IMG/VR virus record: IMGVR_UViG_3300028171_000090
Span: 32,001-96,000 of that record
Length of the DNA stretch: 64,000 nt
From: a virus
Taxonomy: Duplodnaviria; Caudoviricetes
Strand: one strand, 5' to 3'
In this document: piece by piece, positions 1-64,000 of the stretch
Numbering within the stretch: position 1 is the first letter of the stretch
Layout of the letters: every line of letters starts with the position of its first letter
Made by a program: the position numbers and the translations under genes
The notes under the pieces: generated by a model
Told to the model about the DNA's origin: nothing
The model's input: the letters and a program-made list of their open reading frames with translations, nothing else
Database searches by the model: none

Positions 1-400
1 TTACTTGTAACTTATTCTCATTTGTTATACTGTACTGTAATCGTCCCAAGATTCCATCTTGAACGTTACGGTTAAATAGTTTACCATCAGCCTGAGGTTC
101 AGTCTGTAATTGATGTACATATCGACGAATATCCTCTAATGTTCGTTTATCCTGTGCACTCATAAAACCTGCTTCCGATTCGGTAGCTGGTGTATGCTGG
201 TCAGGGGATAACAGATGGTCATTGGTAAGGAATTGTGCTAAGTTTTCTAAAATAACTTTTGTCTGACTGACTACTTCAGTTTCAGAGATAGCTGTATAAA
301 AATGTCCTTTCCCATCTCGAAGTATCTCACCAGGTTGATATCTATCAACTTGGTCTACATGCTTTAGTATCAGGTGAATGTCTAACTGTTCTTCAGCCAT
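1..400 (-). CDS. Tail/fiber-associated structural protein, N-terminal part (runs off window edge)
   Basis: Not in ORF track; hand-translated open frame from ATG 400 (MAEEQLDIHLILKHVDQVDRYQPGEILRDGKGHFYTAISE...) with GGAGG RBS; contains ATESEAGFMSAQDKRTLE, resembling the AT..GxMSAxDK motif of tail-fiber proteins; AACA-N6-TA at 427-438. Confidence 0.75.
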   Translation of the reverse strand, partial: MAEEQLDIHLILKHVDQVDRYQPGEILRDGKGHFYTAISETEVVSQTKVILENLAQFLTNDHLLSPDQHTPATESEAGFMSAQDKRTLEDIRRYVHQLQTEPQADGKLFNRNVQDGILGRLQYSITNENKLQV

Positions 401-426
401 TATAAGTCCCTCCTTTAGGGTATAGT

Positions 427-438
427 TAATTACCTGTT
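427..438 (-). promoter_or_regulatory. Putative late promoter AACA-N6-TA
   Basis: Minus strand AACAGGTAATTA upstream of ATG 400. Confidence 0.55.
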
Positions 439-446
439 GAGAACGG

Positions 447-482
447 CGAAAAAGACAGAGATAGAGAACTAGTCTCTATCTC
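447..482 (-). terminator. Intrinsic terminator
   Basis: 10-bp stem GAGATAGAGA/TCTCTATCTC with T-tract on minus strand, overlapping the stop of 469..894. Confidence 0.75.
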
Positions 483-894
483 CATTACTTTTATTACTAT
501 CTTCCCTATCTTGACGTTTCTTAGGCTTATTCTCATTCTCTTCATCGTATTGCTTCTTTTCTTGTTTTAATTCTTCTTCATCCAGTGGAATGCTAAAGTT
601 CTTGAGATTGAATAATAGTAGCTTTGCGACGACGTTTAACGTATATCTACCAAAATATGCGCCCAATCCAGTGGCAACAATGCATGTTTTGATGTCGTCT
701 ATCAAAGTGGTAAGCATTATACCTAAGAAAACTCCGATAAGTGTAGATATAAGCGCTTCCGAGATATAGTACACGGTGACCTTTGGGTCTTCAGACTCTA
801 AGTCAGTGGCGTACCGATTTAAGCTTACTATGGATGATGTTAACAAGCTTACTGAAATCATCAGAAGGATATCTATTGTGAATAGTTTTTCCAC
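469..894 (-). CDS. Membrane protein, holin-like (2-3 TM segments, charged C-tail)
   Basis: Hydrophobic segments then EEELKQEKKQYDEENENKPKKRQDRE tail; GGAGGTGA RBS before GTG. Confidence 0.6.
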   Translation of the reverse strand: MEKLFTIDILLMISVSLLTSSIVSLNRYATDLESEDPKVTVYYISEALISTLIGVFLGIMLTTLIDDIKTCIVATGLGAYFGRYTLNVVAKLLLFNLKNFSIPLDEEELKQEKKQYDEENENKPKKRQDREDSNKSNGDRD

Positions 895-1351
895 TCACAT
901 CACCTCCCCTTTTAGCGAAGCGATTCTTACGTCTGTTGTTTAACAAGATTAAGCAAGAACAAATCAGAAGGAAAGATAATAATAATATGAACGACAGCAT
1001 AAGTAATACCATCGATTCTAACTTGTGAGTGGTTTCCTGGATATTATCTACGTATCCAAGTATCGCAAATTCGACTTCATTCGCCGACATGAGATCATAA
1101 TCGGTTGTTTCCGCATGTGCAACTAGAACTCCAGACTTAACAGGGACTGGTACACGATATGTGTCATACATCTCGCTGCGCGCTTGGAAATCGATCTCTT
1201 CAAATGAAGTTTGTAAATTCTCAGTTCTATCTTTTAGTTCACTGAAATATACGGAACTTCCAATCCCGAGTAACAGTGCACTACCAAACAAAATAAAACT
1301 AAGAATGACCACAGCTTTGCTCTTGAAGAACTTGTTACTTTTACGAATCAT
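803..1351 (-). CDS. Two-TM membrane protein with central soluble loop (possible antiholin/holin partner)
   Basis: TM segments VVILSFILFGSALLLGIG and VLLMLSFILLLSFLLICSCLILL; GAGGAGG RBS; overlaps next gene by 92 nt. Confidence 0.6.
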   Translation of the reverse strand: MIRKSNKFFKSKAVVILSFILFGSALLLGIGSSVYFSELKDRTENLQTSFEEIDFQARSEMYDTYRVPVPVKSGVLVAHAETTDYDLMSANEVEFAILGYVDNIQETTHKLESMVLLMLSFILLLSFLLICSCLILLNNRRKNRFAKRGGDVSGKTIHNRYPSDDFSKLVNIIHSKLKSVRH

Positions 1352-1388
1352 CCTTAATCACCTCCTCATGTTGTAAAAATGGTATTGC

Positions 1389-1400
1389 TAATAAAATGTT
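1389..1400 (-). promoter_or_regulatory. Putative late promoter AACA-N6-TA
   Basis: AACATTTTATTA upstream of 1351. Confidence 0.55.
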
Positions 1401-1435
1401 GAAATAAAACGAGTGTAGGCTCTATGCCTACACTC
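1401..1435 (-). terminator. Intrinsic terminator ending the rSAM accessory unit
   Basis: GAGTGTAGGC-N5-GCCTACACTC stem then GTTTTATTTC. Confidence 0.75.
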
Positions 1436-1443
1436 ATTATGTG

Positions 1444-1731
1444 TTATTTCTTTTTCTTCTTGTTCCATGTAAGATGGATTTTCTTTTCATTGAAATCCAT
1501 GTTCCAATCTGGAGCATCAAGAACGATATCAATTTCAGGAGCTACTTTATTAATAATAGCTTCACTTGTTTCTGTAAATTTGTTATGCGCAGCATAATAG
1601 CGAGCCATAACTTCGTCATGCATTACCTTGTTATTGATAAGCTCCATAAGAGCCGATTTTTCGTTGAATGCATCCTGTAATGCTTTTACATCTTTTGGGT
1701 CTACTTCAAAAATTTTAGTTTGAATTGCCAT
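1444..1731 (-). CDS. CXXX-repeat peptide modification system accessory protein (TIGR04116-like), copy 2
   Basis: 95 aa; V.P.D...LQ..F.E...L.EL at N-end and W.MDF....I.L at C-end match my recollection of the family; adjacent to rSAM. Confidence 0.6.
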   Translation of the reverse strand: MAIQTKIFEVDPKDVKALQDAFNEKSALMELINNKVMHDEVMARYYAAHNKFTETSEAIINKVAPEIDIVLDAPDWNMDFNEKKIHLTWNKKKKK

Positions 1732-1755
1732 TGTAATTCCTCCTCTATATGGTTA

Positions 1756-1767
1756 TAATAAATTGTT
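1756..1767 (-). promoter_or_regulatory. Putative late promoter AACA-N6-TA
   Basis: AACAATTTATTA upstream of 1731. Confidence 0.55.
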
Positions 1768-1770
1768 TCC

Positions 1771-2142
1771 CTATTGATATTCTACAATAAGAGAATTAGT
1801 TAGGAAATCTACTTTAATTTCATACGTTGTACCAGAAATAAGCTCTGCGTCTTCTTTCGGCATATATTTTTCCATCAATACTTGGAATACAAGATTATAT
1901 TCTGCGAAAGATTTAATATATTGATCGAGAATCTGGTTATAGCGTTCTTCGTCAGGTTTAAATGGTGATGTACTTGTAAACTGTGTACATAACGCTAGTA
2001 AACCATCCTTTTCATAAAGAACCCTTTGCACTACTGATGAATCCTCATACTCTAATGGGTAGGTAATTTTCTTCTTCCCATCTTCACAACATTCGTGTTT
2101 TTCTGTATCGTCATCATAACGAACTCTACATCCACATGCCAT
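1771..2142 (-). CDS. CXXX-repeat system accessory protein (TIGR04116-like), copy 1, with extra Cys-containing N-terminus
   Basis: Paralog of 1444..1731 (helical hairpin, C-terminal IKVDF...LIV); N-terminal CGC...ECC. Confidence 0.55.
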   Translation of the reverse strand: MACGCRVRYDDDTEKHECCEDGKKKITYPLEYEDSSVVQRVLYEKDGLLALCTQFTSTSPFKPDEERYNQILDQYIKSFAEYNLVFQVLMEKYMPKEDAELISGTTYEIKVDFLTNSLIVEYQ

Positions 2143-2164
2143 GATAATTCCTCCTCATTGTATA

Positions 2165-3502
2165 TTAGTCGATAGTTGGAATACCTTTACCTTGTGTGAT
2201 GAATTCGATTTCATCCGCAGTTAGGTTACATTCGAAGAAGTCGTCTTTACCTAACTTCTTGTAAAGTTTATTCCAGTAGTAATAGTTCGCAAGAACACGA
2301 ACTTTGTGCATCATACAAGTAAATGTTGCACGAATATTAGAAGAACCAAATACATCGTAGTTATGAGCTGTACACCAGCCACAGCCACTTGTTACTTGGC
2401 AGTTAAAGCACTTGTCAGTTGATTGAGAACGACGAGTGATACCGAATAGTTCTTCTACTAATGGATCGTCTTTAATGTCAATCATACCGTCATCAACGTT
2501 ACCGATAATGATTTCACGACGTTCCTTGTTTTCCATTGAATAGCTCATGAAGCGTAGGCAAGGATATAGTTTACCATCACAACCGATAGTTAACATCTTA
2601 CCATCTCCACCACACCAGTTATCATTTTCTTCTTCTTTCATCGGTTTCCCAATAGATTCTTCAAAGATACTGATAACGGCTGATTTGTAGTATCCACTTT
2701 CTAGATACCAGTCAGCTAGTTTAATTAACTGATCATAGAATACGAAAGCATCTTTTGGCTTCCATACGTTTTCAAATACTGCATTGGCATTGATTTCACG
2801 TAATCCCATTTCGAATAAATGTGGAATTGCTGTTGTGATTTTATCAATGTTTTCTGGAGCAAAGGTAACTTTAGTAGAAGATAGACCGTGTTCTGCAATT
2901 GCATTCTTCACGTTACGTTCTACGATATCATAACTACCTTTACCATTAGCGAATACACGACAAGAGTCATGTAAATCTTTGTTTCCATCAATTGTGATAG
3001 ATACAGAGATACGACCTTGGTTCTTTTCAATGAAACGTTTTACACGTTTTGTATGGTTTAGTGTACCGTTAGTTGATACACTGATCATATAGTTTAATGC
3101 CCAAGGTGAGTTTTCCATTGTAGCTTTAAAGCGGAAGTAATCCACGATAAAGTCCATTACGTCAACGTTCATGAATGGTTCTCCACCGATGAAGTCTAAG
3201 ATTACAGCTTTGTGAATCTTATCGTTAACGAAGTTTTTATTACGTTCTGTGTCAAATAATAAGTCTACTGCTTTACGAGCAACTTCTTTTGACATGAACT
3301 TTCTATTTTTACCTACTTGGTAACAGTATGTGCAACGTAAGTTACACTCTTCCGTCATAACGAAAGTAAGGTTCTTTGTAGCTAAATCTTTTTCCGAATA
3401 CTTTTCCAAGTTTTCAGGTGTATCTACATCATACATCGTTCCAAACGTATCTTGGAATTCAGATGTGGTTTTAACGTATGTCTGTTCTACAGAGCATCCC
3501 AT
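2165..3502 (-). CDS. Radical SAM/SPASM peptide maturase, CXXX-repeat target type (TIGR04115-like)
   Basis: CNLRCTYC (CxxxCxxC), DFIGGEPF, SVSTNGT, SPASM cysteines WCGG..YPC..CFNCQVTSGCGWC..TC. Confidence 0.93.
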   Translation of the reverse strand: MGCSVEQTYVKTTSEFQDTFGTMYDVDTPENLEKYSEKDLATKNLTFVMTEECNLRCTYCYQVGKNRKFMSKEVARKAVDLLFDTERNKNFVNDKIHKAVILDFIGGEPFMNVDVMDFIVDYFRFKATMENSPWALNYMISVSTNGTLNHTKRVKRFIEKNQGRISVSITIDGNKDLHDSCRVFANGKGSYDIVERNVKNAIAEHGLSSTKVTFAPENIDKITTAIPHLFEMGLREINANAVFENVWKPKDAFVFYDQLIKLADWYLESGYYKSAVISIFEESIGKPMKEEENDNWCGGDGKMLTIGCDGKLYPCLRFMSYSMENKERREIIIGNVDDGMIDIKDDPLVEELFGITRRSQSTDKCFNCQVTSGCGWCTAHNYDVFGSSNIRATFTCMMHKVRVLANYYYWNKLYKKLGKDDFFECNLTADEIEFITQGKGIPTID

Positions 3503-3527
3503 TAATTATTCCCCCTTTTGACTGTAA

Positions 3528-3539
3528 TATTAGTATGTT
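3528..3539 (-). promoter_or_regulatory. Putative late promoter AACA-N6-TA for the rSAM gene
   Basis: AACATACTAATA between upstream terminator and rSAM RBS. Confidence 0.6.
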
Positions 3540-3544
3540 GCACA

Positions 3545-3583
3545 TAATAAGAAATGACAGGATAAGCCGAAGCTTATCCCATC
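3545..3583 (-). terminator. Intrinsic terminator (UUCG loop)
   Basis: Minus strand GATGGGATAAGC-TTCG-GCTTATCCTGTC then ATTTCTTATT. Confidence 0.75.
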
Positions 3584-3588
3584 TTGTT

Positions 3589-4131
3589 TTAGAATACTAA
3601 ATATTCCTCTTCAGGCACTTCACCTTCAAAGGCATTTCCATTTTCTCTATCAATCATAGATTCCGTCACATTGTGACGTTCAAAGAAGTCAGCACACTCT
3701 ACAACAGTTTCCATGTCGTTTTGAGGCTGAGCCAGCATTAATAGAGTGTGGTAGAAGATACCCATATATTCTGGTTTAATACCTTTATCCTTCGATTCAT
3801 TAATCATACGTTTTGTATTCTCAATGTCACTCTTACGGAAGTAGTATTTAATTTGGAAATGAGTTACCCCAAATGCTGCAACGTCAGGTGTATCTGCAAA
3901 CCATTTATTGATGTTAGATGTTACGATACGGAAGATATCAGCGATATTATTCTCATACTGGAATACACCCCCATCTAACATTAATCGTAAGCTATCATTT
4001 ACAAGAGGGAAGTCCTCCAATGTTTTCTCTAACATTTCTAAGTTCTTTTCTTGTAAATACTTTGTAATTAATGCATTCTTAATTAATTTTTTTGTCGCAT
4101 TAATTTCATAAGGTTTTTTGTTTTCTTCCAT
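3589..4131 (-). CDS. Hypothetical all-helical protein downstream of the Cys-rich protein
   Basis: 180 aa ORF with RBS, co-oriented in operon. Confidence 0.7.
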   Translation of the reverse strand: MEENKKPYEINATKKLIKNALITKYLQEKNLEMLEKTLEDFPLVNDSLRLMLDGGVFQYENNIADIFRIVTSNINKWFADTPDVAAFGVTHFQIKYYFRKSDIENTKRMINESKDKGIKPEYMGIFYHTLLMLAQPQNDMETVVECADFFERHNVTESMIDRENGNAFEGEVPEEEYLVF

Positions 4132-4148
4132 GGAATATCATTCCTTTC

Positions 4149-5591
4149 TTAGAATTTAGCGATTCCGCTACTTCCTACATTGTATACTGGTCTAGAGTAG
4201 TTAACGCTCATTGCTGTACCTGAGCAAGAACCTGTACAACTTGTACATCCTGAAGAACATGCTCCAGAACATCCACCTGTACATCCGCCAGAACAAGAGC
4301 TACCACAACCACCAGAACAATCACTACCACAAGTTGAAGAACAAGACGTGCTACAGCCTGTACTACATGTACCCACACAACCACCAGTACATGAGCTTAC
4401 GCAGCTACCTGTACATGATGATGTACATCCTGTACTACATCCGCCAGTACATCCACTGTTACATGCTGTTGAACAACCTGAAGCACAGTTACCGGCACAC
4501 CCTGTAGAACATGTGCTTGCACAGTTACCTGTACATGAACCAGTACATCCGCCAGTACAGTTTGTCGCACAACCTCCAGAGCACGTTCCTGTACATCCAC
4601 CAGAACAAGATGATCCACATCCGCCTGTACATGTACTACCACAAGAACTTGTACAATAAGCGGAACATCCTCCAGAACAAGAACCTCCACAGCCACCTGT
4701 ACAAGCTGAGTGACATGCTCCAGTACATACGCCAGAACCACAAGCAGAACCACAGTTACCGTGACATGTTCCACCACAGTCACCTTGACATGTGTTATTA
4801 CATGAAGAACCACAACCAGTACATCCACCGGAACAACCTGAGGAACAAGAACCACCGCAACCACCGATACAGCTTGTTGAACATCCCGCAGAACATCCAC
4901 TTACGCAACCTGTTGCACATCCTCCGCCACATGTACCTGAGCATGTTCCTGAACATCCACCTGTACATGTTGATTGACATCCACCAGCACAGCCAGTTGA
5001 ACATCCACCTGAGCACGTTCCAGAACATGAAGAACATCCACTAGAACAGTTACCAGAACATCCAGAAGAACAGTCAGCCGCACAGTTTGCAGAACAGCTA
5101 CCAGAACATCCGCCTGAACATCCACCAGAACAGTTACCTGTACAAGATGAGCTACAGCTAGTAGAACACCCACCAGAACAACTTCCTGAACATCCACCAG
5201 TACATGAGCTTGTACAACCAGTAGCACAGCCACCGCCACATGTACCTGAACAAGAACCTACGCACCCACCAACGCATGATGTACTACATAAACCAGTACA
5301 TGCACCGTTACATGAGTTACCGCCGTCTTGCTTCGAGTTTTTCAATTTATACGTAGTCGCTGCCATTTCATCCACTTCAACCATTTCTGCTTGATCTTTT
5401 GCTAATGGTTTATCGAAGTGTTTGACTTGGTCAATCGCGTCCGCCATTTCATCATAATGAACATCTTCTACAAGTTCACTTGATGTAGCTTCAGGTTTAT
5501 AGTTAGGGACTGTATTTGTTCTACTACGTCTTCCTAACTCCTGCATGACGCTCAATTTCAGTTCTCTGAAATCCTCATCAGAAATAAACAT
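4149..5591 (-). CDS. Giant Cys-rich CXXX-repeat protein (likely rSAM substrate): 93-aa leader + 92 Cys units + 21-aa tail
   Basis: Counted 92 cysteines from residue 94 to 459, nearly all CXXX with G/S/T/A fillers; starts CNGACTGLCSTSC; GAGGAGGG RBS. Confidence 0.9.
   Translation of the reverse strand: MFISDEDFRELKLSVMQELGRRSRTNTVPNYKPEATSSELVEDVHYDEMADAIDQVKHFDKPLAKDQAEMVEVDEMAATTYKLKNSKQDGGNSCNGACTGLCSTSCVGGCVGSCSGTCGGGCATGCTSSCTGGCSGSCSGGCSTSCSSSCTGNCSGGCSGGCSGSCSANCAADCSSGCSGNCSSGCSSCSGTCSGGCSTGCAGGCQSTCTGGCSGTCSGTCGGGCATGCVSGCSAGCSTSCIGGCGGSCSSGCSGGCTGCGSSCNNTCQGDCGGTCHGNCGSACGSGVCTGACHSACTGGCGGSCSGGCSAYCTSSCGSTCTGGCGSSCSGGCTGTCSGGCATNCTGGCTGSCTGNCASTCSTGCAGNCASGCSTACNSGCTGGCSTGCTSSCTGSCVSSCTGGCVGTCSTGCSTSCSSTCGSDCSGGCGSSCSGGCTGGCSGACSSGCTSCTGSCSGTAMSVNYSRPVYNVGSSGIAKF
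4215..5312 (-). repeat. Degenerate 12-nt coding tandem repeat (CXXX x92)
   Basis: Recurring ACA/GCA every 12 nt on plus strand; register breaks at 3 CXX units and 1 CXXXX unit. Confidence 0.9.
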
Positions 5592-5621
5592 GTAATTCCC
5601 TCCTCTTCGTATATGCTAAGT

Positions 5622-6848
5622 CTATTTTTGTCGTCTATGGTATACACCAATGCCGACAGGTGTTACTTGTATATAGTCAACGGATAATTTGTAAGCAGGC
5701 GATGTATTAACAGTGTTAACTTCAATACGAAGCACGTCATTATAAGAACGTTCCCCTGTATATTCACACCCTACAAATATCGTTGTATATAGGTCTTTTG
5801 TATTTAACTCTTTTGGAGCAAATGCTACTCGACCAATTTCTTCTACCGTGATATTCGTTCCCATGGTAGTATTAATATATTGCTGAGGCATCTTCAGTTT
5901 CTTTATGGATATGTATATATCCTGAGTCGTTACAGCAATATCAGAAACTTTTAAACGTACGCCAATAGAATATACCCCAAACTTCATTGGCTTTGTATAA
6001 CATACAGCATAGTTTGTAATTGCTTTACCGTTTGTTGCAAGAGGGTCATCAACAATATGTTTCCCGTTGTAATAGTCATCACCTGGGAAGTATTCTGATA
6101 CACCTCTGTACACTGGACGATAATCCTCTACTAAGTAATCTGGAACTTGATAAATTTGAACTTCCGTAATGATATACTTAGCCGCAGTTTTACGCCCTTG
6201 ACCTAATTGTAATATAGGTCGAATAAAATTAGTTTTAGCCCATTCTTTTAATGTATTCGTAGTGTAGTTATTCTCATAAGCAAAGTTATCTTTGTCATTA
6301 TATACACCAGAGATTTCGAATGGTTGATTTGGTTTTACAAGTGTTGTACCTAACACTTGCGAAGTCTTTCCGTTAAAGTCTTGTGCTGATTGTGTCATTG
6401 CTTGATCTTTAAAGAAATCAACACGTAGACCGCAAGTACCTTCACCTTCTAAACAGAAGCCTTTGACTTTAAAATAGTATTCCGTTGTCCGTGATACAGA
6501 CAGCGGTATGTTTAGTGGTACTGACATAGCTGAAGTTCCAGCCATATCGATTTGTGTACCTTTCCCTTTTTCTAATGCGTCAACCCATTTGGTTGTCACA
6601 TCTGTAGGAGTTGATACATAACGTACCCAATCACCATGACCCAAAAGTAAATGCGGGTTTTGGAATGGGTATCGGCTAATCATTTCATTAATACGGTTTT
6701 CATTTTCTACTGTTTTTGATAAGTTCTTATTATTTGATCTTACGTAGAAATGACCAGTGTTACGGTCAACCATGAATTCGCCATTCTTTGCATTTGCATT
6801 CATAGAAATTGGCATAGGTATAAATCCAAACCGTGGTTCATTAGCCAT
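5622..6848 (-). CDS. Putative tail/baseplate-associated protein with beta-rich, carbohydrate-binding-like domains
   Basis: 408 aa, beta/aromatic-rich; N-terminus GEFMVDRNTGHFYV resembles GEILRDGKGHFYT of 1..400; function inferred from context. Confidence 0.55.
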   Translation of the reverse strand: MANEPRFGFIPMPISMNANAKNGEFMVDRNTGHFYVRSNNKNLSKTVENENRINEMISRYPFQNPHLLLGHGDWVRYVSTPTDVTTKWVDALEKGKGTQIDMAGTSAMSVPLNIPLSVSRTTEYYFKVKGFCLEGEGTCGLRVDFFKDQAMTQSAQDFNGKTSQVLGTTLVKPNQPFEISGVYNDKDNFAYENNYTTNTLKEWAKTNFIRPILQLGQGRKTAAKYIITEVQIYQVPDYLVEDYRPVYRGVSEYFPGDDYYNGKHIVDDPLATNGKAITNYAVCYTKPMKFGVYSIGVRLKVSDIAVTTQDIYISIKKLKMPQQYINTTMGTNITVEEIGRVAFAPKELNTKDLYTTIFVGCEYTGERSYNDVLRIEVNTVNTSPAYKLSVDYIQVTPVGIGVYHRRQK

Positions 6849-6874
6849 AGAGCTTCACCTCCATAATTTAATCT

Positions 6875-6886
6875 TAATTAGTTGTT
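6875..6886 (-). promoter_or_regulatory. Putative late promoter AACA-N6-TA (408-aa gene, Cys-rich gene, 180-aa gene)
   Basis: AACAACTAATTA upstream of 6848. Confidence 0.6.
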
Positions 6887-6910
6887 TGTTATATGAATCG
6901 GGAGTGGCGG

Positions 6911-6938
6911 TAAAAAGAGAGAGGGATATCCCTCTCTC
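6911..6938 (-). terminator. Terminator formed by a perfect 22-bp palindrome
   Basis: GAGAGAGGGATATCCCTCTCTC then T5 on minus strand. Confidence 0.7.
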
Positions 6939-6941
6939 CTA

Positions 6942-9620
6942 TTAACGTTGTTTCATTGCTTCCGCCATTACAGATAAGTCTAATACAATAACGTTGTTAT
7001 TAAAGACATCTTTATACTTTTCATATAAATCTGGCGGAATGTTTGCTAAGTCAAATGATGGTAATGTTTCGAAATCTGTTAGGATTTGATAGTATTCATC
7101 ACCGACTGTAAGGAATTCCTCACCATCATGTTTCATTTCAGCATCTAATGGCATGTAACGAGTTTGTGACTGTTCCATATCCACGTAGATAATATTTTCA
7201 GGTTTAGTAAGTAATCCACTATACTTGAATGATACATATTTCGGCATTTCTTGAGAACTATCTACGACGTTATGCTTCAGATACTCACGATATAAGTCAT
7301 AGTACATATCAATCATACCAACCATTTCTGGTCCTGTAACATCAGGCTCATCATCTTTAATCTTCTCACCAATCATGAGAGATTTTAGATACACATCGTA
7401 TAAGTCTGGTCCTACATTATAGTTAGGAGAAAACTCCGATACTAATGCAAAACTAGAACGATTTAGATACGTATTAAAATGCTTACGTGAATTTACACTC
7501 CATAACTGTAATCCGTTATTGGTAGGAATCTCATGATAACGGTGAGAGATTCTTCTACCATTTAGATAAAATGTCATAATATTATCATTGAATGGAGCTT
7601 CTATTGTGCCTTTATTTGGTCGTACACGCCCATACTCTTCTACTAATTTCTCGTCATAAATAGCTTTCTGGCAAAATGGTAAAAATTCTATATAAATAAC
7701 TTCACCAATTGTAAAAGCTGCATCAATAGTAAATTTAGGTGTAGTTAAATCATTCATTAAGGTTGGGAATTCAACCGACCAACTATAGTGAGGTAACGTG
7801 CGACCATTTTTATAAATGCGATAATTTTCTTTATCATGTGTAAGATATGCCATCTCAAGTGTCCCATCCACTACTGCACGAGTAGTTTTACCTGGTACAA
7901 CGTATCGAGTAAAGACATTACAGAATGTGTTTACACATTTAAGAATAATCTTATCTGGAAATGTTTGAATTAACATACCATCTGTGCGTTCAGGATATGC
8001 GTAAATCGAATATCCTGAAAACGGATAATATCTTTTCTTAGTTGCATTATACATAAATAATTTAATATAATCCGTATCAAGAAAATCTTTATCCCCTATT
8101 ACGAATGCTTTGACATTAGCAGGGACAGTAACATCTCGTACTGCTACTGTACTATTCATACGCATCATTTCGAATTCGATAATAGATTTTACATTCACTC
8201 TTGATGAACGAATGTATACTAAAGTTTCATCATTCTGATGATAAATCAATGGCTCATCATCACGAATACCATCCACAAATACATTGAATCCAAAGCTTTC
8301 TGGATTTGGGATATTGATAAGAAAATACTGTTGGTCAAAATCTTTGAGCATTGCTGTATCCCATACATCAGAACGGTTATTCATTCGAAGTGCTTTATTG
8401 TAGTCCATTTTAGAAACATCTGCGAACTTGGACTCTGTAATTCTTGTTTTATCTTGTACCGTATCAATGTATTTATTATAGAATTCATAATCATAATTTG
8501 TTATTTCTTTTAGTTTCTTTGCTCGCCACTCAGTGTCATTTAGTTTTGAATCTACTAAATTTTGAGCACTAGTATCGACATTAGATAGAGAAAATTTCGT
8601 GATATATTCTGGAACTTTGTTTCCATCTAAGTCTGCAACGAGGTCTTTTCCATGGTCGGTATCGTACCATAAAACATGGTCCCGATAATCATGGACGTCA
8701 CCAGGCTGTTCCTCGTAGAATATCATAGCAAAGGCTTTGTCTACAGGAAGCGGGTCAATACGAAATACATCAGACGTAATCGCTGTTACACCTAAGTCCG
8801 TATATAAACCATTTGCGAATATCATAACGTTCTCAATATGTACTGGGAACTTATATTCACGTTTACCTTTCACCTTCCGTTGTAAACGGAAATGTTTCGT
8901 ACCTTTTGTTAAAGTTTGAGTCTGTTTCAATGTCGGCATACAGGTTATTTCTATAAGTTTACCAATAGCCGCATTGACGGTAATAACAAACTCATTGCCT
9001 ACTTTGCGGGCGGTAAAATCTGTTGTAAATAAACCATCCACATAACAGAACCAACCAAAGTTTTCAGCATAAGGATGATCCACCATGCTCAGTTTAAATA
9101 CGTTAGTAGTCTTAGACTGTAAGTCTAAGTAATAGTTTCGACGAATAATATGCATCGTTGTAAATACTTCGTATTTATACGGAACACATAAAATTGTGTG
9201 GAAATCTGTAAATACAATTTGGATATCACTAACTGGTATCTTTTTACCATTATGATACATATCAAATGTATACTCGTAGTATTTATTAAATTCACTCAAT
9301 GGAATCAATTGATACTTATCGAATTTGTGTAATAATACATCTTCTTGCGTCTGTTTACGTTCAAACTCTTCTACAAGCTCTAAACCTTGGCAGACAATAA
9401 AGAAGTGGGTAAATGGTTTCCAGTAATAATGTTCTTTATGTTTCACTTGCTCTTTAATCTGGAATCCGTTTTTCTTTACTTCATAGACATCCATACCAAC
9501 ACGTGCATCCTGCACGGTTGATAGGAGACTATAACTGTAATTCATAATAAACTCTTTAACTGTTTCATCTAAAGCTTCTTTACGAATTTGAGCTTTTCGT
9601 TCTCGGGTTAAAAGTTCCAT
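6942..9620 (-). CDS. Large putative virion structural (baseplate-region) protein
   Basis: 892 aa, beta/aromatic-rich, in leftward late module; no catalytic motif seen. Confidence 0.65.
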   Translation of the reverse strand: MELLTRERKAQIRKEALDETVKEFIMNYSYSLLSTVQDARVGMDVYEVKKNGFQIKEQVKHKEHYYWKPFTHFFIVCQGLELVEEFERKQTQEDVLLHKFDKYQLIPLSEFNKYYEYTFDMYHNGKKIPVSDIQIVFTDFHTILCVPYKYEVFTTMHIIRRNYYLDLQSKTTNVFKLSMVDHPYAENFGWFCYVDGLFTTDFTARKVGNEFVITVNAAIGKLIEITCMPTLKQTQTLTKGTKHFRLQRKVKGKREYKFPVHIENVMIFANGLYTDLGVTAITSDVFRIDPLPVDKAFAMIFYEEQPGDVHDYRDHVLWYDTDHGKDLVADLDGNKVPEYITKFSLSNVDTSAQNLVDSKLNDTEWRAKKLKEITNYDYEFYNKYIDTVQDKTRITESKFADVSKMDYNKALRMNNRSDVWDTAMLKDFDQQYFLINIPNPESFGFNVFVDGIRDDEPLIYHQNDETLVYIRSSRVNVKSIIEFEMMRMNSTVAVRDVTVPANVKAFVIGDKDFLDTDYIKLFMYNATKKRYYPFSGYSIYAYPERTDGMLIQTFPDKIILKCVNTFCNVFTRYVVPGKTTRAVVDGTLEMAYLTHDKENYRIYKNGRTLPHYSWSVEFPTLMNDLTTPKFTIDAAFTIGEVIYIEFLPFCQKAIYDEKLVEEYGRVRPNKGTIEAPFNDNIMTFYLNGRRISHRYHEIPTNNGLQLWSVNSRKHFNTYLNRSSFALVSEFSPNYNVGPDLYDVYLKSLMIGEKIKDDEPDVTGPEMVGMIDMYYDLYREYLKHNVVDSSQEMPKYVSFKYSGLLTKPENIIYVDMEQSQTRYMPLDAEMKHDGEEFLTVGDEYYQILTDFETLPSFDLANIPPDLYEKYKDVFNNNVIVLDLSVMAEAMKQR

Positions 9621-9630
9621 ACTAAACCTC

Positions 9631-10596
9631 CTATTGGCTAATAGAGCTAAAGAACGTTCTATACAGTTTATCGATGTCAGCGTCTAACGTATTTTCGATT
9701 ACGTTCTGAACGTTTGTGTATGATCCGATAACAACTGCAAATAAGTTATGGTAGAATGTCGGTAAAAATTCTAGGCTTAGCATCATTGCGGCACCGTAAG
9801 AATTCACGTAGTTATCGACAAATTGTCGAGTTGTTAACTCTCCCATTCCACCTACATTCTCAGCTACAAATTTAATGAATGCATCTAAGTCTTTAAAATG
9901 TTCCTCTGGTTTAATATTACGGTCAATATCATTTACTAGTAATACACCAGATGATTTACAGTTACCGATTGCAAACTTCTTATTCATTTCTTGCATACTT
10001 GGAGAACGGCGTCCCATTACATTATATAAGAAGTAGTACGAAGTCAGATACATTACGATATCTTGACGTTCACGGTTAATACTGATAGAGAACATGCGGT
10101 TGAAAATCTTCAAGCATAGCTTACTAAACATAGATGAAGATAATTGTTGCACTTCAGCTCTCATTGAGATAGCACGATAGTTCTCGTAGCAGCTAATTAA
10201 AGTAGCTCCACATTGTAATAGATAGAATAAATTCTTCGTATCCATTTTAATTTCATTTTCTTTTCCATATGTAGCATGGTTTGAAATGTTTACTACACAT
10301 ACGATTGCTTTACCTGTATTAGCAAGGTAGCAAGGGATAGTCGTTGGAAGGCGATATTGTTTCGCATTCATAACTAACTTAATCTTTCCTTTACGTAAGC
10401 AATCTAATACGAAGTTTTTAGAAGAGTAGTGATAACGACGGTCTATTTCACCGATCATATCTTTGATTTCTGGACGGGCATCCGTAATCAATTCACCTTC
10501 TGTCAGAATACGCATCATCGTTTTTTGTAATTCGATTTGTTTGTCGTATAACTTGAATATATACGTATCAGATATACTTTTTAGCTTGTCAGACAT
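9631..10596 (-). CDS. Hypothetical late protein
   Basis: 321 aa, RBS, late motif at 10623-10634. Confidence 0.7.
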   Translation of the reverse strand: MSDKLKSISDTYIFKLYDKQIELQKTMMRILTEGELITDARPEIKDMIGEIDRRYHYSSKNFVLDCLRKGKIKLVMNAKQYRLPTTIPCYLANTGKAIVCVVNISNHATYGKENEIKMDTKNLFYLLQCGATLISCYENYRAISMRAEVQQLSSSMFSKLCLKIFNRMFSISINRERQDIVMYLTSYYFLYNVMGRRSPSMQEMNKKFAIGNCKSSGVLLVNDIDRNIKPEEHFKDLDAFIKFVAENVGGMGELTTRQFVDNYVNSYGAAMMLSLEFLPTFYHNLFAVVIGSYTNVQNVIENTLDADIDKLYRTFFSSISQ

Positions 10597-10622
10597 AGTA
10601 GCCCCTTCTTTCTATAATAATT

Positions 10623-10634
10623 TAATAAGTTGTT
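10623..10634 (-). promoter_or_regulatory. Putative late promoter AACA-N6-TA
   Basis: AACAACTTATTA. Confidence 0.6.
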
Positions 10635-10638
10635 AAAA

Positions 10639-10657
10639 TATATATTATTTTAATGGA
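10639..10657 (+). promoter_or_regulatory. Putative early promoter (variant)
   Basis: TATATATTATTTTAATGGA; core of the recurrent TATAYATTAT motif. Confidence 0.45.
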
Positions 10658-10703
10658 TGAATAAGTCTTGAACGATATAATATGCAATAAAGGAGGAGAA
10701 ACC

Positions 10704-11414
10704 ATGGCGAAGAAAGAAAATGAGCACACGAAATACTATAATACAAAGAGCCAACAGGTTCCAAGTGTGACGACTATAATTAAAATGCTCAACAAGCCAG
10801 AGCTTGTAAATTGGGCGAATTGGATGGGATTTAAAAAGACTAAAGTTGATGACATATTAGACTTCAGTTCCGAGATTGGAACGATGGCTCACGACTTTAT
10901 AGAACGATTCATAACCAAGGGGAAAGTGAATCTAAATAAAATAAAAACGCCTTATGAGTATAGAGATACTCCTGAGATAGCTATCCATTGTTTTGATTTA
11001 TTCCTACAGTGGTTAGATGATATGAAACCGCGAGTAGGTAAGTTTACGGGGAAAAGAACTGGTGGAGAAATCAAGTTCTTATATTCAGAATTACAGCTAA
11101 GCTGTGATACGTATGGAGGTACAATAGATTGTATCTGTACGATTGATGGTGTATTATACATTATTGACTTTAAGACAAGTTCAAGCATTTATCCAACAAT
11201 GTTTTTACAGTTATCAGCATATGTGCAATTATTTATGCACAACTATCCACAGTATGAGATAGAGAAAGTAGCCATTCTTCGATTAGATAAAAAGAAAAAG
11301 AAATATGAATTCGAAGAAATGGATTACACTGATACACTTATTTATTATGAAGCGTTCCAGAGTTTACTAGCAGTATTCCGAACGTGGTACTTATTAGGTC
11401 ATGTGAAATATTAG
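10704..11414 (+). CDS. PD-(D/E)xK exonuclease (RecB-family/lambda-exo-like)
   Basis: PSVTTII, GTMAHDFIE, GGTIDC..IIDFKTS, QLSAY; start moved to ATG 10704 after AAAGGAGG. Confidence 0.85.
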   Translation: MAKKENEHTKYYNTKSQQVPSVTTIIKMLNKPELVNWANWMGFKKTKVDDILDFSSEIGTMAHDFIERFITKGKVNLNKIKTPYEYRDTPEIAIHCFDLFLQWLDDMKPRVGKFTGKRTGGEIKFLYSELQLSCDTYGGTIDCICTIDGVLYIIDFKTSSSIYPTMFLQLSAYVQLFMHNYPQYEIEKVAILRLDKKKKKYEFEEMDYTDTLIYYEAFQSLLAVFRTWYLLGHVKY

Positions 11415-11427
11415 GGAGGTGAGAAGC

Positions 11428-12591
11428 ATGACAACAAAAGTTATTCCAGTATTTGCAGATACACACTGGGGAGTAATGGATTCAGAAAGAATGTACCATG
11501 AGTACAAAGAGACAATATTGAAGCCATTATCGAAACTACCAAAAATAGACTGTATTGTGATTGCAGGTGATTATTATGATAGTAAATTGGGTCTTGATAG
11601 TTCTGCTTCTAAGCGCGCTTTACAATTCATGGGAGAATTGATTAAGATAGCTCGTAAGAAGAAAGCCAAGATTCGAATCATTGAAGGAACGGATTCACAT
11701 GATGCTTCTCAGATAGAGAACTTCAAGTTCTTAGAGTACGATGATACAATCGACTTTAAAGTAATCCGTGAAGTACAAGAAGAAGAATTATTTGAAGACT
11801 ATTGGGTATTATATATTCCTGAAGAATATATGCAGGATAAAGATGCATTCTATTATCCATACTTTAGTCAAGAAGATCGATATAAACATATCTTTGGTCA
11901 TGGGATGTTGGACTTTGCCGCTTATACCGAGCATGTTACACATAGACCAGGAGCACCAACTTTTAATGTAAATGAATTAAACTATTGTAGCGTAGGTCCA
12001 AACTTCTTTGGTCATGTACATACAATGCAAGATTACAAACATAACTATTATTGCAGTTCTCCAACACGCTGGTGTCAAGGAGAGGAAATACCGAAAGGGT
12101 ATTATATCTGCTTAATGGATGAAGACACAGATAAGTTCGTTGTGTTGAAGATGTTTAATCATCTCGCTCGGATTTATCAAACCGTTCATATTGACAGGCA
12201 TGTCGAAGAGATGGATGTAGAAGATATTGTAAGATGGGTGGATGAGTATCGAATCGCGAACGATATTTACAAACTCAGACTACAAACGGTATACTTACCA
12301 AATAACTTGAATAGTGCTAAGTTAGCAGTATTGAAGAAACATTATCAAGGTGATAAACATATTACTTTAGATTTAAAGACGGACATCGTTCCGATTGAGA
12401 AACAAGAAGAAGAAGTTGTCGCACAGAAAGAATATCTATTTGATAAGAATTTGTCTGTAGAAGAGAAAATTCAAATTTATATTCAAAAAGAGTTAGATTA
12501 CGACATGCCTCTGGAGAGAATCAAAGAATTGCTCACAGGAGACAATAATATCGAATCCTTACTCAATAGTTTGATAGATGAAGACGACTAA
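11428..12591 (+). CDS. sbcD: SbcD/Mre11-like metallophosphoesterase nuclease
   Basis: ADTHWG, AGDYYD, EGTDSHD, GHVH; start moved to ATG 11428 after GGGAGGTGA. Confidence 0.88.
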   Translation: MTTKVIPVFADTHWGVMDSERMYHEYKETILKPLSKLPKIDCIVIAGDYYDSKLGLDSSASKRALQFMGELIKIARKKKAKIRIIEGTDSHDASQIENFKFLEYDDTIDFKVIREVQEEELFEDYWVLYIPEEYMQDKDAFYYPYFSQEDRYKHIFGHGMLDFAAYTEHVTHRPGAPTFNVNELNYCSVGPNFFGHVHTMQDYKHNYYCSSPTRWCQGEEIPKGYYICLMDEDTDKFVVLKMFNHLARIYQTVHIDRHVEEMDVEDIVRWVDEYRIANDIYKLRLQTVYLPNNLNSAKLAVLKKHYQGDKHITLDLKTDIVPIEKQEEEVVAQKEYLFDKNLSVEEKIQIYIQKELDYDMPLERIKELLTGDNNIESLLNSLIDEDD

Positions 12592-12626
12592 GAAGATGGG
12601 TGACTCCATCTTCTTAATTTAATTTT
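12591..12626 (+). terminator. Intrinsic terminator
   Basis: AGAAGATGG-N6-CCATCTTCT plus T-rich tail. Confidence 0.6.
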
Positions 12627-12637
12627 ATGATAGCTAA

Positions 12638-12649
12638 AACAAAAGAATA
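12638..12649 (+). promoter_or_regulatory. Putative AACA-N6-TA promoter for dnaB
   Basis: AACAAAAGAATA. Confidence 0.45.
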
Positions 12650-12703
12650 TATGAGAGGAATCGAAAAATGAAATAAATATATAGTAGGGGGTCCATTATC
12701 ATA

Positions 12704-14353
12704 ATGAGAAAAGCGAGAGTAAAGCGAACCGGAAATCGAGTTCCAATAAAGTTCCCATTATATACGCTAAATATGCTGATAGCATATACGATTAGTCAAA
12801 ATGAGAAAATTACCCGCAGCGGATTGATGAATATAAAGAAAGTTGTTGGTATGATTGACCAGCAACCATACGATCAAGACTTTGCTTTGAAAGCACGTCT
12901 TAGATTCTTAGAGATGGCGTTAGATGCCAGATTAGACAGTGGAATTGAAAATCCATTAGTCTTAGTAGACTACTGCCGTGTACAACGATATGAAGATGTA
13001 TACGAAGATATTGTCGATGATATTAAACATATCGTCTTATCAAAGAAAGAGATTAAATATGTTAATGACATGATCAGTGACAAACTAGCTCACTGTTACA
13101 TGTATCTTCATAAAGATGAAATCATGGAGACTCTAGGTAAACTAGATACAGGTGATTTCGAAGACTTAGCTTCTGTTAAGAAGAAGTTAAAGAAGTCCAT
13201 TATTCATTTAATGACAGACATGAGAAAGTCTGAAGCAAATAATGATATGGAAGGTGTATTCTCATTACGAGAAGGTACATTTGAACGCGTTGTTAAATCA
13301 ACGGTAGAGAAACTACAAAACCCTGGTAATATCTTAAAGACCGGAATCCAAGACCTGAATGAAATATTAGCAGGAGGATTCCAAGCACAACGTTTCTATA
13401 TGTTTGCAGGTCTATCAGGTGGTTTCAAATCAGGTCTATTATTAAACCTGATGTATCAAATTCGACTGTTTAATAAAAACTATGTAACCAAAGACCCAGA
13501 CCGTACGCCGGCTATCTTATTGGTTACACAAGAAAACAGTGTGGAAGAAACAATTGAACGTTTATACAGCTTAGCTGTAGCAGATACAAATGATGATGAG
13601 TTGAAATTCAACTCACCTGAAGAAGCGATTCAACTTCTACGTAAGAAAGGTCGCTTAACGTTAACAGATGAAAATAATATCGATATTCTTGTAGAATATC
13701 GAGCAGGTCAAACAATTGATACAACTGACCTGTATAGTATCATTGAAGGTTATGAAGATTTAGGATATGAAGTAATCTGCCTATTTCATGACTATATTAA
13801 ACGTATTCGTTCCGCAACAAGAGACGGGCAAGAAGAACGTTTAAAATTAGGGGCGATTGTCGATGAGTTAAAAGCATTAGCTATCGATAAAGATATCCCA
13901 GTTATATCAGCGAACCAGCTGAACCGTGATGGTGCGAAGACAATTGACTCCGCTATGGAGTTCAATCAGAATGACTTAGCGAAATTACTAGGACGCTCTA
14001 ACGTGGGTGAATCTTGGAATACGATTGAGAATAGTGACTTTGCATGTATCATCAACCGAGAGTTGAAACAGTCAACTCAAAGAATGTATCTAACATTCAA
14101 ACGTATTAAGTTACGTGGAAAACCGTTATCAGAATTAACATACTTTAACCAACCGTTTGCAGAAACAAATACAATGCGTATTGAAACTGATTTAGGTGGT
14201 CAGAAGTTATCTGAAGAAACATTAGCAACAGACTTAGCCGAAGTAATCCCAATTAACACAGGTAAGATGGGACGAATGACGGCAAAAGAGCGCGAGCCTT
14301 TAACATTCACACGTACACCAAGTCGTGAGGAAAGGCTTGCAGATATTATATAA
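12704..14353 (+). CDS. dnaB: Replicative DNA helicase, DnaB family
   Basis: KTGIQDLNEILAGG, Walker A AGLSGGFKS, LLVTQENS, FHDYI, DIPVISANQLNR. Confidence 0.92.
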   Translation: MRKARVKRTGNRVPIKFPLYTLNMLIAYTISQNEKITRSGLMNIKKVVGMIDQQPYDQDFALKARLRFLEMALDARLDSGIENPLVLVDYCRVQRYEDVYEDIVDDIKHIVLSKKEIKYVNDMISDKLAHCYMYLHKDEIMETLGKLDTGDFEDLASVKKKLKKSIIHLMTDMRKSEANNDMEGVFSLREGTFERVVKSTVEKLQNPGNILKTGIQDLNEILAGGFQAQRFYMFAGLSGGFKSGLLLNLMYQIRLFNKNYVTKDPDRTPAILLVTQENSVEETIERLYSLAVADTNDDELKFNSPEEAIQLLRKKGRLTLTDENNIDILVEYRAGQTIDTTDLYSIIEGYEDLGYEVICLFHDYIKRIRSATRDGQEERLKLGAIVDELKALAIDKDIPVISANQLNRDGAKTIDSAMEFNQNDLAKLLGRSNVGESWNTIENSDFACIINRELKQSTQRMYLTFKRIKLRGKPLSELTYFNQPFAETNTMRIETDLGGQKLSEETLATDLAEVIPINTGKMGRMTAKEREPLTFTRTPSREERLADII

Positions 14354-14388
14354 AAAAGGGTAGGTAGAGATTCTCTACCTACACCCTT
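14352..14388. terminator. Terminator between converging genes
   Basis: GTAGGTAGAGA-T-TCTCTACCTAC with A6 on the left. Confidence 0.7.
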
Positions 14389-14819
14389 GGTATGTCTTCT
14401 AGGAACGCATAGTTCTTCGTTCTAGATAGACGTTCTTCACATAGGTTAAGTATCTTATTGATGACTTCAAGTCTATCAGGATGCATAACCTTTAATGTTT
14501 TGTATTTAAAGTTAAATGGGCTAGAGCATCTATTCACTCGTAATAGAATATACCATAAGTCCATTGTACCGTATAAGTCACGACTTAATATTTTAGGATT
14601 CTGATAATACTTATCGAATTCTTTGTCGTCTAACTTAACGTCGATACAAATATCAATTAAGAAATCCATATAGCTATCAATTGCATTGGATATCGGAAAG
14701 ATGTTCTCTCCGATACGTAATAGATAGTGAGTCGTAGACAATTGGATTTCACTCGTTGACCCTTCTGTTATTAATTCAGACAGGGTTGTTGTAGATTCTG
14801 GATTCGATGTTACAATCAT
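14379..14819 (-). CDS. Baseplate wedge-like protein (T4 gp53/LysM-like motif)
   Basis: YYQNPKILSRDLYGTMDLWYILLRVN resembles the RPD..S..LYG...LWW.I signature. Confidence 0.65.
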   Translation of the reverse strand: MIVTSNPESTTTLSELITEGSTSEIQLSTTHYLLRIGENIFPISNAIDSYMDFLIDICIDVKLDDKEFDKYYQNPKILSRDLYGTMDLWYILLRVNRCSSPFNFKYKTLKVMHPDRLEVINKILNLCEERLSRTKNYAFLEDIPRV

Positions 14820-14830
14820 GGGATAACCTC

Positions 14831-15184
14831 CTATACAGTTGTAAATTCAATTCGTTTCGGATTTCTATTTGCTATAAAGCAATTTAAACGAGTACCCAGC
14901 CAAACTTCACCGTTATAGGATTGAGACCCACTTCTAGGTGAAATGATATAGTTACAAGTGACGATACTTCCTTTGACTCGAGGTCTACAGGATACGTCAT
15001 TTTGTATCATGGCAGTATTGATCTGTCTTACTGTATCTTTGGATGGGGCTATTGGAATGAATGGCATAAGTTTTGGGATATTAATATGGATAGGGGAAGC
15101 ATCACGAACGTATTTGTGATAGTCCAAGTTAAATCCATTTTCCCAAATCTCTAACTCAATATCCGTCGGGTTTTCGAAGTTCAT
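14831..15184 (-). CDS. Small putative virion protein
   Basis: Start moved to ATG 15184 (AGAAAGGA RBS; near-match AACT-N6-TA at 15208-15219); IHINIPKLMPFI. Confidence 0.55.
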   Translation of the reverse strand: MNFENPTDIELEIWENGFNLDYHKYVRDASPIHINIPKLMPFIPIAPSKDTVRQINTAMIQNDVSCRPRVKGSIVTCNYIISPRSGSQSYNGEVWLGTRLNCFIANRNPKRIEFTTV

Positions 15185-15258
15185 TCGAATCATCCTTTCT
15201 ATCATATTAATAGATAGTTGAACTCGTCGGACGCAATCAAAAGGAAGGAAGTATCTAT

Positions 15259-16512
15259 ATGGCAATGATTACATTAAATCAAGGACAATCTGACGCACGA
15301 GCCAAACTTGTACTCTGGTGGAAAACGAAATTCAAACAGACATTCAAGTTACAAGGACCGGCAGGTACAGGTAAGACAACTTGTATCTATAGTATGATGG
15401 CTGAGGTTGGTCTAGATGTGCGAACGGAAGTATTATTCGCAACCTATGTAGGTAAAGCAACAATACCTTTACGTATGAATGGATTACAAGGAAAAACAAT
15501 TCATTCTACCATTTATGACTTCGGAGTAGAACGAGTAATGGATGATAAAGGTAACTTTAAGATTGGACGAGATGACCGTTATGTTACAAAACCAACATTC
15601 CGTAGACGTGGAAGTTTGGGACCAAAGATTAAGCTTATCGTAGTCGATGAAGCTGGTATGGTTCCAGATGATATGAAACGTGACTTGGAATCATTTGGTG
15701 TTCCTATTATTGCAATCGGAGACGAAGACCAATTACCACCAGTATTCGGTAAGTCTTCTTTCATTAAGAATCCTGATGCAGTACTATGGGAAATTGTACG
15801 ACAAAAAGAAGGAGACCCTATCATTACATTATCTGATATGGCTCGTAAAGGTGTTGATATCCCAGTAGGTGTCTATGGTCCACGCTGTATTGTGGTTGAT
15901 GAAGACGCTATGAAACATAACTGGATATTTAACAAATCTAACATCGTTATCTGTGGGAAGAATAAAACCCGTGAGCAGATTAACGATAGAGTGCGATATG
16001 ATATCAAAGGATATCGTTCACACTTCCCAATGGTGGGAGAAACAATGGTATGTCGTAAGAATAACTGGAAAGAGACTGTCGATGATATTCCATTAATCAA
16101 TGGTCTATTTGGTACAGTGGAATATGTCTATCGTGAAACATTTAATGGTAGCAAAGTGCATATCGACTTCCAGCCAGACTTTATGGAAGATGATTATTTT
16201 GCACATATTCCAATGGATTACAATTACCTAACATTACCAATGAAAGATAAGGCAACGTATAGATATGGAGATGGTAACCGTTTTGAATATGGTTATGCTT
16301 CCACATGTCACCTTGTACAAGGTAGTCAGTATGGTTCCGTTATGGTATTAGAAGAGAAAATCGGGGATGAATTATTCCACCGTAAGTGGTTATACACAGC
16401 TATTACCAGAGCGCAACATACGTTAATCATTGTGAAGCGAAAAGAAAAAGCCAAAACATATAATGGTTATACATCATCTAAGTGGTACGATAATATAGCA
16501 GCTAAAAGCTGA
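15259..16512 (+). CDS. dda: SF1B Dda/RecD-like DNA helicase
   Basis: GPAGTGKTT, IVVDEAGMV, IGDEDQLPPV, GYASTCHLVQGSQY, LYTAITRA. Confidence 0.9.
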   Translation: MAMITLNQGQSDARAKLVLWWKTKFKQTFKLQGPAGTGKTTCIYSMMAEVGLDVRTEVLFATYVGKATIPLRMNGLQGKTIHSTIYDFGVERVMDDKGNFKIGRDDRYVTKPTFRRRGSLGPKIKLIVVDEAGMVPDDMKRDLESFGVPIIAIGDEDQLPPVFGKSSFIKNPDAVLWEIVRQKEGDPIITLSDMARKGVDIPVGVYGPRCIVVDEDAMKHNWIFNKSNIVICGKNKTREQINDRVRYDIKGYRSHFPMVGETMVCRKNNWKETVDDIPLINGLFGTVEYVYRETFNGSKVHIDFQPDFMEDDYFAHIPMDYNYLTLPMKDKATYRYGDGNRFEYGYASTCHLVQGSQYGSVMVLEEKIGDELFHRKWLYTAITRAQHTLIIVKRKEKAKTYNGYTSSKWYDNIAAKS

Positions 16513-16529
16513 AGGGAGAATGAAAAATA

Positions 16530-17495
16530 ATGACAAACGAAATTAAGGTAGTAGCACACACAGACACTAGACAGGTAAATGTACGTAAAGTAAAAGCAGT
16601 ACGATTAGAAGAAAAGAAGCCATCAATCATTATTGATGCAGAAACTTCTAAACCTGTAGATGATATTCGTACAGCACGAGTATCACGTGTACCAGCTATG
16701 ACAGATAGCTTATTTAATATCTTAAATGGATTAACTCATTTAAAGCAGTTAATTAATGATAATGAAAAGATTGATATTGAAGATGTATTAAATGTAGTAT
16801 CCGAAGGTACGTTAAATACCTTCGTTACATATTTTATGGATACTCGTATTGATAGATTAAAACGTAGCGGTACATATGATATCGTAAACTTAATTGCATC
16901 GACATTACTATTTGTACATGATTACCTATACACATTAAAAGGTAAATCAATTGTCGATCCAAATGAAATCGATGTAGTGAGAGAACTCTTAACAATGCGT
17001 ACAGCTGATGTAGAGAAGTTCTATAGAGACGATTTCAACTTTGTAATGAAAGACTTTGCTGTTATGAATATGGGTGAGCACATTCCAAGTAAGAAGAAAC
17101 GCTATAAAGGTTCCCAAGTATTTATTAACTTAGGAAACGGAATGTTTAAAGCAATCCCTTATAAATATTATAAGAAGTTAGATAACATGTCTCATGTAGT
17201 GATGAATTACGTAATCCGTGAATATGACCAAAGTCATTCAGAAGGAGAACCTGATTACATCGTTCACTATGAGAAAGAAGTTATCGCTACAAGTGTAACA
17301 GATATCTTTAGAGAAATCTTTGAGTATTGTAGTAAGTTTAACTTCGTTAACATGGAATTAATACATACTGGTGCGGCACTAGAAGTAGAACTAGATGACG
17401 TATTAGTAAAATTCAAGAATGGGAAAAACTCAGAGTCCTTTAGCTCTATCTATGAGTTCCTATTTAAGTATGTTCCGGGAGGTTTCTACATATGA
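16530..17495 (+). CDS. Hypothetical protein carrying an IRTARVSR motif
   Basis: 321 aa ORF with RBS. Confidence 0.75.
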   Translation: MTNEIKVVAHTDTRQVNVRKVKAVRLEEKKPSIIIDAETSKPVDDIRTARVSRVPAMTDSLFNILNGLTHLKQLINDNEKIDIEDVLNVVSEGTLNTFVTYFMDTRIDRLKRSGTYDIVNLIASTLLFVHDYLYTLKGKSIVDPNEIDVVRELLTMRTADVEKFYRDDFNFVMKDFAVMNMGEHIPSKKKRYKGSQVFINLGNGMFKAIPYKYYKKLDNMSHVVMNYVIREYDQSHSEGEPDYIVHYEKEVIATSVTDIFREIFEYCSKFNFVNMELIHTGAALEVELDDVLVKFKNGKNSESFSSIYEFLFKYVPGGFYI

Positions 17496-17677
17496 GAGTC
17501 ACTAAAGATACAACGATGAATGACCTCTTTGGAAATGACAGGCTTACAGATAGTAAGCCTGTATTCATCTCTAAGAAAGAGCGAACACAACAATTGATAC
17601 AGAGTAAAGAATTCAAAGATGCTTTTAACCTGTATCATGGTAAAGGTAAACGAAAGAAAAAGAAGAAACGAAAGTGA
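17492..17677 (+). CDS. Small basic protein
   Basis: 61 aa, GGAGG RBS, ATGA overlap, GKGKRKKKKKRK tail. Confidence 0.6.
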   Translation: MRVTKDTTMNDLFGNDRLTDSKPVFISKKERTQQLIQSKEFKDAFNLYHGKGKRKKKKKRK

Positions 17678-17687
17678 GGAGAAACAA

Positions 17688-18008
17688 ATGAGTCCAGAAC
17701 AAATCGAATACGCATTCGAGAAATTCGGTGGTCCTATTAACATTGACCGATTACATTTAAACAATGGTCGTATGTGGACGCATCGTAAAGGTAACAGATT
17801 AAAAGAATGGAACCATAAATTATCCTTATTAATCTTTGAGGAATTTAAACCAGGTTCAGGAGATGTTATTGATCATGCAATCACGTATGATGCAATTGAT
17901 AGTATCTCATTTGAAACAAAAAGAAAGTATGACCCTGATACAGATCACCGTGATCCGATTGAGAAACATGAAGATCGGGAACCAGGTGTTATCATTCCTG
18001 CGGAATAA
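17688..18008 (+). CDS. Hypothetical protein
   Basis: Start moved to ATG 17688 after GAGGAG. Confidence 0.65.
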   Translation: MSPEQIEYAFEKFGGPINIDRLHLNNGRMWTHRKGNRLKEWNHKLSLLIFEEFKPGSGDVIDHAITYDAIDSISFETKRKYDPDTDHRDPIEKHEDREPGVIIPAE

Positions 18009-18025
18009 ACTTTTATACTGAGTAC

Positions 18026-18037
18026 AACAGTATTATA
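18026..18037 (+). promoter_or_regulatory. Putative AACA-N6-TA promoter
   Basis: AACAGTATTATA in intergenic gap. Confidence 0.4.
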
Positions 18038-18091
18038 GAGGACGTATACTCACCCGAATAGATAGTTGTAAAATTTAACTTAAAATATAAC

Positions 18092-18110
18092 TATACATTA
18101 TAAAGGTGAG
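18092..18110 (+). promoter_or_regulatory. Putative early promoter
   Basis: TATACATTATAAAGGTGAG. Confidence 0.7.
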
Positions 18111-18151
18111 CAACAATAAAATTATATAAGAAACCTTAGGAGGAATTTATT

Positions 18152-18742
18152 ATGAAAAAGAAACACATCGAAATGATCAAAGCTTACGGACGTATGGAGA
18201 GCCAACGTTTATTACAACTGGAAGAAATGAAAGCTACTTGTGACCACCGTGTGGAAAAGAATAACAATCGTACAGCTTCAGCTCTTAAACCAGTTGGTGA
18301 AACTGGCACTATGTTCAAGTGCACAATCTGCCATGAGAAAATTGATCTATCAGAAATCGATGCTAATGAATTAAAAGCAGCAGCACGTTTAATTAAGAAT
18401 GCTATTAATGCAATTAAAGTAACTGAAGAAGATATGCCTTTCGAGCTATTACAACAGTTCGGTGCTGCACAAGTATTATTACAAAAACTTCCAGAGTCTT
18501 ATAACAGCCTGGTTGTAGAACGTCTACATGATGATCCATACCAAAACCAATACAACGCTGGTCAATTCAACCACAATGGTATTGCAAACATGGGTTACAT
18601 GGACCCACGCCTAGGAGCAGCAGTTAGCAATCCATTAATCGCAATGGGTTATGAGCACCAAGGTAAGAAGAATAAAAACAAAGGTAAAGGTAAGAACAAA
18701 AATAAAAACCGTGGTGGTCGTGGATACTACCCACAATACTAA
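18152..18742 (+). CDS. Putative Zn-binding protein with low-complexity N/G/K/Y-rich RGG tail
   Basis: CDH...CTIC; C-terminal GKKNKNKGKGKNKNKNRGGRGYYPQY. Confidence 0.7.
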   Translation: MKKKHIEMIKAYGRMESQRLLQLEEMKATCDHRVEKNNNRTASALKPVGETGTMFKCTICHEKIDLSEIDANELKAAARLIKNAINAIKVTEEDMPFELLQQFGAAQVLLQKLPESYNSLVVERLHDDPYQNQYNAGQFNHNGIANMGYMDPRLGAAVSNPLIAMGYEHQGKKNKNKGKGKNKNKNRGGRGYYPQY

Positions 18743-18759
18743 GAACTCTTAGTATACAT

Positions 18760-18796
18760 AAGAGTATAAGCATTTGCTTATACTCTTTTATTTTTT
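18760..18796 (+). terminator. Intrinsic terminator
   Basis: AAGAGTATAAGC/GCTTATACTCTT plus T-tract. Confidence 0.8.
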
Positions 18797-18826
18797 GTAA
18801 GAATTATTCAAGGAGGAACATAGCAA

Positions 18827-21163
18827 ATGGCTAAAGCATACAATGAAGATTCCATCGAAGTCATAGAGGTCGATGTCGAGCGGATTAAAGAACGCCTTAA
18901 TATGTACATCGGCTATACCAACGCCAAAGCAGTCATCCATTTGATTAAAGAAATTATTCAAAATAGTTTGGATGAAAGTATGGTCGAGGATTCGACTTGT
19001 GATGAGATTACTGTACTATACGATGAAACAACTAAGATCGCTTCTATCATAGATAATGGTCGAGGCATTCCTCATGGAAGTATAGTAAAAGCATTTACAT
19101 ATATTCAATCAAGTGGTAAGTTCAAGAAAGGTAAAGATAGTTCATATAAGTACGCGGCAGGTGAGAACGGTGTCGGTGGTACAGCAACGAACGCTTTATC
19201 AAACTTTATGGAAGTAACTTCATTCCGTAATGGGAAATCATTCAAAGTACGATTCGAGAATGGTTATCCTGTATCAGAAGAATGGGGTAAATGTCCGAAG
19301 AGTAAAACAGGTACAATTGTTACGTTCCAATGTAACGAAGATATCATTGGTAAATACGATGGAGCAATTGGTGGACCTGTAACGGATTTATGTGAGATTC
19401 TAGCTTATCTTGTACGTGGTGTAAAAATCGTATCAGAGATTACACCAAAGAAAGGTAAGAAAGTTATTCGTCATGAATTTAAACCGAAGAATGGTATCGT
19501 TGATTTATTAGCAAAAGCAGCTGGTAAAGATATGATTATGGAACCAGTCTACTTCTATGTGGAAGATGAAGATAAAACTGTTGAGGTTGCATTAACATAC
19601 TCTCCACATGTAGAAGAAAATATTATTAGTTTCGCCAACTACTGTACGACAGTTGACCATGGTACACATGTACAAGGATTCAAGACTGGTCTATCAAACG
19701 TTGTCGGTAAGTTTGTACGCGAAGAAGTATTAAGTAAAACAGAGAAAGACAAATTAAATATCTCTACGGATGATGTGAAGATGGGTCTTGTAGCAATCGT
19801 CAATGCACGACATGTCGAAGCTCATTTCATTGGACAGGTTAAAGAGAAGATTGATAACGAAGACCTGAACCCGTTCGTGAGAAAAGCAACAACAGCAGCT
19901 TTACAGAAATGGTTGAAAGATAAACCAAATGATGCAAAGCGCTTAGGTAAGTACATTAAAGATATTGCAAAGGCACGTTTAGAAACTCAGAAGTTACGTA
20001 AGTCTATTGTTAAGACTGAAATGAATATCTTCAATAGCGAGTTTCCTAAGAACTATAAACCTGCTAAGTTAGATAAAGCAAAAGGTGTTGACTTAGAATT
20101 AATCATCATTGAAGGGGAATCGGCTGGTGGTAGTGCACGTGAAGGTCGTGACGATAACCAAGCATTATTCTACCTGAAAGGTGTATTACCAAATACATAT
20201 GATGCTAAGATTGCAGCAGCACTACAGAATGATGAGATACGCGGTCTAGTCAATGTATTAGGCTGTGGTATCGGTAAGAACTTCGATATTAAGAAATGTA
20301 AGTTCAAACGCATCATAATTATGACAGATGCCGACATCGATGGATACTTCATCACAAGTCTAGCGTCTACATTCTTTACAGTTCATATGCCAGAACTTGT
20401 TATCAATGGTATGGTCTATAAAGTGGTTCCACCACTGTATAAGATTAAAGAACGTAAAGGTGATTTATATCTGAAAGATAATCGTGAGTATTACAATTAT
20501 GTGGATGGTCTTATTGGGAATCAATTAGAGATTGCTGACTTAAAAGGCAAGAAGCTTCCACATGATAAAGTAGCTGAGTTATTATATAATAACCGTCAGT
20601 ACTTACGTACTCTAACAAAACTAGGTAATCGTTTTGCAGTAAATCCTACGTTATTAGAAAACATGGTTTACTACTACGATAAGCCAAGAGAGTTAACGAA
20701 ATATATGAAGACTCTTCCATACTTAAAGTCTGAGAAATTTAAAGATGGAAGTCTTATTATCACAGGTGTATATGATCGTGAGTTCCAGTACTTAAAGCTT
20801 CATGATAAACTGATGAAAAAAGTAGACTCATTATTACATTACATCTATAAAGTAAATGATGGAATGGTTCACTTCAAAGTGAATGGCGAACTAATGACAT
20901 TAGGTCAATTAATGGCTATCGTTAAGAAGTTTGAACCAGAGAATAAGGAACGTTATAAAGGTTTAGGACAGATGTCTCCAGACCAACTATGGGAAACAAC
21001 ATTAGACCCTGAAGAACGTAACTTGATTCAATTGGTATCGGAAGATATCGAGCATGATACAAAACGTTTCGCTGTCTTACATTCGGGTAAGAAAGCAGCA
21101 GCGGAAGAACGTAAGAAATTAATGGCTGCCTTCAAGATTAGTTTCGAGGATATTGATACTTAA
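18827..21163 (+). CDS. gyrB: Type IIA topoisomerase subunit B (GyrB/ParE-like)
   Basis: EIIQNSLDE, DNGRGIP, TOPRIM IIEGESAGGSA, MTDADIDG, RYKGLGQM. Confidence 0.93.
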   Translation: MAKAYNEDSIEVIEVDVERIKERLNMYIGYTNAKAVIHLIKEIIQNSLDESMVEDSTCDEITVLYDETTKIASIIDNGRGIPHGSIVKAFTYIQSSGKFKKGKDSSYKYAAGENGVGGTATNALSNFMEVTSFRNGKSFKVRFENGYPVSEEWGKCPKSKTGTIVTFQCNEDIIGKYDGAIGGPVTDLCEILAYLVRGVKIVSEITPKKGKKVIRHEFKPKNGIVDLLAKAAGKDMIMEPVYFYVEDEDKTVEVALTYSPHVEENIISFANYCTTVDHGTHVQGFKTGLSNVVGKFVREEVLSKTEKDKLNISTDDVKMGLVAIVNARHVEAHFIGQVKEKIDNEDLNPFVRKATTAALQKWLKDKPNDAKRLGKYIKDIAKARLETQKLRKSIVKTEMNIFNSEFPKNYKPAKLDKAKGVDLELIIIEGESAGGSAREGRDDNQALFYLKGVLPNTYDAKIAAALQNDEIRGLVNVLGCGIGKNFDIKKCKFKRIIIMTDADIDGYFITSLASTFFTVHMPELVINGMVYKVVPPLYKIKERKGDLYLKDNREYYNYVDGLIGNQLEIADLKGKKLPHDKVAELLYNNRQYLRTLTKLGNRFAVNPTLLENMVYYYDKPRELTKYMKTLPYLKSEKFKDGSLIITGVYDREFQYLKLHDKLMKKVDSLLHYIYKVNDGMVHFKVNGELMTLGQLMAIVKKFEPENKERYKGLGQMSPDQLWETTLDPEERNLIQLVSEDIEHDTKRFAVLHSGKKAAAEERKKLMAAFKISFEDIDT

Positions 21164-21211
21164 TAGAAGAAGGACAATATAATAAGATACTTGACAGGAG
21201 GAGCCAATAGA

Positions 21212-23656
21212 ATGGTTACAAAAAAGAAAACAAAGAAAACCGATGAAATAAGAGTAGCAAGAGTAAAACGTGTCGAAGAATTTAATATCTTTGATTACAA
21301 TAAAGCTCTGATGATGATATTTAATAAGAACGTCAACTTAGCACGTTCCGTACCCCATGTATTTGATGGGTTAAAAGTAGTAGAACGTCGTGTACTATAC
21401 GCGATGTTCTTTGACCATAAAGGTAAAAAGAAAAAGGTTGCTGAGATTATTGGTACCGTTATTGGTAAGTATCACCCTCATGGTGATTCTTCACCATATG
21501 GTACATTAGTAGGACTAGGGCAACATTGGAACATCTTCCCGCTTATGATTAAACCAGATGGAAACTATGGTTCTCAATATGGTGACACAGCAGCGGCTAT
21601 GCGTTACATTGGAGCACAAATGACAGAGTTTACAGTAGATGCTTACTTCTCTGAATGGAGTAAGACTGTAACAGACTTCAATGAATCCTATACAGGGGAA
21701 TACATTGAACCAGAATATCTACCATCAAAATACCCAATGTTATTCATTAAGAGTATCTTCGGTATTGGTAAAGGTTTAATGACAGGTATTCCACCGTATA
21801 ACTTAATTGAACTATTTGACTTAACAATCAAACTGATTGATAACCCAGATTTAAAGAAAGTATGGTTAGTACCTGATATGCCAAACCGTTGTCTAATTGT
21901 CGATACAGACTTTAAGACAATGTGTGAAACAGGAGAAGGTAAGTTCCGTACTCGTGGTGAACTGATTGTAGAAGATGGGGATTTAATCATTACATCATTA
22001 CCATACGGAGTTTCAATGGACCCATTAGTTGCAAAGATTGTAGAACTTGTTAATGATAAGAAGTTCGAAGGTATTGCAGATATTTATGATGAGTCTCCAA
22101 GAAAAGAGAGAAAGAAAAAAGGGAAAGGTGTAGCTTCAACAGAGCCTGCCAAATTCCGTACTCGTATTAAACTCAAGAAAGGATTCAATCCTGAGAAAGT
22201 GAAAGAAGCGTTGTATCGTTCCACTCCGTTGGAGTCTACACATGTGGTACGATTAGAAGCAACATTCGACTATCAGAACTATCGTTATAGTTTAAAATCA
22301 GGATTGTTAGATTGGATTGAGTTACGTCGTGAAACAAAACGTCGTATCTATGCAAACCAATACTCTACAATTAGTAGACGTATTCATATTCTTGAAACAT
22401 TAATCTCTATCTTATCTAGTAAGGGCGGAGATGCAAAGTTATCCAAACTTGCAAAAGCTTCTCGTAACCGTGGTCAAATGGTTGAGAAGTTAATCAAGGA
22501 CTTTAAGCTTACTGATATCCAAGCAGAAGCAATCGCTGATATGAAAATGTACCAGTTATCAATAGATAACATGGAGTCATTTAAAACAGAGAAGAAAGAC
22601 CTTGAAGCAAAATTAAAAGAAGTTTATGATAAGATGTCAGATGACTCTATCGTAGATGAAGAAATCAAAGCAGAGTTACGTGAAGGGAAAAAGAAATATG
22701 GACGCAAACGTTTATGTGATGTAGTGTCTATTTCTAGTGAACCTCACGTACCAGATACAAACCATACTATCGTTATCACAAAGAAAGGGCTTATTAAGAA
22801 GCTTCCTAACAATGTAGACGGGGTAGGGTTCATCGAACCTAAAGATAAAGCAACTCAGATTATGAAATTGAATAATAAAGAGTCTTTATTGGTATTTGAT
22901 GAAACAGGAAAAGTATATTCAATCGCAGTCAATGATATACCTGAATCAGCATTAGATGAAGCAGGGGTATTATTAAATAGATTAATCGGTATCGGTTCTC
23001 ACCGTATCGTATCTATTCTAAAGAAATATGATGACTGTGATAAGAAAGATGATAAAGGTCCATTCTATGTATTTGCTACAGCAAACGGAATGATTAAACG
23101 TTCTCATTGTGGTAACTACAGTAAAGTAACAAAAGGTGGACTTGTCGGTATTGTATTAAAGAGTACCGATAGACTGGTATCTGTTATTGAGGTGAAAGGT
23201 AATAAAGACATTGTCTTATATACTCGCTCAGGACACGGTATCAGATACAATACAAAAGAAATTCCAGCTACGTTACGTATGAGTTCTGGTGTAATCGGCT
23301 CACGATTAACAGAAGAACAAATGCATGTAACGGGTGGTGTAAAAGGTATGACTCAAATCATGCGAGGAGATAAGTACCTATTCATGTTAACAAACAAAGG
23401 TAATGGTAAGAAATCACCACTGGTTAACTTCACTGATATGAAACGTGGAGATGAGAACGTTCAGTTGTCAGACTTACGTGAAGATGAAATAATCGTGGGA
23501 ATCAAACCTGTCAAAGAAGATGCAATTATTGATGTATTTACTTCTGAGAAGACAGTAGAGATTAACATTACTGATGTACCTGAACTAACTCGTAGAGCGA
23601 AAATGAAAAAGCTTATGGGAGTTCGTAAAGGAGAAAACATTATTGATATAAACTAA
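21212..23656 (+). CDS. gyrA: Type IIA topoisomerase subunit A (GyrA/ParC-like) with C-terminal pinwheel repeats
   Basis: DGLKVVERRVL, YHPHGDSS, AAMRY catalytic Tyr; start moved to ATG 21212 after AGGAGG. Confidence 0.93.
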   Translation: MVTKKKTKKTDEIRVARVKRVEEFNIFDYNKALMMIFNKNVNLARSVPHVFDGLKVVERRVLYAMFFDHKGKKKKVAEIIGTVIGKYHPHGDSSPYGTLVGLGQHWNIFPLMIKPDGNYGSQYGDTAAAMRYIGAQMTEFTVDAYFSEWSKTVTDFNESYTGEYIEPEYLPSKYPMLFIKSIFGIGKGLMTGIPPYNLIELFDLTIKLIDNPDLKKVWLVPDMPNRCLIVDTDFKTMCETGEGKFRTRGELIVEDGDLIITSLPYGVSMDPLVAKIVELVNDKKFEGIADIYDESPRKERKKKGKGVASTEPAKFRTRIKLKKGFNPEKVKEALYRSTPLESTHVVRLEATFDYQNYRYSLKSGLLDWIELRRETKRRIYANQYSTISRRIHILETLISILSSKGGDAKLSKLAKASRNRGQMVEKLIKDFKLTDIQAEAIADMKMYQLSIDNMESFKTEKKDLEAKLKEVYDKMSDDSIVDEEIKAELREGKKKYGRKRLCDVVSISSEPHVPDTNHTIVITKKGLIKKLPNNVDGVGFIEPKDKATQIMKLNNKESLLVFDETGKVYSIAVNDIPESALDEAGVLLNRLIGIGSHRIVSILKKYDDCDKKDDKGPFYVFATANGMIKRSHCGNYSKVTKGGLVGIVLKSTDRLVSVIEVKGNKDIVLYTRSGHGIRYNTKEIPATLRMSSGVIGSRLTEEQMHVTGGVKGMTQIMRGDKYLFMLTNKGNGKKSPLVNFTDMKRGDENVQLSDLREDEIIVGIKPVKEDAIIDVFTSEKTVEINITDVPELTRRAKMKKLMGVRKGENIIDIN

Positions 23657-23694
23657 GAGATGAGGATATCCTCATCTCTTTCTTTTATTTTTTT
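23655..23694 (+). terminator. Terminator formed by a perfect 26-bp palindrome
   Basis: AAGAGATGAGGATATCCTCATCTCTT plus T-tract. Confidence 0.75.
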
Positions 23695-23710
23695 ATAAGG
23701 AGAGGATAGT

Positions 23711-23977
23711 ATGCACATTTATAAGATTACAAATGGTAATGTATGGGATGGAGGATGGGACTATACCTATATATTACATCCTAACGAATTCAGTGAGCAA
23801 GATTTTAAACTTATTTTAGCAAGTGTAATACAGTTTGCTAAGTTAGAAGATAGAACGATAGATGTAAATGAGATTGAGAAGATTTTATGTGAAGACCACG
23901 GATTTATATCATTAGAACGTGGTGTAACACTTAGTCAATCTATCGATAAACGAAAGTGGAATAATGATGAAGAATAA
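23711..23977 (+). CDS. Hypothetical protein (paralog of 25143..25454)
   Basis: ILHPNEFSEQDFK ... LCEDHGF. Confidence 0.65.
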   Translation: MHIYKITNGNVWDGGWDYTYILHPNEFSEQDFKLILASVIQFAKLEDRTIDVNEIEKILCEDHGFISLERGVTLSQSIDKRKWNNDEE

Positions 23978-24000
23978 ATAGTAATAACCATACCCTGAGC

Positions 24001-24019
24001 TATACATTATCTTAGTGGT
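24001..24019 (+). promoter_or_regulatory. Putative early promoter
   Basis: TATACATTATCTTAGTGGT. Confidence 0.6.
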
Positions 24020-24078
24020 ATGATAAAAGAATACCAATAAATTATATAGTATGTAAAACATACTGAGGAGGAACTAGC

Positions 24079-24660
24079 ATGAAAAACTTAGAACAAATTG
24101 TACGAACAATCGCAAGAAACCAGAAAGCATTAATGGGTAAAGATATCGTTTGGGATATCAAAACCTATGATGATATTGAAGGCACTATCTTAGAAGAGAT
24201 GGATAATAATCAAGGGATGGTAGAAATGGAACCTACTGACGGGCAGTTTAACGTTACATTCCATATGCTTACGAATTGCTACCATCACTGTAAAGAAACG
24301 AATAGATTAGAATCATTTGAAAATAGATTTAAAGATTACATAGAAGGACTAGGACTTCAATTAAATGAAGAAGTGTTTACGGTACTTCTATTCCTACATG
24401 AAGTAGGTCATGTACAGTTTGAAAAGACTGTACAAGAGTTTGATATATTACGCGAAGCATTCATGATTAATCAGATTCAAGTACATTCATTATCATTAGG
24501 ATTTGAAGAAAAAGATATGAATGATCTACGTTCCGAAGGGTTAAATGTACCTACATTCTTTAATTCCATTGAATGTCATTGTGATATATATGCAATAAGT
24601 CATTTCCTACCAACTTGGAATTTATTAAAGAATGCTGAACTGGTAGGAGGTAATCAATAA
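24079..24660 (+). CDS. Putative zinc metallopeptidase (HExxH)
   Basis: FLHEVGH and downstream ECHCDIYA. Confidence 0.6.
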   Translation: MKNLEQIVRTIARNQKALMGKDIVWDIKTYDDIEGTILEEMDNNQGMVEMEPTDGQFNVTFHMLTNCYHHCKETNRLESFENRFKDYIEGLGLQLNEEVFTVLLFLHEVGHVQFEKTVQEFDILREAFMINQIQVHSLSLGFEEKDMNDLRSEGLNVPTFFNSIECHCDIYAISHFLPTWNLLKNAELVGGNQ

Positions 24661-25085
24661 TGACTGAATTCTATCAGCAACATCAAGGTCAAACATTGCA
24701 TATACAATATACTACTATAGAGTTAGGATATTCTAATATTGGTCTTATTGTAATATATATTAAAGATAGTCAAGATAAAGTTATATCTAAATCTGTAAAG
24801 ACTTTACATATAGAATTCGTTCCTACAGGTCTTGCTGATAAAAAAGATGTGAAAAAGATTATGCTACATATGGCATCTAAAGGTAATGAGTTCTATGACC
24901 ATCTACAGGCTTGGTTCCTTACAAAAGGTGAGGTTCATGTTATAGATAGACTGGTGCATATTGATAGACGAGTAATGTTACCTAAAATGAGAAAGAAAGC
25001 AAAGAAAGGTATGGGAGGGTGGTCTAAGAGTCACATTGACCATCTACAAATGATGTTAGCTCAGAATGATGAGAACGGTATTTAG
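24660..25085 (+). CDS. Hypothetical protein
   Basis: 141 aa, RBS, TAATG coupling. Confidence 0.7.
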   Translation: MTEFYQQHQGQTLHIQYTTIELGYSNIGLIVIYIKDSQDKVISKSVKTLHIEFVPTGLADKKDVKKIMLHMASKGNEFYDHLQAWFLTKGEVHVIDRLVHIDRRVMLPKMRKKAKKGMGGWSKSHIDHLQMMLAQNDENGI

Positions 25086-25105
25086 TCAACTTCTATAGAT
25101 GATGA

Positions 25106-25117
25106 AACAATTTAATA
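25106..25117 (+). promoter_or_regulatory. Putative AACA-N6-TA promoter
   Basis: AACAATTTAATA. Confidence 0.45.
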
Positions 25118-25142
25118 GACCATATTATAGGAGGAAACTAAA

Positions 25143-25454
25143 ATGAAAAATAATTTACACGCTTACTATATCCATGAAGGATTATCACGTGAGGATGAAC
25201 CTGTAATCTTATTACATGAAGAAAAGTTTACAGAGGAAGAATTTAAAAAGAAATATGATAATCTTCTAGAAGTTAAGAAGATGACTGAAAGTATTACTGG
25301 TGATAAAGTTGAAATGTTGGACTTCATTACAACTACTCTATGTTCCGAGTACGGATTCGTGAACGCTAATGAGAATATTTGTATCACAGTAAATTTAAAT
25401 AAAAATCTGATTGAGAAAAGTCCAAGAGACTCCAAGGAGGAAACAGCAGAATGA
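25143..25454 (+). CDS. Hypothetical protein (paralog of 23711..23977)
   Basis: LLHEEKFTEEEFK ... LCSEYGF. Confidence 0.7.
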   Translation: MKNNLHAYYIHEGLSREDEPVILLHEEKFTEEEFKKKYDNLLEVKKMTESITGDKVEMLDFITTTLCSEYGFVNANENICITVNLNKNLIEKSPRDSKEETAE

Positions 25455-26302
25455 AAAACCTTTTAGAAGTCTCAATAATACAAACAAAAACAGTTAACAA
25501 ATCAACGAAACCTCAAAAAAGAGGTTTCGTTCTTTTAATAGAATCTTTACATGAAGGTAATACTTTCATTAAATATGATTCATTAGATCAGCTTAAATAT
25601 GAGTTATATCATGATGGAATACAGAAGATATTAGCTGATCATAAGCTACATCAATTCTTAGCATTACTGAATGACAATATGGGTCAATACGTGTTGAACG
25701 GAATCGAAACATGTGTTAGAACGGAGATTGTTGATGACCCCGATTTTAATTTTGCAATAAATCTTATAGCTAAACATATTCGTCGAAAGTATCATTTTAA
25801 TATGAATATTGATATAATGGGCGTTGTGATAGCTAATAATATAAGCGATGTATTTATACAGTGCTTAAAAGAAGAACGAATTTTAAGCAAAGATGAAATG
25901 AATAATTTAGTTGACGAATTATATACAAAATACTTTACGAAAGAGGCTAGAAAAATGTTTACTAATAAAAAGACTTATGCAAATGAAATCTTAATTACAG
26001 AAGGAAAAGGGGATATTGACATGACAAACTTGCCATTACAAGGAAAACTAGTAACAGAAATTCCAGGAACTATTCGTTCAGAACGTAATGGTAAGGTATT
26101 CGTGCATAAAGAAACTGATCCAAACGGAATACCGCTTGCAGTAGAATATCCTAACGGACAGGTGTTCATGCCAAATCCAATGCATTATTCAGGAGGAAGA
26201 CAAACACCACCTCCAGTACAATTAACTTCAGATGAAATAGATTTAATGGATGTATCTAATATGTATCCAACTCAAATTAAAGATATTCTTAAAAATAAAT
26301 AA
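25451..26302 (+). CDS. Hypothetical protein
   Basis: 283 aa, RBS. Confidence 0.7.
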   Translation: MKNLLEVSIIQTKTVNKSTKPQKRGFVLLIESLHEGNTFIKYDSLDQLKYELYHDGIQKILADHKLHQFLALLNDNMGQYVLNGIETCVRTEIVDDPDFNFAINLIAKHIRRKYHFNMNIDIMGVVIANNISDVFIQCLKEERILSKDEMNNLVDELYTKYFTKEARKMFTNKKTYANEILITEGKGDIDMTNLPLQGKLVTEIPGTIRSERNGKVFVHKETDPNGIPLAVEYPNGQVFMPNPMHYSGGRQTPPPVQLTSDEIDLMDVSNMYPTQIKDILKNK

Positions 26303-26344
26303 GTATTAAACAAAACCTACTACTATAAAAAGGGAGTAATTAAA

Positions 26345-27283
26345 ATGGCAAAACATGAGACAAATACTAAAAATATGTTAAAAGCATTAAGAGATGTTAG
26401 TGAAAGAAATAATAAGTTATATGGATTAGGTGCAGGTGAGAAACGTTATGTAAAACAGGATATCGGAAATATGGAAGACGTGCATCGAGAGTTTAAGAAA
26501 CCTGAAGAACTTGAAAATGGTACGGGGTATAAAGATGGAGAAGTAATTGATCTTCAAAGAAACGCTTTATTTGATTTAATTGATGGGTTGTGTGATGTAA
26601 TTAAAGACCATGGAGTCCATGATGACTTCGAAGTACCAAGAGGTATCGGTAAAGTTCCATTCATAGATGATATGGAATTTACAGGATTTAACCCTGGTGA
26701 AATAGCATATATTGAACCATTGCACGCGAGCCATTACACTGGAATGAAAACATCACACTTCTATGATATCTATGGGAAAGCTGGTAATTATTCTACGCCT
26801 AGATATGCGCCACGTACAATGTCAGCATACACTATGATGCACCATATTATACATGGTACTGATATGCTTAACTATGATATGGAGATGGACCTTAGAGGTA
26901 GATACCGTCGTATTATAGGGTATGACTTTAACGAAAGTGCTGACTGGAGTTACGAAGCAATTACATTAACAAAGATTCCATTACACTACGTTGCAACATA
27001 TCGTAACTCTCGTATGCTATTCTTATTAACATTAGGCTTTACTACAGCTCTAGCTGACCCAATGTTAAAACGAGTATTCTGGTACAGTATCGAGCATAAT
27101 AGTATCATACCGAAAACGAAATCTGAAGTAGAAAAAGATATGGATAACGTTCGTAATGCATTAAAGCCTAATAAGGTGGTTCCTCAATTAGTTATATGGG
27201 ATTCTATTAGTGCGTATCAGCAACCTAGACCTTTAAGAGGATATTCACATCCTAAGACTAATAAGAAATGGGGAGTTCAATAA
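26345..27283 (+). CDS. Hypothetical protein
   Basis: 312 aa, RBS. Confidence 0.7.
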   Translation: MAKHETNTKNMLKALRDVSERNNKLYGLGAGEKRYVKQDIGNMEDVHREFKKPEELENGTGYKDGEVIDLQRNALFDLIDGLCDVIKDHGVHDDFEVPRGIGKVPFIDDMEFTGFNPGEIAYIEPLHASHYTGMKTSHFYDIYGKAGNYSTPRYAPRTMSAYTMMHHIIHGTDMLNYDMEMDLRGRYRRIIGYDFNESADWSYEAITLTKIPLHYVATYRNSRMLFLLTLGFTTALADPMLKRVFWYSIEHNSIIPKTKSEVEKDMDNVRNALKPNKVVPQLVIWDSISAYQQPRPLRGYSHPKTNKKWGVQ

Positions 27284-27795
27284 TGAGTAATGGATTCAGA
27301 GTAACAGGACCAAATGGGGTAAAATTTGATATACTTAAAGGAAGAAAGAATTTTAATGAAAGAACTGTAACAGTACCGCCCGAATTATTAGGGAAGGTTG
27401 ATCTTTCAATACCTGCTAGTGAGGATGTAGAAAAGTATATGAAGATAACTGTTGACGGAGACCCATTAGCGAGTGCACCGCTAAAGCCTCGTGATCAAGG
27501 TGAGATTCTGCCACCGCGTCAACGTGCATTAAGTGAGGATAATATCGGAACTTCTGATAGAATCGTTTATCCTAGTATTTACGATGTAATTTATAAGAAT
27601 GATCCGAATGTATCTGGATTCACTTATGAGCTTGAACAGCAGGAAGAAATTGATAATGCTAGAGAATTCTTCGATAAAAAATGGAGAGAAGCAAAAGCTA
27701 ATGGGAATGAAATAATGGCTATGATGTACCGTCAAGGTCGTGATTCTTCTTATGGTAAAATGGACACTAAGATCATAAGACGAAGTGTGAGATAA
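27283..27795 (+). CDS. Hypothetical protein
   Basis: Start moved to ATG 27283 (GGGAG RBS, TAATG coupling). Confidence 0.65.
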   Translation: MSNGFRVTGPNGVKFDILKGRKNFNERTVTVPPELLGKVDLSIPASEDVEKYMKITVDGDPLASAPLKPRDQGEILPPRQRALSEDNIGTSDRIVYPSIYDVIYKNDPNVSGFTYELEQQEEIDNAREFFDKKWREAKANGNEIMAMMYRQGRDSSYGKMDTKIIRRSVR

Positions 27796-27834
27796 AAAGA
27801 GAGATACCCAAAAAGGGTATCTCTTATTTTTTTT
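27793..27834. terminator. Bidirectional terminator
   Basis: GAGATACCC-A5-GGGTATCTC with A-tract left and T-tract right. Confidence 0.8.
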
Positions 27835-29206
27835 GTAAAGATTTCGATGTTTCCATCTGACGGTAATTATGATTGTCTCTCGTCATATGAGTTGGTAGAT
27901 ATTCTTTAAAGTCTCCACCTATTATAGATGATACTTGATAGTACATAGCAGATGCATATCTACGTTTATTTTGTTGAGTTTTAATATATAACTCATCTAG
28001 ACCTTTTAACTCTTTTTCACATTGCTTAATATCTTCTAATAATAGCTTTTTCATACGAGGGTCTTTAATGGACTTCTCATGAGCTTTCAAGTATTTTAAT
28101 TGGTCTTTACAACGTGTGATTGAGTTAGGATGTACATATCCTAAGAACCCTACAATCTTAGACGTTGTATTAATAATATCAGTAGGTAGTGTTAATAACT
28201 GGAATGCGGCTGTCGAACCCTTTGTCGGGTACTTCATGTCGCTTCCAGCCGTTGTTCTACCAATGTCAAATTTTTTTTGTCCTGATATTATATCTTGACC
28301 ATATCCGAAGGACGTTGCAAAGTTATCAGCAAACTTCTCATTCTGGTATCCATCACCATTCGTAAACATTGCTAACGCAAACATCGGTAATGATGCAAAT
28401 GACATAGCAGCTTTTGTCACAATACCCGCCATATATTTAGAGAAGTATCTGATATGTTCATAGATATAGAAGAATGGAGCAAAGATACTTACCATTGCAA
28501 TACCAGCACCTTTTAGGTTATTAAGAGCTAAATCTAATTCAGCTAAAGATTTATTCTCACGGATAAAATTAGCCGCCGCAATACGTAATTTATCTCCACC
28601 TGGAATATAACTTGTTAGTGCCTGTGCTGTTAGGAGTTTATCTTTCAGCTTACCTTTATCGTTCATCAATTCTAATAGGATACTTTTCATAATAAAAATA
28701 CCTGATGTTAAACGATATGCTACAGATAACTCTCTATCATCGTAGTAGAAGTTATGACCGATTTCATGTAAGATGACGGCTAGATATTCACCTGCTGTTA
28801 ATCCGGCTAATGTAAACATTTCTAATCCACATACACAGTATAGTGTTTTATTAGAATCAGCGGTAAACTTGATAGTCTTTCCATCATTGATTCTTTTATT
28901 CTTTTTTGTTAAATCTTTTACAATATCATCGATATTGAATCGAGTGAGGATAGTATAAGCATTGGCATAACCCATAGCTCTCAGCTCAAGGATAGCTTCT
29001 TTAAAGCCAAATAGCTTACCTAAAATCTTCTCTACTTCTCTTATTTCCTTTATCATAGAGTTCGTAACGTTAGCGTGTGTACCATTAAATCCAGCTAACG
29101 CTTCTAATCGAATCTTCTCTAAATGCTCCTCACATTTTAATAAATCAGGATGTTTACCGAAATACGCTTCCGATAAAACTTGCTCTTGGACGGAACTATG
29201 TATCAT
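27824..29206 (-). CDS. Putative late/virion zinc metallopeptidase (HExxH)
   Basis: ILHEIGHNF, NEKFADNFATSFGYG; start moved to ATG 29206 after AAGGAGG; late motif upstream. Confidence 0.7.
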   Translation of the reverse strand: MIHSSVQEQVLSEAYFGKHPDLLKCEEHLEKIRLEALAGFNGTHANVTNSMIKEIREVEKILGKLFGFKEAILELRAMGYANAYTILTRFNIDDIVKDLTKKNKRINDGKTIKFTADSNKTLYCVCGLEMFTLAGLTAGEYLAVILHEIGHNFYYDDRELSVAYRLTSGIFIMKSILLELMNDKGKLKDKLLTAQALTSYIPGGDKLRIAAANFIRENKSLAELDLALNNLKGAGIAMVSIFAPFFYIYEHIRYFSKYMAGIVTKAAMSFASLPMFALAMFTNGDGYQNEKFADNFATSFGYGQDIISGQKKFDIGRTTAGSDMKYPTKGSTAAFQLLTLPTDIINTTSKIVGFLGYVHPNSITRCKDQLKYLKAHEKSIKDPRMKKLLLEDIKQCEKELKGLDELYIKTQQNKRRYASAMYYQVSSIIGGDFKEYLPTHMTRDNHNYRQMETSKSLQKK

Positions 29207-29239
29207 TTTAAATCCTCCTTTTGTTTTATTCAACCATGT

Positions 29240-29264
29240 TATCTAATTGTTTAACATCTAAATA
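29240..29264. promoter_or_regulatory. Back-to-back divergent AACA-N6-TA promoters
   Basis: TATCTAATTGTT-T-AACATCTAAATA. Confidence 0.65.
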
Positions 29265-29298
29265 AGCTTAGTATATAAAGAAAAGGGGGTAGTACTAC

Positions 29299-30468
29299 AT
29301 GGCGAAATCCACAAGTAGTAAGCTACTGGTAGAGACTCTCTATCCGACCGTTGACAAACATCTAAAGAACAAGGCTCATGTAAACGAGCTAGTAAAAGGT
29401 GCTAGACATTATCTTGATCGAAACTCGGATAAGATTTTCGACTCAGGACTAACGTATAAAGTTACATTCCTAAATCAGGATAAAGAAGTGATTATGAAGG
29501 GTGCAAACTTAACTGCCCTTGAAGTAAAGTCTACAATCCGTCAATCAGCCTACATTAAAGATAACTGGCGTATTATGACGGAACCGATTAACGTAACAAC
29601 AGCATTGATTGCTCGTTACTTTACATTGAATAAAATGGATGATGAATTACGTTTATTCTTAATCTTCTATTCATTCTACTTCTACTCATCTCTACATAAT
29701 AAATACTTTAAGTATGGGGTAGTGGAAAACGTTATGGGATATACGGTTAATAACTTATCGAATAAGTACCTATTAAAACGATACGGTTCTCTGTTTAAAT
29801 CCATTGAGCATATCGTTATGAAATCCCATGAAACATACAAAGACAGACTAATCAATGGAGAAGATGGTGACTTAGCCACTTATATCCAATCTATTAAAGT
29901 ACGTTTAAATGATATGGTGAAACATATCTCAAATGCGTATTATGATGACCATAGAGCAAAACAGTATCTAAACTTCGATAGTGATAACTACGATGAAGAT
30001 AACTTCCATTTAGCTGATAATAGCTCCTATGCAATACAGCGTATTGCCGATGGATGTGTTATCCGATTAAATACCTATGGTCCTGACATGAACTTTGCTA
30101 AACTTGCAGCTCGTATTAATAAAGTGAGTATTAGTGAGATTCGAAACGTTATTACGCATTTAGGTAATAACGAAACAGATGAGATTAAACGTATGTGCGA
30201 ATTAATCTTACAGTTATTCTTATTTGACAATGCAAATAAGGTAGAAGATGTTCGTTCTGACCGATTCTTCATGGAGTGTACAGAGCTGTACAAGAAGAGT
30301 AATACGAACGATAAAGTCGTATTAGAAATTAAAGCAATCCTAGACAGATGGCTGAAGAAGTATAGTGTCAAATATACGAAGTCAAATCGTGAAGCAACAC
30401 TATCGGACTTCCGTCGTGCAATCTTTATGTACTTTGTTATTCATATCCAGCAAAGTGCATCTTACTAG
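29299..30468 (+). CDS. Helical hypothetical protein
   Basis: 389 aa, RBS, late motif; no catalytic motif recognised. Confidence 0.75.
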   Translation: MAKSTSSKLLVETLYPTVDKHLKNKAHVNELVKGARHYLDRNSDKIFDSGLTYKVTFLNQDKEVIMKGANLTALEVKSTIRQSAYIKDNWRIMTEPINVTTALIARYFTLNKMDDELRLFLIFYSFYFYSSLHNKYFKYGVVENVMGYTVNNLSNKYLLKRYGSLFKSIEHIVMKSHETYKDRLINGEDGDLATYIQSIKVRLNDMVKHISNAYYDDHRAKQYLNFDSDNYDEDNFHLADNSSYAIQRIADGCVIRLNTYGPDMNFAKLAARINKVSISEIRNVITHLGNNETDEIKRMCELILQLFLFDNANKVEDVRSDRFFMECTELYKKSNTNDKVVLEIKAILDRWLKKYSVKYTKSNREATLSDFRRAIFMYFVIHIQQSASY

Positions 30469-30479
30469 GAGGTTAGATT

Positions 30480-31151
30480 ATGGAGATTAACAGTAACGAT
30501 AGATTTACTATGACACCTCAGGTGCCAAATTTATTAAATGATATGCAAGGGTTTACTATAACTGACAATGGACATTATGAGAATTATGTTGCAGCAAATA
30601 TGTTTAAAAATGATTCTAGTTCATATTTCCATCATATAACTTCAACCTCTGCAACAGTTGAAGTACGGGCACCATTTAAGATGAAATTCGATCACATTAT
30701 GATAGAACCTGCTACAAGCGAATATCATGCGCCGAATTTCACATTAACAAATGGGTTTACATCATATGGGACATGGTCACATAGTGCAGTAGCAAATGAA
30801 TCTCCAAGATTATATGATTTAGGACAAATAATAGAAACAAATTATTTATTCATGAATCTAAAGTCTGCAAAAGGTGATTCATATGTATTCCTACGGAATA
30901 TGCAATTTTATTTAAGTATAAACGAGTATCAGTTACTTGGTATGGATGGTAAATTATATGCGGTAACTGATAGTGGATTAGAAATGGTTTCACAAGATGT
31001 TGATAACACTTCAATAGAGACATTCAAATCAAAAGGTAAGCCTGTAAAACATCTTAATGGTAATGTGACCGTAAATGGTCAAACGATAAAAACCTTAGAT
31101 ATGATTAAGAATCAAACTGATAAATTTTCTATACACATGGTTAAGAAATAG
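30480..31151 (+). CDS. Putative galactose-binding/discoidin-like beta-sandwich protein
   Basis: N/T/S-rich beta pattern ending LRNMQFY; fold is a weak impression. Confidence 0.45.
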   Translation: MEINSNDRFTMTPQVPNLLNDMQGFTITDNGHYENYVAANMFKNDSSSYFHHITSTSATVEVRAPFKMKFDHIMIEPATSEYHAPNFTLTNGFTSYGTWSHSAVANESPRLYDLGQIIETNYLFMNLKSAKGDSYVFLRNMQFYLSINEYQLLGMDGKLYAVTDSGLEMVSQDVDNTSIETFKSKGKPVKHLNGNVTVNGQTIKTLDMIKNQTDKFSIHMVKK

Positions 31152-31191
31152 AATTCCGACATTACTATAATAGACTAAAGGAGGAATATTT

Positions 31192-31953
31192 ATGGCAATG
31201 ACGCCAGCAAAACGTAAGAAAATGGAAGACTTGATTTACGGGACTTTTAATATATTAGACAAGACAGGAAAGAATACGCAGAAGTATAAAGAACGTTATT
31301 CTAAAATGTCTAATGAGCAATTTGATAAAGAGATGAAGAAGTTCTTAAATAATCCAGATGCTTACTTCTATCTGGAGATTGAACCATACGCTGTAGAGGT
31401 ATCGATGAAGGAAGCGCAGAAAGCGGCAGACTTCTTAAAAGTGCCTTTATTCGAACATGTTATCATGCCATTTGCTAATCCCGAAGGTGACCCAGTTGTT
31501 ACACAGCAACCGGTACTAACAGGATACATTCATATTAAACGTGTACAGCAAATGGTATCGAAAAAGAATAGTATGTCTATTCATATTGGTCAACGTAATC
31601 CGAAGACTGGTATGGTTAGTGGTGACGATAAGAATGCTCGTGCATCTGACGTTGAGAATATCGCTCTTATTGCGGTAGGGGCAAAAGATTCTATGAAGGA
31701 ATTAATCGGAGCACGTTCCGACGACCTTCGTGCAAAAACAGAAATGTTGAAACGTATTAAAGATGACGGGTATGTGAGTCTTGAGGATATCCCTTCTAAT
31801 AAAACGGATAAGGTAGCATTAAATACTTTAGATGTATTCTTTACATGTGCAGGATTAAAAACAAACCTTGTTACAGATGGTTTAGCATTACCTCGCACAT
31901 TGAATAATCTAAATAAAGATGTAAGTTCTATATCTGCGAAGTACAATAAATAA
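31192..31953 (+). CDS. rpoB: Multisubunit RNA polymerase beta subunit, stand-alone extreme C-terminal fragment (probably virion RNAP)
   Basis: VLTGYIHIKRVQQMVSKKNSM...ARASDVENIALIAVGA aligns with RpoB VGYMYMLKLxH...QRxGEMEVWALEAYGA. Confidence 0.75.
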   Translation: MAMTPAKRKKMEDLIYGTFNILDKTGKNTQKYKERYSKMSNEQFDKEMKKFLNNPDAYFYLEIEPYAVEVSMKEAQKAADFLKVPLFEHVIMPFANPEGDPVVTQQPVLTGYIHIKRVQQMVSKKNSMSIHIGQRNPKTGMVSGDDKNARASDVENIALIAVGAKDSMKELIGARSDDLRAKTEMLKRIKDDGYVSLEDIPSNKTDKVALNTLDVFFTCAGLKTNLVTDGLALPRTLNNLNKDVSSISAKYNK

Positions 31954-31966
31954 ATACTATTGCAGT

Positions 31967-31978
31967 AACATCTTAATA
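31967..31978 (+). promoter_or_regulatory. Putative late promoter AACA-N6-TA
   Basis: AACATCTTAATA. Confidence 0.55.
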
Positions 31979-32009
31979 GCTAACCATAAAGAGAAAGGAG
32001 GAGAAACAC

Positions 32010-32150
32010 ATGCCTGAACAAGGAGAATGGCAAATGCTAACTGAAGTAGCATGGGGTGAGGTCGGTATCGACCCAAACAAAGTAGCAGAACTTACTGATG
32101 AAGAAAAAGAAAAGCTACGTAAACAAGGATTACTGAAAGATAAAGAGTAG
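32010..32150 (+). CDS. 46-aa small protein (below ORF-track cutoff)
   Basis: MPEQGEWQMLTEVAWGEVGIDPNKVAELTDEEKEKLRKQGLLKDKE; own promoter motif, AAAGGAGG RBS and terminator. Confidence 0.75.
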   Translation: MPEQGEWQMLTEVAWGEVGIDPNKVAELTDEEKEKLRKQGLLKDKE

Positions 32151-32178
32151 GGCTTATGCCTTACTCTTTATTTTTTTA
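32141..32178 (+). terminator. Intrinsic terminator
   Basis: TAAAGAGTAGGGC-TTAT-GCCTTACTCTTTA plus T-tract. Confidence 0.8.
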
Positions 32179-32196
32179 TCATGAGGAGGAGAAACG

Positions 32197-33309
32197 ATGT
32201 ATTACGATTATGAAACTTCAAATAAATCATTTACAGATTTAGTAGAGAAAATGAAGAAACGAGGACATAATGTAGAATTTATTCTACAATTAAATGACAA
32301 GGATTTAGTCCATGTGGACCCATTTAATCCAACCCTCGATGAAGTTATGCAGAATAAAATTATAAATGAAGTGGAACGAAACTTCTGGTACTTTGCACGT
32401 GAAGTTGCACGTATTCCTACATTTGAAAAAGGTGTTACTCGACCGGTAACAGCTCATAGAGGAAATATTGCGTTATGGTCGATTATGCAACATGGATTTA
32501 ATGTATATAGTGAATTGCCTAGACAATTAGGAAATACAATGAATACCGCAGTATTTGTAACATGGAAAAATATTTGTGAAACTAAGTTTATAACTAGTTG
32601 TGTATCGGATAGCCCTAATAATGCTATGCATAATATTAATCGTATGCAAAAATTATATAATATTCTTCCTAACTATTTTATTGATATAGCAGGCTATATG
32701 ACTTCACATAATCCAACACAAGCTACACTTGTAGAAAAAGGGAATACAGTATATGTTGATTATTTGGATAGTGAGCATGTATCACCTGGTGCAATCCGAG
32801 TAGAAGCTGAGAGAAATGAAAGTAACATCAAATGGATTGATCACTTTACATACTTAGCTTACAATGATCTTATTCTTGATATATATTTAACAGATTGTCA
32901 TCATAAGAGTACTCGTCAAGTTGTATTAACATCCTCTATCGGCTTTGATAATGATAGACGTGATGTAGCAGCTCAAAGACTGATTATGGGTTCATTGAAA
33001 TTCGATGAGTCGATGTACGATATGACAATCCATCAGTTACAGAAAGAGTTAGAAAAATATCCAAGTCAAATGATTTACATTACATTTAACCCATTGGAAA
33101 TGGACATGGATGAGAAATATATTTTAGAACAAATTCCAGCTATGTGTGGAGATTTATATTCTATTATGAAAGAAATCTTTATGCAACGTCCAAGTCATAG
33201 CTTAATTAATTCTGTAAAACATATGAAAGAAAAAGGTGTCCCAGACCATGTAATTGAGAAAGTAATTGCACGATATGTCGAAGATATGACGGTGAAGTAC
33301 GATGATTAG
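32197..33309 (+). CDS. Degenerate paralog of the phiKZ-type large terminase ATPase domain
   Basis: YYDYETSNKSF, VDPFNP, NFWYFAREVARIP, HRGNIALW match the phiKZ-like TerL N-terminus as I recall it; Walker A PRQLGNT (no Lys), Walker B WIDH; no nuclease domain. Confidence 0.7.
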   Translation: MYYDYETSNKSFTDLVEKMKKRGHNVEFILQLNDKDLVHVDPFNPTLDEVMQNKIINEVERNFWYFAREVARIPTFEKGVTRPVTAHRGNIALWSIMQHGFNVYSELPRQLGNTMNTAVFVTWKNICETKFITSCVSDSPNNAMHNINRMQKLYNILPNYFIDIAGYMTSHNPTQATLVEKGNTVYVDYLDSEHVSPGAIRVEAERNESNIKWIDHFTYLAYNDLILDIYLTDCHHKSTRQVVLTSSIGFDNDRRDVAAQRLIMGSLKFDESMYDMTIHQLQKELEKYPSQMIYITFNPLEMDMDEKYILEQIPAMCGDLYSIMKEIFMQRPSHSLINSVKHMKEKGVPDHVIEKVIARYVEDMTVKYDD

Positions 33310-33724
33310 TCATGTAGTATTTTGCACATTGTTTATTACTCAATTCGTGGGACATCGGATAGGTGACTATCTATTACAAACAAATACGCAAGCATTAAAG
33401 AAAACAACAGATGAGGACGCGCTAATTCGTCATTGTCTAGTATACTCAATAACTATTGCGTTACTAGTTCTAGCAATGTTTAACTGGAAATATGCCTTAG
33501 TCGTATTATTCCTAACATTAGCTGAGCATCTATTTATTGATACACGTAAACCAGTTATCTGGTGGAAGATGTTAATCGAGAAACATATAGCTAGAAATAA
33601 AAACTTCAAAATCGAAGATTTACCATTCTTCGTAATGATTGAAGTAGACCAGTCTATACATCTCGTTAGAATCTTCTTAATCTCATTAATATTAGCCCAC
33701 CCAATCGCATGGTTGACGCTATAA
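33302..33724 (+). CDS. DUF3307-like membrane protein
   Basis: HRIGDYLLQT, H..VY, EHLFID, DQSIH. Confidence 0.75.
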   Translation: MISHVVFCTLFITQFVGHRIGDYLLQTNTQALKKTTDEDALIRHCLVYSITIALLVLAMFNWKYALVVLFLTLAEHLFIDTRKPVIWWKMLIEKHIARNKNFKIEDLPFFVMIEVDQSIHLVRIFLISLILAHPIAWLTL

Positions 33725-33894
33725 TTTCATGTATCGTATTCCATATATGTGGAGTCGGTACAGCAGCGGGAATCTATTGGATCGGCAAACTGAATAAGTT
33801 TGAACGAGCTGGGAAATGGGTATCAATTACATATCTTGTATTATTAGTGATGCAAGATATTGTGCATATTGTATTATGGGGGCTTAATATATAA
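33709..33894 (+). CDS. Small two-TM protein
   Basis: 61 aa, two hydrophobic segments. Confidence 0.55.
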   Translation: MVDAIISCIVFHICGVGTAAGIYWIGKLNKFERAGKWVSITYLVLLVMQDIVHIVLWGLNI

Positions 33895-34073
33895 TGACAC
33901 TCAAAGGATTTCTATTGCTATTATTATTTATAGCATTCTTATTTGAAGTATGGATAATTAAAATTATGCACGATATAGGTATGGGTGGATTTAAGGTAGC
34001 ATTTGCTATAATAGCGTTAGCTACACTATTCTTACTACTTTGTGGCTTATTCGTTGCAGTATTTATGATGTAG
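33894..34073 (+). CDS. Small two-TM protein (59 aa, not in ORF track)
   Basis: MTLKGFLLLLLFIAFLFEVWIIKIMHDIGMGGFKVAFAIIALATLFLLLCGLFVAVFMM; TAATG coupling. Confidence 0.65.
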   Translation: MTLKGFLLLLLFIAFLFEVWIIKIMHDIGMGGFKVAFAIIALATLFLLLCGLFVAVFMM

Positions 34074-34101
34074 AGCTTATTGCTCTACATCTTTTTATTT
34101 T
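34067..34101 (+). terminator. Intrinsic terminator
   Basis: GATGTAGAGC-N5-GCTCTACATC plus T-tract. Confidence 0.75.
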
Positions 34102-34115
34102 GAGGAGGAATTCAC

Positions 34116-34304
34116 ATGGCAAAAGATTTATTTATTGCAGCTATAATATTAATGGTTTGTACACTGTACGCGCTTTATCTTGAAGTGACAGGTAAGCATG
34201 TCTTTAATCGATTTATATTACCTATATTATTAATTGTCTTTCCTGTCCTTAGTTTAATCTTTCTTCAAGTATCATGGATGATACTTATAAGAGGAGGTAA
34301 TTAA
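34116..34304 (+). CDS. Small two-TM protein
   Basis: 62 aa, GAGGAGG RBS. Confidence 0.7.
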   Translation: MAKDLFIAAIILMVCTLYALYLEVTGKHVFNRFILPILLIVFPVLSLIFLQVSWMILIRGGN

Positions 34305-34305
34305 A

Positions 34306-34485
34306 ATGAAAATAATTGTGTACATTATATTGGAAATACTATCCATATTTGCATTCGGGCTGAATTGTTATTTTATATGGACAGTACGGAATAAAAATAA
34401 ATTAGAATTAGCGTCACTAATCGTTACGCTACTATTAACGATCTTATTTATAAAAGGGATTACTTCGTTAATAGTAAATTACTAG
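34306..34485 (+). CDS. Small two-TM protein (59 aa, not in ORF track)
   Basis: MKIIVYIILEILSIFAFGLNCYFIWTVRNKNKLELASLIVTLLLTILFIKGITSLIVNY; GAGGAGGT RBS. Confidence 0.7.
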   Translation: MKIIVYIILEILSIFAFGLNCYFIWTVRNKNKLELASLIVTLLLTILFIKGITSLIVNY

Positions 34486-34497
34486 GAGGATAATAAA

Positions 34498-34728
34498 ATG
34501 ACAAAAACAGGAAAAGACTTATTAGCACATGTGGTAACTATAACAGAAGGAGAGTATGAAGGTGCTGGAGGTTATATCTCTAAATATGTACCGAAGAAGA
34601 AATCCGAAACAGGAGAAGCTTATTATGAAGCTTGGGTTACCCATAAAGGACAGCTTGCACATGTTGCAGTATATCCTAACGAATTTGAAGTTCGAAGCAG
34701 TAGCCCACTACCATGGGTGTCTCGATAA
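34498..34728 (+). CDS. Small beta-barrel (SH3/KOW-like) protein
   Basis: VVTITEGEYEGAGGYI pattern; RBS. Confidence 0.55.
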   Translation: MTKTGKDLLAHVVTITEGEYEGAGGYISKYVPKKKSETGEAYYEAWVTHKGQLAHVAVYPNEFEVRSSSPLPWVSR

Positions 34729-34748
34729 TAATTGAAAAAGTATACGAC

Positions 34749-34767
34749 TATATATTATATAGGTGAG
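34749..34767 (+). promoter_or_regulatory. Putative early promoter
   Basis: TATATATTATATAGGTGAG. Confidence 0.75.
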
Positions 34768-34799
34768 AAACCAATACATTATATAAGGGAGAGTTTTGA

Positions 34800-35489
34800 A
34801 TGAGAAACTTAGCAGATACTTTAAAAATTAGTGAACCAGGAGTTCACGTAATAGCAGGAGCAGTAGGTGACAGATTAACAACGTCTGCCCTACACCTTGC
34901 ATTGGAAATGGCATCTAAATTAGAGCATAAAGAAGGACAGAAACGTCCAGCAATTATCCTATTTACAAGAGACTTAGGAGCACACGACTTCATGAAGTAT
35001 GTATCAGACGAAGGTCAATACCCTAATGTATTGAACCGTATACATGAAAAGAATGTCGATATGTTATTCTTTAATACATATGATAGAGTATTAAAAGATT
35101 TAGAGTATGAAATCTTAAACGCGGCAAATACGTATGATATTAAAGCAATCATAACAGATGCGATTGTTTCCCTACGAGGAGAAGAAGAATCACGAGCATT
35201 GTTAGATACAATTGTATTTGCACATTCAATGAGAAAGCAATTTGATATACCTGTTACGATAGGTGTACGTATTAACTTAGCACAAGCTAAAACATTGATT
35301 CATGTACATGATGAGATTCGTAGTATTGGTAAGATACCTCATAACTACGATGTAGATACAGCTCTACGATTCATGTCTCATCATGAGTTACTAGATATTC
35401 ATTTTAGTAAATCGAATGAATTAGGTGGACAGCCACCATTAACAATCAATACAAATAAAGAATTCACATTTACAGCGGAGGAGTTTTAA
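34800..35489 (+). CDS. Degenerate DnaB/RecA-fold protein 1 (no Walker A Lys)
   Basis: PGVHVIAGAVGDRLTT, RPAIILFT, IKAIITD, DIPVTIG align to DnaB at 12704. Confidence 0.7.
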   Translation: MRNLADTLKISEPGVHVIAGAVGDRLTTSALHLALEMASKLEHKEGQKRPAIILFTRDLGAHDFMKYVSDEGQYPNVLNRIHEKNVDMLFFNTYDRVLKDLEYEILNAANTYDIKAIITDAIVSLRGEEESRALLDTIVFAHSMRKQFDIPVTIGVRINLAQAKTLIHVHDEIRSIGKIPHNYDVDTALRFMSHHELLDIHFSKSNELGGQPPLTINTNKEFTFTAEEF

Positions 35490-35490
35490 T

Positions 35491-36120
35491 ATGCAAATCA
35501 CATTAACGAACTATCCAAAAATATTCTTTGATACACCTGGGTTACATGTAATAGTGGCTCATACTACAAACAAAGAAAATGTAGAAAAATTTATGATAAA
35601 TGTGGCAGCACAATTCCTAAACATGCATGTTACACCTGACGATAAACCGTTTACTGTAGTAGGTCCTATGTACCATAATTGGGAAGATCGTTTAAATAAA
35701 TTAGGACAAGAGAATCGATTCATGTATGATCGTTTTATGGAATCCTACAATCCATTCGCTTCAGTTAAGTCTGATTTTATCAGTCAGTCTGAAGAACCTG
35801 GTGTAACAAATTATCGTGCAGGAGTAGCAAATGCTTTTATGAGTTTGACACACGGTAACAACTGGGGTATGCAAACAAGTGAGGATGCTCTTGACCGTCT
35901 GCATGAGATGGCAATGAAGCATAATATCCCACTTGTACTACCAGCGCTTATTGATCCAACAGTATTGGATATTACGAGTAAATCATTCTTAAAGAAATAT
36001 GAGAGTGTATTATTAATGCCAAGACCCAAAGATAATTTCCATCCAATCATGCCGTTCTACCATAAGACATTGACCGAAGGTGAAATGTTATATATTAATA
36101 CGGCTGAATACTTATTTTAA
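35491..36120 (+). CDS. Degenerate DnaB/RecA-fold protein 2
   Basis: PGLHVIVAH, LHEMAMKHNIPLVL. Confidence 0.6.
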   Translation: MQITLTNYPKIFFDTPGLHVIVAHTTNKENVEKFMINVAAQFLNMHVTPDDKPFTVVGPMYHNWEDRLNKLGQENRFMYDRFMESYNPFASVKSDFISQSEEPGVTNYRAGVANAFMSLTHGNNWGMQTSEDALDRLHEMAMKHNIPLVLPALIDPTVLDITSKSFLKKYESVLLMPRPKDNFHPIMPFYHKTLTEGEMLYINTAEYLF

Positions 36121-36126
36121 TTACTA

Positions 36127-36161
36127 TAACCCTAGCAGATAGCTAGGGTTACTTTTATTTG
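36127..36161 (+). terminator. Intrinsic terminator
   Basis: TAACCCTAGC-N5-GCTAGGGTTA plus T-tract. Confidence 0.8.
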
Positions 36162-36174
36162 AGGGGGATTTATT

Positions 36175-36648
36175 ATGTTAAAAGTTTCAAGATTTCATAA
36201 TACAAATTGTGTTATCGGTGGTGATAAGATTGAAGGTCTTATGGCAATAAAAAGCGACATCGGCATGTTTGATACGTACGCTGCTTTATTGCGAGATATT
36301 TTAGAATCGAATCCTGATGTTAAAGCAGACGAGGGTAAAATACCTCTGATACTAATTGTAACAGATGGTGAATTTACTAGATTATATGAAACTAGAACTC
36401 ATATTCATATTAAGACAATCATTGCAGACTTCTCAGCAGATATTAAATATATCGACTATATCAACGAAGTATTAACGACTGTGGAAGAGTATAAGAATTA
36501 CCAATTGATTAGCGTATTTATGGATGCACAGATGGCTGATATCGATGACTGTTTAGATATTCGACAAGAATATCCAGACATTCCAATCCTAGTAACAAAT
36601 TCAAGATATATAACAGAGGAGGATATAAAGAATGCTCAAAATAAATAA
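36175..36648 (+). CDS. Degenerate, shortened DnaB-fold protein 3
   Basis: EGKIPLILIVT, YQLISVFMD, DIPILVTN. Confidence 0.6.
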   Translation: MLKVSRFHNTNCVIGGDKIEGLMAIKSDIGMFDTYAALLRDILESNPDVKADEGKIPLILIVTDGEFTRLYETRTHIHIKTIIADFSADIKYIDYINEVLTTVEEYKNYQLISVFMDAQMADIDDCLDIRQEYPDIPILVTNSRYITEEDIKNAQNK

Positions 36649-37084
36649 TGTTTATTTACAAGAAACTTTCTTTAAAGGTGAAAAAGAAGTGGATGGATTA
36701 TTCCTAATGGAGCAATTCTTATTCCATGAAGATATATTATCTATTGCTGATGACATCATCAAGTCGAATAGAGAAGTGAAAGTAGATGAGGGTAAAATAC
36801 CTTTACTATTAGTTATCGTACAAGATGACGAAGATGAAATATTAGAAATGATTCACGAGGATGAACCTATTCATGTGAAGACTATTCGTTCAAAGGTAAC
36901 CCCTCTTGATGTAGATAAATACAGTGAGCAAATCACAGAAGCAATGCAAAAAGATGAATTTAAATTATATCAATTAATCGGTATCCTTATCGACGATATG
37001 ATGATTGACTTCGAAGATTGTGTTGATATATCTAGTGTATTTGAATATCTGCCAATCATGGTTGCAGATTCAGCATTACTATAA
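36632..37084 (+). CDS. Degenerate, shortened DnaB-fold protein 4 (close paralog of 3)
   Basis: EGKIPLLLVIV, YQLIGILID, LPIMVA. Confidence 0.6.
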   Translation: MLKINNVYLQETFFKGEKEVDGLFLMEQFLFHEDILSIADDIIKSNREVKVDEGKIPLLLVIVQDDEDEILEMIHEDEPIHVKTIRSKVTPLDVDKYSEQITEAMQKDEFKLYQLIGILIDDMMIDFEDCVDISSVFEYLPIMVADSALL

Positions 37085-37114
37085 AACTAAATTATATTAA
37101 GGGAGAGAATAATA

Positions 37115-37780
37115 ATGAAAACAATGATAAAAGCATATAACGTACCAGGAGCACATTTAGTAGTTACGACAGGTGACTATTTGGCATTACATTCATATCT
37201 TACAAATATTGCAATGGGATTTATGACCGTAGCAAATAGAGAACATAATGTCGATGAAACTGTTATTTATTTTAATTCTAACAGAACGTGGGATCAGATA
37301 TTAGTATCTGCTGCCATGCATGACTTATCGAATGCTAGTCACTTTGCAAATAGAATAAAAGGTAAGAAAGATGTATTTGCTACAAGTGACCTATTCGTAC
37401 ACGATGACCCGATTAATATTATTTCAGGTAAATACCCTGGAGAGAAGAAACAGCATATCCGAGCTATCATTATCGACTTAAAAGTAATTGACGCTGCATG
37501 TATATCGACTACAAAAATTAAACGTCTTGTTGATTATGCATGGCAATTACAGGTTCCTGTAATTATCGGTATGGATTGTATAGACTATCCTTTAACTCCA
37601 TATGATATTAAGAATGATAAATGGGATAGTTCTCTTAAATCAGAGTTCTTATCTATTCTTGAAGATGTACAGTCACTTCATCATGTATTACATAATATGG
37701 ATACCCATGATGTTCATGTATATAAGAACCGAGCATTTAATTTAGATATCCACCATTTAGAAGATGCACTATACGTTTAA
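37115..37780 (+). CDS. Degenerate DnaB/RecA-fold protein 5
   Basis: PGAHLVVTT, VIYFNS, IRAIIID, AWQLQVPVIIG. Confidence 0.6.
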   Translation: MKTMIKAYNVPGAHLVVTTGDYLALHSYLTNIAMGFMTVANREHNVDETVIYFNSNRTWDQILVSAAMHDLSNASHFANRIKGKKDVFATSDLFVHDDPINIISGKYPGEKKQHIRAIIIDLKVIDAACISTTKIKRLVDYAWQLQVPVIIGMDCIDYPLTPYDIKNDKWDSSLKSEFLSILEDVQSLHHVLHNMDTHDVHVYKNRAFNLDIHHLEDALYV

Positions 37781-37800
37781 AATTTAACCTATAATTTAAC

Positions 37801-37819
37801 TATACATTATATAGGTGAG
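37801..37819 (+). promoter_or_regulatory. Putative early promoter for tubulin gene
   Basis: TATACATTATATAGGTGAG. Confidence 0.75.
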
Positions 37820-37940
37820 TCAATATAAAAAATATATTTAAGGAGTTGATTTTCTATGTAATTCTACATTACATGAAACAAAGTATTGTGGGAAAAACCT
37901 ACATATAAAAATATAATTAGACTGAGGAGAGAGAAATATT

Positions 37941-39056
37941 ATGACACTTAAAATTGGAGTAATCGGTATTGGATCAGCAGGGAATCAGTTAGCAAACTTA
38001 GCATCAGAAGCAGGCTTCGATGTAATTGCAATTAATAGTACTGAGGCTGACTTAATGACAATGAACGAATCAGTTGAAAAGATGCTTATTGGGGAAGACG
38101 GATGTGGGAAAGACCGCAATCGTGCCAAAGCATTTGTGAAACAAAAATATAAACCAATCATTGGTGATATACAAACACTTCTAGGCGAGTGCAACGTAAT
38201 CGTTGTAGCGGGTTCTACAGGTGGAGGTACAGGCTCAGGGATGATTCCGATTATGACGGATTTACTACGTTCCCTTGTAAAAGGTCCTGTATACTTAAAC
38301 GCATTAATCATTCCAAGTGTAAAAGAATCTCCAGTAGCTCAAAAGAATACAATTGAGTGTATGGCTGAGATTAAGAACTTGGACTTAGGTTATCTAATGT
38401 ATGATAACGAAACAGTGAAAGGTCCAATTACAGAAGTATTCAAAACAATCAACAATGCTTTTGTAAATGATCTGAAAGTATTCAGAGGTGACTTATGTGA
38501 AACAACTGCTTACGGTGTAATGGATGACCGTGACAGATTGAAATTAATTGGTTCGAAAGGACTTATCACAGTAAGTAAAGTCTCTGGTATTAAAGAGAAC
38601 TATTTAAATGATAGAGATGTAAACGAATTAATGATTACATCAATCAAAGGAAGTAACAATGTGGATATCGAACGTGATCGTGCAATCAAACGTGTCGGTG
38701 TAATCCATACATTGCCTGAATCATTATTAAAGACAATTGATAGCTATTACACGAAGATGAAAGAAGTATATGGTGAGCCATATGAAATCTTCGAACATAT
38801 CAATTGCATTGGAGAATCTGAAGCAGGTTCTATCGTAACAATTATGGCTGGAATGTCTTACCCTGCAACACGCATAGAGGACATAGCAGAGAAGTTAAAC
38901 AGCATGAAAGAAAACTTAACTCGTAGCCGCAAGGATAACCTGGGTGAAATCGCAGGTTCTTTAGACTGGTTAAATAGCGAGGAAGATGATACAACAATCA
39001 AAGATTTAAATGAAGAACCTGAGACAGATGCAGATTCTATCTTAGGAAATTATTAA
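37941..39056 (+). CDS. Phage tubulin/FtsZ-family GTPase (PhuZ/TubZ-like)
   Basis: GIGSAGNQ, AINST, GCGKD, GGGTGSG signature, acidic C-tail. Confidence 0.92.
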   Translation: MTLKIGVIGIGSAGNQLANLASEAGFDVIAINSTEADLMTMNESVEKMLIGEDGCGKDRNRAKAFVKQKYKPIIGDIQTLLGECNVIVVAGSTGGGTGSGMIPIMTDLLRSLVKGPVYLNALIIPSVKESPVAQKNTIECMAEIKNLDLGYLMYDNETVKGPITEVFKTINNAFVNDLKVFRGDLCETTAYGVMDDRDRLKLIGSKGLITVSKVSGIKENYLNDRDVNELMITSIKGSNNVDIERDRAIKRVGVIHTLPESLLKTIDSYYTKMKEVYGEPYEIFEHINCIGESEAGSIVTIMAGMSYPATRIEDIAEKLNSMKENLTRSRKDNLGEIAGSLDWLNSEEDDTTIKDLNEEPETDADSILGNY

Positions 39057-39141
39057 TTAGCTATTAATGTATAAGCACAGTGTAAGGGGAAGTGGACATC
39101 CATCCATTCCCCTTATAGGTGTATATAATTAATGAATATAT

Positions 39142-39153
39142 AACATATTACTA
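39142..39153 (+). promoter_or_regulatory. Putative AACA-N6-TA promoter
   Basis: AACATATTACTA. Confidence 0.5.
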
Positions 39154-39196
39154 ATGAAAACCAAATTAAAGGTATATAACCGAGGAGGAAATAAAA

Positions 39197-40162
39197 ATGT
39201 CAAACGCAATCAAAGCAATCTACAAATTGGATCAATTAGCTCAAAGAAAGGCTCCTAAGCACAAACGTAACCGCCGTGGTAATGGAAACGGATACGGTCA
39301 TGGTAGCCATAGCAGCATTCCTTTAAAGACTCTATTGAAAACAAAGACTTTAAAGAAAATCGATCGCGATGAATTAGTAGATGAGTTAGACGGTAACATG
39401 AAAGAGTTTAAATCAAACTTATTCAAATACTTCCAACAAGGATACTCTAAACTGTTTGAAGATATCGATGATATCGCAGATGTATTCTTAAACAACAAGT
39501 TCGCAAGAGCTTTAACTGACATCTGTAAAGATGAAGGTGACATTGATCCACTATTAGTATTCACTATCAGTGAATTACATTTAAAGAAAGTCTTCCAAGA
39601 TGATGAGAAAGTATTAAAACGTTACTTACAAGTAATCGCTGACTCAGAGGAAGATCGTATTAAGAAATTACGTAAAGTATTAAAAGTATCAAACTTAGAT
39701 GCTTTACTTATCATTCTATTAGCACAATCTTACAAAGGTTGCCCACGCCGATTCATGCGTGACCGCACTTACCAGTTCCTAAACGTTCTATACGAAGCAG
39801 TAGCTTCTGAAGAATTAGGATACAAAGATGTAGAGAAAGCAATCAAGATTGTGCATGGTCGTAACATGGAAGAATTCATGTTAACCGTATTATTAGAGAA
39901 AGCTCAAAACCGTAACAACTTAGATGACCTTGAAAAAGAAGGATTCGACTTAGTTACTGAGTGGGCTTTAAAAACAATGAATAAAATGGACAACGATGAG
40001 CGTCGTTCTATCTTGAAAGAGTACACAAAAGCTCGTAGACAGAACGCTCATGTGAAACGTCGTATTAACTTCATGCAATTAGATGGTGAAGAATACCGTC
40101 GTATCAAGTTAACAGTTGACCGTTTAGTACGTAACAACATTAGCAAAGATTTATTAAGCTAA
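39197..40162 (+). CDS. Helical-repeat hypothetical protein with basic N-terminal patch
   Basis: 321 aa, own promoter motif and terminator. Confidence 0.8.
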   Translation: MSNAIKAIYKLDQLAQRKAPKHKRNRRGNGNGYGHGSHSSIPLKTLLKTKTLKKIDRDELVDELDGNMKEFKSNLFKYFQQGYSKLFEDIDDIADVFLNNKFARALTDICKDEGDIDPLLVFTISELHLKKVFQDDEKVLKRYLQVIADSEEDRIKKLRKVLKVSNLDALLIILLAQSYKGCPRRFMRDRTYQFLNVLYEAVASEELGYKDVEKAIKIVHGRNMEEFMLTVLLEKAQNRNNLDDLEKEGFDLVTEWALKTMNKMDNDERRSILKEYTKARRQNAHVKRRINFMQLDGEEYRRIKLTVDRLVRNNISKDLLS

Positions 40163-40168
40163 TGAATT

Positions 40169-40209
40169 GATAGATATACCTTCGGGTATATCTATCTTTT
40201 ATTTTATTT
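40169..40209 (+). terminator. Intrinsic terminator (UUCG loop)
   Basis: GATAGATATACC-TTCG-GGTATATCTATC plus T-tract. Confidence 0.85.
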
Positions 40210-40244
40210 ATAACCCAAATTTTTTTGGAGAGGAGACTTATAAA

Positions 40245-40853
40245 ATGAAAGAATCAAAGCTAATCGATTACTCGATTAAGATAACAAACTATGCTGAGGA
40301 GGATATGATTGGTATACGGAATGCACTAGAGGACTCACTTACAAATGATAAATTGATTGTAGGTGTACGTGAAGCTTTTGTAAATAATACCAATGGAGGA
40401 CTATCGGAAAATGATCATTTTCGTCAATTAATGTCGATTCAATTTCTAATGGACAACTATCCGATATTTAAGAATTTAGAAAGTACTGATGCATTTGAAA
40501 TTATGAAAGTGATGATTGAGGTTATGGATTATGAGAAACGTGAGATATTAAAAGCGTATACATGTCAAGATAGATTATCCATGATAAAGAAAATGGATCA
40601 TTTCATTTATAAAATCAGTGGCACGATTACTGAAACAAGTATGACTGAAGTATTTCGCGCCGAACTTACTTCAGATATAGATGTGGTAGACCGTATGAAG
40701 CAGTTATCTATGGATAAGAATGTGTATATCGATATTATGATAAAACGTGCCGATAAATCTATAGGCAATGTCACTTTTAATAACGGGGTAGTATATAAAG
40801 ACGAACCTACCACTTATCAAATTAGATATCGTGAATTAACAGAAGTTAACTAA
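40245..40853 (+). CDS. Paralog family B member 1
   Basis: Start moved to ATG 40245; QFLMDNY, DVVDRMKQLS. Confidence 0.7.
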   Translation: MKESKLIDYSIKITNYAEEDMIGIRNALEDSLTNDKLIVGVREAFVNNTNGGLSENDHFRQLMSIQFLMDNYPIFKNLESTDAFEIMKVMIEVMDYEKREILKAYTCQDRLSMIKKMDHFIYKISGTITETSMTEVFRAELTSDIDVVDRMKQLSMDKNVYIDIMIKRADKSIGNVTFNNGVVYKDEPTTYQIRYRELTEVN

Positions 40854-40871
40854 TAATAAGGGGGATATAAA

Positions 40872-41489
40872 ATGAAAACATCAAATGCAAAAAGATATCA
40901 TGTTACTGTAGAGGAGCATGAATCATACGATGATACACATATACTACGTGCGGCTCAAGATGTATTAATGGATGATAGACTAATACTAGAAATGAAGGAT
41001 AGATATATAAATACCTTACAGGATAAAGAGTCTACCAATGAACGTCAGATAGAAATAGTATGTATGCAATATCTTATGGACAATTACGTTCAATTTAAAT
41101 CTATGCCTGTAGAGGAAGCATTAACTACTATTAAGGAAGAAAAATTACCAAAACTATGGATGAGAGAATTTTTAGAATTACAAAATAAATCAATACTTAA
41201 CCAAACACCGTTTCTAGATACAATCAATGAATTTATTGATTTAATTGACGGTAAGGTTGTAAGTGATGTATTTAGATATAGAGTTGATTTATATACGGAT
41301 GCTGATGTGGTAGCTCGAATGACAGAGTTATCTAAGATTCATTATCTATATGTCATGGTTGAAACTGAGCATGAGGATGGCACAAAGACTATACTACATT
41401 ACGATAATGGCTCAATTTATAATCATGAAGTTGTACAGCATTCGGTTAGAATGAGAGATTTATTTACTATTATTAAGGGAGAGAAATAA
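40872..41489 (+). CDS. Paralog family B member 2
   Basis: QYLMDNY, DVVARMTELS. Confidence 0.75.
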   Translation: MKTSNAKRYHVTVEEHESYDDTHILRAAQDVLMDDRLILEMKDRYINTLQDKESTNERQIEIVCMQYLMDNYVQFKSMPVEEALTTIKEEKLPKLWMREFLELQNKSILNQTPFLDTINEFIDLIDGKVVSDVFRYRVDLYTDADVVARMTELSKIHYLYVMVETEHEDGTKTILHYDNGSIYNHEVVQHSVRMRDLFTIIKGEK

Positions 41490-41490
41490 A

Positions 41491-42129
41491 ATGACAAGAT
41501 TAATGATTCAAGATATTTTCGAAAGTAAGATTATTATAACAGGAGATTCAAAAGAGCAGTTACAGCAGGCTAAAGAAGAAATAGCCGGATTTGCAGGCTC
41601 ACGTGAATTGGATGAACTATTACTTACTAATTTACGTAATAGGATTGTTAGAAAGACAAATAAAGGATACCCTATTTCAGATATACGTGATCTTGCAGTT
41701 GCAACACATTATATCACATCACGTTATCGATTATTCTATGAAATAGAGAACGTTGACTTAGCTATTAAGATGGCTACCCATATGATAAATATTGCAGATG
41801 AAGAAGAGAGTATGATTCATATTGATAGAATGAGACCACGCTTTGATCCAGTACGATTTGTACATAAATTAGATACTGTACTGGAATTACTGGAAGGCAA
41901 AGTTGTCGATACTGAAGCAGGTTGTATTATTATTGATACCTATACTGCACAAGATATGTCATCTGCTGTAAAAAATATATCGGCACAATACCCTGATTTA
42001 GAATGTAAAATAAATTGGGTTGAAGGTAACATTGGTAAATTTACAAAATGGTTTAAAGGTGGAGAAGAGTTTACGCCTAAGTTGGTAAAACTTGTTCCAT
42101 CAAAAGAAAGACGTGCAAACTTTAAATAA
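41491..42129 (+). CDS. Paralog family B member 3
   Basis: LRNRIVRKTN, HYITSRY, VKNISAQYP. Confidence 0.7.
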   Translation: MTRLMIQDIFESKIIITGDSKEQLQQAKEEIAGFAGSRELDELLLTNLRNRIVRKTNKGYPISDIRDLAVATHYITSRYRLFYEIENVDLAIKMATHMINIADEEESMIHIDRMRPRFDPVRFVHKLDTVLELLEGKVVDTEAGCIIIDTYTAQDMSSAVKNISAQYPDLECKINWVEGNIGKFTKWFKGGEEFTPKLVKLVPSKERRANFK

Positions 42130-42158
42130 AAGACTAGGACTTCCTAGTCTTCTTTTTT
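42130..42158 (+). terminator. Intrinsic terminator
   Basis: AAGACTAGG-ACTT-CCTAGTCTT plus T-tract. Confidence 0.75.
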
Positions 42159-42177
42159 GACGAATTAATAATACTAA

Positions 42178-42189
42178 AACAAGTAATTA
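42178..42189 (+). promoter_or_regulatory. Putative AACA-N6-TA promoter
   Basis: AACAAGTAATTA. Confidence 0.5.
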
Positions 42190-42215
42190 TAAAAGATAAT
42201 AAGGGAGAGAGTATA

Positions 42216-42839
42216 ATGACAATCACTAACATTTACTTTGACACAGAATTTACAGGATTACATATGGGGACTACACTTATTTCAATTGGATTGATTGCTG
42301 AGAATGGCAGTCAATTCTATGCTGAATTAACTGATTATGATTATTCTCAAATTGATGAATGGTTAGAGAAGAATGTAATCCAGAACTTATTATTACAGAA
42401 CTTAAACGATGGACAAACAATCAAGAAAGCATCAGGAGTTGTAGCTAAAGGGGATAAGCTACACGTACGTAAAGAACTATGTTCCTGGTTAAGTGATATG
42501 TCTGGAGAAATCCAATTCGTATCAGATGTATCCCATTTTGATTTCGCACTATTACTAGATTTACTATCTGATAATATCTTTGATATTCCAGACCGTATTA
42601 GTAAAACATGTGTAGACTTAAATGAGATTATTGCAGAGTACATGGGGATTAGTCCGAAGGAAGCATTTGATAAATGTAGAGAGGACTTACTTACTTTTGC
42701 AATTGAAGGATTCTCAGAAGATAACAAACATAACGCTCTATATGATGCATTAGTAATCAAAGCGATTTATGAAACTCGTCCGATTACTTGTATGCGTTCT
42801 AGTGATTATGAAGCAATGCTGAAGAAGGTTGGAAAATAA
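42216..42839 (+). CDS. DEDDh 3'-5' exonuclease
   Basis: YFDTEFTG, LISIGL, SDVSHFDF, HNALYDA. Confidence 0.88.
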   Translation: MTITNIYFDTEFTGLHMGTTLISIGLIAENGSQFYAELTDYDYSQIDEWLEKNVIQNLLLQNLNDGQTIKKASGVVAKGDKLHVRKELCSWLSDMSGEIQFVSDVSHFDFALLLDLLSDNIFDIPDRISKTCVDLNEIIAEYMGISPKEAFDKCREDLLTFAIEGFSEDNKHNALYDALVIKAIYETRPITCMRSSDYEAMLKKVGK

Positions 42840-42859
42840 TAACATTTTACAATCAATCT

Positions 42860-42871
42860 AACAATTTATTG
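42860..42871 (+). promoter_or_regulatory. Putative AACA-N6-TG promoter
   Basis: AACAATTTATTG followed by a hairpin. Confidence 0.5.
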
Positions 42872-42931
42872 AGCGAAAGGATTCGCTGACTAGAAATATA
42901 AAAAATATAACTATCAAGGGAGAGATTTATT

Positions 42932-44029
42932 ATGCTACGCATTATTAACTTTGGAAAGAAAACATTCAAACAAAAAGGTTGGGACTACGATAAAAACAAT
43001 CCTAAGTTCCCAGCATTCTGGACAGCGAATCATACAATTGGGGAAGACAAAAAAGAAGTGGTTAAAAACACATTTGTCTCAGTCGGTACAGCAGCTAAGG
43101 AAGCATTTCCAAATGGAGCTTTCAATTATACTAAGCTGAAGGTTGTATTCAATAAGCAAGGACGTCCAGTTATCGGTATTAAAAAGGATAATGAAAAAGA
43201 TGACAATACATATGCGTTAATCAGTTTCTATACTGATGTAAACGAACGCATCATGGACATCCGTACGGATTCCGATATCGATGTTTATTTCTACGGTATC
43301 TTTAGTCATGATACTAAAGAAGGAAATCGCAATAATAAATATCGTAAACAATTCATTGCAATTGTAAATATGAAAACGAATCCAAATAATAAAATTGAAG
43401 TTATTACTGAAGATATGAAGAAAAAGCAGCAGTTCTCTCATGTAGTAACAGCAGGTAGTGAACCGAAGGTTACTCGTTTAAAAGAGAAACTAGAAGATAC
43501 TGCAAAAGCATTATTTACATTAACAAAAGCTGACGGTACAAAAGTAAAACCGGCATTACCAAAGCCTAAGAAAGTAAAAGCGGCTTCTAGATATGGTAAA
43601 GCTAATGGTAAACGACCAGTAGATAAGAAACCATTTGGTAAACCGGCAGCAAAACCAACACCTCGTGACGGCAAATGGCGTACAGGACAAGGTCAAGGTA
43701 AACCATTCGTTAAACGTGATGGAGCTAAATCAACTGAATCTCGCCACCCTCAAAACAAAGGTGTGCGAGTAAACAATAAACAAAAGAATCCAGGAACTGG
43801 ATTTAACATTGCAATTACAAACAAACAAAACTTTGGTAAAGTGTTAGATCACTTCAAAGGTAAAGTAACAGTTATTGCAGTAGACGCTGCGAAGAAAACA
43901 ATCAAAGGTGCACATCCAAATACAAACATCTTTATCGATGAGACTATTTCAATGGATAAGTTTCTACCTGTTCTCGAACAACTAAATAGAACAGATATGA
44001 CTAGCATCAAGATGATTAAGTTAGTATAA
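42932..44029 (+). CDS. Hypothetical protein with long K/P/G/R-rich linker
   Basis: 365 aa; KPALPKPKKVKAASRYGKANGKRPVDKKPFGKPAAK segment. Confidence 0.75.
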   Translation: MLRIINFGKKTFKQKGWDYDKNNPKFPAFWTANHTIGEDKKEVVKNTFVSVGTAAKEAFPNGAFNYTKLKVVFNKQGRPVIGIKKDNEKDDNTYALISFYTDVNERIMDIRTDSDIDVYFYGIFSHDTKEGNRNNKYRKQFIAIVNMKTNPNNKIEVITEDMKKKQQFSHVVTAGSEPKVTRLKEKLEDTAKALFTLTKADGTKVKPALPKPKKVKAASRYGKANGKRPVDKKPFGKPAAKPTPRDGKWRTGQGQGKPFVKRDGAKSTESRHPQNKGVRVNNKQKNPGTGFNIAITNKQNFGKVLDHFKGKVTVIAVDAAKKTIKGAHPNTNIFIDETISMDKFLPVLEQLNRTDMTSIKMIKLV

Positions 44030-44093
44030 TCTGTGAAGCTAGGCACTCATGTGTCTAGCTTTATATTATTTTTTCTTAGGAGGAAAAGAGGAT

Positions 44094-45380
44094 ATGCAAT
44101 TATATAACACAGCTGGTCAAAGTAAACTAGCAGACATGTTTCGAGCAGAAACTCGTAAATCAAAAGACCCTAGTATGTCATCTGAAGTAGATGTAGCTAT
44201 TGGGTATCCTACAACATTCTTACCATTAGATTTTAAGAATGGTATGTACAACACGATTGACAACATAGTAGATGGCGGTTCTTATCAGAACCAATGTTTA
44301 GGGATTGGTGACGGTACAATTGTAATGTGTATCGGTAAAGCAGGTACAGCTAAAACAACGTTCGCTGTACAAGCAGCTACTTCGATTGTAGCACCATATC
44401 CTAACTCCGTAATTATACATGAAGACTTAGAACGTGGTTCTTCTAAATCACGTATTCAGAACGTATCTGGTTGGACACCAGCTATGGTTCAGCATCGTTA
44501 CATCTTACGACAACAAGGGATTACAGCAGAGAGCTTCTATGAGCGTGTTAAAATCCACTGTAATCAGAAGATGGAAGCGGCAGCGAAAATGCCTGAAGAG
44601 TTTACATACTTTACAGGATTATTTAATTCATACGGTAAACCGATTTATAAAATTATCCCTTCAGTAATTATTTTGGATTCACTTCCATTATTAATGCCGA
44701 AGGACTTAACGGAAGAAGAGAAGTTAGCAGGACAAATGAGTACAACTTCTCAAGCAAAAACAAATGCTCGTATCTTCCGTACGATTGCGCCTGACTTAGC
44801 AAAAGCAAACGTAATCTTATTTGTGGTTAACCACATCAACCAAAACGTAAATATTTCTAATATGCCTAAAGCAGCACAAATCAACTACCTGAAACAAGAT
44901 GAAACATTACCAGGTGGTCACATGGCATTATACTTATCAAATAACATCATCAAGTTCACTACAAGCACGAAGTTAACTGATGAGAAAGAGTTCGGTATTA
45001 ACGGATTCTACAGTAAAGTACAGCTAGTTAAATCACGTACAAACCGTGCAGGTCAAGAAGTTAAGATGGTCTACAACCAAGATTATGGATTCGACCGGAT
45101 GCTTACAAACTTCGTGACTCTGAAAGAGGCGGGAGCAATACGTGGTTCTGGTTGGTATTACTTCGATGGCTTAGAACATATGAAGTTCCAACAGAAAGGC
45201 TTCCTGAAGAAGTTCTACGAAGAACCAATCATGAGAGAAGCAATGAGAGATTTAAGCTTAGAGGTATTCAATACATATATTCCGAAACATGATTTAGGTT
45301 CTTCTACAGACATGTCAGTGGATGATGTAATGGCGAATATCGTATCAGCGTACAACGATCCAAGTGAGTTCGCTGCATAA
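44094..45380 (+). CDS. recA: RecA/UvsX-like recombinase
   Basis: Walker A GKAGTAKT, EDLERG, VIILDSLP, LFVVNHI, PGG; start moved to ATG 44094. Confidence 0.88.
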   Translation: MQLYNTAGQSKLADMFRAETRKSKDPSMSSEVDVAIGYPTTFLPLDFKNGMYNTIDNIVDGGSYQNQCLGIGDGTIVMCIGKAGTAKTTFAVQAATSIVAPYPNSVIIHEDLERGSSKSRIQNVSGWTPAMVQHRYILRQQGITAESFYERVKIHCNQKMEAAAKMPEEFTYFTGLFNSYGKPIYKIIPSVIILDSLPLLMPKDLTEEEKLAGQMSTTSQAKTNARIFRTIAPDLAKANVILFVVNHINQNVNISNMPKAAQINYLKQDETLPGGHMALYLSNNIIKFTTSTKLTDEKEFGINGFYSKVQLVKSRTNRAGQEVKMVYNQDYGFDRMLTNFVTLKEAGAIRGSGWYYFDGLEHMKFQQKGFLKKFYEEPIMREAMRDLSLEVFNTYIPKHDLGSSTDMSVDDVMANIVSAYNDPSEFAA

Positions 45381-45385
45381 TACCT

Positions 45386-45420
45386 GTGGGTGACTTAATT
45401 GTCACCCGCTTTTATTTTTT
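45386..45420 (+). terminator. Intrinsic terminator
   Basis: GTGGGTGAC-N6-GTCACCCGC plus T-tract. Confidence 0.8.
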
Positions 45421-45444
45421 ACTAAAAAGAAAGAAGGTGTCTCT

Positions 45445-45750
45445 ATGTTTTATCATACAAAACTAAAGATAGCAAAATTTATATGGAAGCACAAGATGGA
45501 GCGTTCTGCGATTTCAGCTATGATAAAGTTACAGGATAAACATGGAGGTTTAATCAGACCTACAGTTTATAAGCAAGTACAAAATCAATATAGATCAATA
45601 TTTACTTTAGTACGTCATCAAATGTTGACAGATGAGATAAAGAAAATGTCTATAAATGAAATAATAAAATCATTTCCAATGCAACCAAATGATTATCATA
45701 ACTTTATTATGAGAGATTATGATAAACGCATGGAACTATTTAAGCAATAA
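45445..45750 (+). CDS. Basic hypothetical protein
   Basis: 101 aa, RBS. Confidence 0.65.
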   Translation: MFYHTKLKIAKFIWKHKMERSAISAMIKLQDKHGGLIRPTVYKQVQNQYRSIFTLVRHQMLTDEIKKMSINEIIKSFPMQPNDYHNFIMRDYDKRMELFKQ

Positions 45751-45774
45751 GGGATATTCCCTTATTGTCTTTTA
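45744..45774 (+). terminator. Hairpin/terminator
   Basis: GCAATAAGGGA-TAT-TCCCTTATTGT plus CTTTT. Confidence 0.6.
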
Positions 45775-45797
45775 TTAAGTCAAAGGGAGAGTTGGCT

Positions 45798-46424
45798 ATG
45801 AAATTAGACCCAAATACATTAAACTATTCTCAACGAGAAGCTTTTGATCAGTTATTACACCTCTGCTGGTATCACAAACCTAGCATGTTTACTACAGGTA
45901 AAACACGTGCAAGCAATGTTACTTCTTTAGCATATTATCTACATAACCATAGTAAGGGTAGACTAAGCTGGGAAGCAGCATGTGAAGTTGCAGAGGTTTG
46001 GTTTAATATACAATTAGAAATACCAATACATGATTGGGGATTTGAAATATATACTGATAATAAATATGAATTTTTAAAAGCTTGTCAACCTAGTAGTGTT
46101 ATGAATAATAGAACTGGGTTAGAAAAGAGAACTGAAAACATAGTTTTAAAAGGATTACCTACACAACACTTTTACAATTCCTCTTGTCAGGAAATGCCTG
46201 ATAAAGAGCCTAAACTAATTGTGGTATTAGAAAAAATAGAGATAAATGAATTAATATATGAGAGAGAGAAGGAGAATTATTATGTGGACAGCAGGAAAGA
46301 ATATCTTATGTATGACCATATGGCTTATCAGCCGAGACGTAACTGTCTCCGTCATGAGTACACAATACATATCTTTGAAGGATGTAGAGATAGATATGAG
46401 CTATTCCAAGGGGAAGGGATTTGA
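45798..46424 (+). CDS. Hypothetical; paralog of 46421..46963, weak member of array family A
   Basis: QREAF..LAYYLH vs QKEAF..WAYTLH; C-terminal YTIHIF; start moved to ATG 45798. Confidence 0.65.
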   Translation: MKLDPNTLNYSQREAFDQLLHLCWYHKPSMFTTGKTRASNVTSLAYYLHNHSKGRLSWEAACEVAEVWFNIQLEIPIHDWGFEIYTDNKYEFLKACQPSSVMNNRTGLEKRTENIVLKGLPTQHFYNSSCQEMPDKEPKLIVVLEKIEINELIYEREKENYYVDSRKEYLMYDHMAYQPRRNCLRHEYTIHIFEGCRDRYELFQGEGI

Positions 46425-46963
46425 GTCATATGTTCGTATACGATGATCACATTCAACAATTTAACAAATTTCAGAAAGAGGCATTCTTACCTCTAATGCA
46501 TTATCTACCAGATATAACTTCCCGTAGATCGGAACAGACCACAGCTATTATAAATCAATGGGCATATACATTACATGGAAGATGTGAAGCATTTTTACCA
46601 ATGTATGACGCGCACTATATTGCTGAGCGTTTATATCCATTGACAATTAGTAATAGTATTAATATTGTACCGATATTAATGGATAGAAAGTTCATGTTAG
46701 AATCGGGTATTCCAGGTCCACGTTCAACAAATTTATCGGATAGAGTGGATACTTGGTGTATTTATGGTGGTAGTGTAGATTGTTTCTATAATGGGAATAT
46801 TCCAGAGAATGATAGAGGTCCTATTGCATTTATTACACGAGCATTTTCAAATGTTAATACAATAGAGTTTAGTCTTCCATATCCTGTCGGAAAATTGAAA
46901 CCGGTTGAGCATCGACGTCCGATGTATTTCTTATACATATACGTACCACCTAAAATGAAGTGA
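46421..46963 (+). CDS. Array family A member
   Basis: TWCIYGG ... FLYIYVP. Confidence 0.7.
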   Translation: MSHMFVYDDHIQQFNKFQKEAFLPLMHYLPDITSRRSEQTTAIINQWAYTLHGRCEAFLPMYDAHYIAERLYPLTISNSINIVPILMDRKFMLESGIPGPRSTNLSDRVDTWCIYGGSVDCFYNGNIPENDRGPIAFITRAFSNVNTIEFSLPYPVGKLKPVEHRRPMYFLYIYVPPKMK

Positions 46964-46979
46964 AAGGGAGAGTTTTATT

Positions 46980-47456
46980 ATGCGAGTAAGTCAGTTTATA
47001 CCATACGAAGTGTTCGATACCCCAGCGGGTATCGAGCCATTATATCATTATTTAGAATTAGGTAATCTAGGATTGTCTAAAAAGAAGATTAATAAGATTA
47101 TCAATGCTTTAGATGACAACTGGACAAAATGTGTTCATGTTGGTATACATATTGGAAAGCATGGTATTCCTACATTCGAAGAGATGTCAGGGTATGCTTA
47201 CAAAGAAGTTGTAAAGCATGACAACGAGTATATATGCGACATGAAGCGCATTCATGTTCTTCTAGGAACGTTTGGTATTGGTATCCGTGCATGTAGTCGA
47301 GATGAGATGGAGGAAATATGTTACGGAGATTATAGTAAGCCAATCGTTACAAAGTCTACCTTTACAGAGATACGTAAGAGTGGAAAGCGTAATATACCAA
47401 AGGTTATGACAAGTATAGCTTTCCATATTTATATCCCTGGACCAGAAACGGAATAA
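46980..47456 (+). CDS. Array family A member
   Basis: VGIHIG ... FHIYIP. Confidence 0.75.
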   Translation: MRVSQFIPYEVFDTPAGIEPLYHYLELGNLGLSKKKINKIINALDDNWTKCVHVGIHIGKHGIPTFEEMSGYAYKEVVKHDNEYICDMKRIHVLLGTFGIGIRACSRDEMEEICYGDYSKPIVTKSTFTEIRKSGKRNIPKVMTSIAFHIYIPGPETE

Positions 47457-47469
47457 CGGTATTCTAAAA

Positions 47470-47488
47470 CATACATTATTTATATGAA
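47470..47488 (+). promoter_or_regulatory. Putative early promoter (variant)
   Basis: CATACATTATTTATATGAA. Confidence 0.5.
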
Positions 47489-47540
47489 TACAAGATAAAG
47501 TAAAAAGCTTTATCAATAATTTACTTGGAGGAATTATAAA

Positions 47541-48185
47541 ATGACAAGTTTAGACACAATCTTCAAACCGTATCGAAAGTGTGAAAGAATGAACAAACCG
47601 AAGCGTACTGACCTAACGGTCTTTACGATTAAAAACGCATTGCTTCAAGTATTACCGCGTAAACGCACATACTTCTTTGAAGGAAAGTATGATATGTTGG
47701 CGGGTAAAATTCATGCTCAAATCCAATCATTAGGAAAAACCATTGATGGATTCTACCTATATTATGGTACAGATGAGCATAATGATTTTGAGACTTATGG
47801 TATGGATGATATTCACCTATCTAGTAGAAGACCTGGGATGGATATCGCTGACACTGATTATGAAATGTTAAAAACAGTTATTATAGATGATGGTGATGTG
47901 CCTAGCCATCTACCTAAGCCGAAACTAGGTATGATGATGGCAGTAAATGTTGAGGAGCATTTTGCAAATGGACCGACTCGTAATCTTATCCCAGATTCAT
48001 TCCATTATGTATCACCAGTATGGGATAATACATTCTTTATGGTAACATTGTCTCACTATCGTCATTCTTCTTCTATCATGGAGCCTGATGGTGTGAAGGA
48101 TAAAGAATTTACTGCAAACTTTGTTCACATCTATGTTCCGAACGTGATGGCATCAGAATTAACACTGGATGGTGAATGGGAATGA
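47541..48185 (+). CDS. Array family A member
   Basis: IDGFYLYYG ... VHIYVP. Confidence 0.75.
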   Translation: MTSLDTIFKPYRKCERMNKPKRTDLTVFTIKNALLQVLPRKRTYFFEGKYDMLAGKIHAQIQSLGKTIDGFYLYYGTDEHNDFETYGMDDIHLSSRRPGMDIADTDYEMLKTVIIDDGDVPSHLPKPKLGMMMAVNVEEHFANGPTRNLIPDSFHYVSPVWDNTFFMVTLSHYRHSSSIMEPDGVKDKEFTANFVHIYVPNVMASELTLDGEWE

Positions 48186-48823
48186 AGAAGATAGTTGAAC
48201 TTAGAATATTAATAGAAGGCATCGTAGAAGAAGATAAAGGATTGAGAGCGGATATACATTCGCTCTCTTTAGATAATACATTATTGGTTCAATTCCATAA
48301 TAGAATTGTGGATAGTATTAACTCTAAATACATTTGGGATAAACTATCAATCATGGCACAGTATGTAATGGACCATTATGAACAGTTTGAATCATATGAT
48401 ATCGATATGGTCATGGCGAGAGCTGATGATATCATAGAAGCATTGAAAAAGGAAGACTCTAAACAATATGACAAATATAATAAATTTGACCCAATATTGA
48501 TAGCAGGTCAATTGCGAGCTGGCATACGAGTATTGGAAGGTGAGCGTATTATCTTTAATGATAACATGCATCAATATAGTATTTATATTGATAAAGATTA
48601 TGATAAATTAGAAAGTACAAGAAAGAAGCTAGAAGAGATTTCTAAATCATATCCGTATTGTACATTCTCTTTACAGACTCTTACGAATGATGGCATGGAT
48701 GTAATGGAAATCCAAGACGGGGAAACTAGATTCGGTAACGTTGATCATAATGTATTTAAAGGCGATTATAAACTAACAGATATAAATGTAAAAAAATTAA
48801 CGGAAGAGGGATGGCTAAGATGA
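48176..48823 (+). CDS. Paralog family B member 4
   Basis: FHNRIVDSIN, QYVMDHY, LEEISKSYP. Confidence 0.7.
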   Translation: MGMKKIVELRILIEGIVEEDKGLRADIHSLSLDNTLLVQFHNRIVDSINSKYIWDKLSIMAQYVMDHYEQFESYDIDMVMARADDIIEALKKEDSKQYDKYNKFDPILIAGQLRAGIRVLEGERIIFNDNMHQYSIYIDKDYDKLESTRKKLEEISKSYPYCTFSLQTLTNDGMDVMEIQDGETRFGNVDHNVFKGDYKLTDINVKKLTEEGWLR

Positions 48824-49335
48824 AAGGATTCTTTGTAACGGAGAAAATGAAGGAATTGTTCTTTGGAGGAATGCAGGAGTTGGTTGAGCCTACAGCTTTA
48901 GCAACAATTGATTCAGTAGCAACGCAAGAGTTAGAGAAAGATAAAACGATTAAAGAAATTACATTTTACTTTGGAGAAAAGGATTTAGATGATTTTAAGA
49001 ATACAGCTTGCTATACAAAAACAATGATGTCTACTATTCATGAAGGTGAGAATATCAAAATAGCAACACATAGCACAACTTGTAATGTATTGATCGGTCT
49101 TATTACAACAGGGGTACACCGAGAAACATCTACGATTATTAAGAAGCTATCAGGTGGCATCGATACAGAGAACTATCATAAATATGTATCATGTGAAATG
49201 GCTGACCAATTGGTTACAGTTATTAAGAATAATAAAGTAAATAAAACGGAAGATGGAGATAGAACACATACGGATGACCTAGGTACTGTACTAAGTATCT
49301 ATGTTCCTCAAGCGTATGTGATTGGAGAAGAATAG
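48820..49335 (+). CDS. Array family A member
   Basis: IKEITFYFG ... LSIYVP; start moved to ATG 48820. Confidence 0.75.
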   Translation: MKGFFVTEKMKELFFGGMQELVEPTALATIDSVATQELEKDKTIKEITFYFGEKDLDDFKNTACYTKTMMSTIHEGENIKIATHSTTCNVLIGLITTGVHRETSTIIKKLSGGIDTENYHKYVSCEMADQLVTVIKNNKVNKTEDGDRTHTDDLGTVLSIYVPQAYVIGEE

Positions 49336-49355
49336 GGAATCCCTATTCTTTTTTT
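49328..49355 (+). terminator. Intrinsic terminator
   Basis: AAGAATAGGG-AAT-CCCTATTCTT plus T-tract. Confidence 0.75.
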
Positions 49356-49417
49356 GTAATCATTTATGAATATCTGTACATCCATATAATAGAGAGAAAC
49401 CGGAGAGGGAGATATTC

Positions 49418-49957
49418 ATGACTGAAACAATAGAGATGAAACGATATGTACTACAACGCATCTTAACAAATAATATAAAAGAAATTAAGAAGGCGTTACA
49501 TAATCCAAAATTAGAAATACTAACATCAGAAGAATTATCTACCATCGTTAACGGTGCTTCATGTGAAGAATTAAATGAAGCGACTGTTATTTTTTATATT
49601 GGAAACGCTGATATTTATCGTTTCGAACATAGTGCTACATATAATGAAAATCAATTCGTATATAAGGACGTACCTGAAGTGAAAAAAACGGTAACGTCTG
49701 CAAAAGTAGTACGACCAGTACTGACCGACATGTCAGTTGGTTTTAAACGAAAACAAACAACTCATCGTACTCAGACTGGACAAATGCGTGACACGTCCAC
49801 TTCAGATAATTGCAAATCTGTATTCGATGTAAACAAGTTACATGTAATAGAAACATATGAAATGGATAAGACAGTCAAAGAACATCCGTCTTATCACTAT
49901 AAAGAAGATAGTAAAGTGTATCTTCATATTTACATTCCAGAGAGTAGAATCCGTTAA
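49418..49957 (+). CDS. Array family A member
   Basis: VIFYIG ... LHIYIP. Confidence 0.75.
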   Translation: MTETIEMKRYVLQRILTNNIKEIKKALHNPKLEILTSEELSTIVNGASCEELNEATVIFYIGNADIYRFEHSATYNENQFVYKDVPEVKKTVTSAKVVRPVLTDMSVGFKRKQTTHRTQTGQMRDTSTSDNCKSVFDVNKLHVIETYEMDKTVKEHPSYHYKEDSKVYLHIYIPESRIR

Positions 49958-49979
49958 GGATTCTACTTTTCTTTTTTTT
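49941..49979 (+). terminator. Intrinsic terminator
   Basis: AGTAGAATCC-N5-GGATTCTACT plus T-tract. Confidence 0.8.
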
Positions 49980-50000
49980 CGTAATAAAGATATAATTGAC

Positions 50001-50019
50001 TATATATTATAATAGTGAG
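50001..50019 (+). promoter_or_regulatory. Putative early promoter
   Basis: TATATATTATAATAGTGAG. Confidence 0.75.
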
Positions 50020-50030
50020 CACCATAAAAA

Positions 50031-50092
50031 AAGGTTGAATGTTATCCATGAAACATTACCTACTCAATTAAAACTTGAGTAAGAAAAGGGGA
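50031..50092 (+). promoter_or_regulatory. Double-hairpin 5' leader (diverged copy)
   Basis: AGGT..AATGTT-ATCCATGA-AACATT-ACCT, then ACTCAA-N7-TTGAGT, then RBS. Confidence 0.5.
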
Positions 50093-50095
50093 ACT

Positions 50096-50560
50096 ATGAA
50101 ATCGATTAAAGTATCACCTTCTCAAAACAAGCCATCGGAAGAACTCACTTCTGAAATGATGGTATTGTTAAAAGAACACATTTCCGCAGGAAAGCTTTCT
50201 AAAAAGAACTTTGAAGTTCTTAAAGTCGAGTTAGCGAAAGGTGACATTTCAGAATTACATGTATACGATAAATATATTGACGATTACAACCGTTTCTGTG
50301 GCGGTGCATGTACGACAGTTTATCGTCAAGATATGGGATATGTATGGATTCAACGAGTAAAAGTATTGACATCGGATATTATTATCGGTGCAAATGATGA
50401 CTACGATGATCCTTTTAGTGTAGGATTATTATCCCAGGTATCAGGTCGTTGCAAACAAAATCAATTTGCAGCAACTGTAACATACAACCATAAGATTCGA
50501 AAGGATCAGAGAGTTACAAAAATTGTTGTTATTAAATCACTTCATGTGTATTTAGGTTAG
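50096..50560 (+). CDS. Array family A member
   Basis: ISELHVYD ... LHVYLG; start moved to ATG 50096. Confidence 0.75.
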   Translation: MKSIKVSPSQNKPSEELTSEMMVLLKEHISAGKLSKKNFEVLKVELAKGDISELHVYDKYIDDYNRFCGGACTTVYRQDMGYVWIQRVKVLTSDIIIGANDDYDDPFSVGLLSQVSGRCKQNQFAATVTYNHKIRKDQRVTKIVVIKSLHVYLG

Positions 50561-50566
50561 TAACAC

Positions 50567-50599
50567 CTAGGAGAAGGGTCCCCATACCCTCCCTCCTAG
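50567..50599 (+). promoter_or_regulatory. Hairpin with CCAT-containing loop (diverged copy)
   Basis: CTAGGAG-A-AGGGT-CCCCAT-ACCCT-CC-CTCCTAG, no T-tract. Confidence 0.5.
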
Positions 50600-50686
50600 C
50601 TTACAATATAGATATAAAAACTATGGTCCGATATACCAGACAAATATCATTCATACAATTAAAGATTGTATGAGGAGGAGAAACTT

Positions 50687-51196
50687 ATGTTAAAAATCGA
50701 TACGAATTCAATTTTAAGAGTAACCGATGAAGTGGTACAAACTTCAGGGGAAGAGTATAAACAAGCATTTTTAAATCAAGGATTATTAAATAAAACTGAA
50801 GCAAATATGCTACATGGTATTTACACTAATCCACAAAATAAATTTACACATGTACGAGTGTACTTTGGAACAGTGCAAGGTGAGTTCTTTGCTTATGATG
50901 CATGCACAGCTAAATTCCATACTACACATCAAACATTTGCAAAACGAAATAAAACAGTTGAAGTAACTGTTCAATTTGGTACTGTGACTAAAGGGACTGA
51001 ATCTATTGACCGTACTGGCGCTAACTTAGAGAATTCCAATATGGTTCAAGCTGGATTCAAAGCTACAGATGTAACAGCAACAATTACTATCGAACGATTA
51101 CATGAAACGTTTGGACAGCAACGTGCTGCAATTGCATTACCTGTAACAACATTAAATATCTATATTCCGCAAGAACGTTTACAAGAAAATAAATAA
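50687..51196 (+). CDS. Array family A member
   Basis: HVRVYFG ... LNIYIPQER; start moved to ATG 50687. Confidence 0.8.
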   Translation: MLKIDTNSILRVTDEVVQTSGEEYKQAFLNQGLLNKTEANMLHGIYTNPQNKFTHVRVYFGTVQGEFFAYDACTAKFHTTHQTFAKRNKTVEVTVQFGTVTKGTESIDRTGANLENSNMVQAGFKATDVTATITIERLHETFGQQRAAIALPVTTLNIYIPQERLQENK

Positions 51197-51208
51197 TAAA
51201 AACATATA

Positions 51209-51273
51209 AAGGTTTGAGGGTTGTCCATAACAACCCTTACTATCTAATGAAAAATTAGATAGCTAAGAGGAGA
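51209..51273 (+). repeat. Conserved double-hairpin leader, copy 1
   Basis: AAGGTT..AGGGTTGT-CCATA-ACAACCCT..CTATCTAAT-GAAAA-ATTAGATAG-CTAAGAGGAGA. Confidence 0.85.
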
Positions 51274-51278
51274 AAACA

Positions 51279-51800
51279 ATGATCGAAATGACTACAGCAG
51301 ACGTATTAGAAGTAACAGAAAAAGAGATTTTAGAAAAAGGTAATGAGTGGGTAAATCACTTCTTTACTTTAGATTACGTTACATCTAATGAATTAGAAGC
51401 TTTAATGAATGTATATCGTGCACATACTATTAACAAAGTTGAAGTATACTTTGGTGCACGACATGTTGAAGAGTTCCTATTTAACGGTTGCACACAAAAA
51501 GAAATTCGCATGAAGAAACCTGGTGAAGAAGAATCTCGTGTAGTGAATATCTTCCCAGTTGCAGAATTTGGTGCAGTTAGTTTAGGAAACTATGTTGAAG
51601 TAAATCGTAACACTGTTGTGCATTCACGACCAATGATTAACTTTGACAATATCAATGCTACAGTTTGTCATCATACAAGTCGTAAAACAGTTCGTCGATT
51701 TGAAGTTGGACCTCGTAATAGAGCTTCACATTCACATGAAATTGTATTGCGTGTATACATTCCACAAGAACGTGTACGTCCAGGTCATGAAGTAAAGTAA
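51279..51800 (+). CDS. Array family A member (close paralog of 51882)
   Basis: VNHFFTL.Y.TSNE, VEVYFG, LRVYIPQ. Confidence 0.85.
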   Translation: MIEMTTADVLEVTEKEILEKGNEWVNHFFTLDYVTSNELEALMNVYRAHTINKVEVYFGARHVEEFLFNGCTQKEIRMKKPGEEESRVVNIFPVAEFGAVSLGNYVEVNRNTVVHSRPMINFDNINATVCHHTSRKTVRRFEVGPRNRASHSHEIVLRVYIPQERVRPGHEVK

Positions 51801-51811
51801 TATTATATAAT

Positions 51812-51876
51812 AAGGTTCGAGGGCTGTCCATAACAGCCCTCACTATCTAATGAAAAATTGGATAGCTAAGAGGAGA
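51812..51876 (+). repeat. Conserved double-hairpin leader, copy 2 (compensatory change)
   Basis: AGGGCTGT-CCATA-ACAGCCCT..CTATCTAAT-GAAAA-ATTGGATAG-CTAAGAGGAGA. Confidence 0.85.
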
Positions 51877-51881
51877 CGGCA

Positions 51882-52382
51882 ATGATTAAATTAACTACAG
51901 AAAAAGTACTAACAGTACAACCTATCGATATTCAAGAAATGGGTGAAGAGTATGTGAATCACTTCTTTACCTTAGGCTATATCACTTCTAACGAGTTTGA
52001 TGTTTTATTAGATGTATTTAAAGACAAAGAAATCGATATTGTTGAAGTGTATTTCGGAGGACGTCATAACGAAGCATTCCGTTTACAAGGATGTACTGAG
52101 AAAGAAATTGTTCGAGAACATAAGACTACAAGTCGAACTGATACAGTTAAAATTGAACCTGTATTAAACGATGTGGAAGTTGGAAGATATGTCGAATACA
52201 ATCGTAAACCATTATCGACCAATCAATTACCAGCATTTAATGCAGATCATCTTACTGCTACGGTATGCTCCCATGTCGGTCGTGGAGCGACACGTGGTTT
52301 TGGAGGCATTGTCACTCCTCATTCTATCCCGAGTTTCAGAGCATTGCGAGTATATATTCCTCAGAGTCGTTTATCTGAGTAA
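51882..52382 (+). CDS. Array family A member
   Basis: VEVYFG ... LRVYIPQ. Confidence 0.85.
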   Translation: MIKLTTEKVLTVQPIDIQEMGEEYVNHFFTLGYITSNEFDVLLDVFKDKEIDIVEVYFGGRHNEAFRLQGCTEKEIVREHKTTSRTDTVKIEPVLNDVEVGRYVEYNRKPLSTNQLPAFNADHLTATVCSHVGRGATRGFGGIVTPHSIPSFRALRVYIPQSRLSE

Positions 52383-52389
52383 TATAATG

Positions 52390-52422
52390 AAAGGTAGGTT
52401 CATTCCTACCTTTTATTTTTTT
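52390..52422 (+). terminator. Intrinsic terminator
   Basis: AAGGTAGG-N6-CCTACCTT plus T-tract. Confidence 0.75.
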
Positions 52423-52481
52423 GTCTGTTTTACTATGCTCCTGACCGTAAATCTATGTTCCGTAATAACCCCCTTTTCAGT

Positions 52482-52500
52482 TACATATTATATTAGTGAA
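52482..52500 (+). promoter_or_regulatory. Putative early promoter
   Basis: TACATATTATATTAGTGAA. Confidence 0.6.
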
Positions 52501-52540
52501 TACATCAAAACTATACTAATTATAAAGGGGATTTATTATT

Positions 52541-52852
52541 ATGAAAAAATTTACTGACTCAGAATTTTCAAGATTTATGCAGGAGAACGAAGCTTATGTT
52601 AACGGTACAATCATTAGAACTGGTATCTTAACTAAATTTGAAGTAGAAGAATTATTTGACGAAGTTACTTTAACTGACGATGTTGAGAACGTTATCTTCT
52701 ATACTGGTTTCAAAGATGGTGCAGCCTTTAAAGCCGCCGTTGAAGTACATGTCGTCCATCCATTAGATATCACCAAAGTATTTAAAGATAGGACAATCCA
52801 CATATTCATACCGCAGATGCGTATCATGAAGAGTGGATTAGGAGTAGCCTAA
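52541..52852 (+). CDS. Array family A, minimal member (103 aa)
   Basis: VIFYTG ... IHIFIPQ with very short middle. Confidence 0.75.
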   Translation: MKKFTDSEFSRFMQENEAYVNGTIIRTGILTKFEVEELFDEVTLTDDVENVIFYTGFKDGAAFKAAVEVHVVHPLDITKVFKDRTIHIFIPQMRIMKSGLGVA

Positions 52853-52874
52853 TTCTAGGTTATTCCTTTTTTTT
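52840..52874 (+). terminator. Intrinsic terminator
   Basis: GGAGTAGCCT/AGGTTATTCC (GU pairs) plus T8. Confidence 0.65.
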
Positions 52875-52910
52875 GTCTCCATTATGAACTCCCCACCCAT
52901 CTTCACTCTT

Positions 52911-52922
52911 AACAATATATTG
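52911..52922 (+). promoter_or_regulatory. Putative late promoter AACA-N6-TG for endolysin
   Basis: AACAATATATTG immediately followed by hairpin TGAGACAA-CAAAC-TTGTCTCA. Confidence 0.6.
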
Positions 52923-52968
52923 AGACAACAAACTTGTCTCATATCTTACTTAAAAGGAGTGGATATAT

Positions 52969-54015
52969 ATGGGTTTCATCGTTGATATTTCCCATCATAA
53001 TACTGTAGATTGGTCTTTAGCTAGTAAATACTTAGACTTAGCAATCATTCGTGTCCAATACGGTTCTAACACGGTTGATAGAAAGTATAAGTCTTTCGTT
53101 GAAGGCTGTAAACAATACGGTATTCCTTTCGGTCACTATGCATATGCTTTATTCGTAAGCGTCGAAGATGCTCGTGTGGAAGCACGTGACTTCATGAAAC
53201 GTGCGGATAAAGATGCGAAGTTCTTAGTTGTCGATGTAGAAGAATTGACAATCAAAGGACGCCCTGATTTAATGCTTCCTGCTACACAAGCTTACGTTGA
53301 TGAGTTACGTAAAGCAGGATGGAAAGTTGGCTTATACACTGGTCATCACGTATGGGATGAATTCCGTATGGATAAAGTGGATGCTGACTTCGTTTGGGTA
53401 CCACGTTACGGAGCTAACAAATCTCCTAACCCAGATGGTCCTAAACCAAAAATGCGTGTAGATATTTGGCAATATACTGAGTACGGTAACATTCCAGGTA
53501 TCCAAACACGTTCTGATGTAAATATGCTATTAGGTGATAAAACACTTGAATGGTATACTGGAGCGAGTGTTCCAACACCACCTCCAAGCATTGCACCTGA
53601 CAGTGGTAGTCTTGTTGATAAAAACGCAGGTCTTCCAATTGGTCGTGTAAAAGTAACTGGCACTGGTGTACGTTTACGTGAACAGCCATCTACAAATTCA
53701 AGAATCGTTAAAACACTTGATAAACTTGAGTATTTATACTACGGTTATGTCAAAGGTGAAGACGGTTACATTTGGTGGAACTTAGGTTCTGGATGGGTTC
53801 GTTCTGACGTAGGTGGAGACTTTATTTCTGGTGGAGCTGTAGTAACAGCATCTGTATTAAATGTACGTACAGGTCCAGGAACAAACTTCTCTATTAAGAA
53901 ACAACTTACAAGCGGTGCACAAGTACGCGTTTGGACACGTCAAGGTGATTGGTACTGCATCAATGATGACGAATGGGTTCATGGTGCATATATCACAGTT
54001 CGTGATAAATACTAA
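52969..54015 (+). CDS. Endolysin: GH25 muramidase (PlyB-like) + Pro-rich linker + two SH3b domains
   Basis: VDISHH, LVVDVEE, WQYT, DVN; VRLREQPST and LNVRTGPGT SH3b starts. Confidence 0.93.
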   Translation: MGFIVDISHHNTVDWSLASKYLDLAIIRVQYGSNTVDRKYKSFVEGCKQYGIPFGHYAYALFVSVEDARVEARDFMKRADKDAKFLVVDVEELTIKGRPDLMLPATQAYVDELRKAGWKVGLYTGHHVWDEFRMDKVDADFVWVPRYGANKSPNPDGPKPKMRVDIWQYTEYGNIPGIQTRSDVNMLLGDKTLEWYTGASVPTPPPSIAPDSGSLVDKNAGLPIGRVKVTGTGVRLREQPSTNSRIVKTLDKLEYLYYGYVKGEDGYIWWNLGSGWVRSDVGGDFISGGAVVTASVLNVRTGPGTNFSIKKQLTSGAQVRVWTRQGDWYCINDDEWVHGAYITVRDKY

Positions 54016-54017
54016 GA

Positions 54018-54050
54018 AAGAGAGTAGACTTCGGTCTACTCTTCTTTTTT
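54018..54050 (+). terminator. Intrinsic terminator (UUCG loop)
   Basis: GAGTAGAC-TTCG-GTCTACTC plus T-tract. Confidence 0.85.
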
Positions 54051-54108
54051 GTCATTTTTTAGAAATCATCCTACATTATATTGAGAAACCTTAGAGGAGG
54101 AAATAGAA

Positions 54109-54684
54109 ATGACGACAGACTTACATAAGGCTGAGAAAGTATATGAAAATATTCGCTTAGAGAATATAGATAAAGGACTTAATAAAATTACAAAATTATG
54201 TAGAGATGGCTCATTACTACATGAGCATCATGATATTATCTTAGATAGACTCGCACAAGGTGAAAAGGTTATCGATAGTATTGCAATCTTCGAAGGTCAG
54301 AATGATATGTTTACATTTATCGATGAGGCTACAAACAAGCACATATCTCGAATTGGTGTAAAACCATTCGATTCATTTGATACTCATAAAGTTACAGTAT
54401 TATTTGGAACTTATCAACCTAAAACAAGAAAAATTAAAAACTTTGCATATATGAATCGTAATGGTGTTATGCAAACTGAAATTATGGAATCATGTACCGC
54501 TTGTGATGAAGATGGTGTAGCAATTCCAATGTTTATAAATAATGTTATTATATGCGAAGTAGAAGTAGAAATAGCTACACGCCCAAATAATGAAATGCAA
54601 TGGTATAAACCTGCTGACGTTATGGGTGTTTACCGACATATTATGGTATATGTACCAACTACAGAAAAGGGAGAGAATAAATAA
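54109..54684 (+). CDS. Array family A member
   Basis: IDSIAIFEG ... IMVYVP. Confidence 0.75.
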   Translation: MTTDLHKAEKVYENIRLENIDKGLNKITKLCRDGSLLHEHHDIILDRLAQGEKVIDSIAIFEGQNDMFTFIDEATNKHISRIGVKPFDSFDTHKVTVLFGTYQPKTRKIKNFAYMNRNGVMQTEIMESCTACDEDGVAIPMFINNVIICEVEVEIATRPNNEMQWYKPADVMGVYRHIMVYVPTTEKGENK

Positions 54685-55289
54685 TGATTACACTATCAAA
54701 AGAACTTACATTACAACATATCGAGAAGGACGGGCTGGATAAATTCCTTCCTAAGAATTCATCATTACACTTCTCACAAGATCATACAGATGCAATTAAA
54801 ACATTACTACAAGATGATACATATGGACTTAAATTAGTACACTTATACGATGGTGGGGATTGCTCATTATTCTCGAAGGACTTCTTAGACTTCGCATTTA
54901 AGTGTATTGATATGGATGAAACAGTTCCTACGAATATGCAATACCCTGTGGGAGAAGTTCCAAATATCTCTGAAATTATTGGTAATAAAACTACCACTCG
55001 ACGAGTGGATATCGTTAAGGGTGCTGACGCTATTCTTAAAGGTAATAAATGTATCCATACGTCACAGAAAATGACACATACTGGACAATTGGAAATCATG
55101 ACAACTACATCCGAAAAACTTACTAAGTTCCCGGGTAAAAAAGAGATTATTATTGCACTAGTAAAAGATTATGAATCTCATCGTATATTTGCAGAACGCT
55201 CTGCTACAAGTACGAAACCTGAATACTCATTACATATTCTAATGCCAGGTACCTTATTTGAAGAATTTACAGAAAGTGAGGAGAACTAG
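54684..55289 (+). CDS. Array family A member
   Basis: LVHLYDG ... LHILMP. Confidence 0.75.
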   Translation: MITLSKELTLQHIEKDGLDKFLPKNSSLHFSQDHTDAIKTLLQDDTYGLKLVHLYDGGDCSLFSKDFLDFAFKCIDMDETVPTNMQYPVGEVPNISEIIGNKTTTRRVDIVKGADAILKGNKCIHTSQKMTHTGQLEIMTTTSEKLTKFPGKKEIIIALVKDYESHRIFAERSATSTKPEYSLHILMPGTLFEEFTESEEN

Positions 55290-55290
55290 T

Positions 55291-55830
55291 ATGCATATAT
55301 TTGGAGACGGACTAGAACATATTGGTCAATTAATAAAAACAATGCAAGCACGATATGATCACATGGTAGAGAATAATATCATATCGGAAATGGATAGAAA
55401 TATTACAGCTACATTACTGAAGAACTTATCATCTGATAAGTTTCTTCGTTTTGTATATCATCATAAAGATGATATTAACTCTCAAGAAATGTCTATCACT
55501 GACGTATTATATAATGAAAAGTATTACGGTAAAAATGATGAGTGTATGGAGATGTCAAGTATCTTTGTAAAGGCTATTGATAGTGATATTGAATTTGGTG
55601 ATAAGCATATTCGCCAGACAGTAGAGACTATTTTTGGTAAAACACGTCAGACTCTCATTGCTGATACAGATAAAGAATTTGAGAACTTTGATATTGAGAA
55701 GCCTCATATCTTTATTAGAACAATTACTCGTTGCGTAAAAGAGTTAACTACAGGAAAAGAGCATGATGAAGTGTATAATGAACTACATGTATATCAGCCT
55801 AATATTAACCCTACAATTCCAGTAGAATAA
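55291..55830 (+). CDS. Array family A member
   Basis: LRFVYH ... LHVYQP; start moved to ATG 55291. Confidence 0.7.
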   Translation: MHIFGDGLEHIGQLIKTMQARYDHMVENNIISEMDRNITATLLKNLSSDKFLRFVYHHKDDINSQEMSITDVLYNEKYYGKNDECMEMSSIFVKAIDSDIEFGDKHIRQTVETIFGKTRQTLIADTDKEFENFDIEKPHIFIRTITRCVKELTTGKEHDEVYNELHVYQPNINPTIPVE

Positions 55831-55855
55831 AAAACGTAACAAATGTGTATTCAGT

Positions 55856-55874
55856 CATACATTATATTAGTGAG
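55856..55874 (+). promoter_or_regulatory. Putative early promoter
   Basis: CATACATTATATTAGTGAG. Confidence 0.75.
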
Positions 55875-55887
55875 TAAGCCATTAATA

Positions 55888-55948
55888 AAGGTTTTAGGGT
55901 TGTCCATAACAACCCTCCCCCATACTTATAAGGTATGGAGATAAGGAG
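55888..55948 (+). repeat. Conserved double-hairpin leader, copy 3
   Basis: AAGGTT..AGGGTTGT-CCATA-ACAACCCT, then a different second stem CCATAC-N7-GTATGG, then AAGGAG. Confidence 0.8.
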
Positions 55949-55955
55949 CTAAGAA

Positions 55956-56426
55956 ATGGAATTATACGTAAGAGAAGAACTTATGAAGTACAATGAATCT
56001 ATGATCCCGCATGGCGGATTAATGAAAGATTCAGAAAAGAAAGTATTAGTTTCACACTTAAAGAAGAATGATGATATCACAGGAGTTCGCTTCTTCTTTG
56101 GGAATGGAGAGTTATCGCCATTCAAGAAACTAGCGTGCTATGACAGTAACTTTAAACAAACGTCTGACCGAATGGAAATGCGTCGTATTAAAGTCTTATC
56201 AGGTAACGTGTCAGTAGGAAAAGTGGAAGACTCAGTCTATCCAAAGTATCAACCCAATAGTGAAAAACGAAGCGAATGCTTCGTTGATTCTAATCAGTTT
56301 ACTATGACCCTAGCAGAAGATTTAGTTGGAGTTATACATGCTGACAAAATGAAATATAGAGGCGATGGAAGTATTATGTATATACACATTCCAGAGAATC
56401 GCATTCTGCAAGCAGAACAGGGATAA
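55956..56426 (+). CDS. Array family A member
   Basis: ITGVRFFFG ... MYIHIPENR. Confidence 0.75.
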   Translation: MELYVREELMKYNESMIPHGGLMKDSEKKVLVSHLKKNDDITGVRFFFGNGELSPFKKLACYDSNFKQTSDRMEMRRIKVLSGNVSVGKVEDSVYPKYQPNSEKRSECFVDSNQFTMTLAEDLVGVIHADKMKYRGDGSIMYIHIPENRILQAEQG

Positions 56427-56472
56427 AGCTAAAAGCTTTATCCTACTAATTTATTTGAGGAGAGATATTACA

Positions 56473-56973
56473 ATGAAAACACTATCACATGATGAAACAT
56501 TACACTCACTATTCTCACCGAACGTATTAGGTTTAAAAGACTTTATGTTAATGCATAATGAATTACACGTTCTACTCGCAACATTACACAAAGAAAAATT
56601 TGACTTAGTTCATATATACTCGGATCGAAATGAAGCGTATTCTAAAACACAAAAGTTTATAGATAATGCTTTAACTCGTATGTTAGTAAAATATGTATCA
56701 GTGACTGAACCAGATACTAAAATTACGTATGCTACAGCAAATTATGTATTATACGGAGAAGCTACATGCGGTTCATTAGAGTTTGCGGATGTAGCCTATG
56801 ATTGTCTTATGGAGCATCCACGTATAGGAGAAGTCGAACGACCTCATGTACAAGGAACTTTAAATGAAAGCAAGTTACAAATTGTTCAGGTAAATCGTTA
56901 TGGAACGAATGACGATGGGCAAGAACATGACCTCAAAGAATTACACATTTATATTCCTAATAATCGTATATAG
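56473..56973 (+). CDS. Array family A member
   Basis: LVHIYSD ... LHIYIPNNR; start moved to ATG 56473. Confidence 0.75.
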   Translation: MKTLSHDETLHSLFSPNVLGLKDFMLMHNELHVLLATLHKEKFDLVHIYSDRNEAYSKTQKFIDNALTRMLVKYVSVTEPDTKITYATANYVLYGEATCGSLEFADVAYDCLMEHPRIGEVERPHVQGTLNESKLQIVQVNRYGTNDDGQEHDLKELHIYIPNNRI

Positions 56974-57043
56974 GTTTATCAATGGTAACACCGGATGGAG
57001 ATAAAACTCCATCCGATAATATAATAGAAAGAGGTTATTAAAA

Positions 57044-57598
57044 ATGACTATTCTAACTAAAGAGGTGGCTTTACAATCATTAGACAGTAATGTGATTTTG
57101 GGAATTAGAGGATTTCAACCAGCTGAGAATGTAATTGCAGTTCTACGGCATCAATTGCAGTTCAGTAATATTATAGATGATGTAGCGGTATACATGGGAT
57201 ACAAGGAGTATCCTGTATTCACTATGCACGCTACCACAAAAAGAGATGGCATATACAAGCTTGATGGTGGGACATTAGAAATAAAGCAAAAGGTAACACC
57301 GGAATGGTTACTCATTCCAAAAGACATCAAGATTCCAGACACACATGTAAATGCGGCGGTTATATTCGATCCATTCAATAGTGGTCGATGTGTGGATGTT
57401 GATATCGATGTCAGAGGTGAGTCAAAAGACTATGACCCTAAAAATCTCCATGAGAATATTTTAATCATTCGAGTCACACATTCCTATCAGACTCTGGAAA
57501 ATGAAGAAGTAACTGATTCGGATATTAAGTCCAGGTTACATGTCTATATACCAGATACCGTTATGGAATTGTGTTACAACTACAGAGGGATAAAATAA
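57044..57598 (+). CDS. Array family A member
   Basis: IDDVAVYMG ... LHVYIP. Confidence 0.75.
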   Translation: MTILTKEVALQSLDSNVILGIRGFQPAENVIAVLRHQLQFSNIIDDVAVYMGYKEYPVFTMHATTKRDGIYKLDGGTLEIKQKVTPEWLLIPKDIKIPDTHVNAAVIFDPFNSGRCVDVDIDVRGESKDYDPKNLHENILIIRVTHSYQTLENEEVTDSDIKSRLHVYIPDTVMELCYNYRGIK

Positions 57599-57611
57599 GG
57601 GGGAAATAATA

Positions 57612-58136
57612 ATGACTACATTAAAACATGAAGAAGCATTCTTATCAATATTTGGACCAAGACCTTTTGGGATTAGTAGATTAGAATTAGGAGACGGAGA
57701 TAGATCAGCATTCATAGGTGTTTTCACAACACATCATATTGATGCAGTACACATTTATGCTGATGCCGCAGAAAGAGGTCCTGCATATCGCAAGTTCCTA
57801 TCAAATGCATGTACAGGAAGAGACTTCACATATACAATGATGGAGGATGGAAAAGAAGTAACAATCCGTCATGTGGCTATGCCTGTAGTGATAATCGGAG
57901 ATATTAAAATAACAAAAGCAAAAGCAAAAGCATCATTCCAAGCATATGGATATGGTTATAATTATGATACAGAAATCATCGAAGGTGTAAATATCGTCGA
58001 GGGTAAAACATTTGAAATTGGAAACATAGAAGATTTTGGTACACGTAACTTATTTGCAACTATGATCGTTAGGGAAGTAACGAGAGAAGAACAACCAATA
58101 AGTTTACATTATGAATTACACGTTTGTTTAACATAA
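57612..58136 (+). CDS. Array family A member
   Basis: IDAVHIYAD ... ELHVCL. Confidence 0.7.
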   Translation: MTTLKHEEAFLSIFGPRPFGISRLELGDGDRSAFIGVFTTHHIDAVHIYADAAERGPAYRKFLSNACTGRDFTYTMMEDGKEVTIRHVAMPVVIIGDIKITKAKAKASFQAYGYGYNYDTEIIEGVNIVEGKTFEIGNIEDFGTRNLFATMIVREVTREEQPISLHYELHVCLT

Positions 58137-58158
58137 CTAATTAGGAGGAATTTTAACA

Positions 58159-58665
58159 ATGTCGGAATTAAAAAATTATAAAACACTTAATATGGCGGAA
58201 CGAAAGGCGATTTTAATCGGAACGATTATCAAGCGTACGCGAGGTGCATTAACTAAATCTCAGATTGAAGCTGTAGTGAGTAATATGGATGTGATGGAAC
58301 AATACAGAATTAACGTATATGAAACTTCAAAGAAATTTGCTGAAAAATGTTTTGATAAAGATATTACTAAATCTAAAGCAGGTAACACAGTACCAACTTA
58401 CGTAAAACAATATTGCCGTGTAATCGTAGGTAATGTAGAAGTAGGTAAGAAGATTGAGAAGGAAGCTACTTTCTATAGTCAAGCTGAAAGTAAATTACAA
58501 TTACCAAACTTCTCAGTTGATGAAGTAGCAGTAATTGAGATTACAAGTAAAGACCCTAACTTTGATAAGATGCATAAAGAAGTTGCAATCTACTTACCAG
58601 AGGGTCAACCATATAAAATGGATAAAGAGATAGAAATCATTACGAAGTTATTTGACATCGTTTAA
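58159..58665 (+). CDS. Array family A member
   Basis: RINVYE ... VAIYLP. Confidence 0.75.
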   Translation: MSELKNYKTLNMAERKAILIGTIIKRTRGALTKSQIEAVVSNMDVMEQYRINVYETSKKFAEKCFDKDITKSKAGNTVPTYVKQYCRVIVGNVEVGKKIEKEATFYSQAESKLQLPNFSVDEVAVIEITSKDPNFDKMHKEVAIYLPEGQPYKMDKEIEIITKLFDIV

Positions 58666-58676
58666 TGATTAGGGGG

Positions 58677-58709
58677 AGGGTAAGCAAAAGCTTACCCTTA
58701 TTTTTTTTT
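58677..58709 (+). terminator. Intrinsic terminator
   Basis: AGGGTAAGC-AAAA-GCTTACCCT plus T-tract. Confidence 0.85.
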
Positions 58710-58742
58710 GGGTTCATAGTAAATATTCACTCCTTCTATAAA

Positions 58743-58761
58743 TATACATTATAGTAGCGAA
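58743..58761 (+). promoter_or_regulatory. Putative early promoter for RNAP beta gene
   Basis: TATACATTATAGTAGCGAA. Confidence 0.65.
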
Positions 58762-58806
58762 TGATGTAAACTATAACATCATAACTATAGGGAGTGTGAT
58801 TTTAAA

Positions 58807-60867
58807 ATGTCAATTAAAAACATTAAAGAGCAGATGCTAGAGTTAGATCGAAAGTATGAAGGAAAAGATGACATTCTAGGAAAGAATGTATTGACGATGG
58901 CGAATCGTACAAACTCATCTCGTGCAATCATGGTAAGTAGTCAGTTAGATCAGAACGTAGTTCTACTGAATCCAGAGATTCCGAAGATGTATACCAACTA
59001 TGAGAATATAGTTGGAGAATTTAGTTCTGCTTATTATCGAGCGGAAGCACAATTAGTCGTGGTAGGAAAAATTCAGAAGTTTGAAGATAATCCTGACCAC
59101 TTATATACATTACTCGTATTCAATACAGAAACACAAAAGTTCGATGTTATTGAAAAGAGAAGTAATGAACGCTTAACAGAGTCTTACGGGTATAAATATA
59201 ATACTCAGAAATTAGACTCAAAGGAAATAGATGATACAATTGAAGCAGGTGAAGTATTATTTAGCAGTACTTCATTTGATGAAAATATGAACTATCGTTA
59301 TGGTATCAATGTAAACTGTATGTATGGTATTGATAACCGAACGATAGAGGATGCGATTGTTATATCAGAATCTCTTCGAGATGGATTAAAGTCTATCGAA
59401 GTAGAGAACGTTCGCATCTCACTAAATGATAATGACCTTCTCATCAATATGTATGGAGGGGAAGATGGATATCGAGCATTCCCTGATATTGGAGAGATGA
59501 TTAATAAAGATACAATCTTGGCTTGTAAGCGTCGAATTACATACTCTCAATCTCTATATGATTTAAAGTATGAAAATATGCAGAAGCCTAACTTTAGAAA
59601 TGATACAACGTTCTATGCACAAGGAAAAGTAGTTGATATTAATATCTATTGTAATAAACCATATGACGAAATTCCAAAAGCAAAGTACAATAAACAAATT
59701 ATGAAATACTACGATAATGAATTACGTTATCATAGAGAAGTCGTACAAACGCTTGGAGAGATTATGAAGACTGGTCAATATACAGAAGACCTAGACTTTA
59801 TGTACAAGCGTTCGAAAGATATCTTAGACCCAACTTGTAGTTGGAAAGATAGCAATAACTCAACATTCAGTAACATGGTTATTGAGTTCGTTGTTGAGAA
59901 AGAATCTGGTGTTACAATCGGACAAAAACTTACAGGACGCTTCGGTGACAAAGGGGTTATCAGTCAGATTGTTCCTGATGATGAAATGCCTTTCACAGAA
60001 ACAGGTCTTCGTGTAGATGCCATATTCAACGTTCTAGGTGTTGTTAACCGTTTAAATCCAGGTCAGTTATATGAAGTGGAGTTAAATTTTATTGGACACC
60101 GAGTAAGAGAACGATTAGCAGAAATGGCATCATTAACTGATAAAGAAAACTTCTTATTCGATATCATTAATGATATTAATACAACTCAGGCTAATGCATT
60201 AATTAACTATTATTCACCATTAGCTGAGGATGAGAAGCTTGCCTTCTTTGAAGATATTGATAAGAATGGTATCATGATACATCAACCACCGATGTATGAT
60301 AATATGACACTTGATAAGTTTGAGTTTATTTATGACAAGTATGGATTCGAACCATATACTTGCTATGTAAACAAATTTGGTCGCAAGATCAAAATGCTAA
60401 ACAAAGTTGTTGTAGGAAGCAAATATATTCTGAAGTTGAAACATACACCGAAAGGTAAGTTCTCAACTCGTAGTACCGGATACTCAAACAGTAAAGACCT
60501 ACCATCTAAGTCTATTGCAAATAAACATCATCGTTCTATTTATCAAAAGACACCAGTACGTGTAGGGGAAATGGAGTATTCTAACTTACTGATGACACAA
60601 CGACCAGACCTATTAGCGTATATGTCTATGCTATATAGTACGTCTGTAATCGGTCGTCGTGATACAGGTCAGTTATATGAAAACAATGTATTAGATTTAG
60701 AGAATATTGAAATGTCAGATAATGCAAAGAACCGTGCAGCAGAGATTGCAACAGTGTACTTAAAGTCTATTGGTATCGGATTAGAATTCGAGATTGAAGA
60801 CGGGGAAGAAGTAGCTGATGAAACTCAATTAAACGGGGTTGTATTTGAAGATGAAGATGAGGAGTAG
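58807..60867 (+). CDS. rpoB: Multisubunit RNA polymerase beta subunit, C-terminal half (probably non-virion RNAP)
   Basis: SSRAIM, EDAIVISE, GQKLTGRFGDKGVISQIVPDDEMP, NRLNPGQLYE, GSKYILKLKH, RVGEME. Confidence 0.93.
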   Translation: MSIKNIKEQMLELDRKYEGKDDILGKNVLTMANRTNSSRAIMVSSQLDQNVVLLNPEIPKMYTNYENIVGEFSSAYYRAEAQLVVVGKIQKFEDNPDHLYTLLVFNTETQKFDVIEKRSNERLTESYGYKYNTQKLDSKEIDDTIEAGEVLFSSTSFDENMNYRYGINVNCMYGIDNRTIEDAIVISESLRDGLKSIEVENVRISLNDNDLLINMYGGEDGYRAFPDIGEMINKDTILACKRRITYSQSLYDLKYENMQKPNFRNDTTFYAQGKVVDINIYCNKPYDEIPKAKYNKQIMKYYDNELRYHREVVQTLGEIMKTGQYTEDLDFMYKRSKDILDPTCSWKDSNNSTFSNMVIEFVVEKESGVTIGQKLTGRFGDKGVISQIVPDDEMPFTETGLRVDAIFNVLGVVNRLNPGQLYEVELNFIGHRVRERLAEMASLTDKENFLFDIINDINTTQANALINYYSPLAEDEKLAFFEDIDKNGIMIHQPPMYDNMTLDKFEFIYDKYGFEPYTCYVNKFGRKIKMLNKVVVGSKYILKLKHTPKGKFSTRSTGYSNSKDLPSKSIANKHHRSIYQKTPVRVGEMEYSNLLMTQRPDLLAYMSMLYSTSVIGRRDTGQLYENNVLDLENIEMSDNAKNRAAEIATVYLKSIGIGLEFEIEDGEEVADETQLNGVVFEDEDEE

Positions 60868-60890
60868 ACCATTGGTCTACTCTTCTTTTT
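60859..60890 (+). terminator. Intrinsic terminator
   Basis: GAGGAGTAGACC-ATT-GGTCTACTCTTC plus T-tract. Confidence 0.8.
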
Positions 60891-60970
60891 TACATATATT
60901 TGGTAATAAATAAAAATAATGACAACTAATTATTATAGAAAGAAAATACATTTCCTGAGGAGGAACTATA

Positions 60971-62014
60971 ATGGTTAGAAAGAATGTATCTGTAAAGCAT
61001 ATTAGACCACATCTACTACAGGTAGATGATATGGCATTAAAATTTACAGAATATGATTTACCTGTAAAGGCTACAAGTGGATCATTTAAAAAAGGATTAT
61101 CATTGCCTGCGGCATCTTATCGTACAATGGGTGTAACAGATGAGCAATGTAAAGAAGTACAGGATACATATAAGATTCCTGAAGACATTCATGTAAGTGC
61201 AGTTGTCCGAGGTGAATATAACGTTCGACGTAATAATGATACTAAAGATGGCATATACCGTGAATTTGTTGAAGATAAAAACGGTAAAGATATATTACTA
61301 CATGCAATGCATCCAACACTTATGACGTTTAGTGAATTCGATAAACTGAATGATAAGCATTTAATCGAACTATTCAGTCAAGATGAATTTGCAGCGGTAG
61401 GTGTTGTCTCTTGGTATGAATTTGGTTTGGTTCCAGTTAACGGAATGCCGGATCATGCAGGAGTACTTAATGCAAAATTAGTATTACGCAATGCATTAAA
61501 ACGTGTAGAAGTAGAAAAAGAAGAAGCTCTAATGAGAGCCAATAAAGTAACAAAATTAAAAGGTTTCCATGATTTTGAAATATGGGTACAGTCTGATAGC
61601 CCAGCTGCGGTTTTACCTGATGCTCGTATGCTATGGACACCATTGTCCGCAGACTTTGCATCTCAGGTTAAAGTGTCAGATAAAGTTATAACAAAAGCTG
61701 TCGTACAAGGAGCGCTTATATCAAAAATTAAACCTGGTGATGGGGGCGTGTACAAATATCTTGAAACGAGAAGTCATATTGCAGAGCCGACTAGCTATTT
61801 CCTTAAATTAACATTAGCAGCTCCGGCGACATACTCTCGTGAAACATTTGAGATTATGCGTACAAACTTAGAAGAAACAGCAAAACAATTTATCCGAGTT
61901 AATAGTCTTGTGATACCACATTTACTTGATTTTGATATGGACTCTATGACTATTAATGATGGTTATGTTGCAGGGTATCCTACATTATATGTAGTAGTAC
62001 CAAATGTTATTTAA
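60971..62014 (+). CDS. Hypothetical protein; C-terminal LYVVVP resembles family A
   Basis: 347 aa, RBS. Confidence 0.75.
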   Translation: MVRKNVSVKHIRPHLLQVDDMALKFTEYDLPVKATSGSFKKGLSLPAASYRTMGVTDEQCKEVQDTYKIPEDIHVSAVVRGEYNVRRNNDTKDGIYREFVEDKNGKDILLHAMHPTLMTFSEFDKLNDKHLIELFSQDEFAAVGVVSWYEFGLVPVNGMPDHAGVLNAKLVLRNALKRVEVEKEEALMRANKVTKLKGFHDFEIWVQSDSPAAVLPDARMLWTPLSADFASQVKVSDKVITKAVVQGALISKIKPGDGGVYKYLETRSHIAEPTSYFLKLTLAAPATYSRETFEIMRTNLEETAKQFIRVNSLVIPHLLDFDMDSMTINDGYVAGYPTLYVVVPNVI

Positions 62015-62101
62015 TATAAAGAAGTAACACTTTTCTCTTAAAAAATTAGAACTTATAATTAATATACTCAGATATAAAAAGTGGAGAGGGGACCATTAAC
62101 A

Positions 62102-62578
62102 ATGGCTACTAAAACAAATAAAGAGGCTAAAGCAACAACTAGAAAGACTACAAAGAAAGTTTCCGTACAAAAAGTAGATGCTATCAAAACAGTATCAGTA
62201 CGTAAACGTAAAGCAGGTTTATTAATTAAAGGTGGGTTAACGAGTAAGATAAACTTAGTTCGTTTAACTCGTAATGAAAACTATCTACCAAATAATTATA
62301 AAACAGTATTAGATATGGTACGTAAAGGGTATGCTACTTCTCGCGAACTAGCTGATGTGAATCCATTAAAACGTGCAAAAGCATCATCTGATACAACTAG
62401 AAATTACTATTATAGAATATTGAATGTGATGGCGGATATCGGGTTACTTAATAAAGAACGTCATTCATATCATAATGGAGTAACTTGTATTGTAGAAAAC
62501 AAGTATACTGCAATCGAATTGGAACCTATTAAAATGGGACCAGGGCAATACTTAGACGTAAACATCCGTCTACAATAG
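62102..62578 (+). CDS. Basic putative winged-helix DNA-binding protein
   Basis: K/T-rich N-tail, ATSRELAD..ILNVMADIGLL pattern; start moved to ATG 62102. Confidence 0.55.
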   Translation: MATKTNKEAKATTRKTTKKVSVQKVDAIKTVSVRKRKAGLLIKGGLTSKINLVRLTRNENYLPNNYKTVLDMVRKGYATSRELADVNPLKRAKASSDTTRNYYYRILNVMADIGLLNKERHSYHNGVTCIVENKYTAIELEPIKMGPGQYLDVNIRLQ

Positions 62579-62582
62579 TACG

Positions 62583-62613
62583 AGATAGGGAGAAATCCCT
62601 ATCTTTATTTTTT
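62583..62613 (+). terminator. Intrinsic terminator (GAAA loop)
   Basis: AGATAGGGA-GAAA-TCCCTATCT plus T-tract. Confidence 0.85.
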
Positions 62614-62656
62614 GTCATTTTTATACAATAACAATAAATTCAACATTTAATTTGAT

Positions 62657-62675
62657 TATACATTATATAGGTGAG
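62657..62675 (+). promoter_or_regulatory. Putative early promoter for ligase
   Basis: TATACATTATATAGGTGAG, identical to 37801. Confidence 0.75.
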
Positions 62676-62733
62676 ATTGGATAATGAATCCAAAAGCTAC
62701 TAATGTATAAAGCTACATAGAGGAGGAATAACA

Positions 62734-64000
62734 ATGACTGAAATTAGAGTAGCGAGAGTCAAACGAATTAAGCCAGATGAACTAACAGTAGCTCCTGAAG
62801 AATTATTTGCAAAAGCATTGAAGCTTGCAAAGAAAGGAAAGCTACGTCAAGCGAAGAATACGCTGAAGAAAGCGGGCGTTGAATTATATATGGAACGCTT
62901 CGTTAAAGAAGGTAAAGAAAAGAAAATAGATGAAATGCTTGATAGTGTTGAAGACATTATCAAGGCATTAAAAATCATATACGAAAATGGAAAGGAGTTT
63001 GTAAGCGATAAGATATATGACATAACATTAGATAAATTTAAGTCTTATCGCGCTGAGCCAATTGAGGCTACATTATTTGTTGGTAGACGTACGAAAGATA
63101 CGACACATGAGTTTCCACTATTACGTGGTACATTAGACAAGGCTCATTTTATCTATACAGCAGATAACACACAAAGGAAAGAAGGTACGAAAGATGTTGA
63201 ATCCTTCATTAGAAGTTGGATGGCTAGAAGCCGTGGACCTCTTCGTATCAGATTATCATTAAAGTATGATGGCGTATCTGTCATCTTAGAAATAGATAGT
63301 GTAACAGGTAAAGTTGTATCAGCAATCACTCGTGGTGATGATGGTAATGGAACAGACCTAACACACTTATTTACAAATGTAAGATATCCGAATGCCTTAA
63401 ATGAAATGGGGTTAAACTTCGGATTGAAGACAGAGTTAATTGTAACAAAAGCAAACCGTGATTTATACATGGAAGAACGAGGAAAGAGTTATGCAAACTG
63501 TCGAAGCGCGGCAGTTAGTATTGTATCAGCTAGTAATGGAGCCAAGTATGCAAAGTACTTAACACCAGTTCCATTGTATGCCGTAACAGATACCGATGAG
63601 GAAGTATCCTATGCGGTAATAAACAAAATGTTTGCACAGAACTTAGCACTATCATTTATTGAGTTAGAAGTAACATCGGTAAAAGAAGCGATGGCTAAGA
63701 TTCATGACTTCATAGCAGACATTCGAGTAAAGCGTCCAGACTTAGGATTCGCAATTGATGGTATCGTTATCGATGTAATCAATGATGAGATTCGTGATGA
63801 GTTTGGAAGAAAGAATGCAATTAATAAATATCAGGTAGCTTACAAGTATCCACCCGATGAAGTGCAGACGACTGTTAAAGGATTCGAAGTAACCGTAGGT
63901 CGTACAGGATTATTAACACCGATCCTTTTCTATGATCCGATTGAACTAAATGGTACAATCCACAATCATAGTACACTATCATCTTATGAGAGATTTAGTA
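62734..64000 (+). CDS. ligA: NAD-dependent DNA ligase, partial (runs off window)
   Basis: Not in ORF track; hand translation gives SDKIYD, LSLKYDGVS (KxDG), ITRGDDGNG, IDGIV, VAYKYP, VGRTGLLTP; GAGGAGG RBS. Confidence 0.92.
   Translation, partial: MTEIRVARVKRIKPDELTVAPEELFAKALKLAKKGKLRQAKNTLKKAGVELYMERFVKEGKEKKIDEMLDSVEDIIKALKIIYENGKEFVSDKIYDITLDKFKSYRAEPIEATLFVGRRTKDTTHEFPLLRGTLDKAHFIYTADNTQRKEGTKDVESFIRSWMARSRGPLRIRLSLKYDGVSVILEIDSVTGKVVSAITRGDDGNGTDLTHLFTNVRYPNALNEMGLNFGLKTELIVTKANRDLYMEERGKSYANCRSAAVSIVSASNGAKYAKYLTPVPLYAVTDTDEEVSYAVINKMFAQNLALSFIELEVTSVKEAMAKIHDFIADIRVKRPDLGFAIDGIVIDVINDEIRDEFGRKNAINKYQVAYKYPPDEVQTTVKGFEVTVGRTGLLTPILFYDPIELNGTIHNHSTLSSYERFS

Follow-up and report, generated by a model that had tools for sequence, protein, structure and literature searches.

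The locus described here lies within a window of 64,000 nucleotides (the whole stretch of DNA that was analysed) from a virus which, by its sequence, is a giant soil phage distantly related to the Bacillus phages PBS1 and AR9; its RNA polymerase beta subunit has 40% identity to that of AR9/PBS1. The block is headed by a homologue of a virion protein, and a complete CXXX-repeat radical-SAM (rSAM) system is found within it (Table 1). The open reading frames of this system were located on the minus strand where they had been predicted, namely an rSAM enzyme of 445 aa at 2165..3502, a Cys-repeat protein of 480 aa with 92 Cys at 4149..5591, a 180-aa partner and two small accessory proteins. The original prediction had also called the neighbouring genes tail/baseplate-like. 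This stands for the 321-aa gene, whose product is homologous to an AR9 virion protein, and for the 408-aa protein, which has one domain in common with tail-fibre proteins, but not for the 892-, 1019- and 271-aa flanking proteins, for which similarity searches gave no relatives except in a sister phage. Two membrane proteins with a late-type motif of their own are also encoded, the 141-aa one having a weak holin match (phrog_6384, E 2.8e-4), and their membership of the CXXX system is uncertain. Since AR9 and PBS1, the nearest cultured relatives, are absent among the phage matches of the rSAM enzyme, the module is, on these matches, not core to this type of phage.

Table 1. Features of the block; positions are counted from the first nucleotide of the window.
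Feature	Position	Strand	Evidence or remark
Early promoter consensus, exact AR9 type, AAATATATATTAT	10636..10648	+	20 nt upstream of divergent exonuclease/DNA-metabolism operon; consensus from PMC5312081
Late-type motif AACAACTTATTA	10623..10634	-	38 nt upstream of 321-aa gene
321-aa homologue of AR9 gp280/PBS1 virion structural protein, first gene of block	9631..10596	-	phrog_21032 E 1.7e-29; tblastn to AR9/PBS1 E 8e-19; AR9 annotation
892-aa orphan, position of AR9 gp279	6942..9620	-	Similarity searches without match
Late-type motif AACAACTAATTA	6875..6886	-	38 nt upstream of 408-aa gene
408-aa fibre-like protein; C-terminal beta-sandwich of ~115 aa (residues ~285-401) is the CXXX-linked domain	5622..6848	-	
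Cys protein, N-terminal conserved domain (residues 1-93), two conserved helices	5313..5591	-	Profile of 48 other N-domains, E 1.6e-8; alignment; model
Cys protein, CXXX repeat core (residues 94-456), 92 Cys, four register breaks	4224..5312	-	
Cys protein, C-terminal tail (24 residues) and stop codon	4149..4223	-	
180-aa partner, lineage-specific orphan, predicted all-alpha TPR-like solenoid	3589..4131	-	Atlas model
Hairpin terminator, 12 bp stem and T-run, 3' of 180-aa gene, ends first transcription unit	3556..3583	-	
Late-type motif AACATACTAATA	3528..3539	-	37 nt upstream of rSAM gene
rSAM/SPASM maturase, TIGR04115 family	2165..3502	-	TIGR04115 score; Pfam
123-aa accessory protein, divergent TIGR04116-family member	1771..2142	-	Small-protein profile
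Late-type motif AACAATTTATTA	1756..1767	-	36 nt upstream of 95-aa gene
95-aa accessory protein, more divergent paralogue, TIGR04116 family	1444..1731	-	Small-protein profile
Hairpin terminator, 13 bp stem, ends rSAM/accessory unit	1408..1438	-	
Two membrane proteins (182 aa; 141 aa)	469..1351	-	Own late-type motif 1389-1400

The rSAM enzyme matched TIGR04115 with 434.4 bits against a cut-off of 350, over model positions 1-359 of 359, which bears out its predicted place in a CXXX-repeat system, and Pfam matches to Radical_SAM, Fer4_12 and SPASM were also obtained. The CX3CX2C motif is formed by C53, C57 and C60, invariant in the alignment of relatives, and seven SPASM cysteines (C297, C315, C365, C368, C374, C377 and C396) are invariant in the same alignment. 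Other families scored below their cut-offs: NF047865 (PapB), the second best, with 205.6 bits against 340, TIGR03974 (SCIFF maturase/CteB) with 110.8 bits against 425 and TIGR03906 (QhpD) with 116.7 bits, far below. The best solved relative is CteB (PDB 5WGG, E 8e-26), and the alignment runs from CteB residue 77 onwards. As it begins past the N-terminal substrate-recognition region of CteB, the phage enzyme is read as having no N-terminal peptide-recognition domain, and recognition would have to come in trans.

The 92 cysteines of the Cys protein lie between residues 94 and 456, and the spacing from one to the next is exactly 4 in 87 of 91 cases, the remaining four being 3, 3, 5 and 3. The repeat core consists of 27% G, 25% C, 23% S and 12% T, and its repeats are degenerate at the DNA level. 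The sister phage keeps 92/92 Cys and every register break. An assignment to TIGR04114 holds only in part. The whole protein scored 8.1 bits, under the cut-off of 20, and seven repeat matches, of 5.5-11 bits each, also stayed below threshold, but Cys at every fourth residue is evident; two relatives, L014 and L009, scored 21.3 and 17.1 bits with the same model. The gene lies on the same strand as the rSAM gene, 650 nt upstream of it, with 17-90 nt from other genes. No evident signal peptide was seen in the N-terminal sequence.

The 180-aa partner gave 2 matches among 1.84 billion representatives and is unrelated to the proteins found in the partner slot at other loci. Its Atlas model (pTM 0.85; TM ~0.5 to TPR proteins) indicates that it is probably all-helical. 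In a direct search with TIGR04116 (cut-off 50 bits), neither of the two small accessory proteins was matched, even at E 10. On the other hand, a profile built from 62 small proteins encoded beside rSAM genes, from which the copies in the window were left out, matched the 123-aa protein at E 7e-17 and the 95-aa protein at E 3e-9, in agreement with the prediction that the two are paralogs. Bacterial members of the same small-protein cluster exceeded the TIGR04116 cut-off in 5/8 cases tested, and relatives of the 95-aa protein are present at L132:7255-7530 and L095:6468-6743. Thus, their description as TIGR04116-type proteins fails on direct model matching but holds through homology by the intermediate profile and through their position adjoining the rSAM gene.

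In AR9, late promoters with the consensus AACA-N6-TA/G are read by the non-virion RNA polymerase, and the early consensus also occurs in divergent arrangement (PMC5312081). The AR9-type late motif was found 36-49 nt upstream of every transcription unit in the block, including the reported copies at 6875, 3528 and 1756 (starting at 6886, 3539 and 1767 on the minus strand), and further minus-strand copies of AACA-N6-TA start at 10634, 1400 and 438. On the 125-kb contig 35 of 91 copies are intergenic, although intergenic DNA makes up 8.4%; composition-matched permuted patterns, used as control, gave 6-21 intergenic among 108-160 copies, so that the enrichment exceeds chance. The exact early consensus serves the divergent DNA-metabolism operon only, with no unit of the block having one, and it marks the block boundary. 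Elsewhere on the contig the late motif also precedes genes of virion structural proteins. However, it is not exclusive to these, and because it also stands ahead of the DnaB and RNase H genes, late expression of the block can be given only as likely from the motifs. The Cys gene had been described as having no promoter of its own. It is separated from the 408-aa gene upstream by 30 nt that contain no such motif, an arrangement for co-transcription, and the motif ahead of the 408-aa gene is the predicted promoter of a unit comprising the 408-aa, Cys and 180-aa genes. The layout resembles the late units of AR9/PBS1 in consensus, motif-to-gene spacing, related RNA polymerase subunits and divergent early consensus, but AR9/PBS1 are absent among the phage matches of the rSAM enzyme, and the units here are predicted from sequence. 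The block was also found in contigs from 21 soil RNA-seq runs, and steps in RNA-library depth at ~1400 and ~10606 match the predicted unit boundaries; the library data are contigs, which give cover and depth, and they include a 116-kb piece spanning the block, so that DNA carry-over is possible.

The connection of this system with tail fibres comes from the 408-aa protein and from the survey of related loci. The protein itself has no tail-fibre PHROG or Pfam match, and the part shared with other proteins is its C-domain only. This C-domain was found in 41 other proteins, at the extreme C-terminus in 41/41, and all 41 are encoded immediately upstream of a CXXX gene. The N-terminal parts of the carriers tested match tail-fibre PHROGs, and matches of this kind were also given by CXXX-upstream proteins in other loci, for example L097 (E 1.7e-17). 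The model of the C-domain has a middling likeness to CBM/lectin jelly-rolls (Z 7-9), while the Atlas leads of the 408-aa protein to Mtd_N and CBM_4_9 score < 0.9. Among 163 phage and prophage loci fetched via rSAM relatives, 126 have a same-strand CXXX protein nearby, and many phages have the module in a region of tail-fibre genes. In prophage L022 a baseplate-wedge gene (E 2e-49) comes first and is followed by the fibre, CXXX, partner, small-protein, rSAM, holin and endolysin genes. The conserved domain of ~100 aa that forms the N-terminus of the Cys protein, a putative recognition domain, is present in 93 of 158 CXXX proteins of these loci, at either end of the repeats depending on the locus, for which a role in recognition by the maturase would fit better than fixed attachment. 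Cys counts range from 17 to 145 across phages, and the repeats are fused to a ~200-aa extension and the conserved domain in L125 and to a ~240-aa extension in L168. In bacterial members of the system the CXXX proteins are either short, at 54-130 aa, or precursors with a Tat signal. No published account of a phage CXXX-rSAM module was found in the literature.

On its family assignment, what the phage carries is a CXXX-repeat radical-SAM maturation system of bona fide TIGR04115 type. We propose, with a probability of about 0.55, that it is expressed late and that the Cys protein is cross-linked by the enzyme into a thioether ladder, which is used in a host-contact structure together with the 408-aa protein. 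Late in infection, the non-virion RNA polymerase of the phage would transcribe two adjoining units, the first giving the 408-aa fibre-like protein, the 480-aa Cys-repeat protein and the helical 180-aa partner, and the second giving the rSAM/SPASM enzyme and the two TIGR04116-type proteins. In the reducing cytoplasm, the enzyme, without a recognition domain of its own, may be guided by the accessory protein(s), in the role of adaptors, to the ~93-residue N-terminal domain of the Cys protein and may then proceed along the 92 CXXX units. By analogy with CteB, PapB and QhpD, each Cys thiol would most likely be linked as a thioether to a neighbouring carbon of the backbone or of a side chain, and the Gly/Ser/Thr-rich chain would become a redox-insensitive ladder of small rings. 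The matured protein is probably a part of the tail fibre, contributing structurally to the host-contact apparatus along with the 408-aa protein and its lectin-like C-domain. The original prediction of a virion fibre or scaffold made by RiPP chemistry is consistent with the TIGR04115 system, the virion-protein homologue at the head of the block, the late motifs and the CXXX-linked fibre C-domain.

In comparison to the CXXX system of NCBIfam/TIGRFAMs (TIGR04115, TIGR04116 and the TIGR04114/04117 targets), the phage system is alike in rSAM score, in Cys at every fourth residue and in small-protein homology, and its genes share a strand and fit within 4 kb. It differs in its target, which is not a short peptide but a protein of 480 aa that includes a folded domain of ~93 aa (TIGR04114 8 bits vs 20), in having two accessory proteins unmatched by TIGR04116 directly, in the added lineage-specific helical partner, and in its setting in a lytic jumbo phage, under late-type promoters and beside a fibre-like protein. 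No published biochemistry of the CXXX-repeat family (TIGR04114-04117) was found in the literature. Among characterised enzymes, PapB forms one thioether per C-X3 unit of the freyrasin ranthipeptide, six in PapA, and needs a carboxylate acceptor, CXXXD (PMC12373016). The PapB/PapA pair shares the rSAM/SPASM enzyme and the repeated C-X3 substrate, but its substrate has 6 units as against 92 and is a short precursor of a secreted peptide, and its family score lies below cut-off. Moreover, there are 3 Asp and no Glu among the 363 residues of the phage core, and PapB acceptor chemistry therefore cannot apply. CteB is alike as a SPASM enzyme that forms Cys thioethers and as the closest solved structure. 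In the QhpC/QhpD system, rSAM thioether cross-links are placed within a structural protein subunit, not an antibiotic, and QhpD, the quinohemoprotein amine dehydrogenase maturase, thus provides a precedent for such cross-links in a structural subunit. Both CteB and QhpD differ in that the scores are far under their family cut-offs and that their substrates are unrelated to the Cys protein.

The gene order would also suit a helper of fibre assembly. Genes for tail-fibre assembly and chaperones commonly sit directly after the fibre gene, which is the spot taken by the Cys gene here, and genes of the Cys type are always directly downstream of the fibre C-domain gene. The Cys protein, modified or else held unmodified by the 180-aa partner, would then be a transient scaffold, ruler or chaperone which folds or trimerises the 408-aa fibre and is not kept in the particle. 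The proteins of the partner slot vary, a tendency that specificity-matched chaperones also show, and the proteome papers on SPN3US make no mention of the corresponding genes, which adds little since proteins that are Cys-rich and cross-linked easily escape detection. However, a transient helper would hardly merit the cost of 363 repeat residues, 92 conserved Cys and an enzyme of its own, some phages have the repeats joined to larger multi-domain proteins, and the wide range of Cys counts is what is expected of a length-variable structural element, which makes an assembly role unlikely.

A product released at lysis is a rather poor prospect. The enzyme family belongs to the RiPP maturases, the bacterial precursors resemble those of classical secreted products, the conserved domain is leader- or follower-like at either repeat end and the prophage modules border the lysis cassette; all of this would suit a matured chain, either entire or freed of the N-domain by a protease of the host, which benefits the phage or lysogen through bacteriocin-like, signalling or metal-chelating action outside the particle. 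Against this stand the length of the Cys protein, its N-terminus with no evident signal peptide, the lytic jumbo phage with a virion-protein homologue heading the block, the predicted co-transcription with a lectin-like fibre protein and the strict linkage of the fibre C-domain to CXXX genes. Further, profile searches (TIGRFAM/Pfam/PHROG) of the block gave no peptidase/protease or exporter/transporter family such as is typical of antibiotic RiPP clusters, and this agrees with particle building rather than antibiotics in the original prediction, of which the term 'metal-loaded' remains a guess. Phage fibres are known to hold metal sites, and such sites, the extreme Cys density with small neighbouring residues and the absence of PapB-type acceptor residues could point to repeats that bind metals or Fe-S clusters (metallothionein-like or as axial sites in a trimeric fibre), with the rSAM enzyme making a different or limited modification or needing the array as cluster donor, but C-X3-C over 92 units with a TIGR04115 maturase and a TIGR04116 adaptor is an enzyme-substrate signature, seen in 126 loci, and all the nearest characterised relatives make Cys thioethers, so that this is very improbable.

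The reading of the Cys protein as a thioether-laddered fibre component may, at somewhat less than even odds, extend to many tailed phages, which would build fibres partly from an rSAM-stitched polypeptide with up to ~100 thioether rings, with the conserved ~100-aa domain as built-in leader, the TIGR04116 proteins as adaptors and the lectin-like C-domain as docking partner. If true, this would add a new type of protein material, cross-linked by an enzyme, and would be the first case of RiPP-type rSAM chemistry serving a virion structural protein. In the sister phage the entire block is kept, with dN/dS values of 0.035-0.12 for all 11 genes, indicating purifying selection.

The CXXX-repeat radical SAM (rSAM) system has so far been a database family with no function assigned, and our data link a large branch of the family with phage tail-fibre modules and with protein-sized substrates. 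The literature search returned no paper on TIGR04115, on 'CXXX repeat' together with radical SAM, or on ranthipeptides in phage tails, and the system is to be regarded as bioinformatically defined and biochemically unstudied. In the window, every ORF listed in the original prediction was recovered on the minus strand. The 445-residue enzyme contains the Pfam domains Radical_SAM, Fer4_12 and SPASM, and its proposed CXXX type was confirmed by profile search, with 434.4 bits against TIGR04115 ('radical SAM peptide maturase, CXXX-repeat target family') at a cut-off of 350. The runner-up families, PapB (205.6 bits) and the nif11-type, QhpD, CcpM and SCIFF maturases, all stayed under their cut-offs, and TIGR04119 gave in the same kind of search only a weak match, to the C-terminal half of the rSAM itself. 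When the window enzyme is aligned with two other phage enzymes, the cysteines of CX3CX2C and seven of SPASM are invariant. CteB (5WGG) was found to be the best solved relative (E 8e-26); CteB is aligned from its residue 77 onwards, and in the window enzyme the rSAM core has only 42 residues ahead of it. The part of CteB which is missing here is its peptide-recognition domain.

The putative substrate is a 480-residue protein with 92 Cys within residues 94-456, whose spacing is exactly 4 in 87 of 91 intervals, the exceptions being 3, 3, 5 and 3. The repeat core consists nearly entirely of G, C, S, T, A and N, with three Asp and no Glu. At the DNA level the array has a self-similarity of only 63-83% over short stretches; the repeat is therefore old and protein-constrained, and neither a recent expansion nor an assembly artefact. 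A conserved domain of ~100 residues, with the approximate consensus LK..VK.EM.RR..GS..Y.G..YDF...P..G....EH..K directly followed by an invariant C-x3-C-(T/S)-G repeat start, was identified in 93 of 158 CXXX proteins, and the N-terminus of the window protein matches a profile of 48 such domains (E 1.6e-8). In an AF2 model of this N-terminal domain, of modest confidence (pLDDT 56), the two conserved motifs are placed on helices 5-23 and 43-56. The domain can also follow the repeats, as it does in a few proteins (at the related locus L023, E 4e-7). Since it co-occurs with the enzyme and the small accessory proteins and not with any one type of fibre, and can stand at either end of the repeats, we read it as a built-in recognition ('leader-like') domain.

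A search with the rSAM alignment gave at least 467 confirmed prokaryote matches and at least 225 in IMG/VR, and 80 loci were taken from each; the prokaryote loci come mostly from Clostridia-type MAGs and isolates. A CXXX protein on the same strand was found close to the rSAM gene in 126 of the 163 loci analysed, and from this family-wide co-occurrence it is very likely that the rSAM acts on the CXXX protein. In the viral and best bacterial loci this protein has ~170-970 residues and 17-145 Cys, and the 92-unit protein of the window is among the longest substrates seen. Bacteria also have short-peptide precursors, and Tat-signal precursors occur in Bacteroidota and Ignavibacteria; both kinds have the look of a separate, secreted branch. 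The precursors of loci L033, L048, L049, L051, L053 and L054 from these two groups open with twin-arginine-type signals (RRxFFK/RRDFL) and not with the phage-type domain, and look like an exported cellular branch of the system.

One link to tail fibres is the gene directly 5' of the CXXX gene. The 408-aa protein of the window has a sole close relative, which is the copy in a sister phage; its C-terminal ~115 residues form a domain that is present in 41 other proteins (166-726 aa, about a dozen lineages) of the loci analysed. In all 41 the domain lies at the extreme C-terminus and the gene stands directly 5' of the CXXX gene, the two being -57 to +34 nt apart. Only this domain of the AF2 model is usable, since the full-length pLDDT is 45 and the domain (pLDDT 70-86) is the sole well-predicted part. 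It is modelled as an eight-stranded β-sandwich resembling carbohydrate-binding modules, lectins and some phage baseplate or fibre domains, with Z of 7-9, which is middling by the calibration of the tool. Proteins encoded upstream of CXXX genes, domain carriers among them, match tail-fibre PHROGs (L097, 1.7e-17; L132, 1.2e-12; L096, 3e-9; L022, ~3e-6). In L022, a PBSX-like prophage, a baseplate wedge gene (2e-49) and a fibre gene are followed by those of the CXXX protein, the partner, a small protein and the rSAM, and then by a holin (1.7e-26) and an endolysin (8e-58) gene; in MT835573, an uncultured phage, the module is flanked by large ORFs which by inspection have the look of baseplate and fibre genes. 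Salmonella phage SPN3US (JN641803; locus L181) has two Cys-repeat ORFs, after gp168 and gp167. One is an unannotated 130-aa ORF between gp167 and gp166 (L181:1567-1959) with 21 Cys and 17 spacings of 4; the next, of 134 aa with 20 Cys, overlaps 'gp166' and starts 73 nt upstream of its annotated start. [quoted passage not shown] A complex prediction for the 408-aa C-terminal domain with the N-terminal domain of the Cys protein, run from our own alignments and without controls, scored 0.00, which speaks neither for nor against binding.

The two small proteins beside the rSAM had been described as accessory paralogs. The curated TIGR04116 model detected neither of them. From the 163 related loci, 84 distinct small ORFs (70-135 aa) directly beside rSAM genes were gathered. 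A single cluster holds 62 of these and, in addition, both window proteins, and a profile of the 62, with the window left out, matched the 123-aa (E 7e-17) and 95-aa (E 3e-9) proteins over their full length. Among eight bacterial cluster members tested, five scored above the TIGR04116 cut-off and the other three matched significantly. The paralogs are thus real, as divergent members of the TIGR04116 family. For the 180-aa partner, an exhaustive search of 1.84 billion representatives gave one true relative (59% identity), whose short contig has the same order of partner, rSAM, small and small, and one dubious match. The Atlas model of the partner is confident (pTM 0.85) and all-helical, with TM ~0.5 to TPR proteins. 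At 47 loci the gene after the CXXX gene encodes a protein of 110-240 aa, and these proteins belong to several unrelated families; phmmer and hhalign gave no relation of the window partner to these other partner-slot proteins (probability <1%), and no PHROG family was matched by them. L132 is the phage whose rSAM is closest (49% identity). Within its CXXX module, at L132:4510-5580, lies a glycosyltransferase (phrog_2170, E 1.9e-10), and the CXXX protein has its repeats first and a domain of ~113 residues last.

The tail or baseplate-like character proposed for the neighbouring genes holds in part. The first gene of the block encodes a 321-aa homologue of the AR9 virion protein gp280, which in AR9 starts a run of virion and tail genes; the 892-, 1019- and 271-aa proteins are orphans. 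When the 892-, 1019- and 408-aa proteins were compared by BLASTP with AR9 gp277-279 and with one another, nothing significant came up; tblastn of the 892-aa protein against phages gave no match, Pfam at E 1 returned only noise for the large neighbours, and the Atlas features of the 1019-aa protein were at chance level (0.81). In the sister phage, represented by Logan contigs of 101 and 197 kb, the same eleven genes are kept in order, with protein identities of 84-98% and dN/dS of 0.035-0.12 in every gene. The rSAM is the most conserved (97.8% identity, dN/dS 0.035), and the Cys protein keeps 92 of 92 Cys and all four register breaks, with core substitutions falling on X positions.

In phage AR9, late promoters read AACA-(6N)-TA/G, the last base being the start, and early promoters read AAATATATATTAT-(6N)-G (PMC5312081). 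AACA-N6-TA was found 91 times on the whole contig, 35 copies lying in the intergenic 8.4%, as against 6-21 intergenic copies among 108-160 for permuted control patterns. Within the block it stands 36-49 nt 5' of the 321-aa, 408-aa, rSAM, 95-aa, 182-aa and 1019-aa genes. None is present ahead of the 180-aa gene (17-nt gap) or in the 30-nt gap between the 408-aa and Cys genes, in agreement with the view that the latter has no promoter of its own. The predicted transcription units are 408 aa > Cys protein > partner; rSAM > 123 aa (> 95 aa); the membrane proteins; and 1019 aa > 271 aa. Copies elsewhere stand ahead of two 'virion structural protein' genes, of RNAP-subunit genes, and of DnaB and RNase H genes as well. 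The late-type motif originally proposed stands, and late expression of the block is therefore likely only. For the early motif only the exact copy was used, as the version with two mismatches showed no overall enrichment (26 matches vs 19.9 expected). Its back-to-back arrangement with a late-type motif suggests that the two-polymerase promoter grammar of AR9 is conserved in a distant soil relative.

Genes and predicted transcription signals of the block (window coordinates)
Feature	Position	Strand	Remark
95-aa small protein	1444-1731	minus	
123-aa small protein	1771-2142	minus	
rSAM	2165-3502	minus	
180-aa partner	3589-4131	minus	
Cys protein	4149-5591	minus	
408-aa protein	5622-6848	minus	
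Strong hairpin terminator	3583-3556	minus	
Strong hairpin terminator	1438-1408	minus	
Strong hairpin terminator	485-455	minus	
Exact AR9 early consensus	10636-10648	plus	20 nt before divergent exonuclease/SbcD/DnaB operon
Late-type motif facing virion block	10634-10623	minus	back-to-back with early consensus, 71-nt divergent intergenic region

The whole block is covered by contigs from RNA libraries. In three runs the depth of adjacent contigs shifts at two predicted unit boundaries, near 1394-1418 and near 10606-10615, and also near 7460-7540, where there is no signal. In X3 and X6, two independent soil RNA libraries, contigs break at ~7460-7540 within the 892-aa gene and the depth drops; no AACA-N6-T(A/T) motif lies near this break, which could come from an internal start so far unrecognised, from processing of the RNA or from the assembly. 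DNA carry-over is possible in the RNA libraries, because in one run (X2) a single 116.6-kb contig spans the block.

As to the chemistry, thioether formation on Cys would be expected by analogy with the nearest characterised relatives, CteB, PapB and QhpD. PapB uses a carboxylate acceptor (PMC12373016), whereas the window repeat core is without such an acceptor, and a carbon of Gly, Ser, Thr or Ala, or something new, would be needed as acceptor here. The small TIGR04116-type proteins may serve as adaptors for the rSAM, since the enzyme is without a recognition domain and they are constantly adjacent to it. No peptidase, protease or exporter family was detected in the block, and this, along with the gene context, the strict linkage to the fibre C-domain and the fusions to larger proteins, argues for a structural role. 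If the product is a thioether-laddered fibre element, RiPP chemistry would reach virus architecture, beyond small secreted peptides; it would explain how fibres could keep rigid and redox-proof outside the cell, and an enzyme-made, sequence-programmable cross-linked polymer would be on offer. The present instance is a good test case because the enzyme clearly belongs to the family, the substrate has 92 units and the operon is well defined by AR9-type promoter and terminator signals, with natural RNA data in addition. Added by this instance are a CXXX member in an AR9/PBS1-like soil phage with readable early/late promoter grammar, one of the longest substrates, the duplicated TIGR04116-type proteins, the lineage-specific helical partner, the 41/41 linkage of a lectin-like fibre C-domain to CXXX genes, the sister-phage selection data and the occurrence in natural RNA libraries.

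The window corresponds to bases 30442-94441 on the reverse strand of a virus contig from IMG/VR, 125 kb long and about half complete by CheckV, with GC of ~35%. Its genes include split RNA polymerase beta-type subunits, a type II topoisomerase, DnaB- and Dda-like helicases and SbcD. An RNAP beta-like protein (58807-60867) has its best similarity, ~40% identity, to Bacillus phages PBS1, AR9, Goe21 and Internexus, and by this match and the gene content the phage is distantly related to the PBS1/AR9 jumbo phages. The module had no megablast match among GenBank phages; near-identical DNA is present in soil DNA runs and 21 soil metatranscriptome runs.

Some minor observations were also made. Interrupted or enlarged rSAM genes were seen in three of the related loci: a second family copy split into two ORFs (L009:8019-9227), a 791-aa version followed by an ORF with, by inspection only, a GIY-YIG endonuclease-like N-terminus (L125:2362-4737), and a match spread over 1665 nt for ~406 residues (L155:8001-9665); introns, inteins or decay are possible causes. 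The 141-aa protein (window 469-894, minus strand), which comes after the 182-aa two-TM protein, has several hydrophobic segments, a highly charged C-terminal tail and a weak holin match (phrog_6384, E 2.8e-4), so that the CXXX module may border lysis genes here, as in PBSX-like prophages. A 732-aa ORF and a 1.7-kb ORF-poor gap are present (window 34749-37780 / beyond the window start). The longest contigs in X2 and X4, two RNA libraries holding the block, measure 192 kb and 243 kb, and if these belong to the same phage, its complete genome is probably recoverable from public data.

Follow-up and report, generated by a model that had tools for sequence, protein, structure and literature searches.

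The DNA analysed here is a stretch of 64 000 nucleotides (the window) taken from record IMGVR_UViG_3300028171_000090, an AR9-like jumbo phage from soil. An open reading frame on its minus strand (4149–5591) codes for a protein of 480 amino acids with 92 cysteines by direct count; the start codon ATG is at position 5591 and is directly preceded by GAGGAGGG. The gene stands directly downstream of the gene for a 408-aa tail-fibre-like protein, and the gene for a radical SAM maturase lies two genes further downstream. The features of the locus are listed in table 1.

Table 1. Features identified at the Cys-repeat locus (positions within the window).
Feature	Position	Strand	Basis
Late-promoter-like motif AACAACTAATTA	6875..6886	-	pattern search; 27 nt before the 408-aa gene start
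408-aa tail-fibre-like protein	5622..6848	-	jackhmmer, AlphaFold2, structural alignment
N-terminal Cys-free domain, residues 1–93	5313..5591	-	leave-one-out profile, AlphaFold2
Cys-repeat region, residues 94–459, 92 units	4215..5312	-	direct count, family junction, phrog_6085
Cys-free C-terminal tail, 21 aa, AMSVNYSRPVYNVGSSGIAKF, with stop codon	4149..4214	-	sequence
180-aa all-alpha TPR-like protein	3589..4131	-	ESM Atlas model pTM 0.85, TM ~0.5 to TPR families
Intrinsic-terminator-like hairpin, 12 pairs then T-rich tail	3556..3583	-	sequence; ends the 408-aa/Cys-repeat/180-aa unit
Late-promoter-like motif AACATACTAATA	3528..3539	-	pattern search; 26 nt before the radical SAM gene start
445-aa radical SAM/SPASM maturase, CXXX-repeat target family	2165..3502	-	TIGR04115
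123-aa helper, divergent TIGR04116 relative	1771..2142	-	phage helper profile E 4.5e-14
Late-promoter-like motif of the 95-aa helper copy	1756-1767	-	pattern search
95-aa second helper copy, more divergent	1444..1731	-	hmmsearch E 3.2e-7; full-length in A4
Terminator after the 95-aa helper copy	1408-1438	-	sequence

The first cysteine of the Cys-repeat protein is residue 94, which leaves a Cys-free head of 93 amino acids. Successive cysteines are spaced by four residues in 87 cases, by three residues in three cases (unit 24, CSS; unit 42, CTG; unit 90, CTS) and by five residues in one (unit 49, CGSGV). When the last CSGT is taken as unit 92, the repeat has 88 CXXX, three CXX and one CXXXX units and a tail of 21 amino acids, the last Cys itself being followed by 24. 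The initial annotation had given the same anatomy (93-aa head, 92 units divided 88/3/1, 21-aa tail), and our direct count agrees with it. The core, 366 aa long, is 25 per cent Cys and its remaining residues are small: the X positions are nearly all occupied by G, S, T, A or N. Gly occurs at each of the three X positions, so that a side-chain acceptor at a fixed offset cannot hold for every unit. The direct count found neither CC nor CXC motifs, nor any Cys–Cys spacing below three, and no enrichment in His or Asp was seen. In alignments, the repeat opens with CNGACTGLC, an instance of the junction C-x-x-x-C-[TS]-G-L-C that follows the N-terminal domain in the phage-type proteins, and the protein matches phrog_6085 with an E-value of 1e-23. 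DNA identity between the units is only 60–83%. The repeat is not an assembly artefact, since contigs of three other sequencing runs carry the identical open reading frame, with 0 substitutions or indels.

A block duplication had been proposed from CSGTCGGGCATGC, which is found at residues 114 and 217 (units 6–9 and 32–35). In favour of it, a second pair of 13-mers (323/427) is also 26 units apart, and the similarity between units at offset 26 has a z of 3.2 among 60 offsets. Against it, a 13-mer repeat appears in 33 of 500 composition-preserving shuffles, and identity at silent sites is not raised at this offset (z = -0.8). The proposal is thus weakly supported overall: an ancient duplication may have occurred, and a recent one was rejected because silent-site identity is not elevated at offset 26. 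The four breaks in spacing had been suggested as possible marks of modules or turns of a solenoid. They are irregularly placed (units 24, 42, 49 and 90), do not recur at the 26-unit offset and differ among family members, in which the share of CXX units ranges from 0 to 0.63 and break positions vary widely; positions are in common only between close sister phages and are lineage-specific, not family-wide. The solenoid is no better supported by modelling: AlphaFold2, run with a 26-sequence family alignment, gives a pLDDT of 31–47 throughout the repeat and places no secondary structure in it, with no ordered solenoid. A Foldseek search of BFVD with this model retrieved two family members only, and no annotated fold.

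The head of the protein is more informative. AlphaFold2 predicts three helices (residues 5–25, 43–56 and 67–83; pLDDT 60–83), and a leave-one-out profile scores 47.6 bits over residues 1–102 and 26.5 bits over the Cys-free residues 1–93. This conserved helical domain of about 105 aa (the N-domain) leads by profile search to 657 representative clusters and marks the phage form of the CXXX-repeat system, which occurs on no fewer than 359 viral contigs and also in genomes of gut and soil Bacillota, where it may lie in prophages. It had been called a leader, which suggests a short RiPP leader; it is instead a conserved folded domain, and in four relatives (L011, L012, L015 and L016) it stands at the C-terminal end, as is expected of a docking module and not of a cleaved leader. 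The twin-arginine-like motif is absent from the 93-aa head.

Family members have 10 to 126 Cys with a median of 21, about a quarter of the number in the window protein, and four others reach 95–126. In the best 150 family representatives the median is 200 aa and 21 Cys, and the maximum 63 Cys; by that measure the initial description of the protein as far longer than typical was right (480 aa, 92 Cys). Some relatives carry additional domains. One natural protein (P0005) fuses the N-domain, 30 Cys and the helper; another (L079) ends with two copies of PF12810. In the clades of L053 and L070, variable C-terminal domains of about 140–190 aa are present, and these occur as separate downstream genes in sister contigs; for the L053 relative, a search of the ESM Atlas with this domain returned no usable match. 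Two observations speak against a role in a fibre: no such distal addition is present in the window protein, and the 180-aa protein encoded next to it is helical instead of being a beta domain of the binding type.

Database searches with the Cys-repeat protein itself gave a mixed picture. Its neighbour clusters in the ESM Atlas contain PF27846 in 24–42% of members, and the TIGR04114 model, of 18 positions, scores 8.1 bits (cut-off 20). A Pfam scan gave no match for it or for 26 family members, in a Pfam copy that may not include PF27846. A word-indexed homologue search with residues 1–110 found nothing, which reflects the limit of its sensitivity, since the full profile search gave 657 clusters. 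Neither the whole protein nor the 892-aa neighbour was matched by tblastn in the phage collection, and megablast of 12 kb found no match. The Cys-repeat protein is an unusually long member of a catalogued, experimentally unstudied family, and we place it at the giant, highly regular end of the phage-specific form of the CXXX-repeat system.

Several genes around it suggest a tail-fibre context. In the 408-aa protein, the C-terminal 150 aa or so form a predicted beta-sandwich of the carbohydrate-binding-module type (residues 275–397, pLDDT 70–88 in AlphaFold2). Aligned with VIA-align, this domain has Z-scores of 8–10 to CBM15, CBM22 and CBM4 and of 9.1 to a baseplate chain of phage phi812; Z-scores of 8–10 make the CBM-like assignment one of middling strength. 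By jackhmmer, the gene that immediately precedes the Cys-repeat gene codes for this same domain in 27 related viral loci, and the Cys-repeat genes of relatives consistently come directly after fibre-like genes. Two genes further upstream, a 321-aa gene (9631–10596) is homologous to the AR9 virion protein g281. An 892-aa gene takes the position of AR9 g280, to which it has no detectable similarity; g280 is annotated as ‘hypothetical protein’, not as ‘virion protein’. Downstream, the 180-aa gene begins 17 nt after the Cys-repeat gene in the same predicted transcription unit. A gene of about 150–200 aa recurs at this position in other loci, with unrelated sequences: jackhmmer with the 180-aa protein against all locus ORFs found nothing, the profile of one cluster of positional analogues did not match it, and hhalign among all such clusters gave nothing above 50%.

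The late-promoter consensus of AR9 is AACA-N6-TA (PMC5312081). The motif preceding the 408-aa gene is presumed, from its placement, to mark the start of the transcript that would also carry the Cys-repeat gene. Five further late-promoter-like motifs, on the minus strand and 25–38 nt before ORF starts, are at 10634, 3539, 1767, 1400 and 438. The loose pattern AACA-N6-TW is not enriched across the window (109 versus 162 expected), and it is informative only through its position ahead of ORF starts. Promoters of the sigma-70 type are not enriched either (36 found, 47.6 expected). The Cys-repeat stretch is present in 21 metatranscriptome runs, as contigs of up to 116 kb, a length at which DNA carry-over is possible, so that transcription is not proven by them. 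In general Pfam, NCBIfam and PHROGs scans, no protease, exporter, signal peptide or immunity gene was noticed in the cassette.

The maturase matches NCBIfam TIGR04115 with 434.4 bits (curated cut-off 350) over profile positions 1–359 of 359, and Pfam Radical_SAM, Fer4_12 and SPASM all match it. In alignment A1, no variation is seen at the cysteines of the CX3CX2C motif (C53, C57, C60) or at seven SPASM cysteines (C297, C315, C365, C368, C374, C377 and C396). The nearest named families are thioether formers, namely PapB (206 bits), QhpD, CcpM and SCIFF; the enzyme scores below the cut-offs of PapB (340) and SCIFF (425) and is a member of neither. Scores to TIGR04463 and to the anaerobic sulfatase maturase family are 85 and 70 bits. 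Among solved structures, CteB (5WGG/5WHY) comes nearest (E 8e-26); the alignment with it begins at CteB residue 77, indicating that the maturase is without the N-terminal recognition part. A metal-thiolate filament, as suggested in the initial annotation, is not supported as the primary reading of the repeat. The suggestion left aside the decisive context: the maturase encoded two genes away is dedicated to CXXX repeats, which suggests that the cysteines are modified by an enzyme and do not simply bind metal.

Two small genes beside the maturase are divergent copies of a helper of the TIGR04116 type (‘CXXX repeat peptide modification system protein’). Both fall short of the curated cut-off of TIGR04116, which directly matches 5 of 33 members of the helper family; the family profile A4 aligns by hhalign with a bona fide TIGR04116 member (96%, E 3.6e-9). 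A predicted complex of the N-domain with the 123-aa helper has a score of 0.01, which is uninformative for or against binding. TIGR04119, the second maturase, was not found in the 125-kb record (about 51% complete), where the one match of its model is to the SPASM portion of the gene for the TIGR04115 enzyme (35 bits, cut-off 150).

The association of these genes is general. Among 84 viral or phage-collection loci chosen by a maturase relative alone, 83 have a Cys-repeat ORF within 6 kb and 82 have the phage helper family; a Cys-repeat ORF is also linked to the maturase in 78 of 80 loci from cellular genomes.

In NCBIfam, the CXXX-repeat system, which was defined by comparative genomics, consists of the maturase TIGR04115, the helper TIGR04116, the second maturase TIGR04119 and the targets TIGR04114/04117/04118 (Pfam PF27846). 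The window locus resembles it in having a maturase above cut-off, a Cys at each fourth residue, a TIGR04116 homologue and tight linkage. It differs from the cellular form, in which a leader of 45–75 aa with a twin-arginine-like motif precedes 8–47 Cys, by a target of 480 aa with a folded N-domain of about 100 aa, by the apparent lack of TIGR04119 and by a helper that is below cut-off and duplicated. The cellular-type locus L006 has TIGR04119 and, as an export locus, TatA/TatC, and a crude pattern finds the twin-arginine-like motif in it and in most Bacteroidota and Ignavibacteria loci; the context in the window is instead a late/fibre operon of a phage. A viral parallel is provided by cultured jumbo phages, namely Erwinia phage phiEaH2 and its relatives and Salmonella SPN3US-like phages (PHROG 6085, PHROG 1802), in which small proteins with a Cys every three to four residues are encoded just upstream of radical SAM genes, in cassettes that adjoin virion structural genes. 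Those proteins, annotated in GenBank as shorter hypothetical proteins, have 127–155 aa and 15–21 Cys, are present in two or three copies and accompany two radical SAM genes, unlike the window protein; their maturase is 27% identical to that of the window.

A literature search found no experimental study of TIGR04115 chemistry or of phage Cys-repeat proteins. One characterized case is CrpC of Methanococcus voltae, a TIGR04463 SPASM enzyme that installs ranthionine thioethers on the 29-kDa Cys-rich protein CrpA (Dieter et al. 2026, PMC13692751). The N-terminal part of CrpA engages CrpC, and the rings form in CXXX-sized motifs (PMC13692751). Both systems have a protein as substrate, Cys-first motifs (spanning 4–5 residues in CrpA) and a repeat that AlphaFold predicts with low confidence. 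CrpA, however, consists of ten 17-residue repeats with C-X-X-Q/D acceptors, whereas the window protein is a bare CXXX ladder; CrpC belongs to another maturase family, has its own recognition domain and serves an archaeal cellular system, not a viral one. The ring made by PapB in freyrasin, a ranthipeptide, extends over C-X3-D, the span of one CXXX unit, and PapB is the best secondary family match of the window maturase, as CteB (SCIFF) is its closest solved structure. The substrates of these two enzymes differ from the window protein in being peptides shorter than 60 aa, with acceptors that are acidic and leaders that are cut away, and CteB has an N-terminal recognition domain. Collagen-like GXY repeats in phage-fibre stalks and the disulfide-laddered beta-helices of antifreeze proteins offer an analogy only. 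In them, too, a periodic low-complexity segment of variable copy number is found, comparable to the one that lies between an anchor and, in some relatives of the window protein, a distal domain; there is no relation in sequence or predicted fold, and in the window protein the periodic residue is Cys and a dedicated enzyme goes with it.

On balance, we are slightly inclined to consider the Cys-repeat protein as the substrate of the adjoining radical SAM/SPASM maturase and as a cross-linked, probably thioether-bridged, fibre-associated protein. The anatomy, the family memberships, the linkage of the genes over hundreds of loci and the late-promoter motifs are observed; modification, chemistry and the docking role of the N-domain are what we infer from the sequences; what points to a virion location is the gene neighbourhood and the fusions. 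Late in infection, the RNA polymerase of the phage would transcribe one unit with the 408-aa, Cys-repeat and 180-aa genes and a second with the maturase and the helper or helpers. The N-terminal helical domain would be where maturase and helper dock, and the helper would replace the recognition domain that the maturase lacks. The enzyme would then move along the 92 Cys units, spending one SAM per unit and turning thiols into intramolecular cross-links. By extrapolation from relatives of TIGR04115, these are most likely thioethers in small rings, as for PapB, CteB, QhpD and CrpC. The product would remain a protein, uncleaved to a peptide: a thread or stalk, covalently stapled and resistant to reduction, that is part of the host-recognition apparatus or decorates it, its length being set by the number of Cys units. 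The initial annotation had suggested that the length of a fibre may depend on the number of repeats, which would be in keeping with the tail-fibre context.

Several other readings have to be weighed. SPASM chemistry is diverse, the anaerobic sulfatase maturase family scores 70 bits with the enzyme and no X position always has a side chain; a genuine maturase substrate could therefore carry formylglycine-like aldehydes made from Cys, epimerized residues, or C–C or intermolecular links, for example as reactive or subunit-linking fibre material. We think this rather unlikely, because the named families that score closest, like the nearest solved structure, form intramolecular thioethers and the unit of 3–4 residues matches the rings of PapB and CrpC. 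The family of the window maturase was defined as acting on peptides, its relatives PapB, CteB and CcpM make RiPPs, the head, core and short tail recall leader, core and follower, and cellular versions with short twin-arginine-like leaders are evidently exported. One might thus picture a RiPP-type natural product: the 93-aa head would be removed as a leader, and lysis would set free the modified core, either intact or in fragments, to act as an antimicrobial, a signal or a metal scavenger to the advantage of the phage or of its host population. This is improbable: a 366-aa core with 92 Cys far exceeds any RiPP, the cassette has no noticed protease, transporter or immunity gene, the head is a folded domain that is C-terminal in some relatives, others have large C-terminal domains fused, and the gene shares its late unit with a fibre-like gene.

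The modified protein might also stay outside the virion and act in the infected cell, as a scaffold or chaperone for fibre assembly or as a redox or sulfur sink. The TPR-like 180-aa neighbour does resemble a chaperone or scaffold more than a fibre part, and the 892-aa gene at the g280 position neither resembles g280 nor corresponds to an annotated virion protein there. The fusion of repeats to binding-type, sometimes variable, distal domains in relatives and the constant position right after fibre-like genes make such a role quite improbable. A metallothionein-like filament would leave the Cys as thiolates that bind Zn, Cu, Fe or Fe–S, with the breaks as turns or modules and the radical SAM enzyme unrelated or minor. 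A core of 25 per cent Cys among small residues would suit it, and growth on pyrite induces the CrpA cluster, which has a copper-binding gene close by (PMC13692751). It is nevertheless very improbable, given the near-obligate linkage to a maturase and a helper over hundreds of loci, the absence of CC and CXC motifs and of His/Asp enrichment, and a repeat with no ordered solenoid in AlphaFold2 and irregular, unconserved breaks.

A more far-reaching form of the cross-linked fibre reading is that phages build structural material by radical SAM chemistry of the kind known from antibiotics. In the cytoplasm, which is reducing and does not allow disulfides to form, up to about 90–120 consecutive small thioether rings would be made, giving the host-recognition apparatus a stalk that withstands proteases and reduction and whose length can be adjusted. 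The N-domain would be the handle for a trans-acting helper and maturase. We put this forward tentatively, as a proposal that is more doubtful than probable.

The CXXX-repeat radical SAM system has been in family databases for years, and we found no reports on its product, chemistry or function. The window presents it in an extreme and clean phage form, with 92 nearly evenly spaced units, one maturase and two helpers, in a clear late-operon layout of a jumbo phage whose transcription programme is of the AR9 type. Being long and regular, the substrate lends itself well to tests: if the reaction went to completion, the mass should change by about -184 Da and 92 alkylatable thiols should be lost, and the size of the family (657 clusters, at least 359 viral contigs, gut and soil Bacillota) offers many alternatives for expression. 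Should the protein prove to be a cross-linked part of the fibre, phage structural biology would gain a post-translational chemistry new to it, and the protein would be a natural example of a length-programmable, covalently stapled polypeptide. If the structural-material reading is true, this would be the first case of a virion protein cross-linked enzymatically through carbon–sulfur bonds, and the protein polymer would be of a new kind.

The ORF at 4149-5591 is a single frame (P0001), and a script count confirmed the anatomy proposed in the initial annotation: a Cys-free head of 93 aa, a first cysteine at residue 94 and 92 cysteines in total. The cysteines are spaced by four residues in 87 cases, by three in three cases (units 24, 42 and 90) and by five in one (unit 49, CGSGV); 24 residues follow the last of them, a tail that shortens to 21 when the final CSGT is taken as unit 92. 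At the X positions, G, S, T, A and N account for almost every residue. The start ATG (5591) is preceded at the usual spacing by GAGGAGGG. Compared as DNA, the repeat units are a mere 60–83% alike, Cys is nearly always encoded by TGT and the Gly, Ser and Thr codons are variable, so the periodicity is maintained at the protein level, with no recent tandem amplification. Three more sequencing runs, on different samples, yielded contigs in which the ORF recurs with 0 substitutions and 0 indels; one of these contigs carries eight substitutions elsewhere within 12 kb. The gene is therefore no assembly artefact, and these populations keep a constant unit number.

Features of the Cys-repeat locus and its surroundings (window positions).
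Feature	Position	Strand	Remark
Late-promoter motif matches, AR9 type	10634, 6886, 3539, 1767, 1400, 438	-	each 25-38 nt before an ORF start
g281 homologue	9631-10596		321 aa
ORF in the place of AR9 g280	6942-9620	-	892 aa
Upstream gene	5622-6848	-	408 aa, tail-fibre-like
Cys-repeat ORF	4149-5591	-	480 aa
Exact late-promoter motif match	5411-5422	-	AACACTTCGATA, ~codon 57-60 of the N-domain
Downstream gene	3589-4131	-	180 aa
Terminator-like hairpins	3583-3556; 1438-1408	-	ends of putative transcription units
Maturase	2165-3502	-	445 aa, radical SAM/SPASM
Helper	1771-2142	-	123 aa
Second helper	1444-1731	-	95 aa
Successive ORFs, >20	40000-58700	+	~150-220 aa; resemble paralogue arrays

The Cys-repeat protein is, with high probability, the substrate of the adjacent maturase, an assignment that is well supported. 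The maturase belongs to NCBIfam TIGR04115 ('radical SAM peptide maturase, CXXX-repeat target family'; 434 bits against a cut-off of 350), and it keeps both its radical SAM cysteines and its seven SPASM cysteines. Scanning viral contigs with the maturase alignment gave at least 359 relatives, 80 of which were retrieved for study. Of 84 loci (viral contigs and three phage-collection records), 83 have a Cys-repeat ORF no further than 6 kb from the maturase, and 82 have a helper some 100 aa long. The helper family shows homology to TIGR04116 (comparison with a bona fide member: hhalign 96%, E 3.6e-9), and its profile matches both helpers of the window (E 4.5e-14 for the 123-aa and 3e-7 for the 95-aa protein). 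Most related loci have one copy. The 95-aa copy is shorter and more divergent, with its own late-promoter-like motif and terminator. No TIGR04119 gene is present in the 125-kb IMG/VR virus record that includes the window, estimated to be about half of the complete genome. In two related viral contigs (L002/L004, 6019-7227), one of two TIGR04115-like maturase genes is broken into two ORFs (208 and 181 aa) with a short gap, for which a frameshift, a pseudogene or an intervening element may be the explanation; an intact second copy follows.

Most Cys-repeat proteins of the 84 loci share a domain of about 105 aa (N-domain) ending in the junction C-x-x-x-C-T-G-L-C. The window head is a divergent, clear member (leave-out profile: 47.6 bits for residues 1-102, 26.5 bits for the Cys-free part alone), modelled by AlphaFold2 as three helices (pLDDT 60-83). 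Against 1.84 billion representative proteins, the profile detected 657 clusters (E <= 1e-3). In the top 150 the median length is 200 aa and the median Cys number 21, with a maximum of 63 Cys, so the window protein has roughly four times the median Cys number. Other giants exist, as related loci encode proteins with 122-126 (L077), 96 (L119) and 95 Cys (L108 and L092). In the ESM Atlas, clusters of these proteins have a viral share of 67-89%, and PHROG 6085 contains relatives annotated without function. Erwinia phage phiEaH2 (L007, JX316028) has a pair of Cys-repeat ORFs at 5096-5895 (127 and 155 aa) with fibre-like N-terminal parts; the hypothetical proteins that GenBank gives for them are far shorter, at 44 and 81 aa, their starts seemingly set too late.

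The loci from cellular genomes separate cleanly into two forms. The phage-type N-domain occurs in 32, almost all Bacillota where named. Most others, mostly from Bacteroidota and Ignavibacteria, have 8-47 Cys behind a short leader that bears a twin-arginine-like motif, frequently with more than one precursor gene per locus; only one locus (L006) was confirmed to hold the canonical trio of TIGR04115, TIGR04119 and TIGR04116 beside TatA/TatC. The window system is a phage form of the catalogued CXXX-repeat radical SAM kind, differing from the cellular form in its folded N-domain, the lack of TIGR04119 and of an export signal, and its fibre-gene surroundings. We found no experimental paper on the CXXX-repeat maturase system or on phage Cys-repeat proteins. 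The window stands out by how large and regular its substrate is, by the duplicated helper and by an AR9-like jumbo-phage genome with recognizable late-promoter motifs.

The nearest named families to the maturase are PapB, QhpD, CcpM and SCIFF/CteB, all of which form intramolecular Cys-to-carbon thioethers. Among relatives of solved structure, the thioether-forming CteB is the closest (E 8e-26); as the alignment starts no earlier than CteB residue 77, the maturase has no equivalent of CteB's N-terminal recognition part. A 2026 study found that CrpC, a SPASM enzyme of a sister family, puts ranthionine rings into 4-5-residue motifs of a 29-kDa Cys-rich protein, whose N-terminal part engages the enzyme (PMC13692751). 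By analogy, the N-domain would dock helper and maturase, and the maturase would staple the 92 units successively; a possible rationale is that thioethers would provide the phage with covalent cross-links able to form in the reducing cytoplasm and to persist outside. Over 2,452 units, X1, X2 and X3 are non-Gly in 87%, 56% and 72% of cases, so no fixed position could supply a side-chain acceptor in every unit; Pro is virtually absent.

The initial annotation further suggested that the spacing breaks could mark modules or turns of a solenoid or metal-thiolate filament, and took a recurring sequence (a 13-mer) to indicate block duplication; its interpretation is partly supported. The share of CXX units (0.03 in the window protein) ranges from 0 to 0.63 across the family, and the spacing strings differ completely from lineage to lineage, which speaks against module marks; one clade of close relatives shares its Cys number (62) and most break positions. 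The breaks thus look like lineage-specific single-codon indels rather than designed punctuation. Four regular CXXX units open every spacing string inspected among N-domain-type members. With a 26-sequence alignment, AlphaFold2 gave residues 88-480 no secondary structure (pLDDT 31-47), which lends no support to a solenoid and is still compatible with an ordered modified state. The 13-mer alone is not beyond chance, since 33 of 500 shuffles give one too. A second 13-mer pair lies at the same 26-unit offset, where unit similarity reaches z = 3.2; silent sites give no signal there and the four breaks do not recur at it. The signal would come from an ancient duplication spanning some 26 units or from chance.

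The phage genome appears to be AR9-like, of jumbo-phage type, as checked through the homologue of AR9 virion protein g281 (E 8e-19) and motifs matching the AR9 late-promoter consensus AACA-(6N)-TA/G (PMC5312081). Together with the terminator-like hairpins, these motifs suggest three transcription units: the 408-aa, Cys-repeat and 180-aa genes; the maturase and 123-aa genes; and the 95-aa gene. One further match lies inside the Cys-repeat ORF; internal late promoters have been reported for AR9 (PMC5312081). The 892-aa ORF, beside the g281 homologue where AR9 has g280 (850 aa, hypothetical), gave no detectable match when compared with Pfam, NCBIfam, PHROGs and the phage collection. Positions 1-12000 were found in 21 soil metatranscriptome runs, on very long contigs that reach 116 kb. 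In two studies the RNA-run contigs end near the bidirectional terminator 1408-1438, through which the DNA run reads; this weakly hints at real transcripts, though DNA carry-over may also account for it.

A cleaved RiPP precursor would be another reading of the Cys-repeat protein. The conserved N-domain is C-terminal, behind the repeat, in four loci (L011, L012, L015 and L016); some members carry domains beyond the repeat, such as two ALK/LTK-type glycine-rich domains in L079; in P0005, a representative family protein, the N-domain, 30 Cys and the helper are fused in one chain; and no protease or exporter was noticed in the window cassette by Pfam, NCBIfam and PHROGs scans. These features, together with the variable C-terminal domains of the L053-L072 clade described below, favour a permanent protein of several domains as the phage form. 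The C-terminal domain of the 408-aa upstream protein is common to the upstream gene of 27 other loci and is a beta-sandwich of carbohydrate-binding-module type, with middling similarity to CBM15, CBM22 and CBM4 (Z 8-10) and to a phage phi812 baseplate chain (Z 9.1). The 180-aa downstream protein is all-alpha and TPR-like (ESM Atlas model, pTM 0.85); genes of similar size and unrelated sequence recur 3' of the Cys-repeat gene elsewhere. That the protein is a maturase substrate with thioether chemistry and also has a fibre-associated structural role is, as a joint proposal, somewhat favoured. In the L053-L072 clade (IMG/VR 3300045988 contigs), near-identical Cys-repeat proteins of 62 Cys differ in their C-terminal domain, of which there are at least three kinds (~140-190 aa) and which in sister contigs is a separate gene directly downstream; such cassette-like variation is typical of host-range determinants.

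Follow-up and report, generated by a model that had tools for sequence, protein, structure and literature searches.

A shared basic peptide at protein termini

The window, a stretch of 64,000 nt of phage DNA, encodes several unrelated proteins that carry the same short basic peptide near an end of the chain. The sequence-only reading had placed this peptide in GyrA, DNA ligase, DnaB and a 321-aa protein, and all four positions proved correct. These genes and two possible weak variants are as follows.

12704-14353, + strand: DnaB-like helicase (Pfam divDNAB/DnaB_C); motif 12704..12736 at the extreme N-terminus, MRKARVKRTGN, with M-RKARVKR at 12704-12727
16575..16616, + strand: 321-aa protein (gene 16530-17495), copy 1, VNVRKVKAVRLEE; VRKVKAVRL, the 'RKVKAxRL' flavour; 12.1 bits
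16659..16700, + strand: 321-aa protein, copy 2, DDIRTARVSRVPA; IRTARVSR at 16665-16688; 14.2 bits
21242..21283, + strand: GyrA (Pfam DNA_topoisoIV; gene end 23656), DEIRVARVKRVEE behind a Lys-rich leader; EIRVARVKR at 21245-21271
60974..61003, + strand: 347-aa protein, VRKNVSVKHI, possible weak variant, outside the top matches when scanned with the 11-copy profile
62183..62212, + strand: 165-aa protein (gene 62081-62578), IKTVSVRKRK, possible weak variant, profile score -2.6
62737..62778, + strand: NAD-dependent DNA ligase (716 aa, 62734 to beyond the window end), TEIRVARVKRIKP, residues 2-14; EIRVARVKR at 62740-62766

An AGGAGG lies 8 nt before ATG 21212, the probable true start of GyrA, and counted from there the motif would occupy residues 12-20. 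In the AF2 model of the ligase, residues 1-18 have pLDDT <50 and no secondary structure, and they precede a confidently folded domain, so the tail is predicted to be disordered. The 321-aa protein had been named as a possible hub for the tagged enzymes; it carries two copies of the motif itself.

Five further carriers lie beyond the window on the same contig. Their identities come from matches to g105, g142, g132 and g270 of AR9, the nearest studied relative.

L003:8895-10841, - strand: PolB-N, 648 aa; C-tail AIRKARVQYV (partial) and EIRKVKATRLSE
L003:10913-12007, + strand: 364-aa charged protein; N-terminus MKLRIAKVKRVEP
L004:7585-9411, - strand: nvRNAP beta-N, 608 aa (AR9 g105), two copies; C-tail KLRIAKVVRVDP and ARKVKATRLED, which ends the protein
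L005:14437-15954, - strand: nvRNAP beta'-N, 505 aa (AR9 g270); C-tail SIRQVRVKRT
L006:16440-17315, - strand: 291-aa protein; C-tail IRKARVYRV

All motif counts refer to 125 kb of a ~223-kb genome, with 157 ORFs. The wider expression R.[AV][KR][AV].R (R-x-[AV]-[KR]-[AV]-x-R), fitted post hoc on data already seen, gave 11 matches across nine proteins, while the chance expectation was a mean of 0.16 in whole-protein shuffles and 0.18 in 20-residue block shuffles, with a maximum of 2. A six-frame scan placed 11 out of 11 matches in true coding frames and none in wrong ones. The narrower expression proposed from the sequence, R[VKT]ARV[KS]R, is enriched as well, with 4 matches against none in 300 shuffles. 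EIRVARVKR is the sole 9-mer common to any two proteins of the 157 ORFs, and of four 8-mers common to different ORFs, three are motif words. Profile scores are bimodal: the 11 copies, on which the profile was itself trained, score 11.5-15.9 bits, and the next best match reaches 2.9 bits. Thus, the shared peptide is real and more extensive than was first noted.

The consensus, aliphatic-[RK]-x-[AVI]-[KRT]-[AVI]-x-[KR]-aliphatic, combines basic and aliphatic residues. Each copy lies within 55 residues of the nearest N- or C-terminus (P ~4e-4 when counted by protein), and 5 out of 11 are C-terminal. The copies sit on flexible, strongly basic tails with Lys-rich linkers, and a copy is often doubled. 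GyrA and ligase encode EIRVARVKR with synonymous differences in 4 out of 9 codons (ATA/ATT, GCA/GCG, GTA/GTC, CGT/CGA), and the remaining copies vary in their codons too, which bears out the initial suggestion of selection at the protein level.

The weaker echoes pointed out earlier, KTVSVRKR and RKNVSVKH, fared less clearly. They score at background level with the 11-copy profile, but are similar to the RKVTVRR flavour seen in a 68% relative. An orthologue of the 165-aa protein (L027) has IIKHVTTRRK at the equivalent site.

Within the 125 kb, the carriers are DnaB, GyrA, NAD-ligase (LigA), PolB-N, nvRNAP beta-N, nvRNAP beta'-N and three proteins of no assigned function; those with an assigned function are all DNA- or RNA-transaction proteins. 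No copy occurs there in virion RNAP subunits or identified structural proteins, nor in UvsX, Dda, SbcCD and GyrB. We take the peptide to be a putative, so far undescribed address or docking tag.

Conservation among relatives and absence from AR9

The motif passes the conservation check suggested with the sequence-only reading, being kept in environmental orthologues of GyrA, ligase, DnaB, PolB-N, nvRNAP beta-N and two families of no assigned function. In six families, a basic/aliphatic peptide is retained at the same termini down to ~40-45% identity. DnaB orthologues begin with MRRISVRRLDE (P0307) or MAMKKVFLKRK (P0306), and those of GyrA carry IKQIQVKRVEQ (P0127), IRKIKVVKL (P0129) or KIIKVRQL (P0132). 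Ligase orthologues start with MTQIRKVTVRRL, MKKVKIKRIKG, MKHIKVKRLK or MKQIKIKRH, and a 333-aa orthologue of the 321-aa protein (L036) has two to three N-terminal IKVKVKK copies. In the PolB-N tree, the motif-bearing tails all fall inside one clade (support 99/99). Motif-like tails also occur at the ends of HNH endonucleases of three relatives.

The AR9 proteome (76,046 residues) contains no regex match, and its best profile score is 4.9 bits. The AR9 DnaB has no motif, and the AR9 ligase is without the 50-aa extension. Every copy sits within a terminal extension that is missing from the AR9 orthologue, and these extensions are clade-specific. In line with the remark that no such extension is known on bacterial homologues, the motif is absent from the cellular GyrA and LigA homologues among the matches listed.

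Copies within one genome are more alike than orthologous copies across genomes, that is, they show concerted variation. Within-genome pairs are identical at a mean of 5.27 out of 16 positions and between-genome pairs at 3.78, where the set labelled 'R1' pools up to three related contigs; none of 5000 label permutations reached this difference. As an example, in this phage the 364-aa protein agrees with the nvRNAP tail at 10 positions; in L030 the corresponding figure is 8. The two 364-aa orthologues agree at only 4. Genome-wide Lys versus Arg usage may account for part of this similarity.

A candidate clamp and other explanations

One gene next to the PolB-N carrier may encode a partner for the peptide.

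L003:8260-8901, - strand: gp45/PCNA-like clamp candidate, 213 aa; start ATG and PolB-N stop overlap by 7 nt

Its ESM Atlas model, a single model with pTM 0.57, shows TM scores of 0.66-0.69 to gp45, PCNA and beta-clamp clusters. Searches of Pfam, PHROGs and PDB profiles and tblastn returned no match to it. A gene of similar size occupies the same position in four relatives (L037, L041, L042, L043), and AR9 g129, a weak match (hhalign E 1.3e-3, probability 19%), is probably its counterpart after PolB-N. Since a similar gene is thus found in L043, which is motif-free, and probably in AR9, the clamp candidate and the motif differ in phyletic pattern. Additionally, its charge is near neutral (net +2), so it is no obvious partner for a +4 peptide.

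Clamp-binding motifs (the PIP box, QL[SD]LF and the gp45-binding tails of T4 gp43, gp33 and gp55) are similar to the phage motif in being flexible-terminus peptides on polymerases, ligases, helicases and T4 late-transcription factors. Among clamp clients, polymerases commonly carry their motif at the C-terminus and ligases at the N-terminus. Here too we found such peptides on the replicative polymerase and other DNA enzymes, namely in the PolB-N C-tail, the ligase N-tail, the DnaB N-terminus and the nvRNAP C-tails. Clamp systems have one ring-shaped hub and many clients, and in this phage a clamp-like gene adjoins the polymerase gene. In contrast to Qxx[LIM]xx[FY][FY], QL[SD]LF and the hydrophobic T4 tails, the motif is basic/aliphatic with neither Gln nor an aromatic anchor, and Gln-x-x-aliphatic-x-x-aromatic occurs in none of the 11 copies. 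GyrA and DnaB are outside the classical clamp clients, and we know of no gyrase or multisubunit RNA polymerase core subunit that is a clamp client.

The explanation we favour, with a probability of roughly one half, is that a short linear motif at the termini gathers unrelated enzymes on one shared phage-encoded receptor, most likely the clamp candidate. We infer that a single receptor exists and that it is a protein; its identity with the gp45/PCNA-like clamp candidate is speculative. In this scheme, the motif on the flexible, Lys-rich terminal extensions of DNA-replication and late-transcription proteins would recruit them to one phage protein at replicating phage DNA, the candidate being the clamp-like protein from the gene that overlaps the PolB-N stop. 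The result would be a toolbelt as in T4, where the polymerase, gp33 and gp55 dock on gp45 by terminal tails. In T4, late transcription is coupled to the clamp through gp33 and gp55.

Other terminal peptides offer partial parallels. The SSB C-terminal tip (DDDIPF) and the acidic tails of T7 gp2.5 and T4 gp32 likewise organise replication proteins round one partner, but with the opposite polarity: the basic tail here is on the clients, whereas the acidic tail there is on the hub. No SSB was identified in the 125 kb of the ~223-kb genome. The T4 capsid-targeting sequence is also a peptide of ~10 residues common to unrelated phage proteins, but it is only N-terminal, has a final Glu, undergoes cleavage by the prohead protease and occurs on packaged proteins. 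We rejected this type of signal, as 5 out of 11 copies are C-terminal, and the carriers include non-virion RNAP orthologues while the virion RNAP orthologues are motif-free. A MinD/FtsA-type membrane-targeting amphipathic helix was rejected too: on inspection of the 11 copies, the aliphatic residues are scattered round the helical wheel. The small beta-branched residues would favour an extended strand rather than a helix.

Instead of docking on a protein receptor, the tails might hold the enzymes directly on phage DNA (possibly modified or uracil-containing) or on phage RNA, acting as basic arms or 'molecular sleds'. Such a role would suit carriers that all, where a function is assigned, act on DNA or RNA, and tails that are basic, flexible and often duplicated, with Lys-rich linkers; homing endonucleases bear similar ones. 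Adenovirus pVIc and other short basic peptides slide on DNA, and the strand with which ribbon-helix-helix proteins read DNA shows a similar alternation of basic and aliphatic residues. Like classical nuclear localisation signals, pVIc is a short transferable basic peptide that takes cargo to DNA or a DNA compartment, but neither needs fixed aliphatic spacing; to our knowledge, bacteria and phages have no importin-like receptor. Non-specific binding leaves unexplained this fixed beta-branched aliphatic spacing, the stretches of 9 to 12 identical residues in unrelated proteins of one genome and the pair-specific flavours, and AR9 enzymes function without such tails. A ribbon-helix-helix strand was rejected: the model shows no secondary structure in the ligase tail, which lies outside any such fold, and C-terminal copies end the protein, with no two following helices. 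We regard direct nucleic-acid binding as doubtful. A terminal signal for import into, or retention in, a phage-built compartment enclosing phage DNA is somewhat less likely still. Its cargo would be replication and late-transcription enzymes as well as selfish homing endonucleases, and helicase, ligase, topoisomerase, nvRNAP and DNA polymerase do mirror the imports reported for the chimallivirus nucleus (PMC13282480). The cargo of PicA/Imp1 import, homing endonucleases included, is of the same kinds, and split multisubunit RNA polymerases, split PolB and tubulin are common to both lineages. The copies at extreme termini, like most protein-targeting signals, the absence of the motif from virion RNAP subunits, the motif-like tails on HNH endonucleases of three relatives and the PhuZ/TubZ-like tubulin of the clade all fit this explanation. 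The AR9 feature tables annotate no tubulin, and BLAST found no AR9 match to that of this phage. Against a compartment signal, this phage is AR9-like, and the 125 kb of the ~223-kb genome yielded no recognisable chimallin, PicA or other importer; the proteins there of at least 500 aa are assigned elsewhere except for two (1019 and 892 aa). AR9-like phages are counted among the jumbo phages without chimallin (PMC13282480). Chimallivirus cargo is recognised by folded surface patches, so that import works without terminal signals (PMC12908238, PMC13282480). We rejected cargo of the PicA/Imp1 type, as the shared feature here is a terminal peptide, predicted to be disordered, and not a folded patch. 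UvsX, Dda and SbcCD, which would also be expected to need access to DNA, are motif-free.

Docking on a host factor (a chaperone, protease adaptor, host SSB or host RNA polymerase) that recruits or protects the enzymes appears improbable. DnaK-type chaperones generally prefer basic-plus-aliphatic peptides, and the flavour differs by lineage, as expected with differing hosts, but a general chaperone or degradation tag would not be limited to DNA- and RNA-transaction proteins. As for chance resemblance or functionless remnants of short DNA duplications, the expressions were fitted post hoc, the patches are short and the AT-rich genome is rich in Lys and Arg codons. Nevertheless, this reading is refuted and keeps next to no weight, given 11 matches against 0.17 expected, all terminal and none in wrong frames, the synonymous codon differences among copies, and the conservation at the same termini to ~43% identity alongside absence from an AR9 proteome twice as large.

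A possible address for phage DNA

A broader reading, which we consider tentative and distinctly less probable than even, would make the peptide a transferable, terminal 'DNA-factory address' of an AR9-like clade of environmental jumbo phages. One peptide code in two or three flavours would gather helicase, gyrase, ligase, DNA polymerase and nvRNAP on one receptor. This could be a clamp, through which late transcription would be coupled with replication, or else the gate to a compartment not made of chimallin. Homing endonucleases would have copied the tag to gain access.

We know of no linear signal by which phage proteins are addressed to the site of replication. Nucleus-forming phages are stated in reviews not to use terminal signals (PMC12908238, PMC13282480). 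A 9-residue tag on replication and late-transcription enzymes would offer a handle for finding the hub or gate by peptide pull-down. In an uncultured clade, it could further serve to map the phage replisome and the transcription machinery, and to direct foreign proteins to phage DNA. Should the clamp prove to be the receptor, this phage would provide a second, T4-independent example of a physical link between late transcription and the replication clamp, here with the tails borne by the polymerase's own core subunits.

The phage and the carriers of the peptide

The window corresponds to the minus strand of bases 30442-94441 of one 125,074-bp contig with ~35% G+C. Gene content identifies the virus as a large AR9/PBS1-like phage: the contig encodes a phiKZ/AR9-type split multisubunit RNA polymerase (PHROGs 2987, 2943, 2962, 3295, 3233), a split family-B DNA polymerase, GyrB, GyrA, an NAD-dependent ligase, a divergent DnaB, a Dda/RecD helicase, UvsX and SbcCD, as well as a PhuZ/TubZ-like tubulin and a polyphosphate kinase. 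Its nearest studied phages are the Bacillus phages BpSp, AR9 and PBS1, at ~30% protein identity and with gene order kept. A 223,016-bp contig on record encodes an identical PolB-N protein, and relatives are found on contigs of 229-231 kb. Our contig is incomplete (~56% of the phage genome), so all counts of motif carriers are lower bounds. In IMG/VR, scans with GyrA, the ligase and a ligase alignment found no close relatives (matches at <=25% identity only), and a genome-contig scan with a relative's PolB-N gave no match.

The polyphosphate kinase (L005:5660-7858:-) is a full-length polyphosphate kinase 1, with 4/4 PPK domains and E down to 4e-72. The tubulin gene is followed by a gene of 311 to 321 aa; the two are also paired in a 41%-identity relative (window 37941-40162; L036:18626-20976) and have no AR9 counterpart by BLAST.

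Carriers of the short basic/aliphatic terminal peptide are listed below (L003-L006 are loci elsewhere on the same contig; nvRNAP, non-virion RNA polymerase).

Window 12707-12727: DnaB, N-terminal copy
Window 21245-21271: GyrA, N-terminal copy
Window 62740-62766: ligase, N-terminal copy
Window 16530-17495: 321-aa uncharacterised protein beside the Dda helicase, two N-terminal copies (one at 16665-16688)
Divergent from and adjoining PolB-N: 364-aa charged protein, N-terminal copy
L003:8895-10841:-: PolB-N, one full and one partial C-terminal copy
L004:7585-9411:-: nvRNAP beta-N, 608 aa, orthologue of AR9 g105, two C-terminal copies
L005:14437-15954:-: nvRNAP beta'-N, 505 aa, orthologue of AR9 g270, C-terminal copy
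L006:16440-17315:-: 291-aa uncharacterised protein, C-terminal copy

The sequence-only reading had proposed that unrelated DNA-transaction enzymes share an N-terminal peptide. This was confirmed and extended to 11 copies in 9 proteins. The four strong copies that it named (GyrA, ligase, DnaB and the 321-aa protein) lie exactly where it placed them, and EIRVARVKR of GyrA and ligase indeed differs synonymously in 4/9 codons. These codon differences reject recent DNA duplication or gene conversion for this pair. The weaker echoes at 60971 and 62081 gained no support from the motif profile and count at most as possible weak variants. For GyrA, AGGAGG lies 8 nt upstream of ATG 21212, which is probably the real start and places the motif at residues 12-20.

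The peptide comes in three flavours, [EI]R[VKT]ARV[KS]R, RKVKA[TV]RL and KLRIAKV[KV]RV[ED]P, each recurring on different proteins; every two-copy protein pairs two distinct ones. We saw no motif on the virion RNAP orthologues (AR9 g264, g078), nvRNAP beta-C, GyrB, UvsX, Dda or SbcCD, nor on the tubulin or any protein recognised as structural. The 321-aa and 364-aa proteins have no Pfam match, and an Atlas search of the former gave no usable result; the sole match of the latter is PHROG 27823 (function not known). A 347-aa protein has Pfam matches at chance level only, the 291-aa carrier a sub-threshold match to DUF488-N3a (E 0.0025), and PDB sequence searches of three other uncharacterised proteins were without match.

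The motif was counted in a simple set of 157 ORFs from the whole contig, where the originally suggested regex R[VKT]ARV[KS]R gave 4 matches against 0 in 300 shuffles. The wider R.[AV][KR][AV].R, which was fitted post hoc, gave 11 matches in the 9 proteins, against shuffle means of 0.16 (whole protein) and 0.18 (20-residue block) and a maximum of 2. In a six-frame scan 11/11 matches fell inside real genes, and all 11 copies lie <=55 residues from a terminus (P about 4e-4 by protein). Three measures, which we rate as less biased than the wider regex, all agree. EIRVARVKR is the only 9-mer common to any two proteins of the set, and motif words make up 3/4 of its shared 8-mers. The AR9 proteome, twice as large, gave 0 regex matches, and its top profile score was 4.9 bits (11.5-15.9 bits in this phage). 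Chance is thus excluded as the origin of the motif, of which we found no description in the literature searched. The only non-motif shared 8-mer, SFTREDLL, occurs in a 1019-aa protein (L005:43-3102:+) and in an 825-aa protein (L006:8108-10585:-) that matches a virion-structural PHROG.

Conservation and concerted variation in relatives

A check of orthologues, which the sequence-only reading had suggested, showed that a motif-like peptide is kept in GyrA, ligase, DnaB, PolB-N and uncharacterised families. Ligase orthologues (34-68% identity) begin MTQIRKVTVRRL, MKKVKIKRIKG, MKHIKVKRLK or MKQIKIKRH; those of GyrA carry IKQIQVKRVEQ, IRKIKVVKL or KIIKVRQL; and those of DnaB begin MRRISVRRLDE or MAMKKVFLKRK. 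Down to ~43% identity, the PolB-N tails of relatives mostly bear two terminal copies (e.g., KVIKISR...RKVKIKRIV* and KKIKVKR...KTIKVKRII*), and homologues at <=38% identity have no such tail. In a maximum-likelihood tree of PolB-N cores, which omits 31 short or unanchored rows, every motif-bearing tail falls in one clade of 16 (support 99/99); outside it are AR9 plus 13 others, all devoid of a motif tail. Among uncharacterised proteins of relatives, a 358-aa protein (L037) begins MSIRKVKVRRVDS, a 362-aa protein (L030) begins MEGNRLKLKISKKV, and a 333-aa protein (L036) has two to three IKVKVKK copies.

Similar terminal tails are found on HNH or AP2 homing endonucleases of three relatives. Several relatives' HNH endonucleases have motif-like basic ends, e.g., RKIKIYKSKI* and KLKIKKSKKK*, and HNH endonuclease genes interrupt the nvRNAP beta-N gene in one relative (L027:17328-20653) and gyrB in another (L036:6495-9983).

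Each lineage has its own flavour, common to its different proteins. In the 68% relative, ligase (N-terminus) and nvRNAP (tail) share RKVTVRRL, and in L030 the nvRNAP tail shares RLKLKI[KS]KK with the 362-aa protein. For 25 copies in four genome groups, pairs shared 5.27 of 16 positions within groups versus 3.78 between groups, a figure to which lineage-wide Lys or Arg usage contributes and in which one group combines as many as three related contigs; the difference was reached in 0/5000 label permutations. Non-orthologous copies in one genome are more alike than orthologous copies across genomes, as would be predicted from co-evolution with a single receptor; old short-patch gene conversion could mimic the pattern.

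Added tails and their possible receptor

Alignments to AR9 orthologues begin after, or end before, the motif-bearing segment. The leaders of the ligase (50 aa) and the 364-aa protein (110 aa) and the tails of nvRNAP beta-N (~97 aa) and PolB-N (55 aa) are all missing from AR9. Most copies are flanked by Lys-rich linkers. The ligase was modelled with AlphaFold2 from an alignment of 13 sequences. In this model (mean pLDDT 82), residues 1-18 have pLDDT <50 and no secondary structure, and a confident helical domain follows. A ribbon-helix-helix at the ligase N-terminus was rejected, as the tail is modelled as disordered, and a membrane-targeting amphipathic helix was rejected on residue pattern. 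A virion-packaging signal is unlikely, since the motif occurs on nvRNAP orthologues and on none of the vRNAP orthologues.

The sequence data support, in kind, the earlier proposal of a docking or targeting motif. We suggest that this terminal short linear motif would bring enzymes of DNA and RNA transactions to a single common receptor, and that this receptor might be a candidate gp45/PCNA-like clamp encoded next to PolB-N. In T4, the polymerase and the late-transcription proteins gp33 and gp55 bind the gp45 clamp through their tails, and clamp motifs usually sit at polymerase C-termini and ligase N-termini; for these reasons the clamp is our leading, if speculative, candidate. However, the motif resembles no known clamp peptide, and GyrA and DnaB would be unusual clamp clients.

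The ATG of the putative clamp gene, a 213-aa ORF (L003:8260-8901:-), overlaps the PolB-N stop by 7 nt. An ESM Atlas model of the exact protein matched gp45, PCNA and beta-clamp clusters with TM 0.66-0.69 over ~185 residues, and an Atlas feature search led to phage clusters partly carrying the gp45 sliding-clamp family. Pfam, PHROGs, a PDB profile search and tblastn gave no sequence support for clamp identity. A similar-sized gene occupies the same position in four relatives (L037, L041, L042, L043), and AR9 g129 weakly shares the N-terminal signature. The putative clamp gene appears to predate the motif.

Just upstream of the nvRNAP beta-N gene, ~5.3 kb past the window end, lie two tandem, very acidic paralogues (107 aa, net charge -19, L004:9827-10150:-; 109 aa, net charge -11, L004:9433-9762:-), a pair kept in relatives L027 and L030. 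An AF2 model (pLDDT 83) matched mostly HU/IHF chains at the top of the Foldseek listing (prob 0.9-1.0, E about 0.01-0.1, TM 0.4-0.57). The basic DNA-binding arms are lost, and AR9 has a normal HU at that locus. The paralogues might mimic DNA or act as a chaperone for basic proteins. A complex prediction of both with the nvRNAP beta-N tail scored 0.00 with all chains poorly folded, which speaks neither for nor against binding.

Alternative roles of the tails

Direct binding of the tails to DNA or RNA would account for their charge and for the carrier set, but it leaves the exact identities and the fixed aliphatic spacing unexplained, and we consider it rather unlikely. In favour of an address tag for a replication compartment, the set of carriers corresponds to the cargo of the chimallivirus nucleus (PMC13282480), and selfish endonucleases of relatives bear the tag. 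Nevertheless, no shell protein was seen in 125 kb of the ~223-kb genome, AR9-like phages are listed among jumbo phages without chimallin (PMC13282480), and terminal signals play no part in phage-nucleus import as known so far (PMC12908238, PMC13282480). Such a tag therefore seems unlikely, and docking on a host partner is more improbable still.

The DnaB-like helicase of AR9 (g007, L033:3583-5268:+) ends in ...DSGIPF, resembling the C-terminal tip of bacterial SSB (DDDIPF). The AR9 replisome may be organised by a different terminal peptide.
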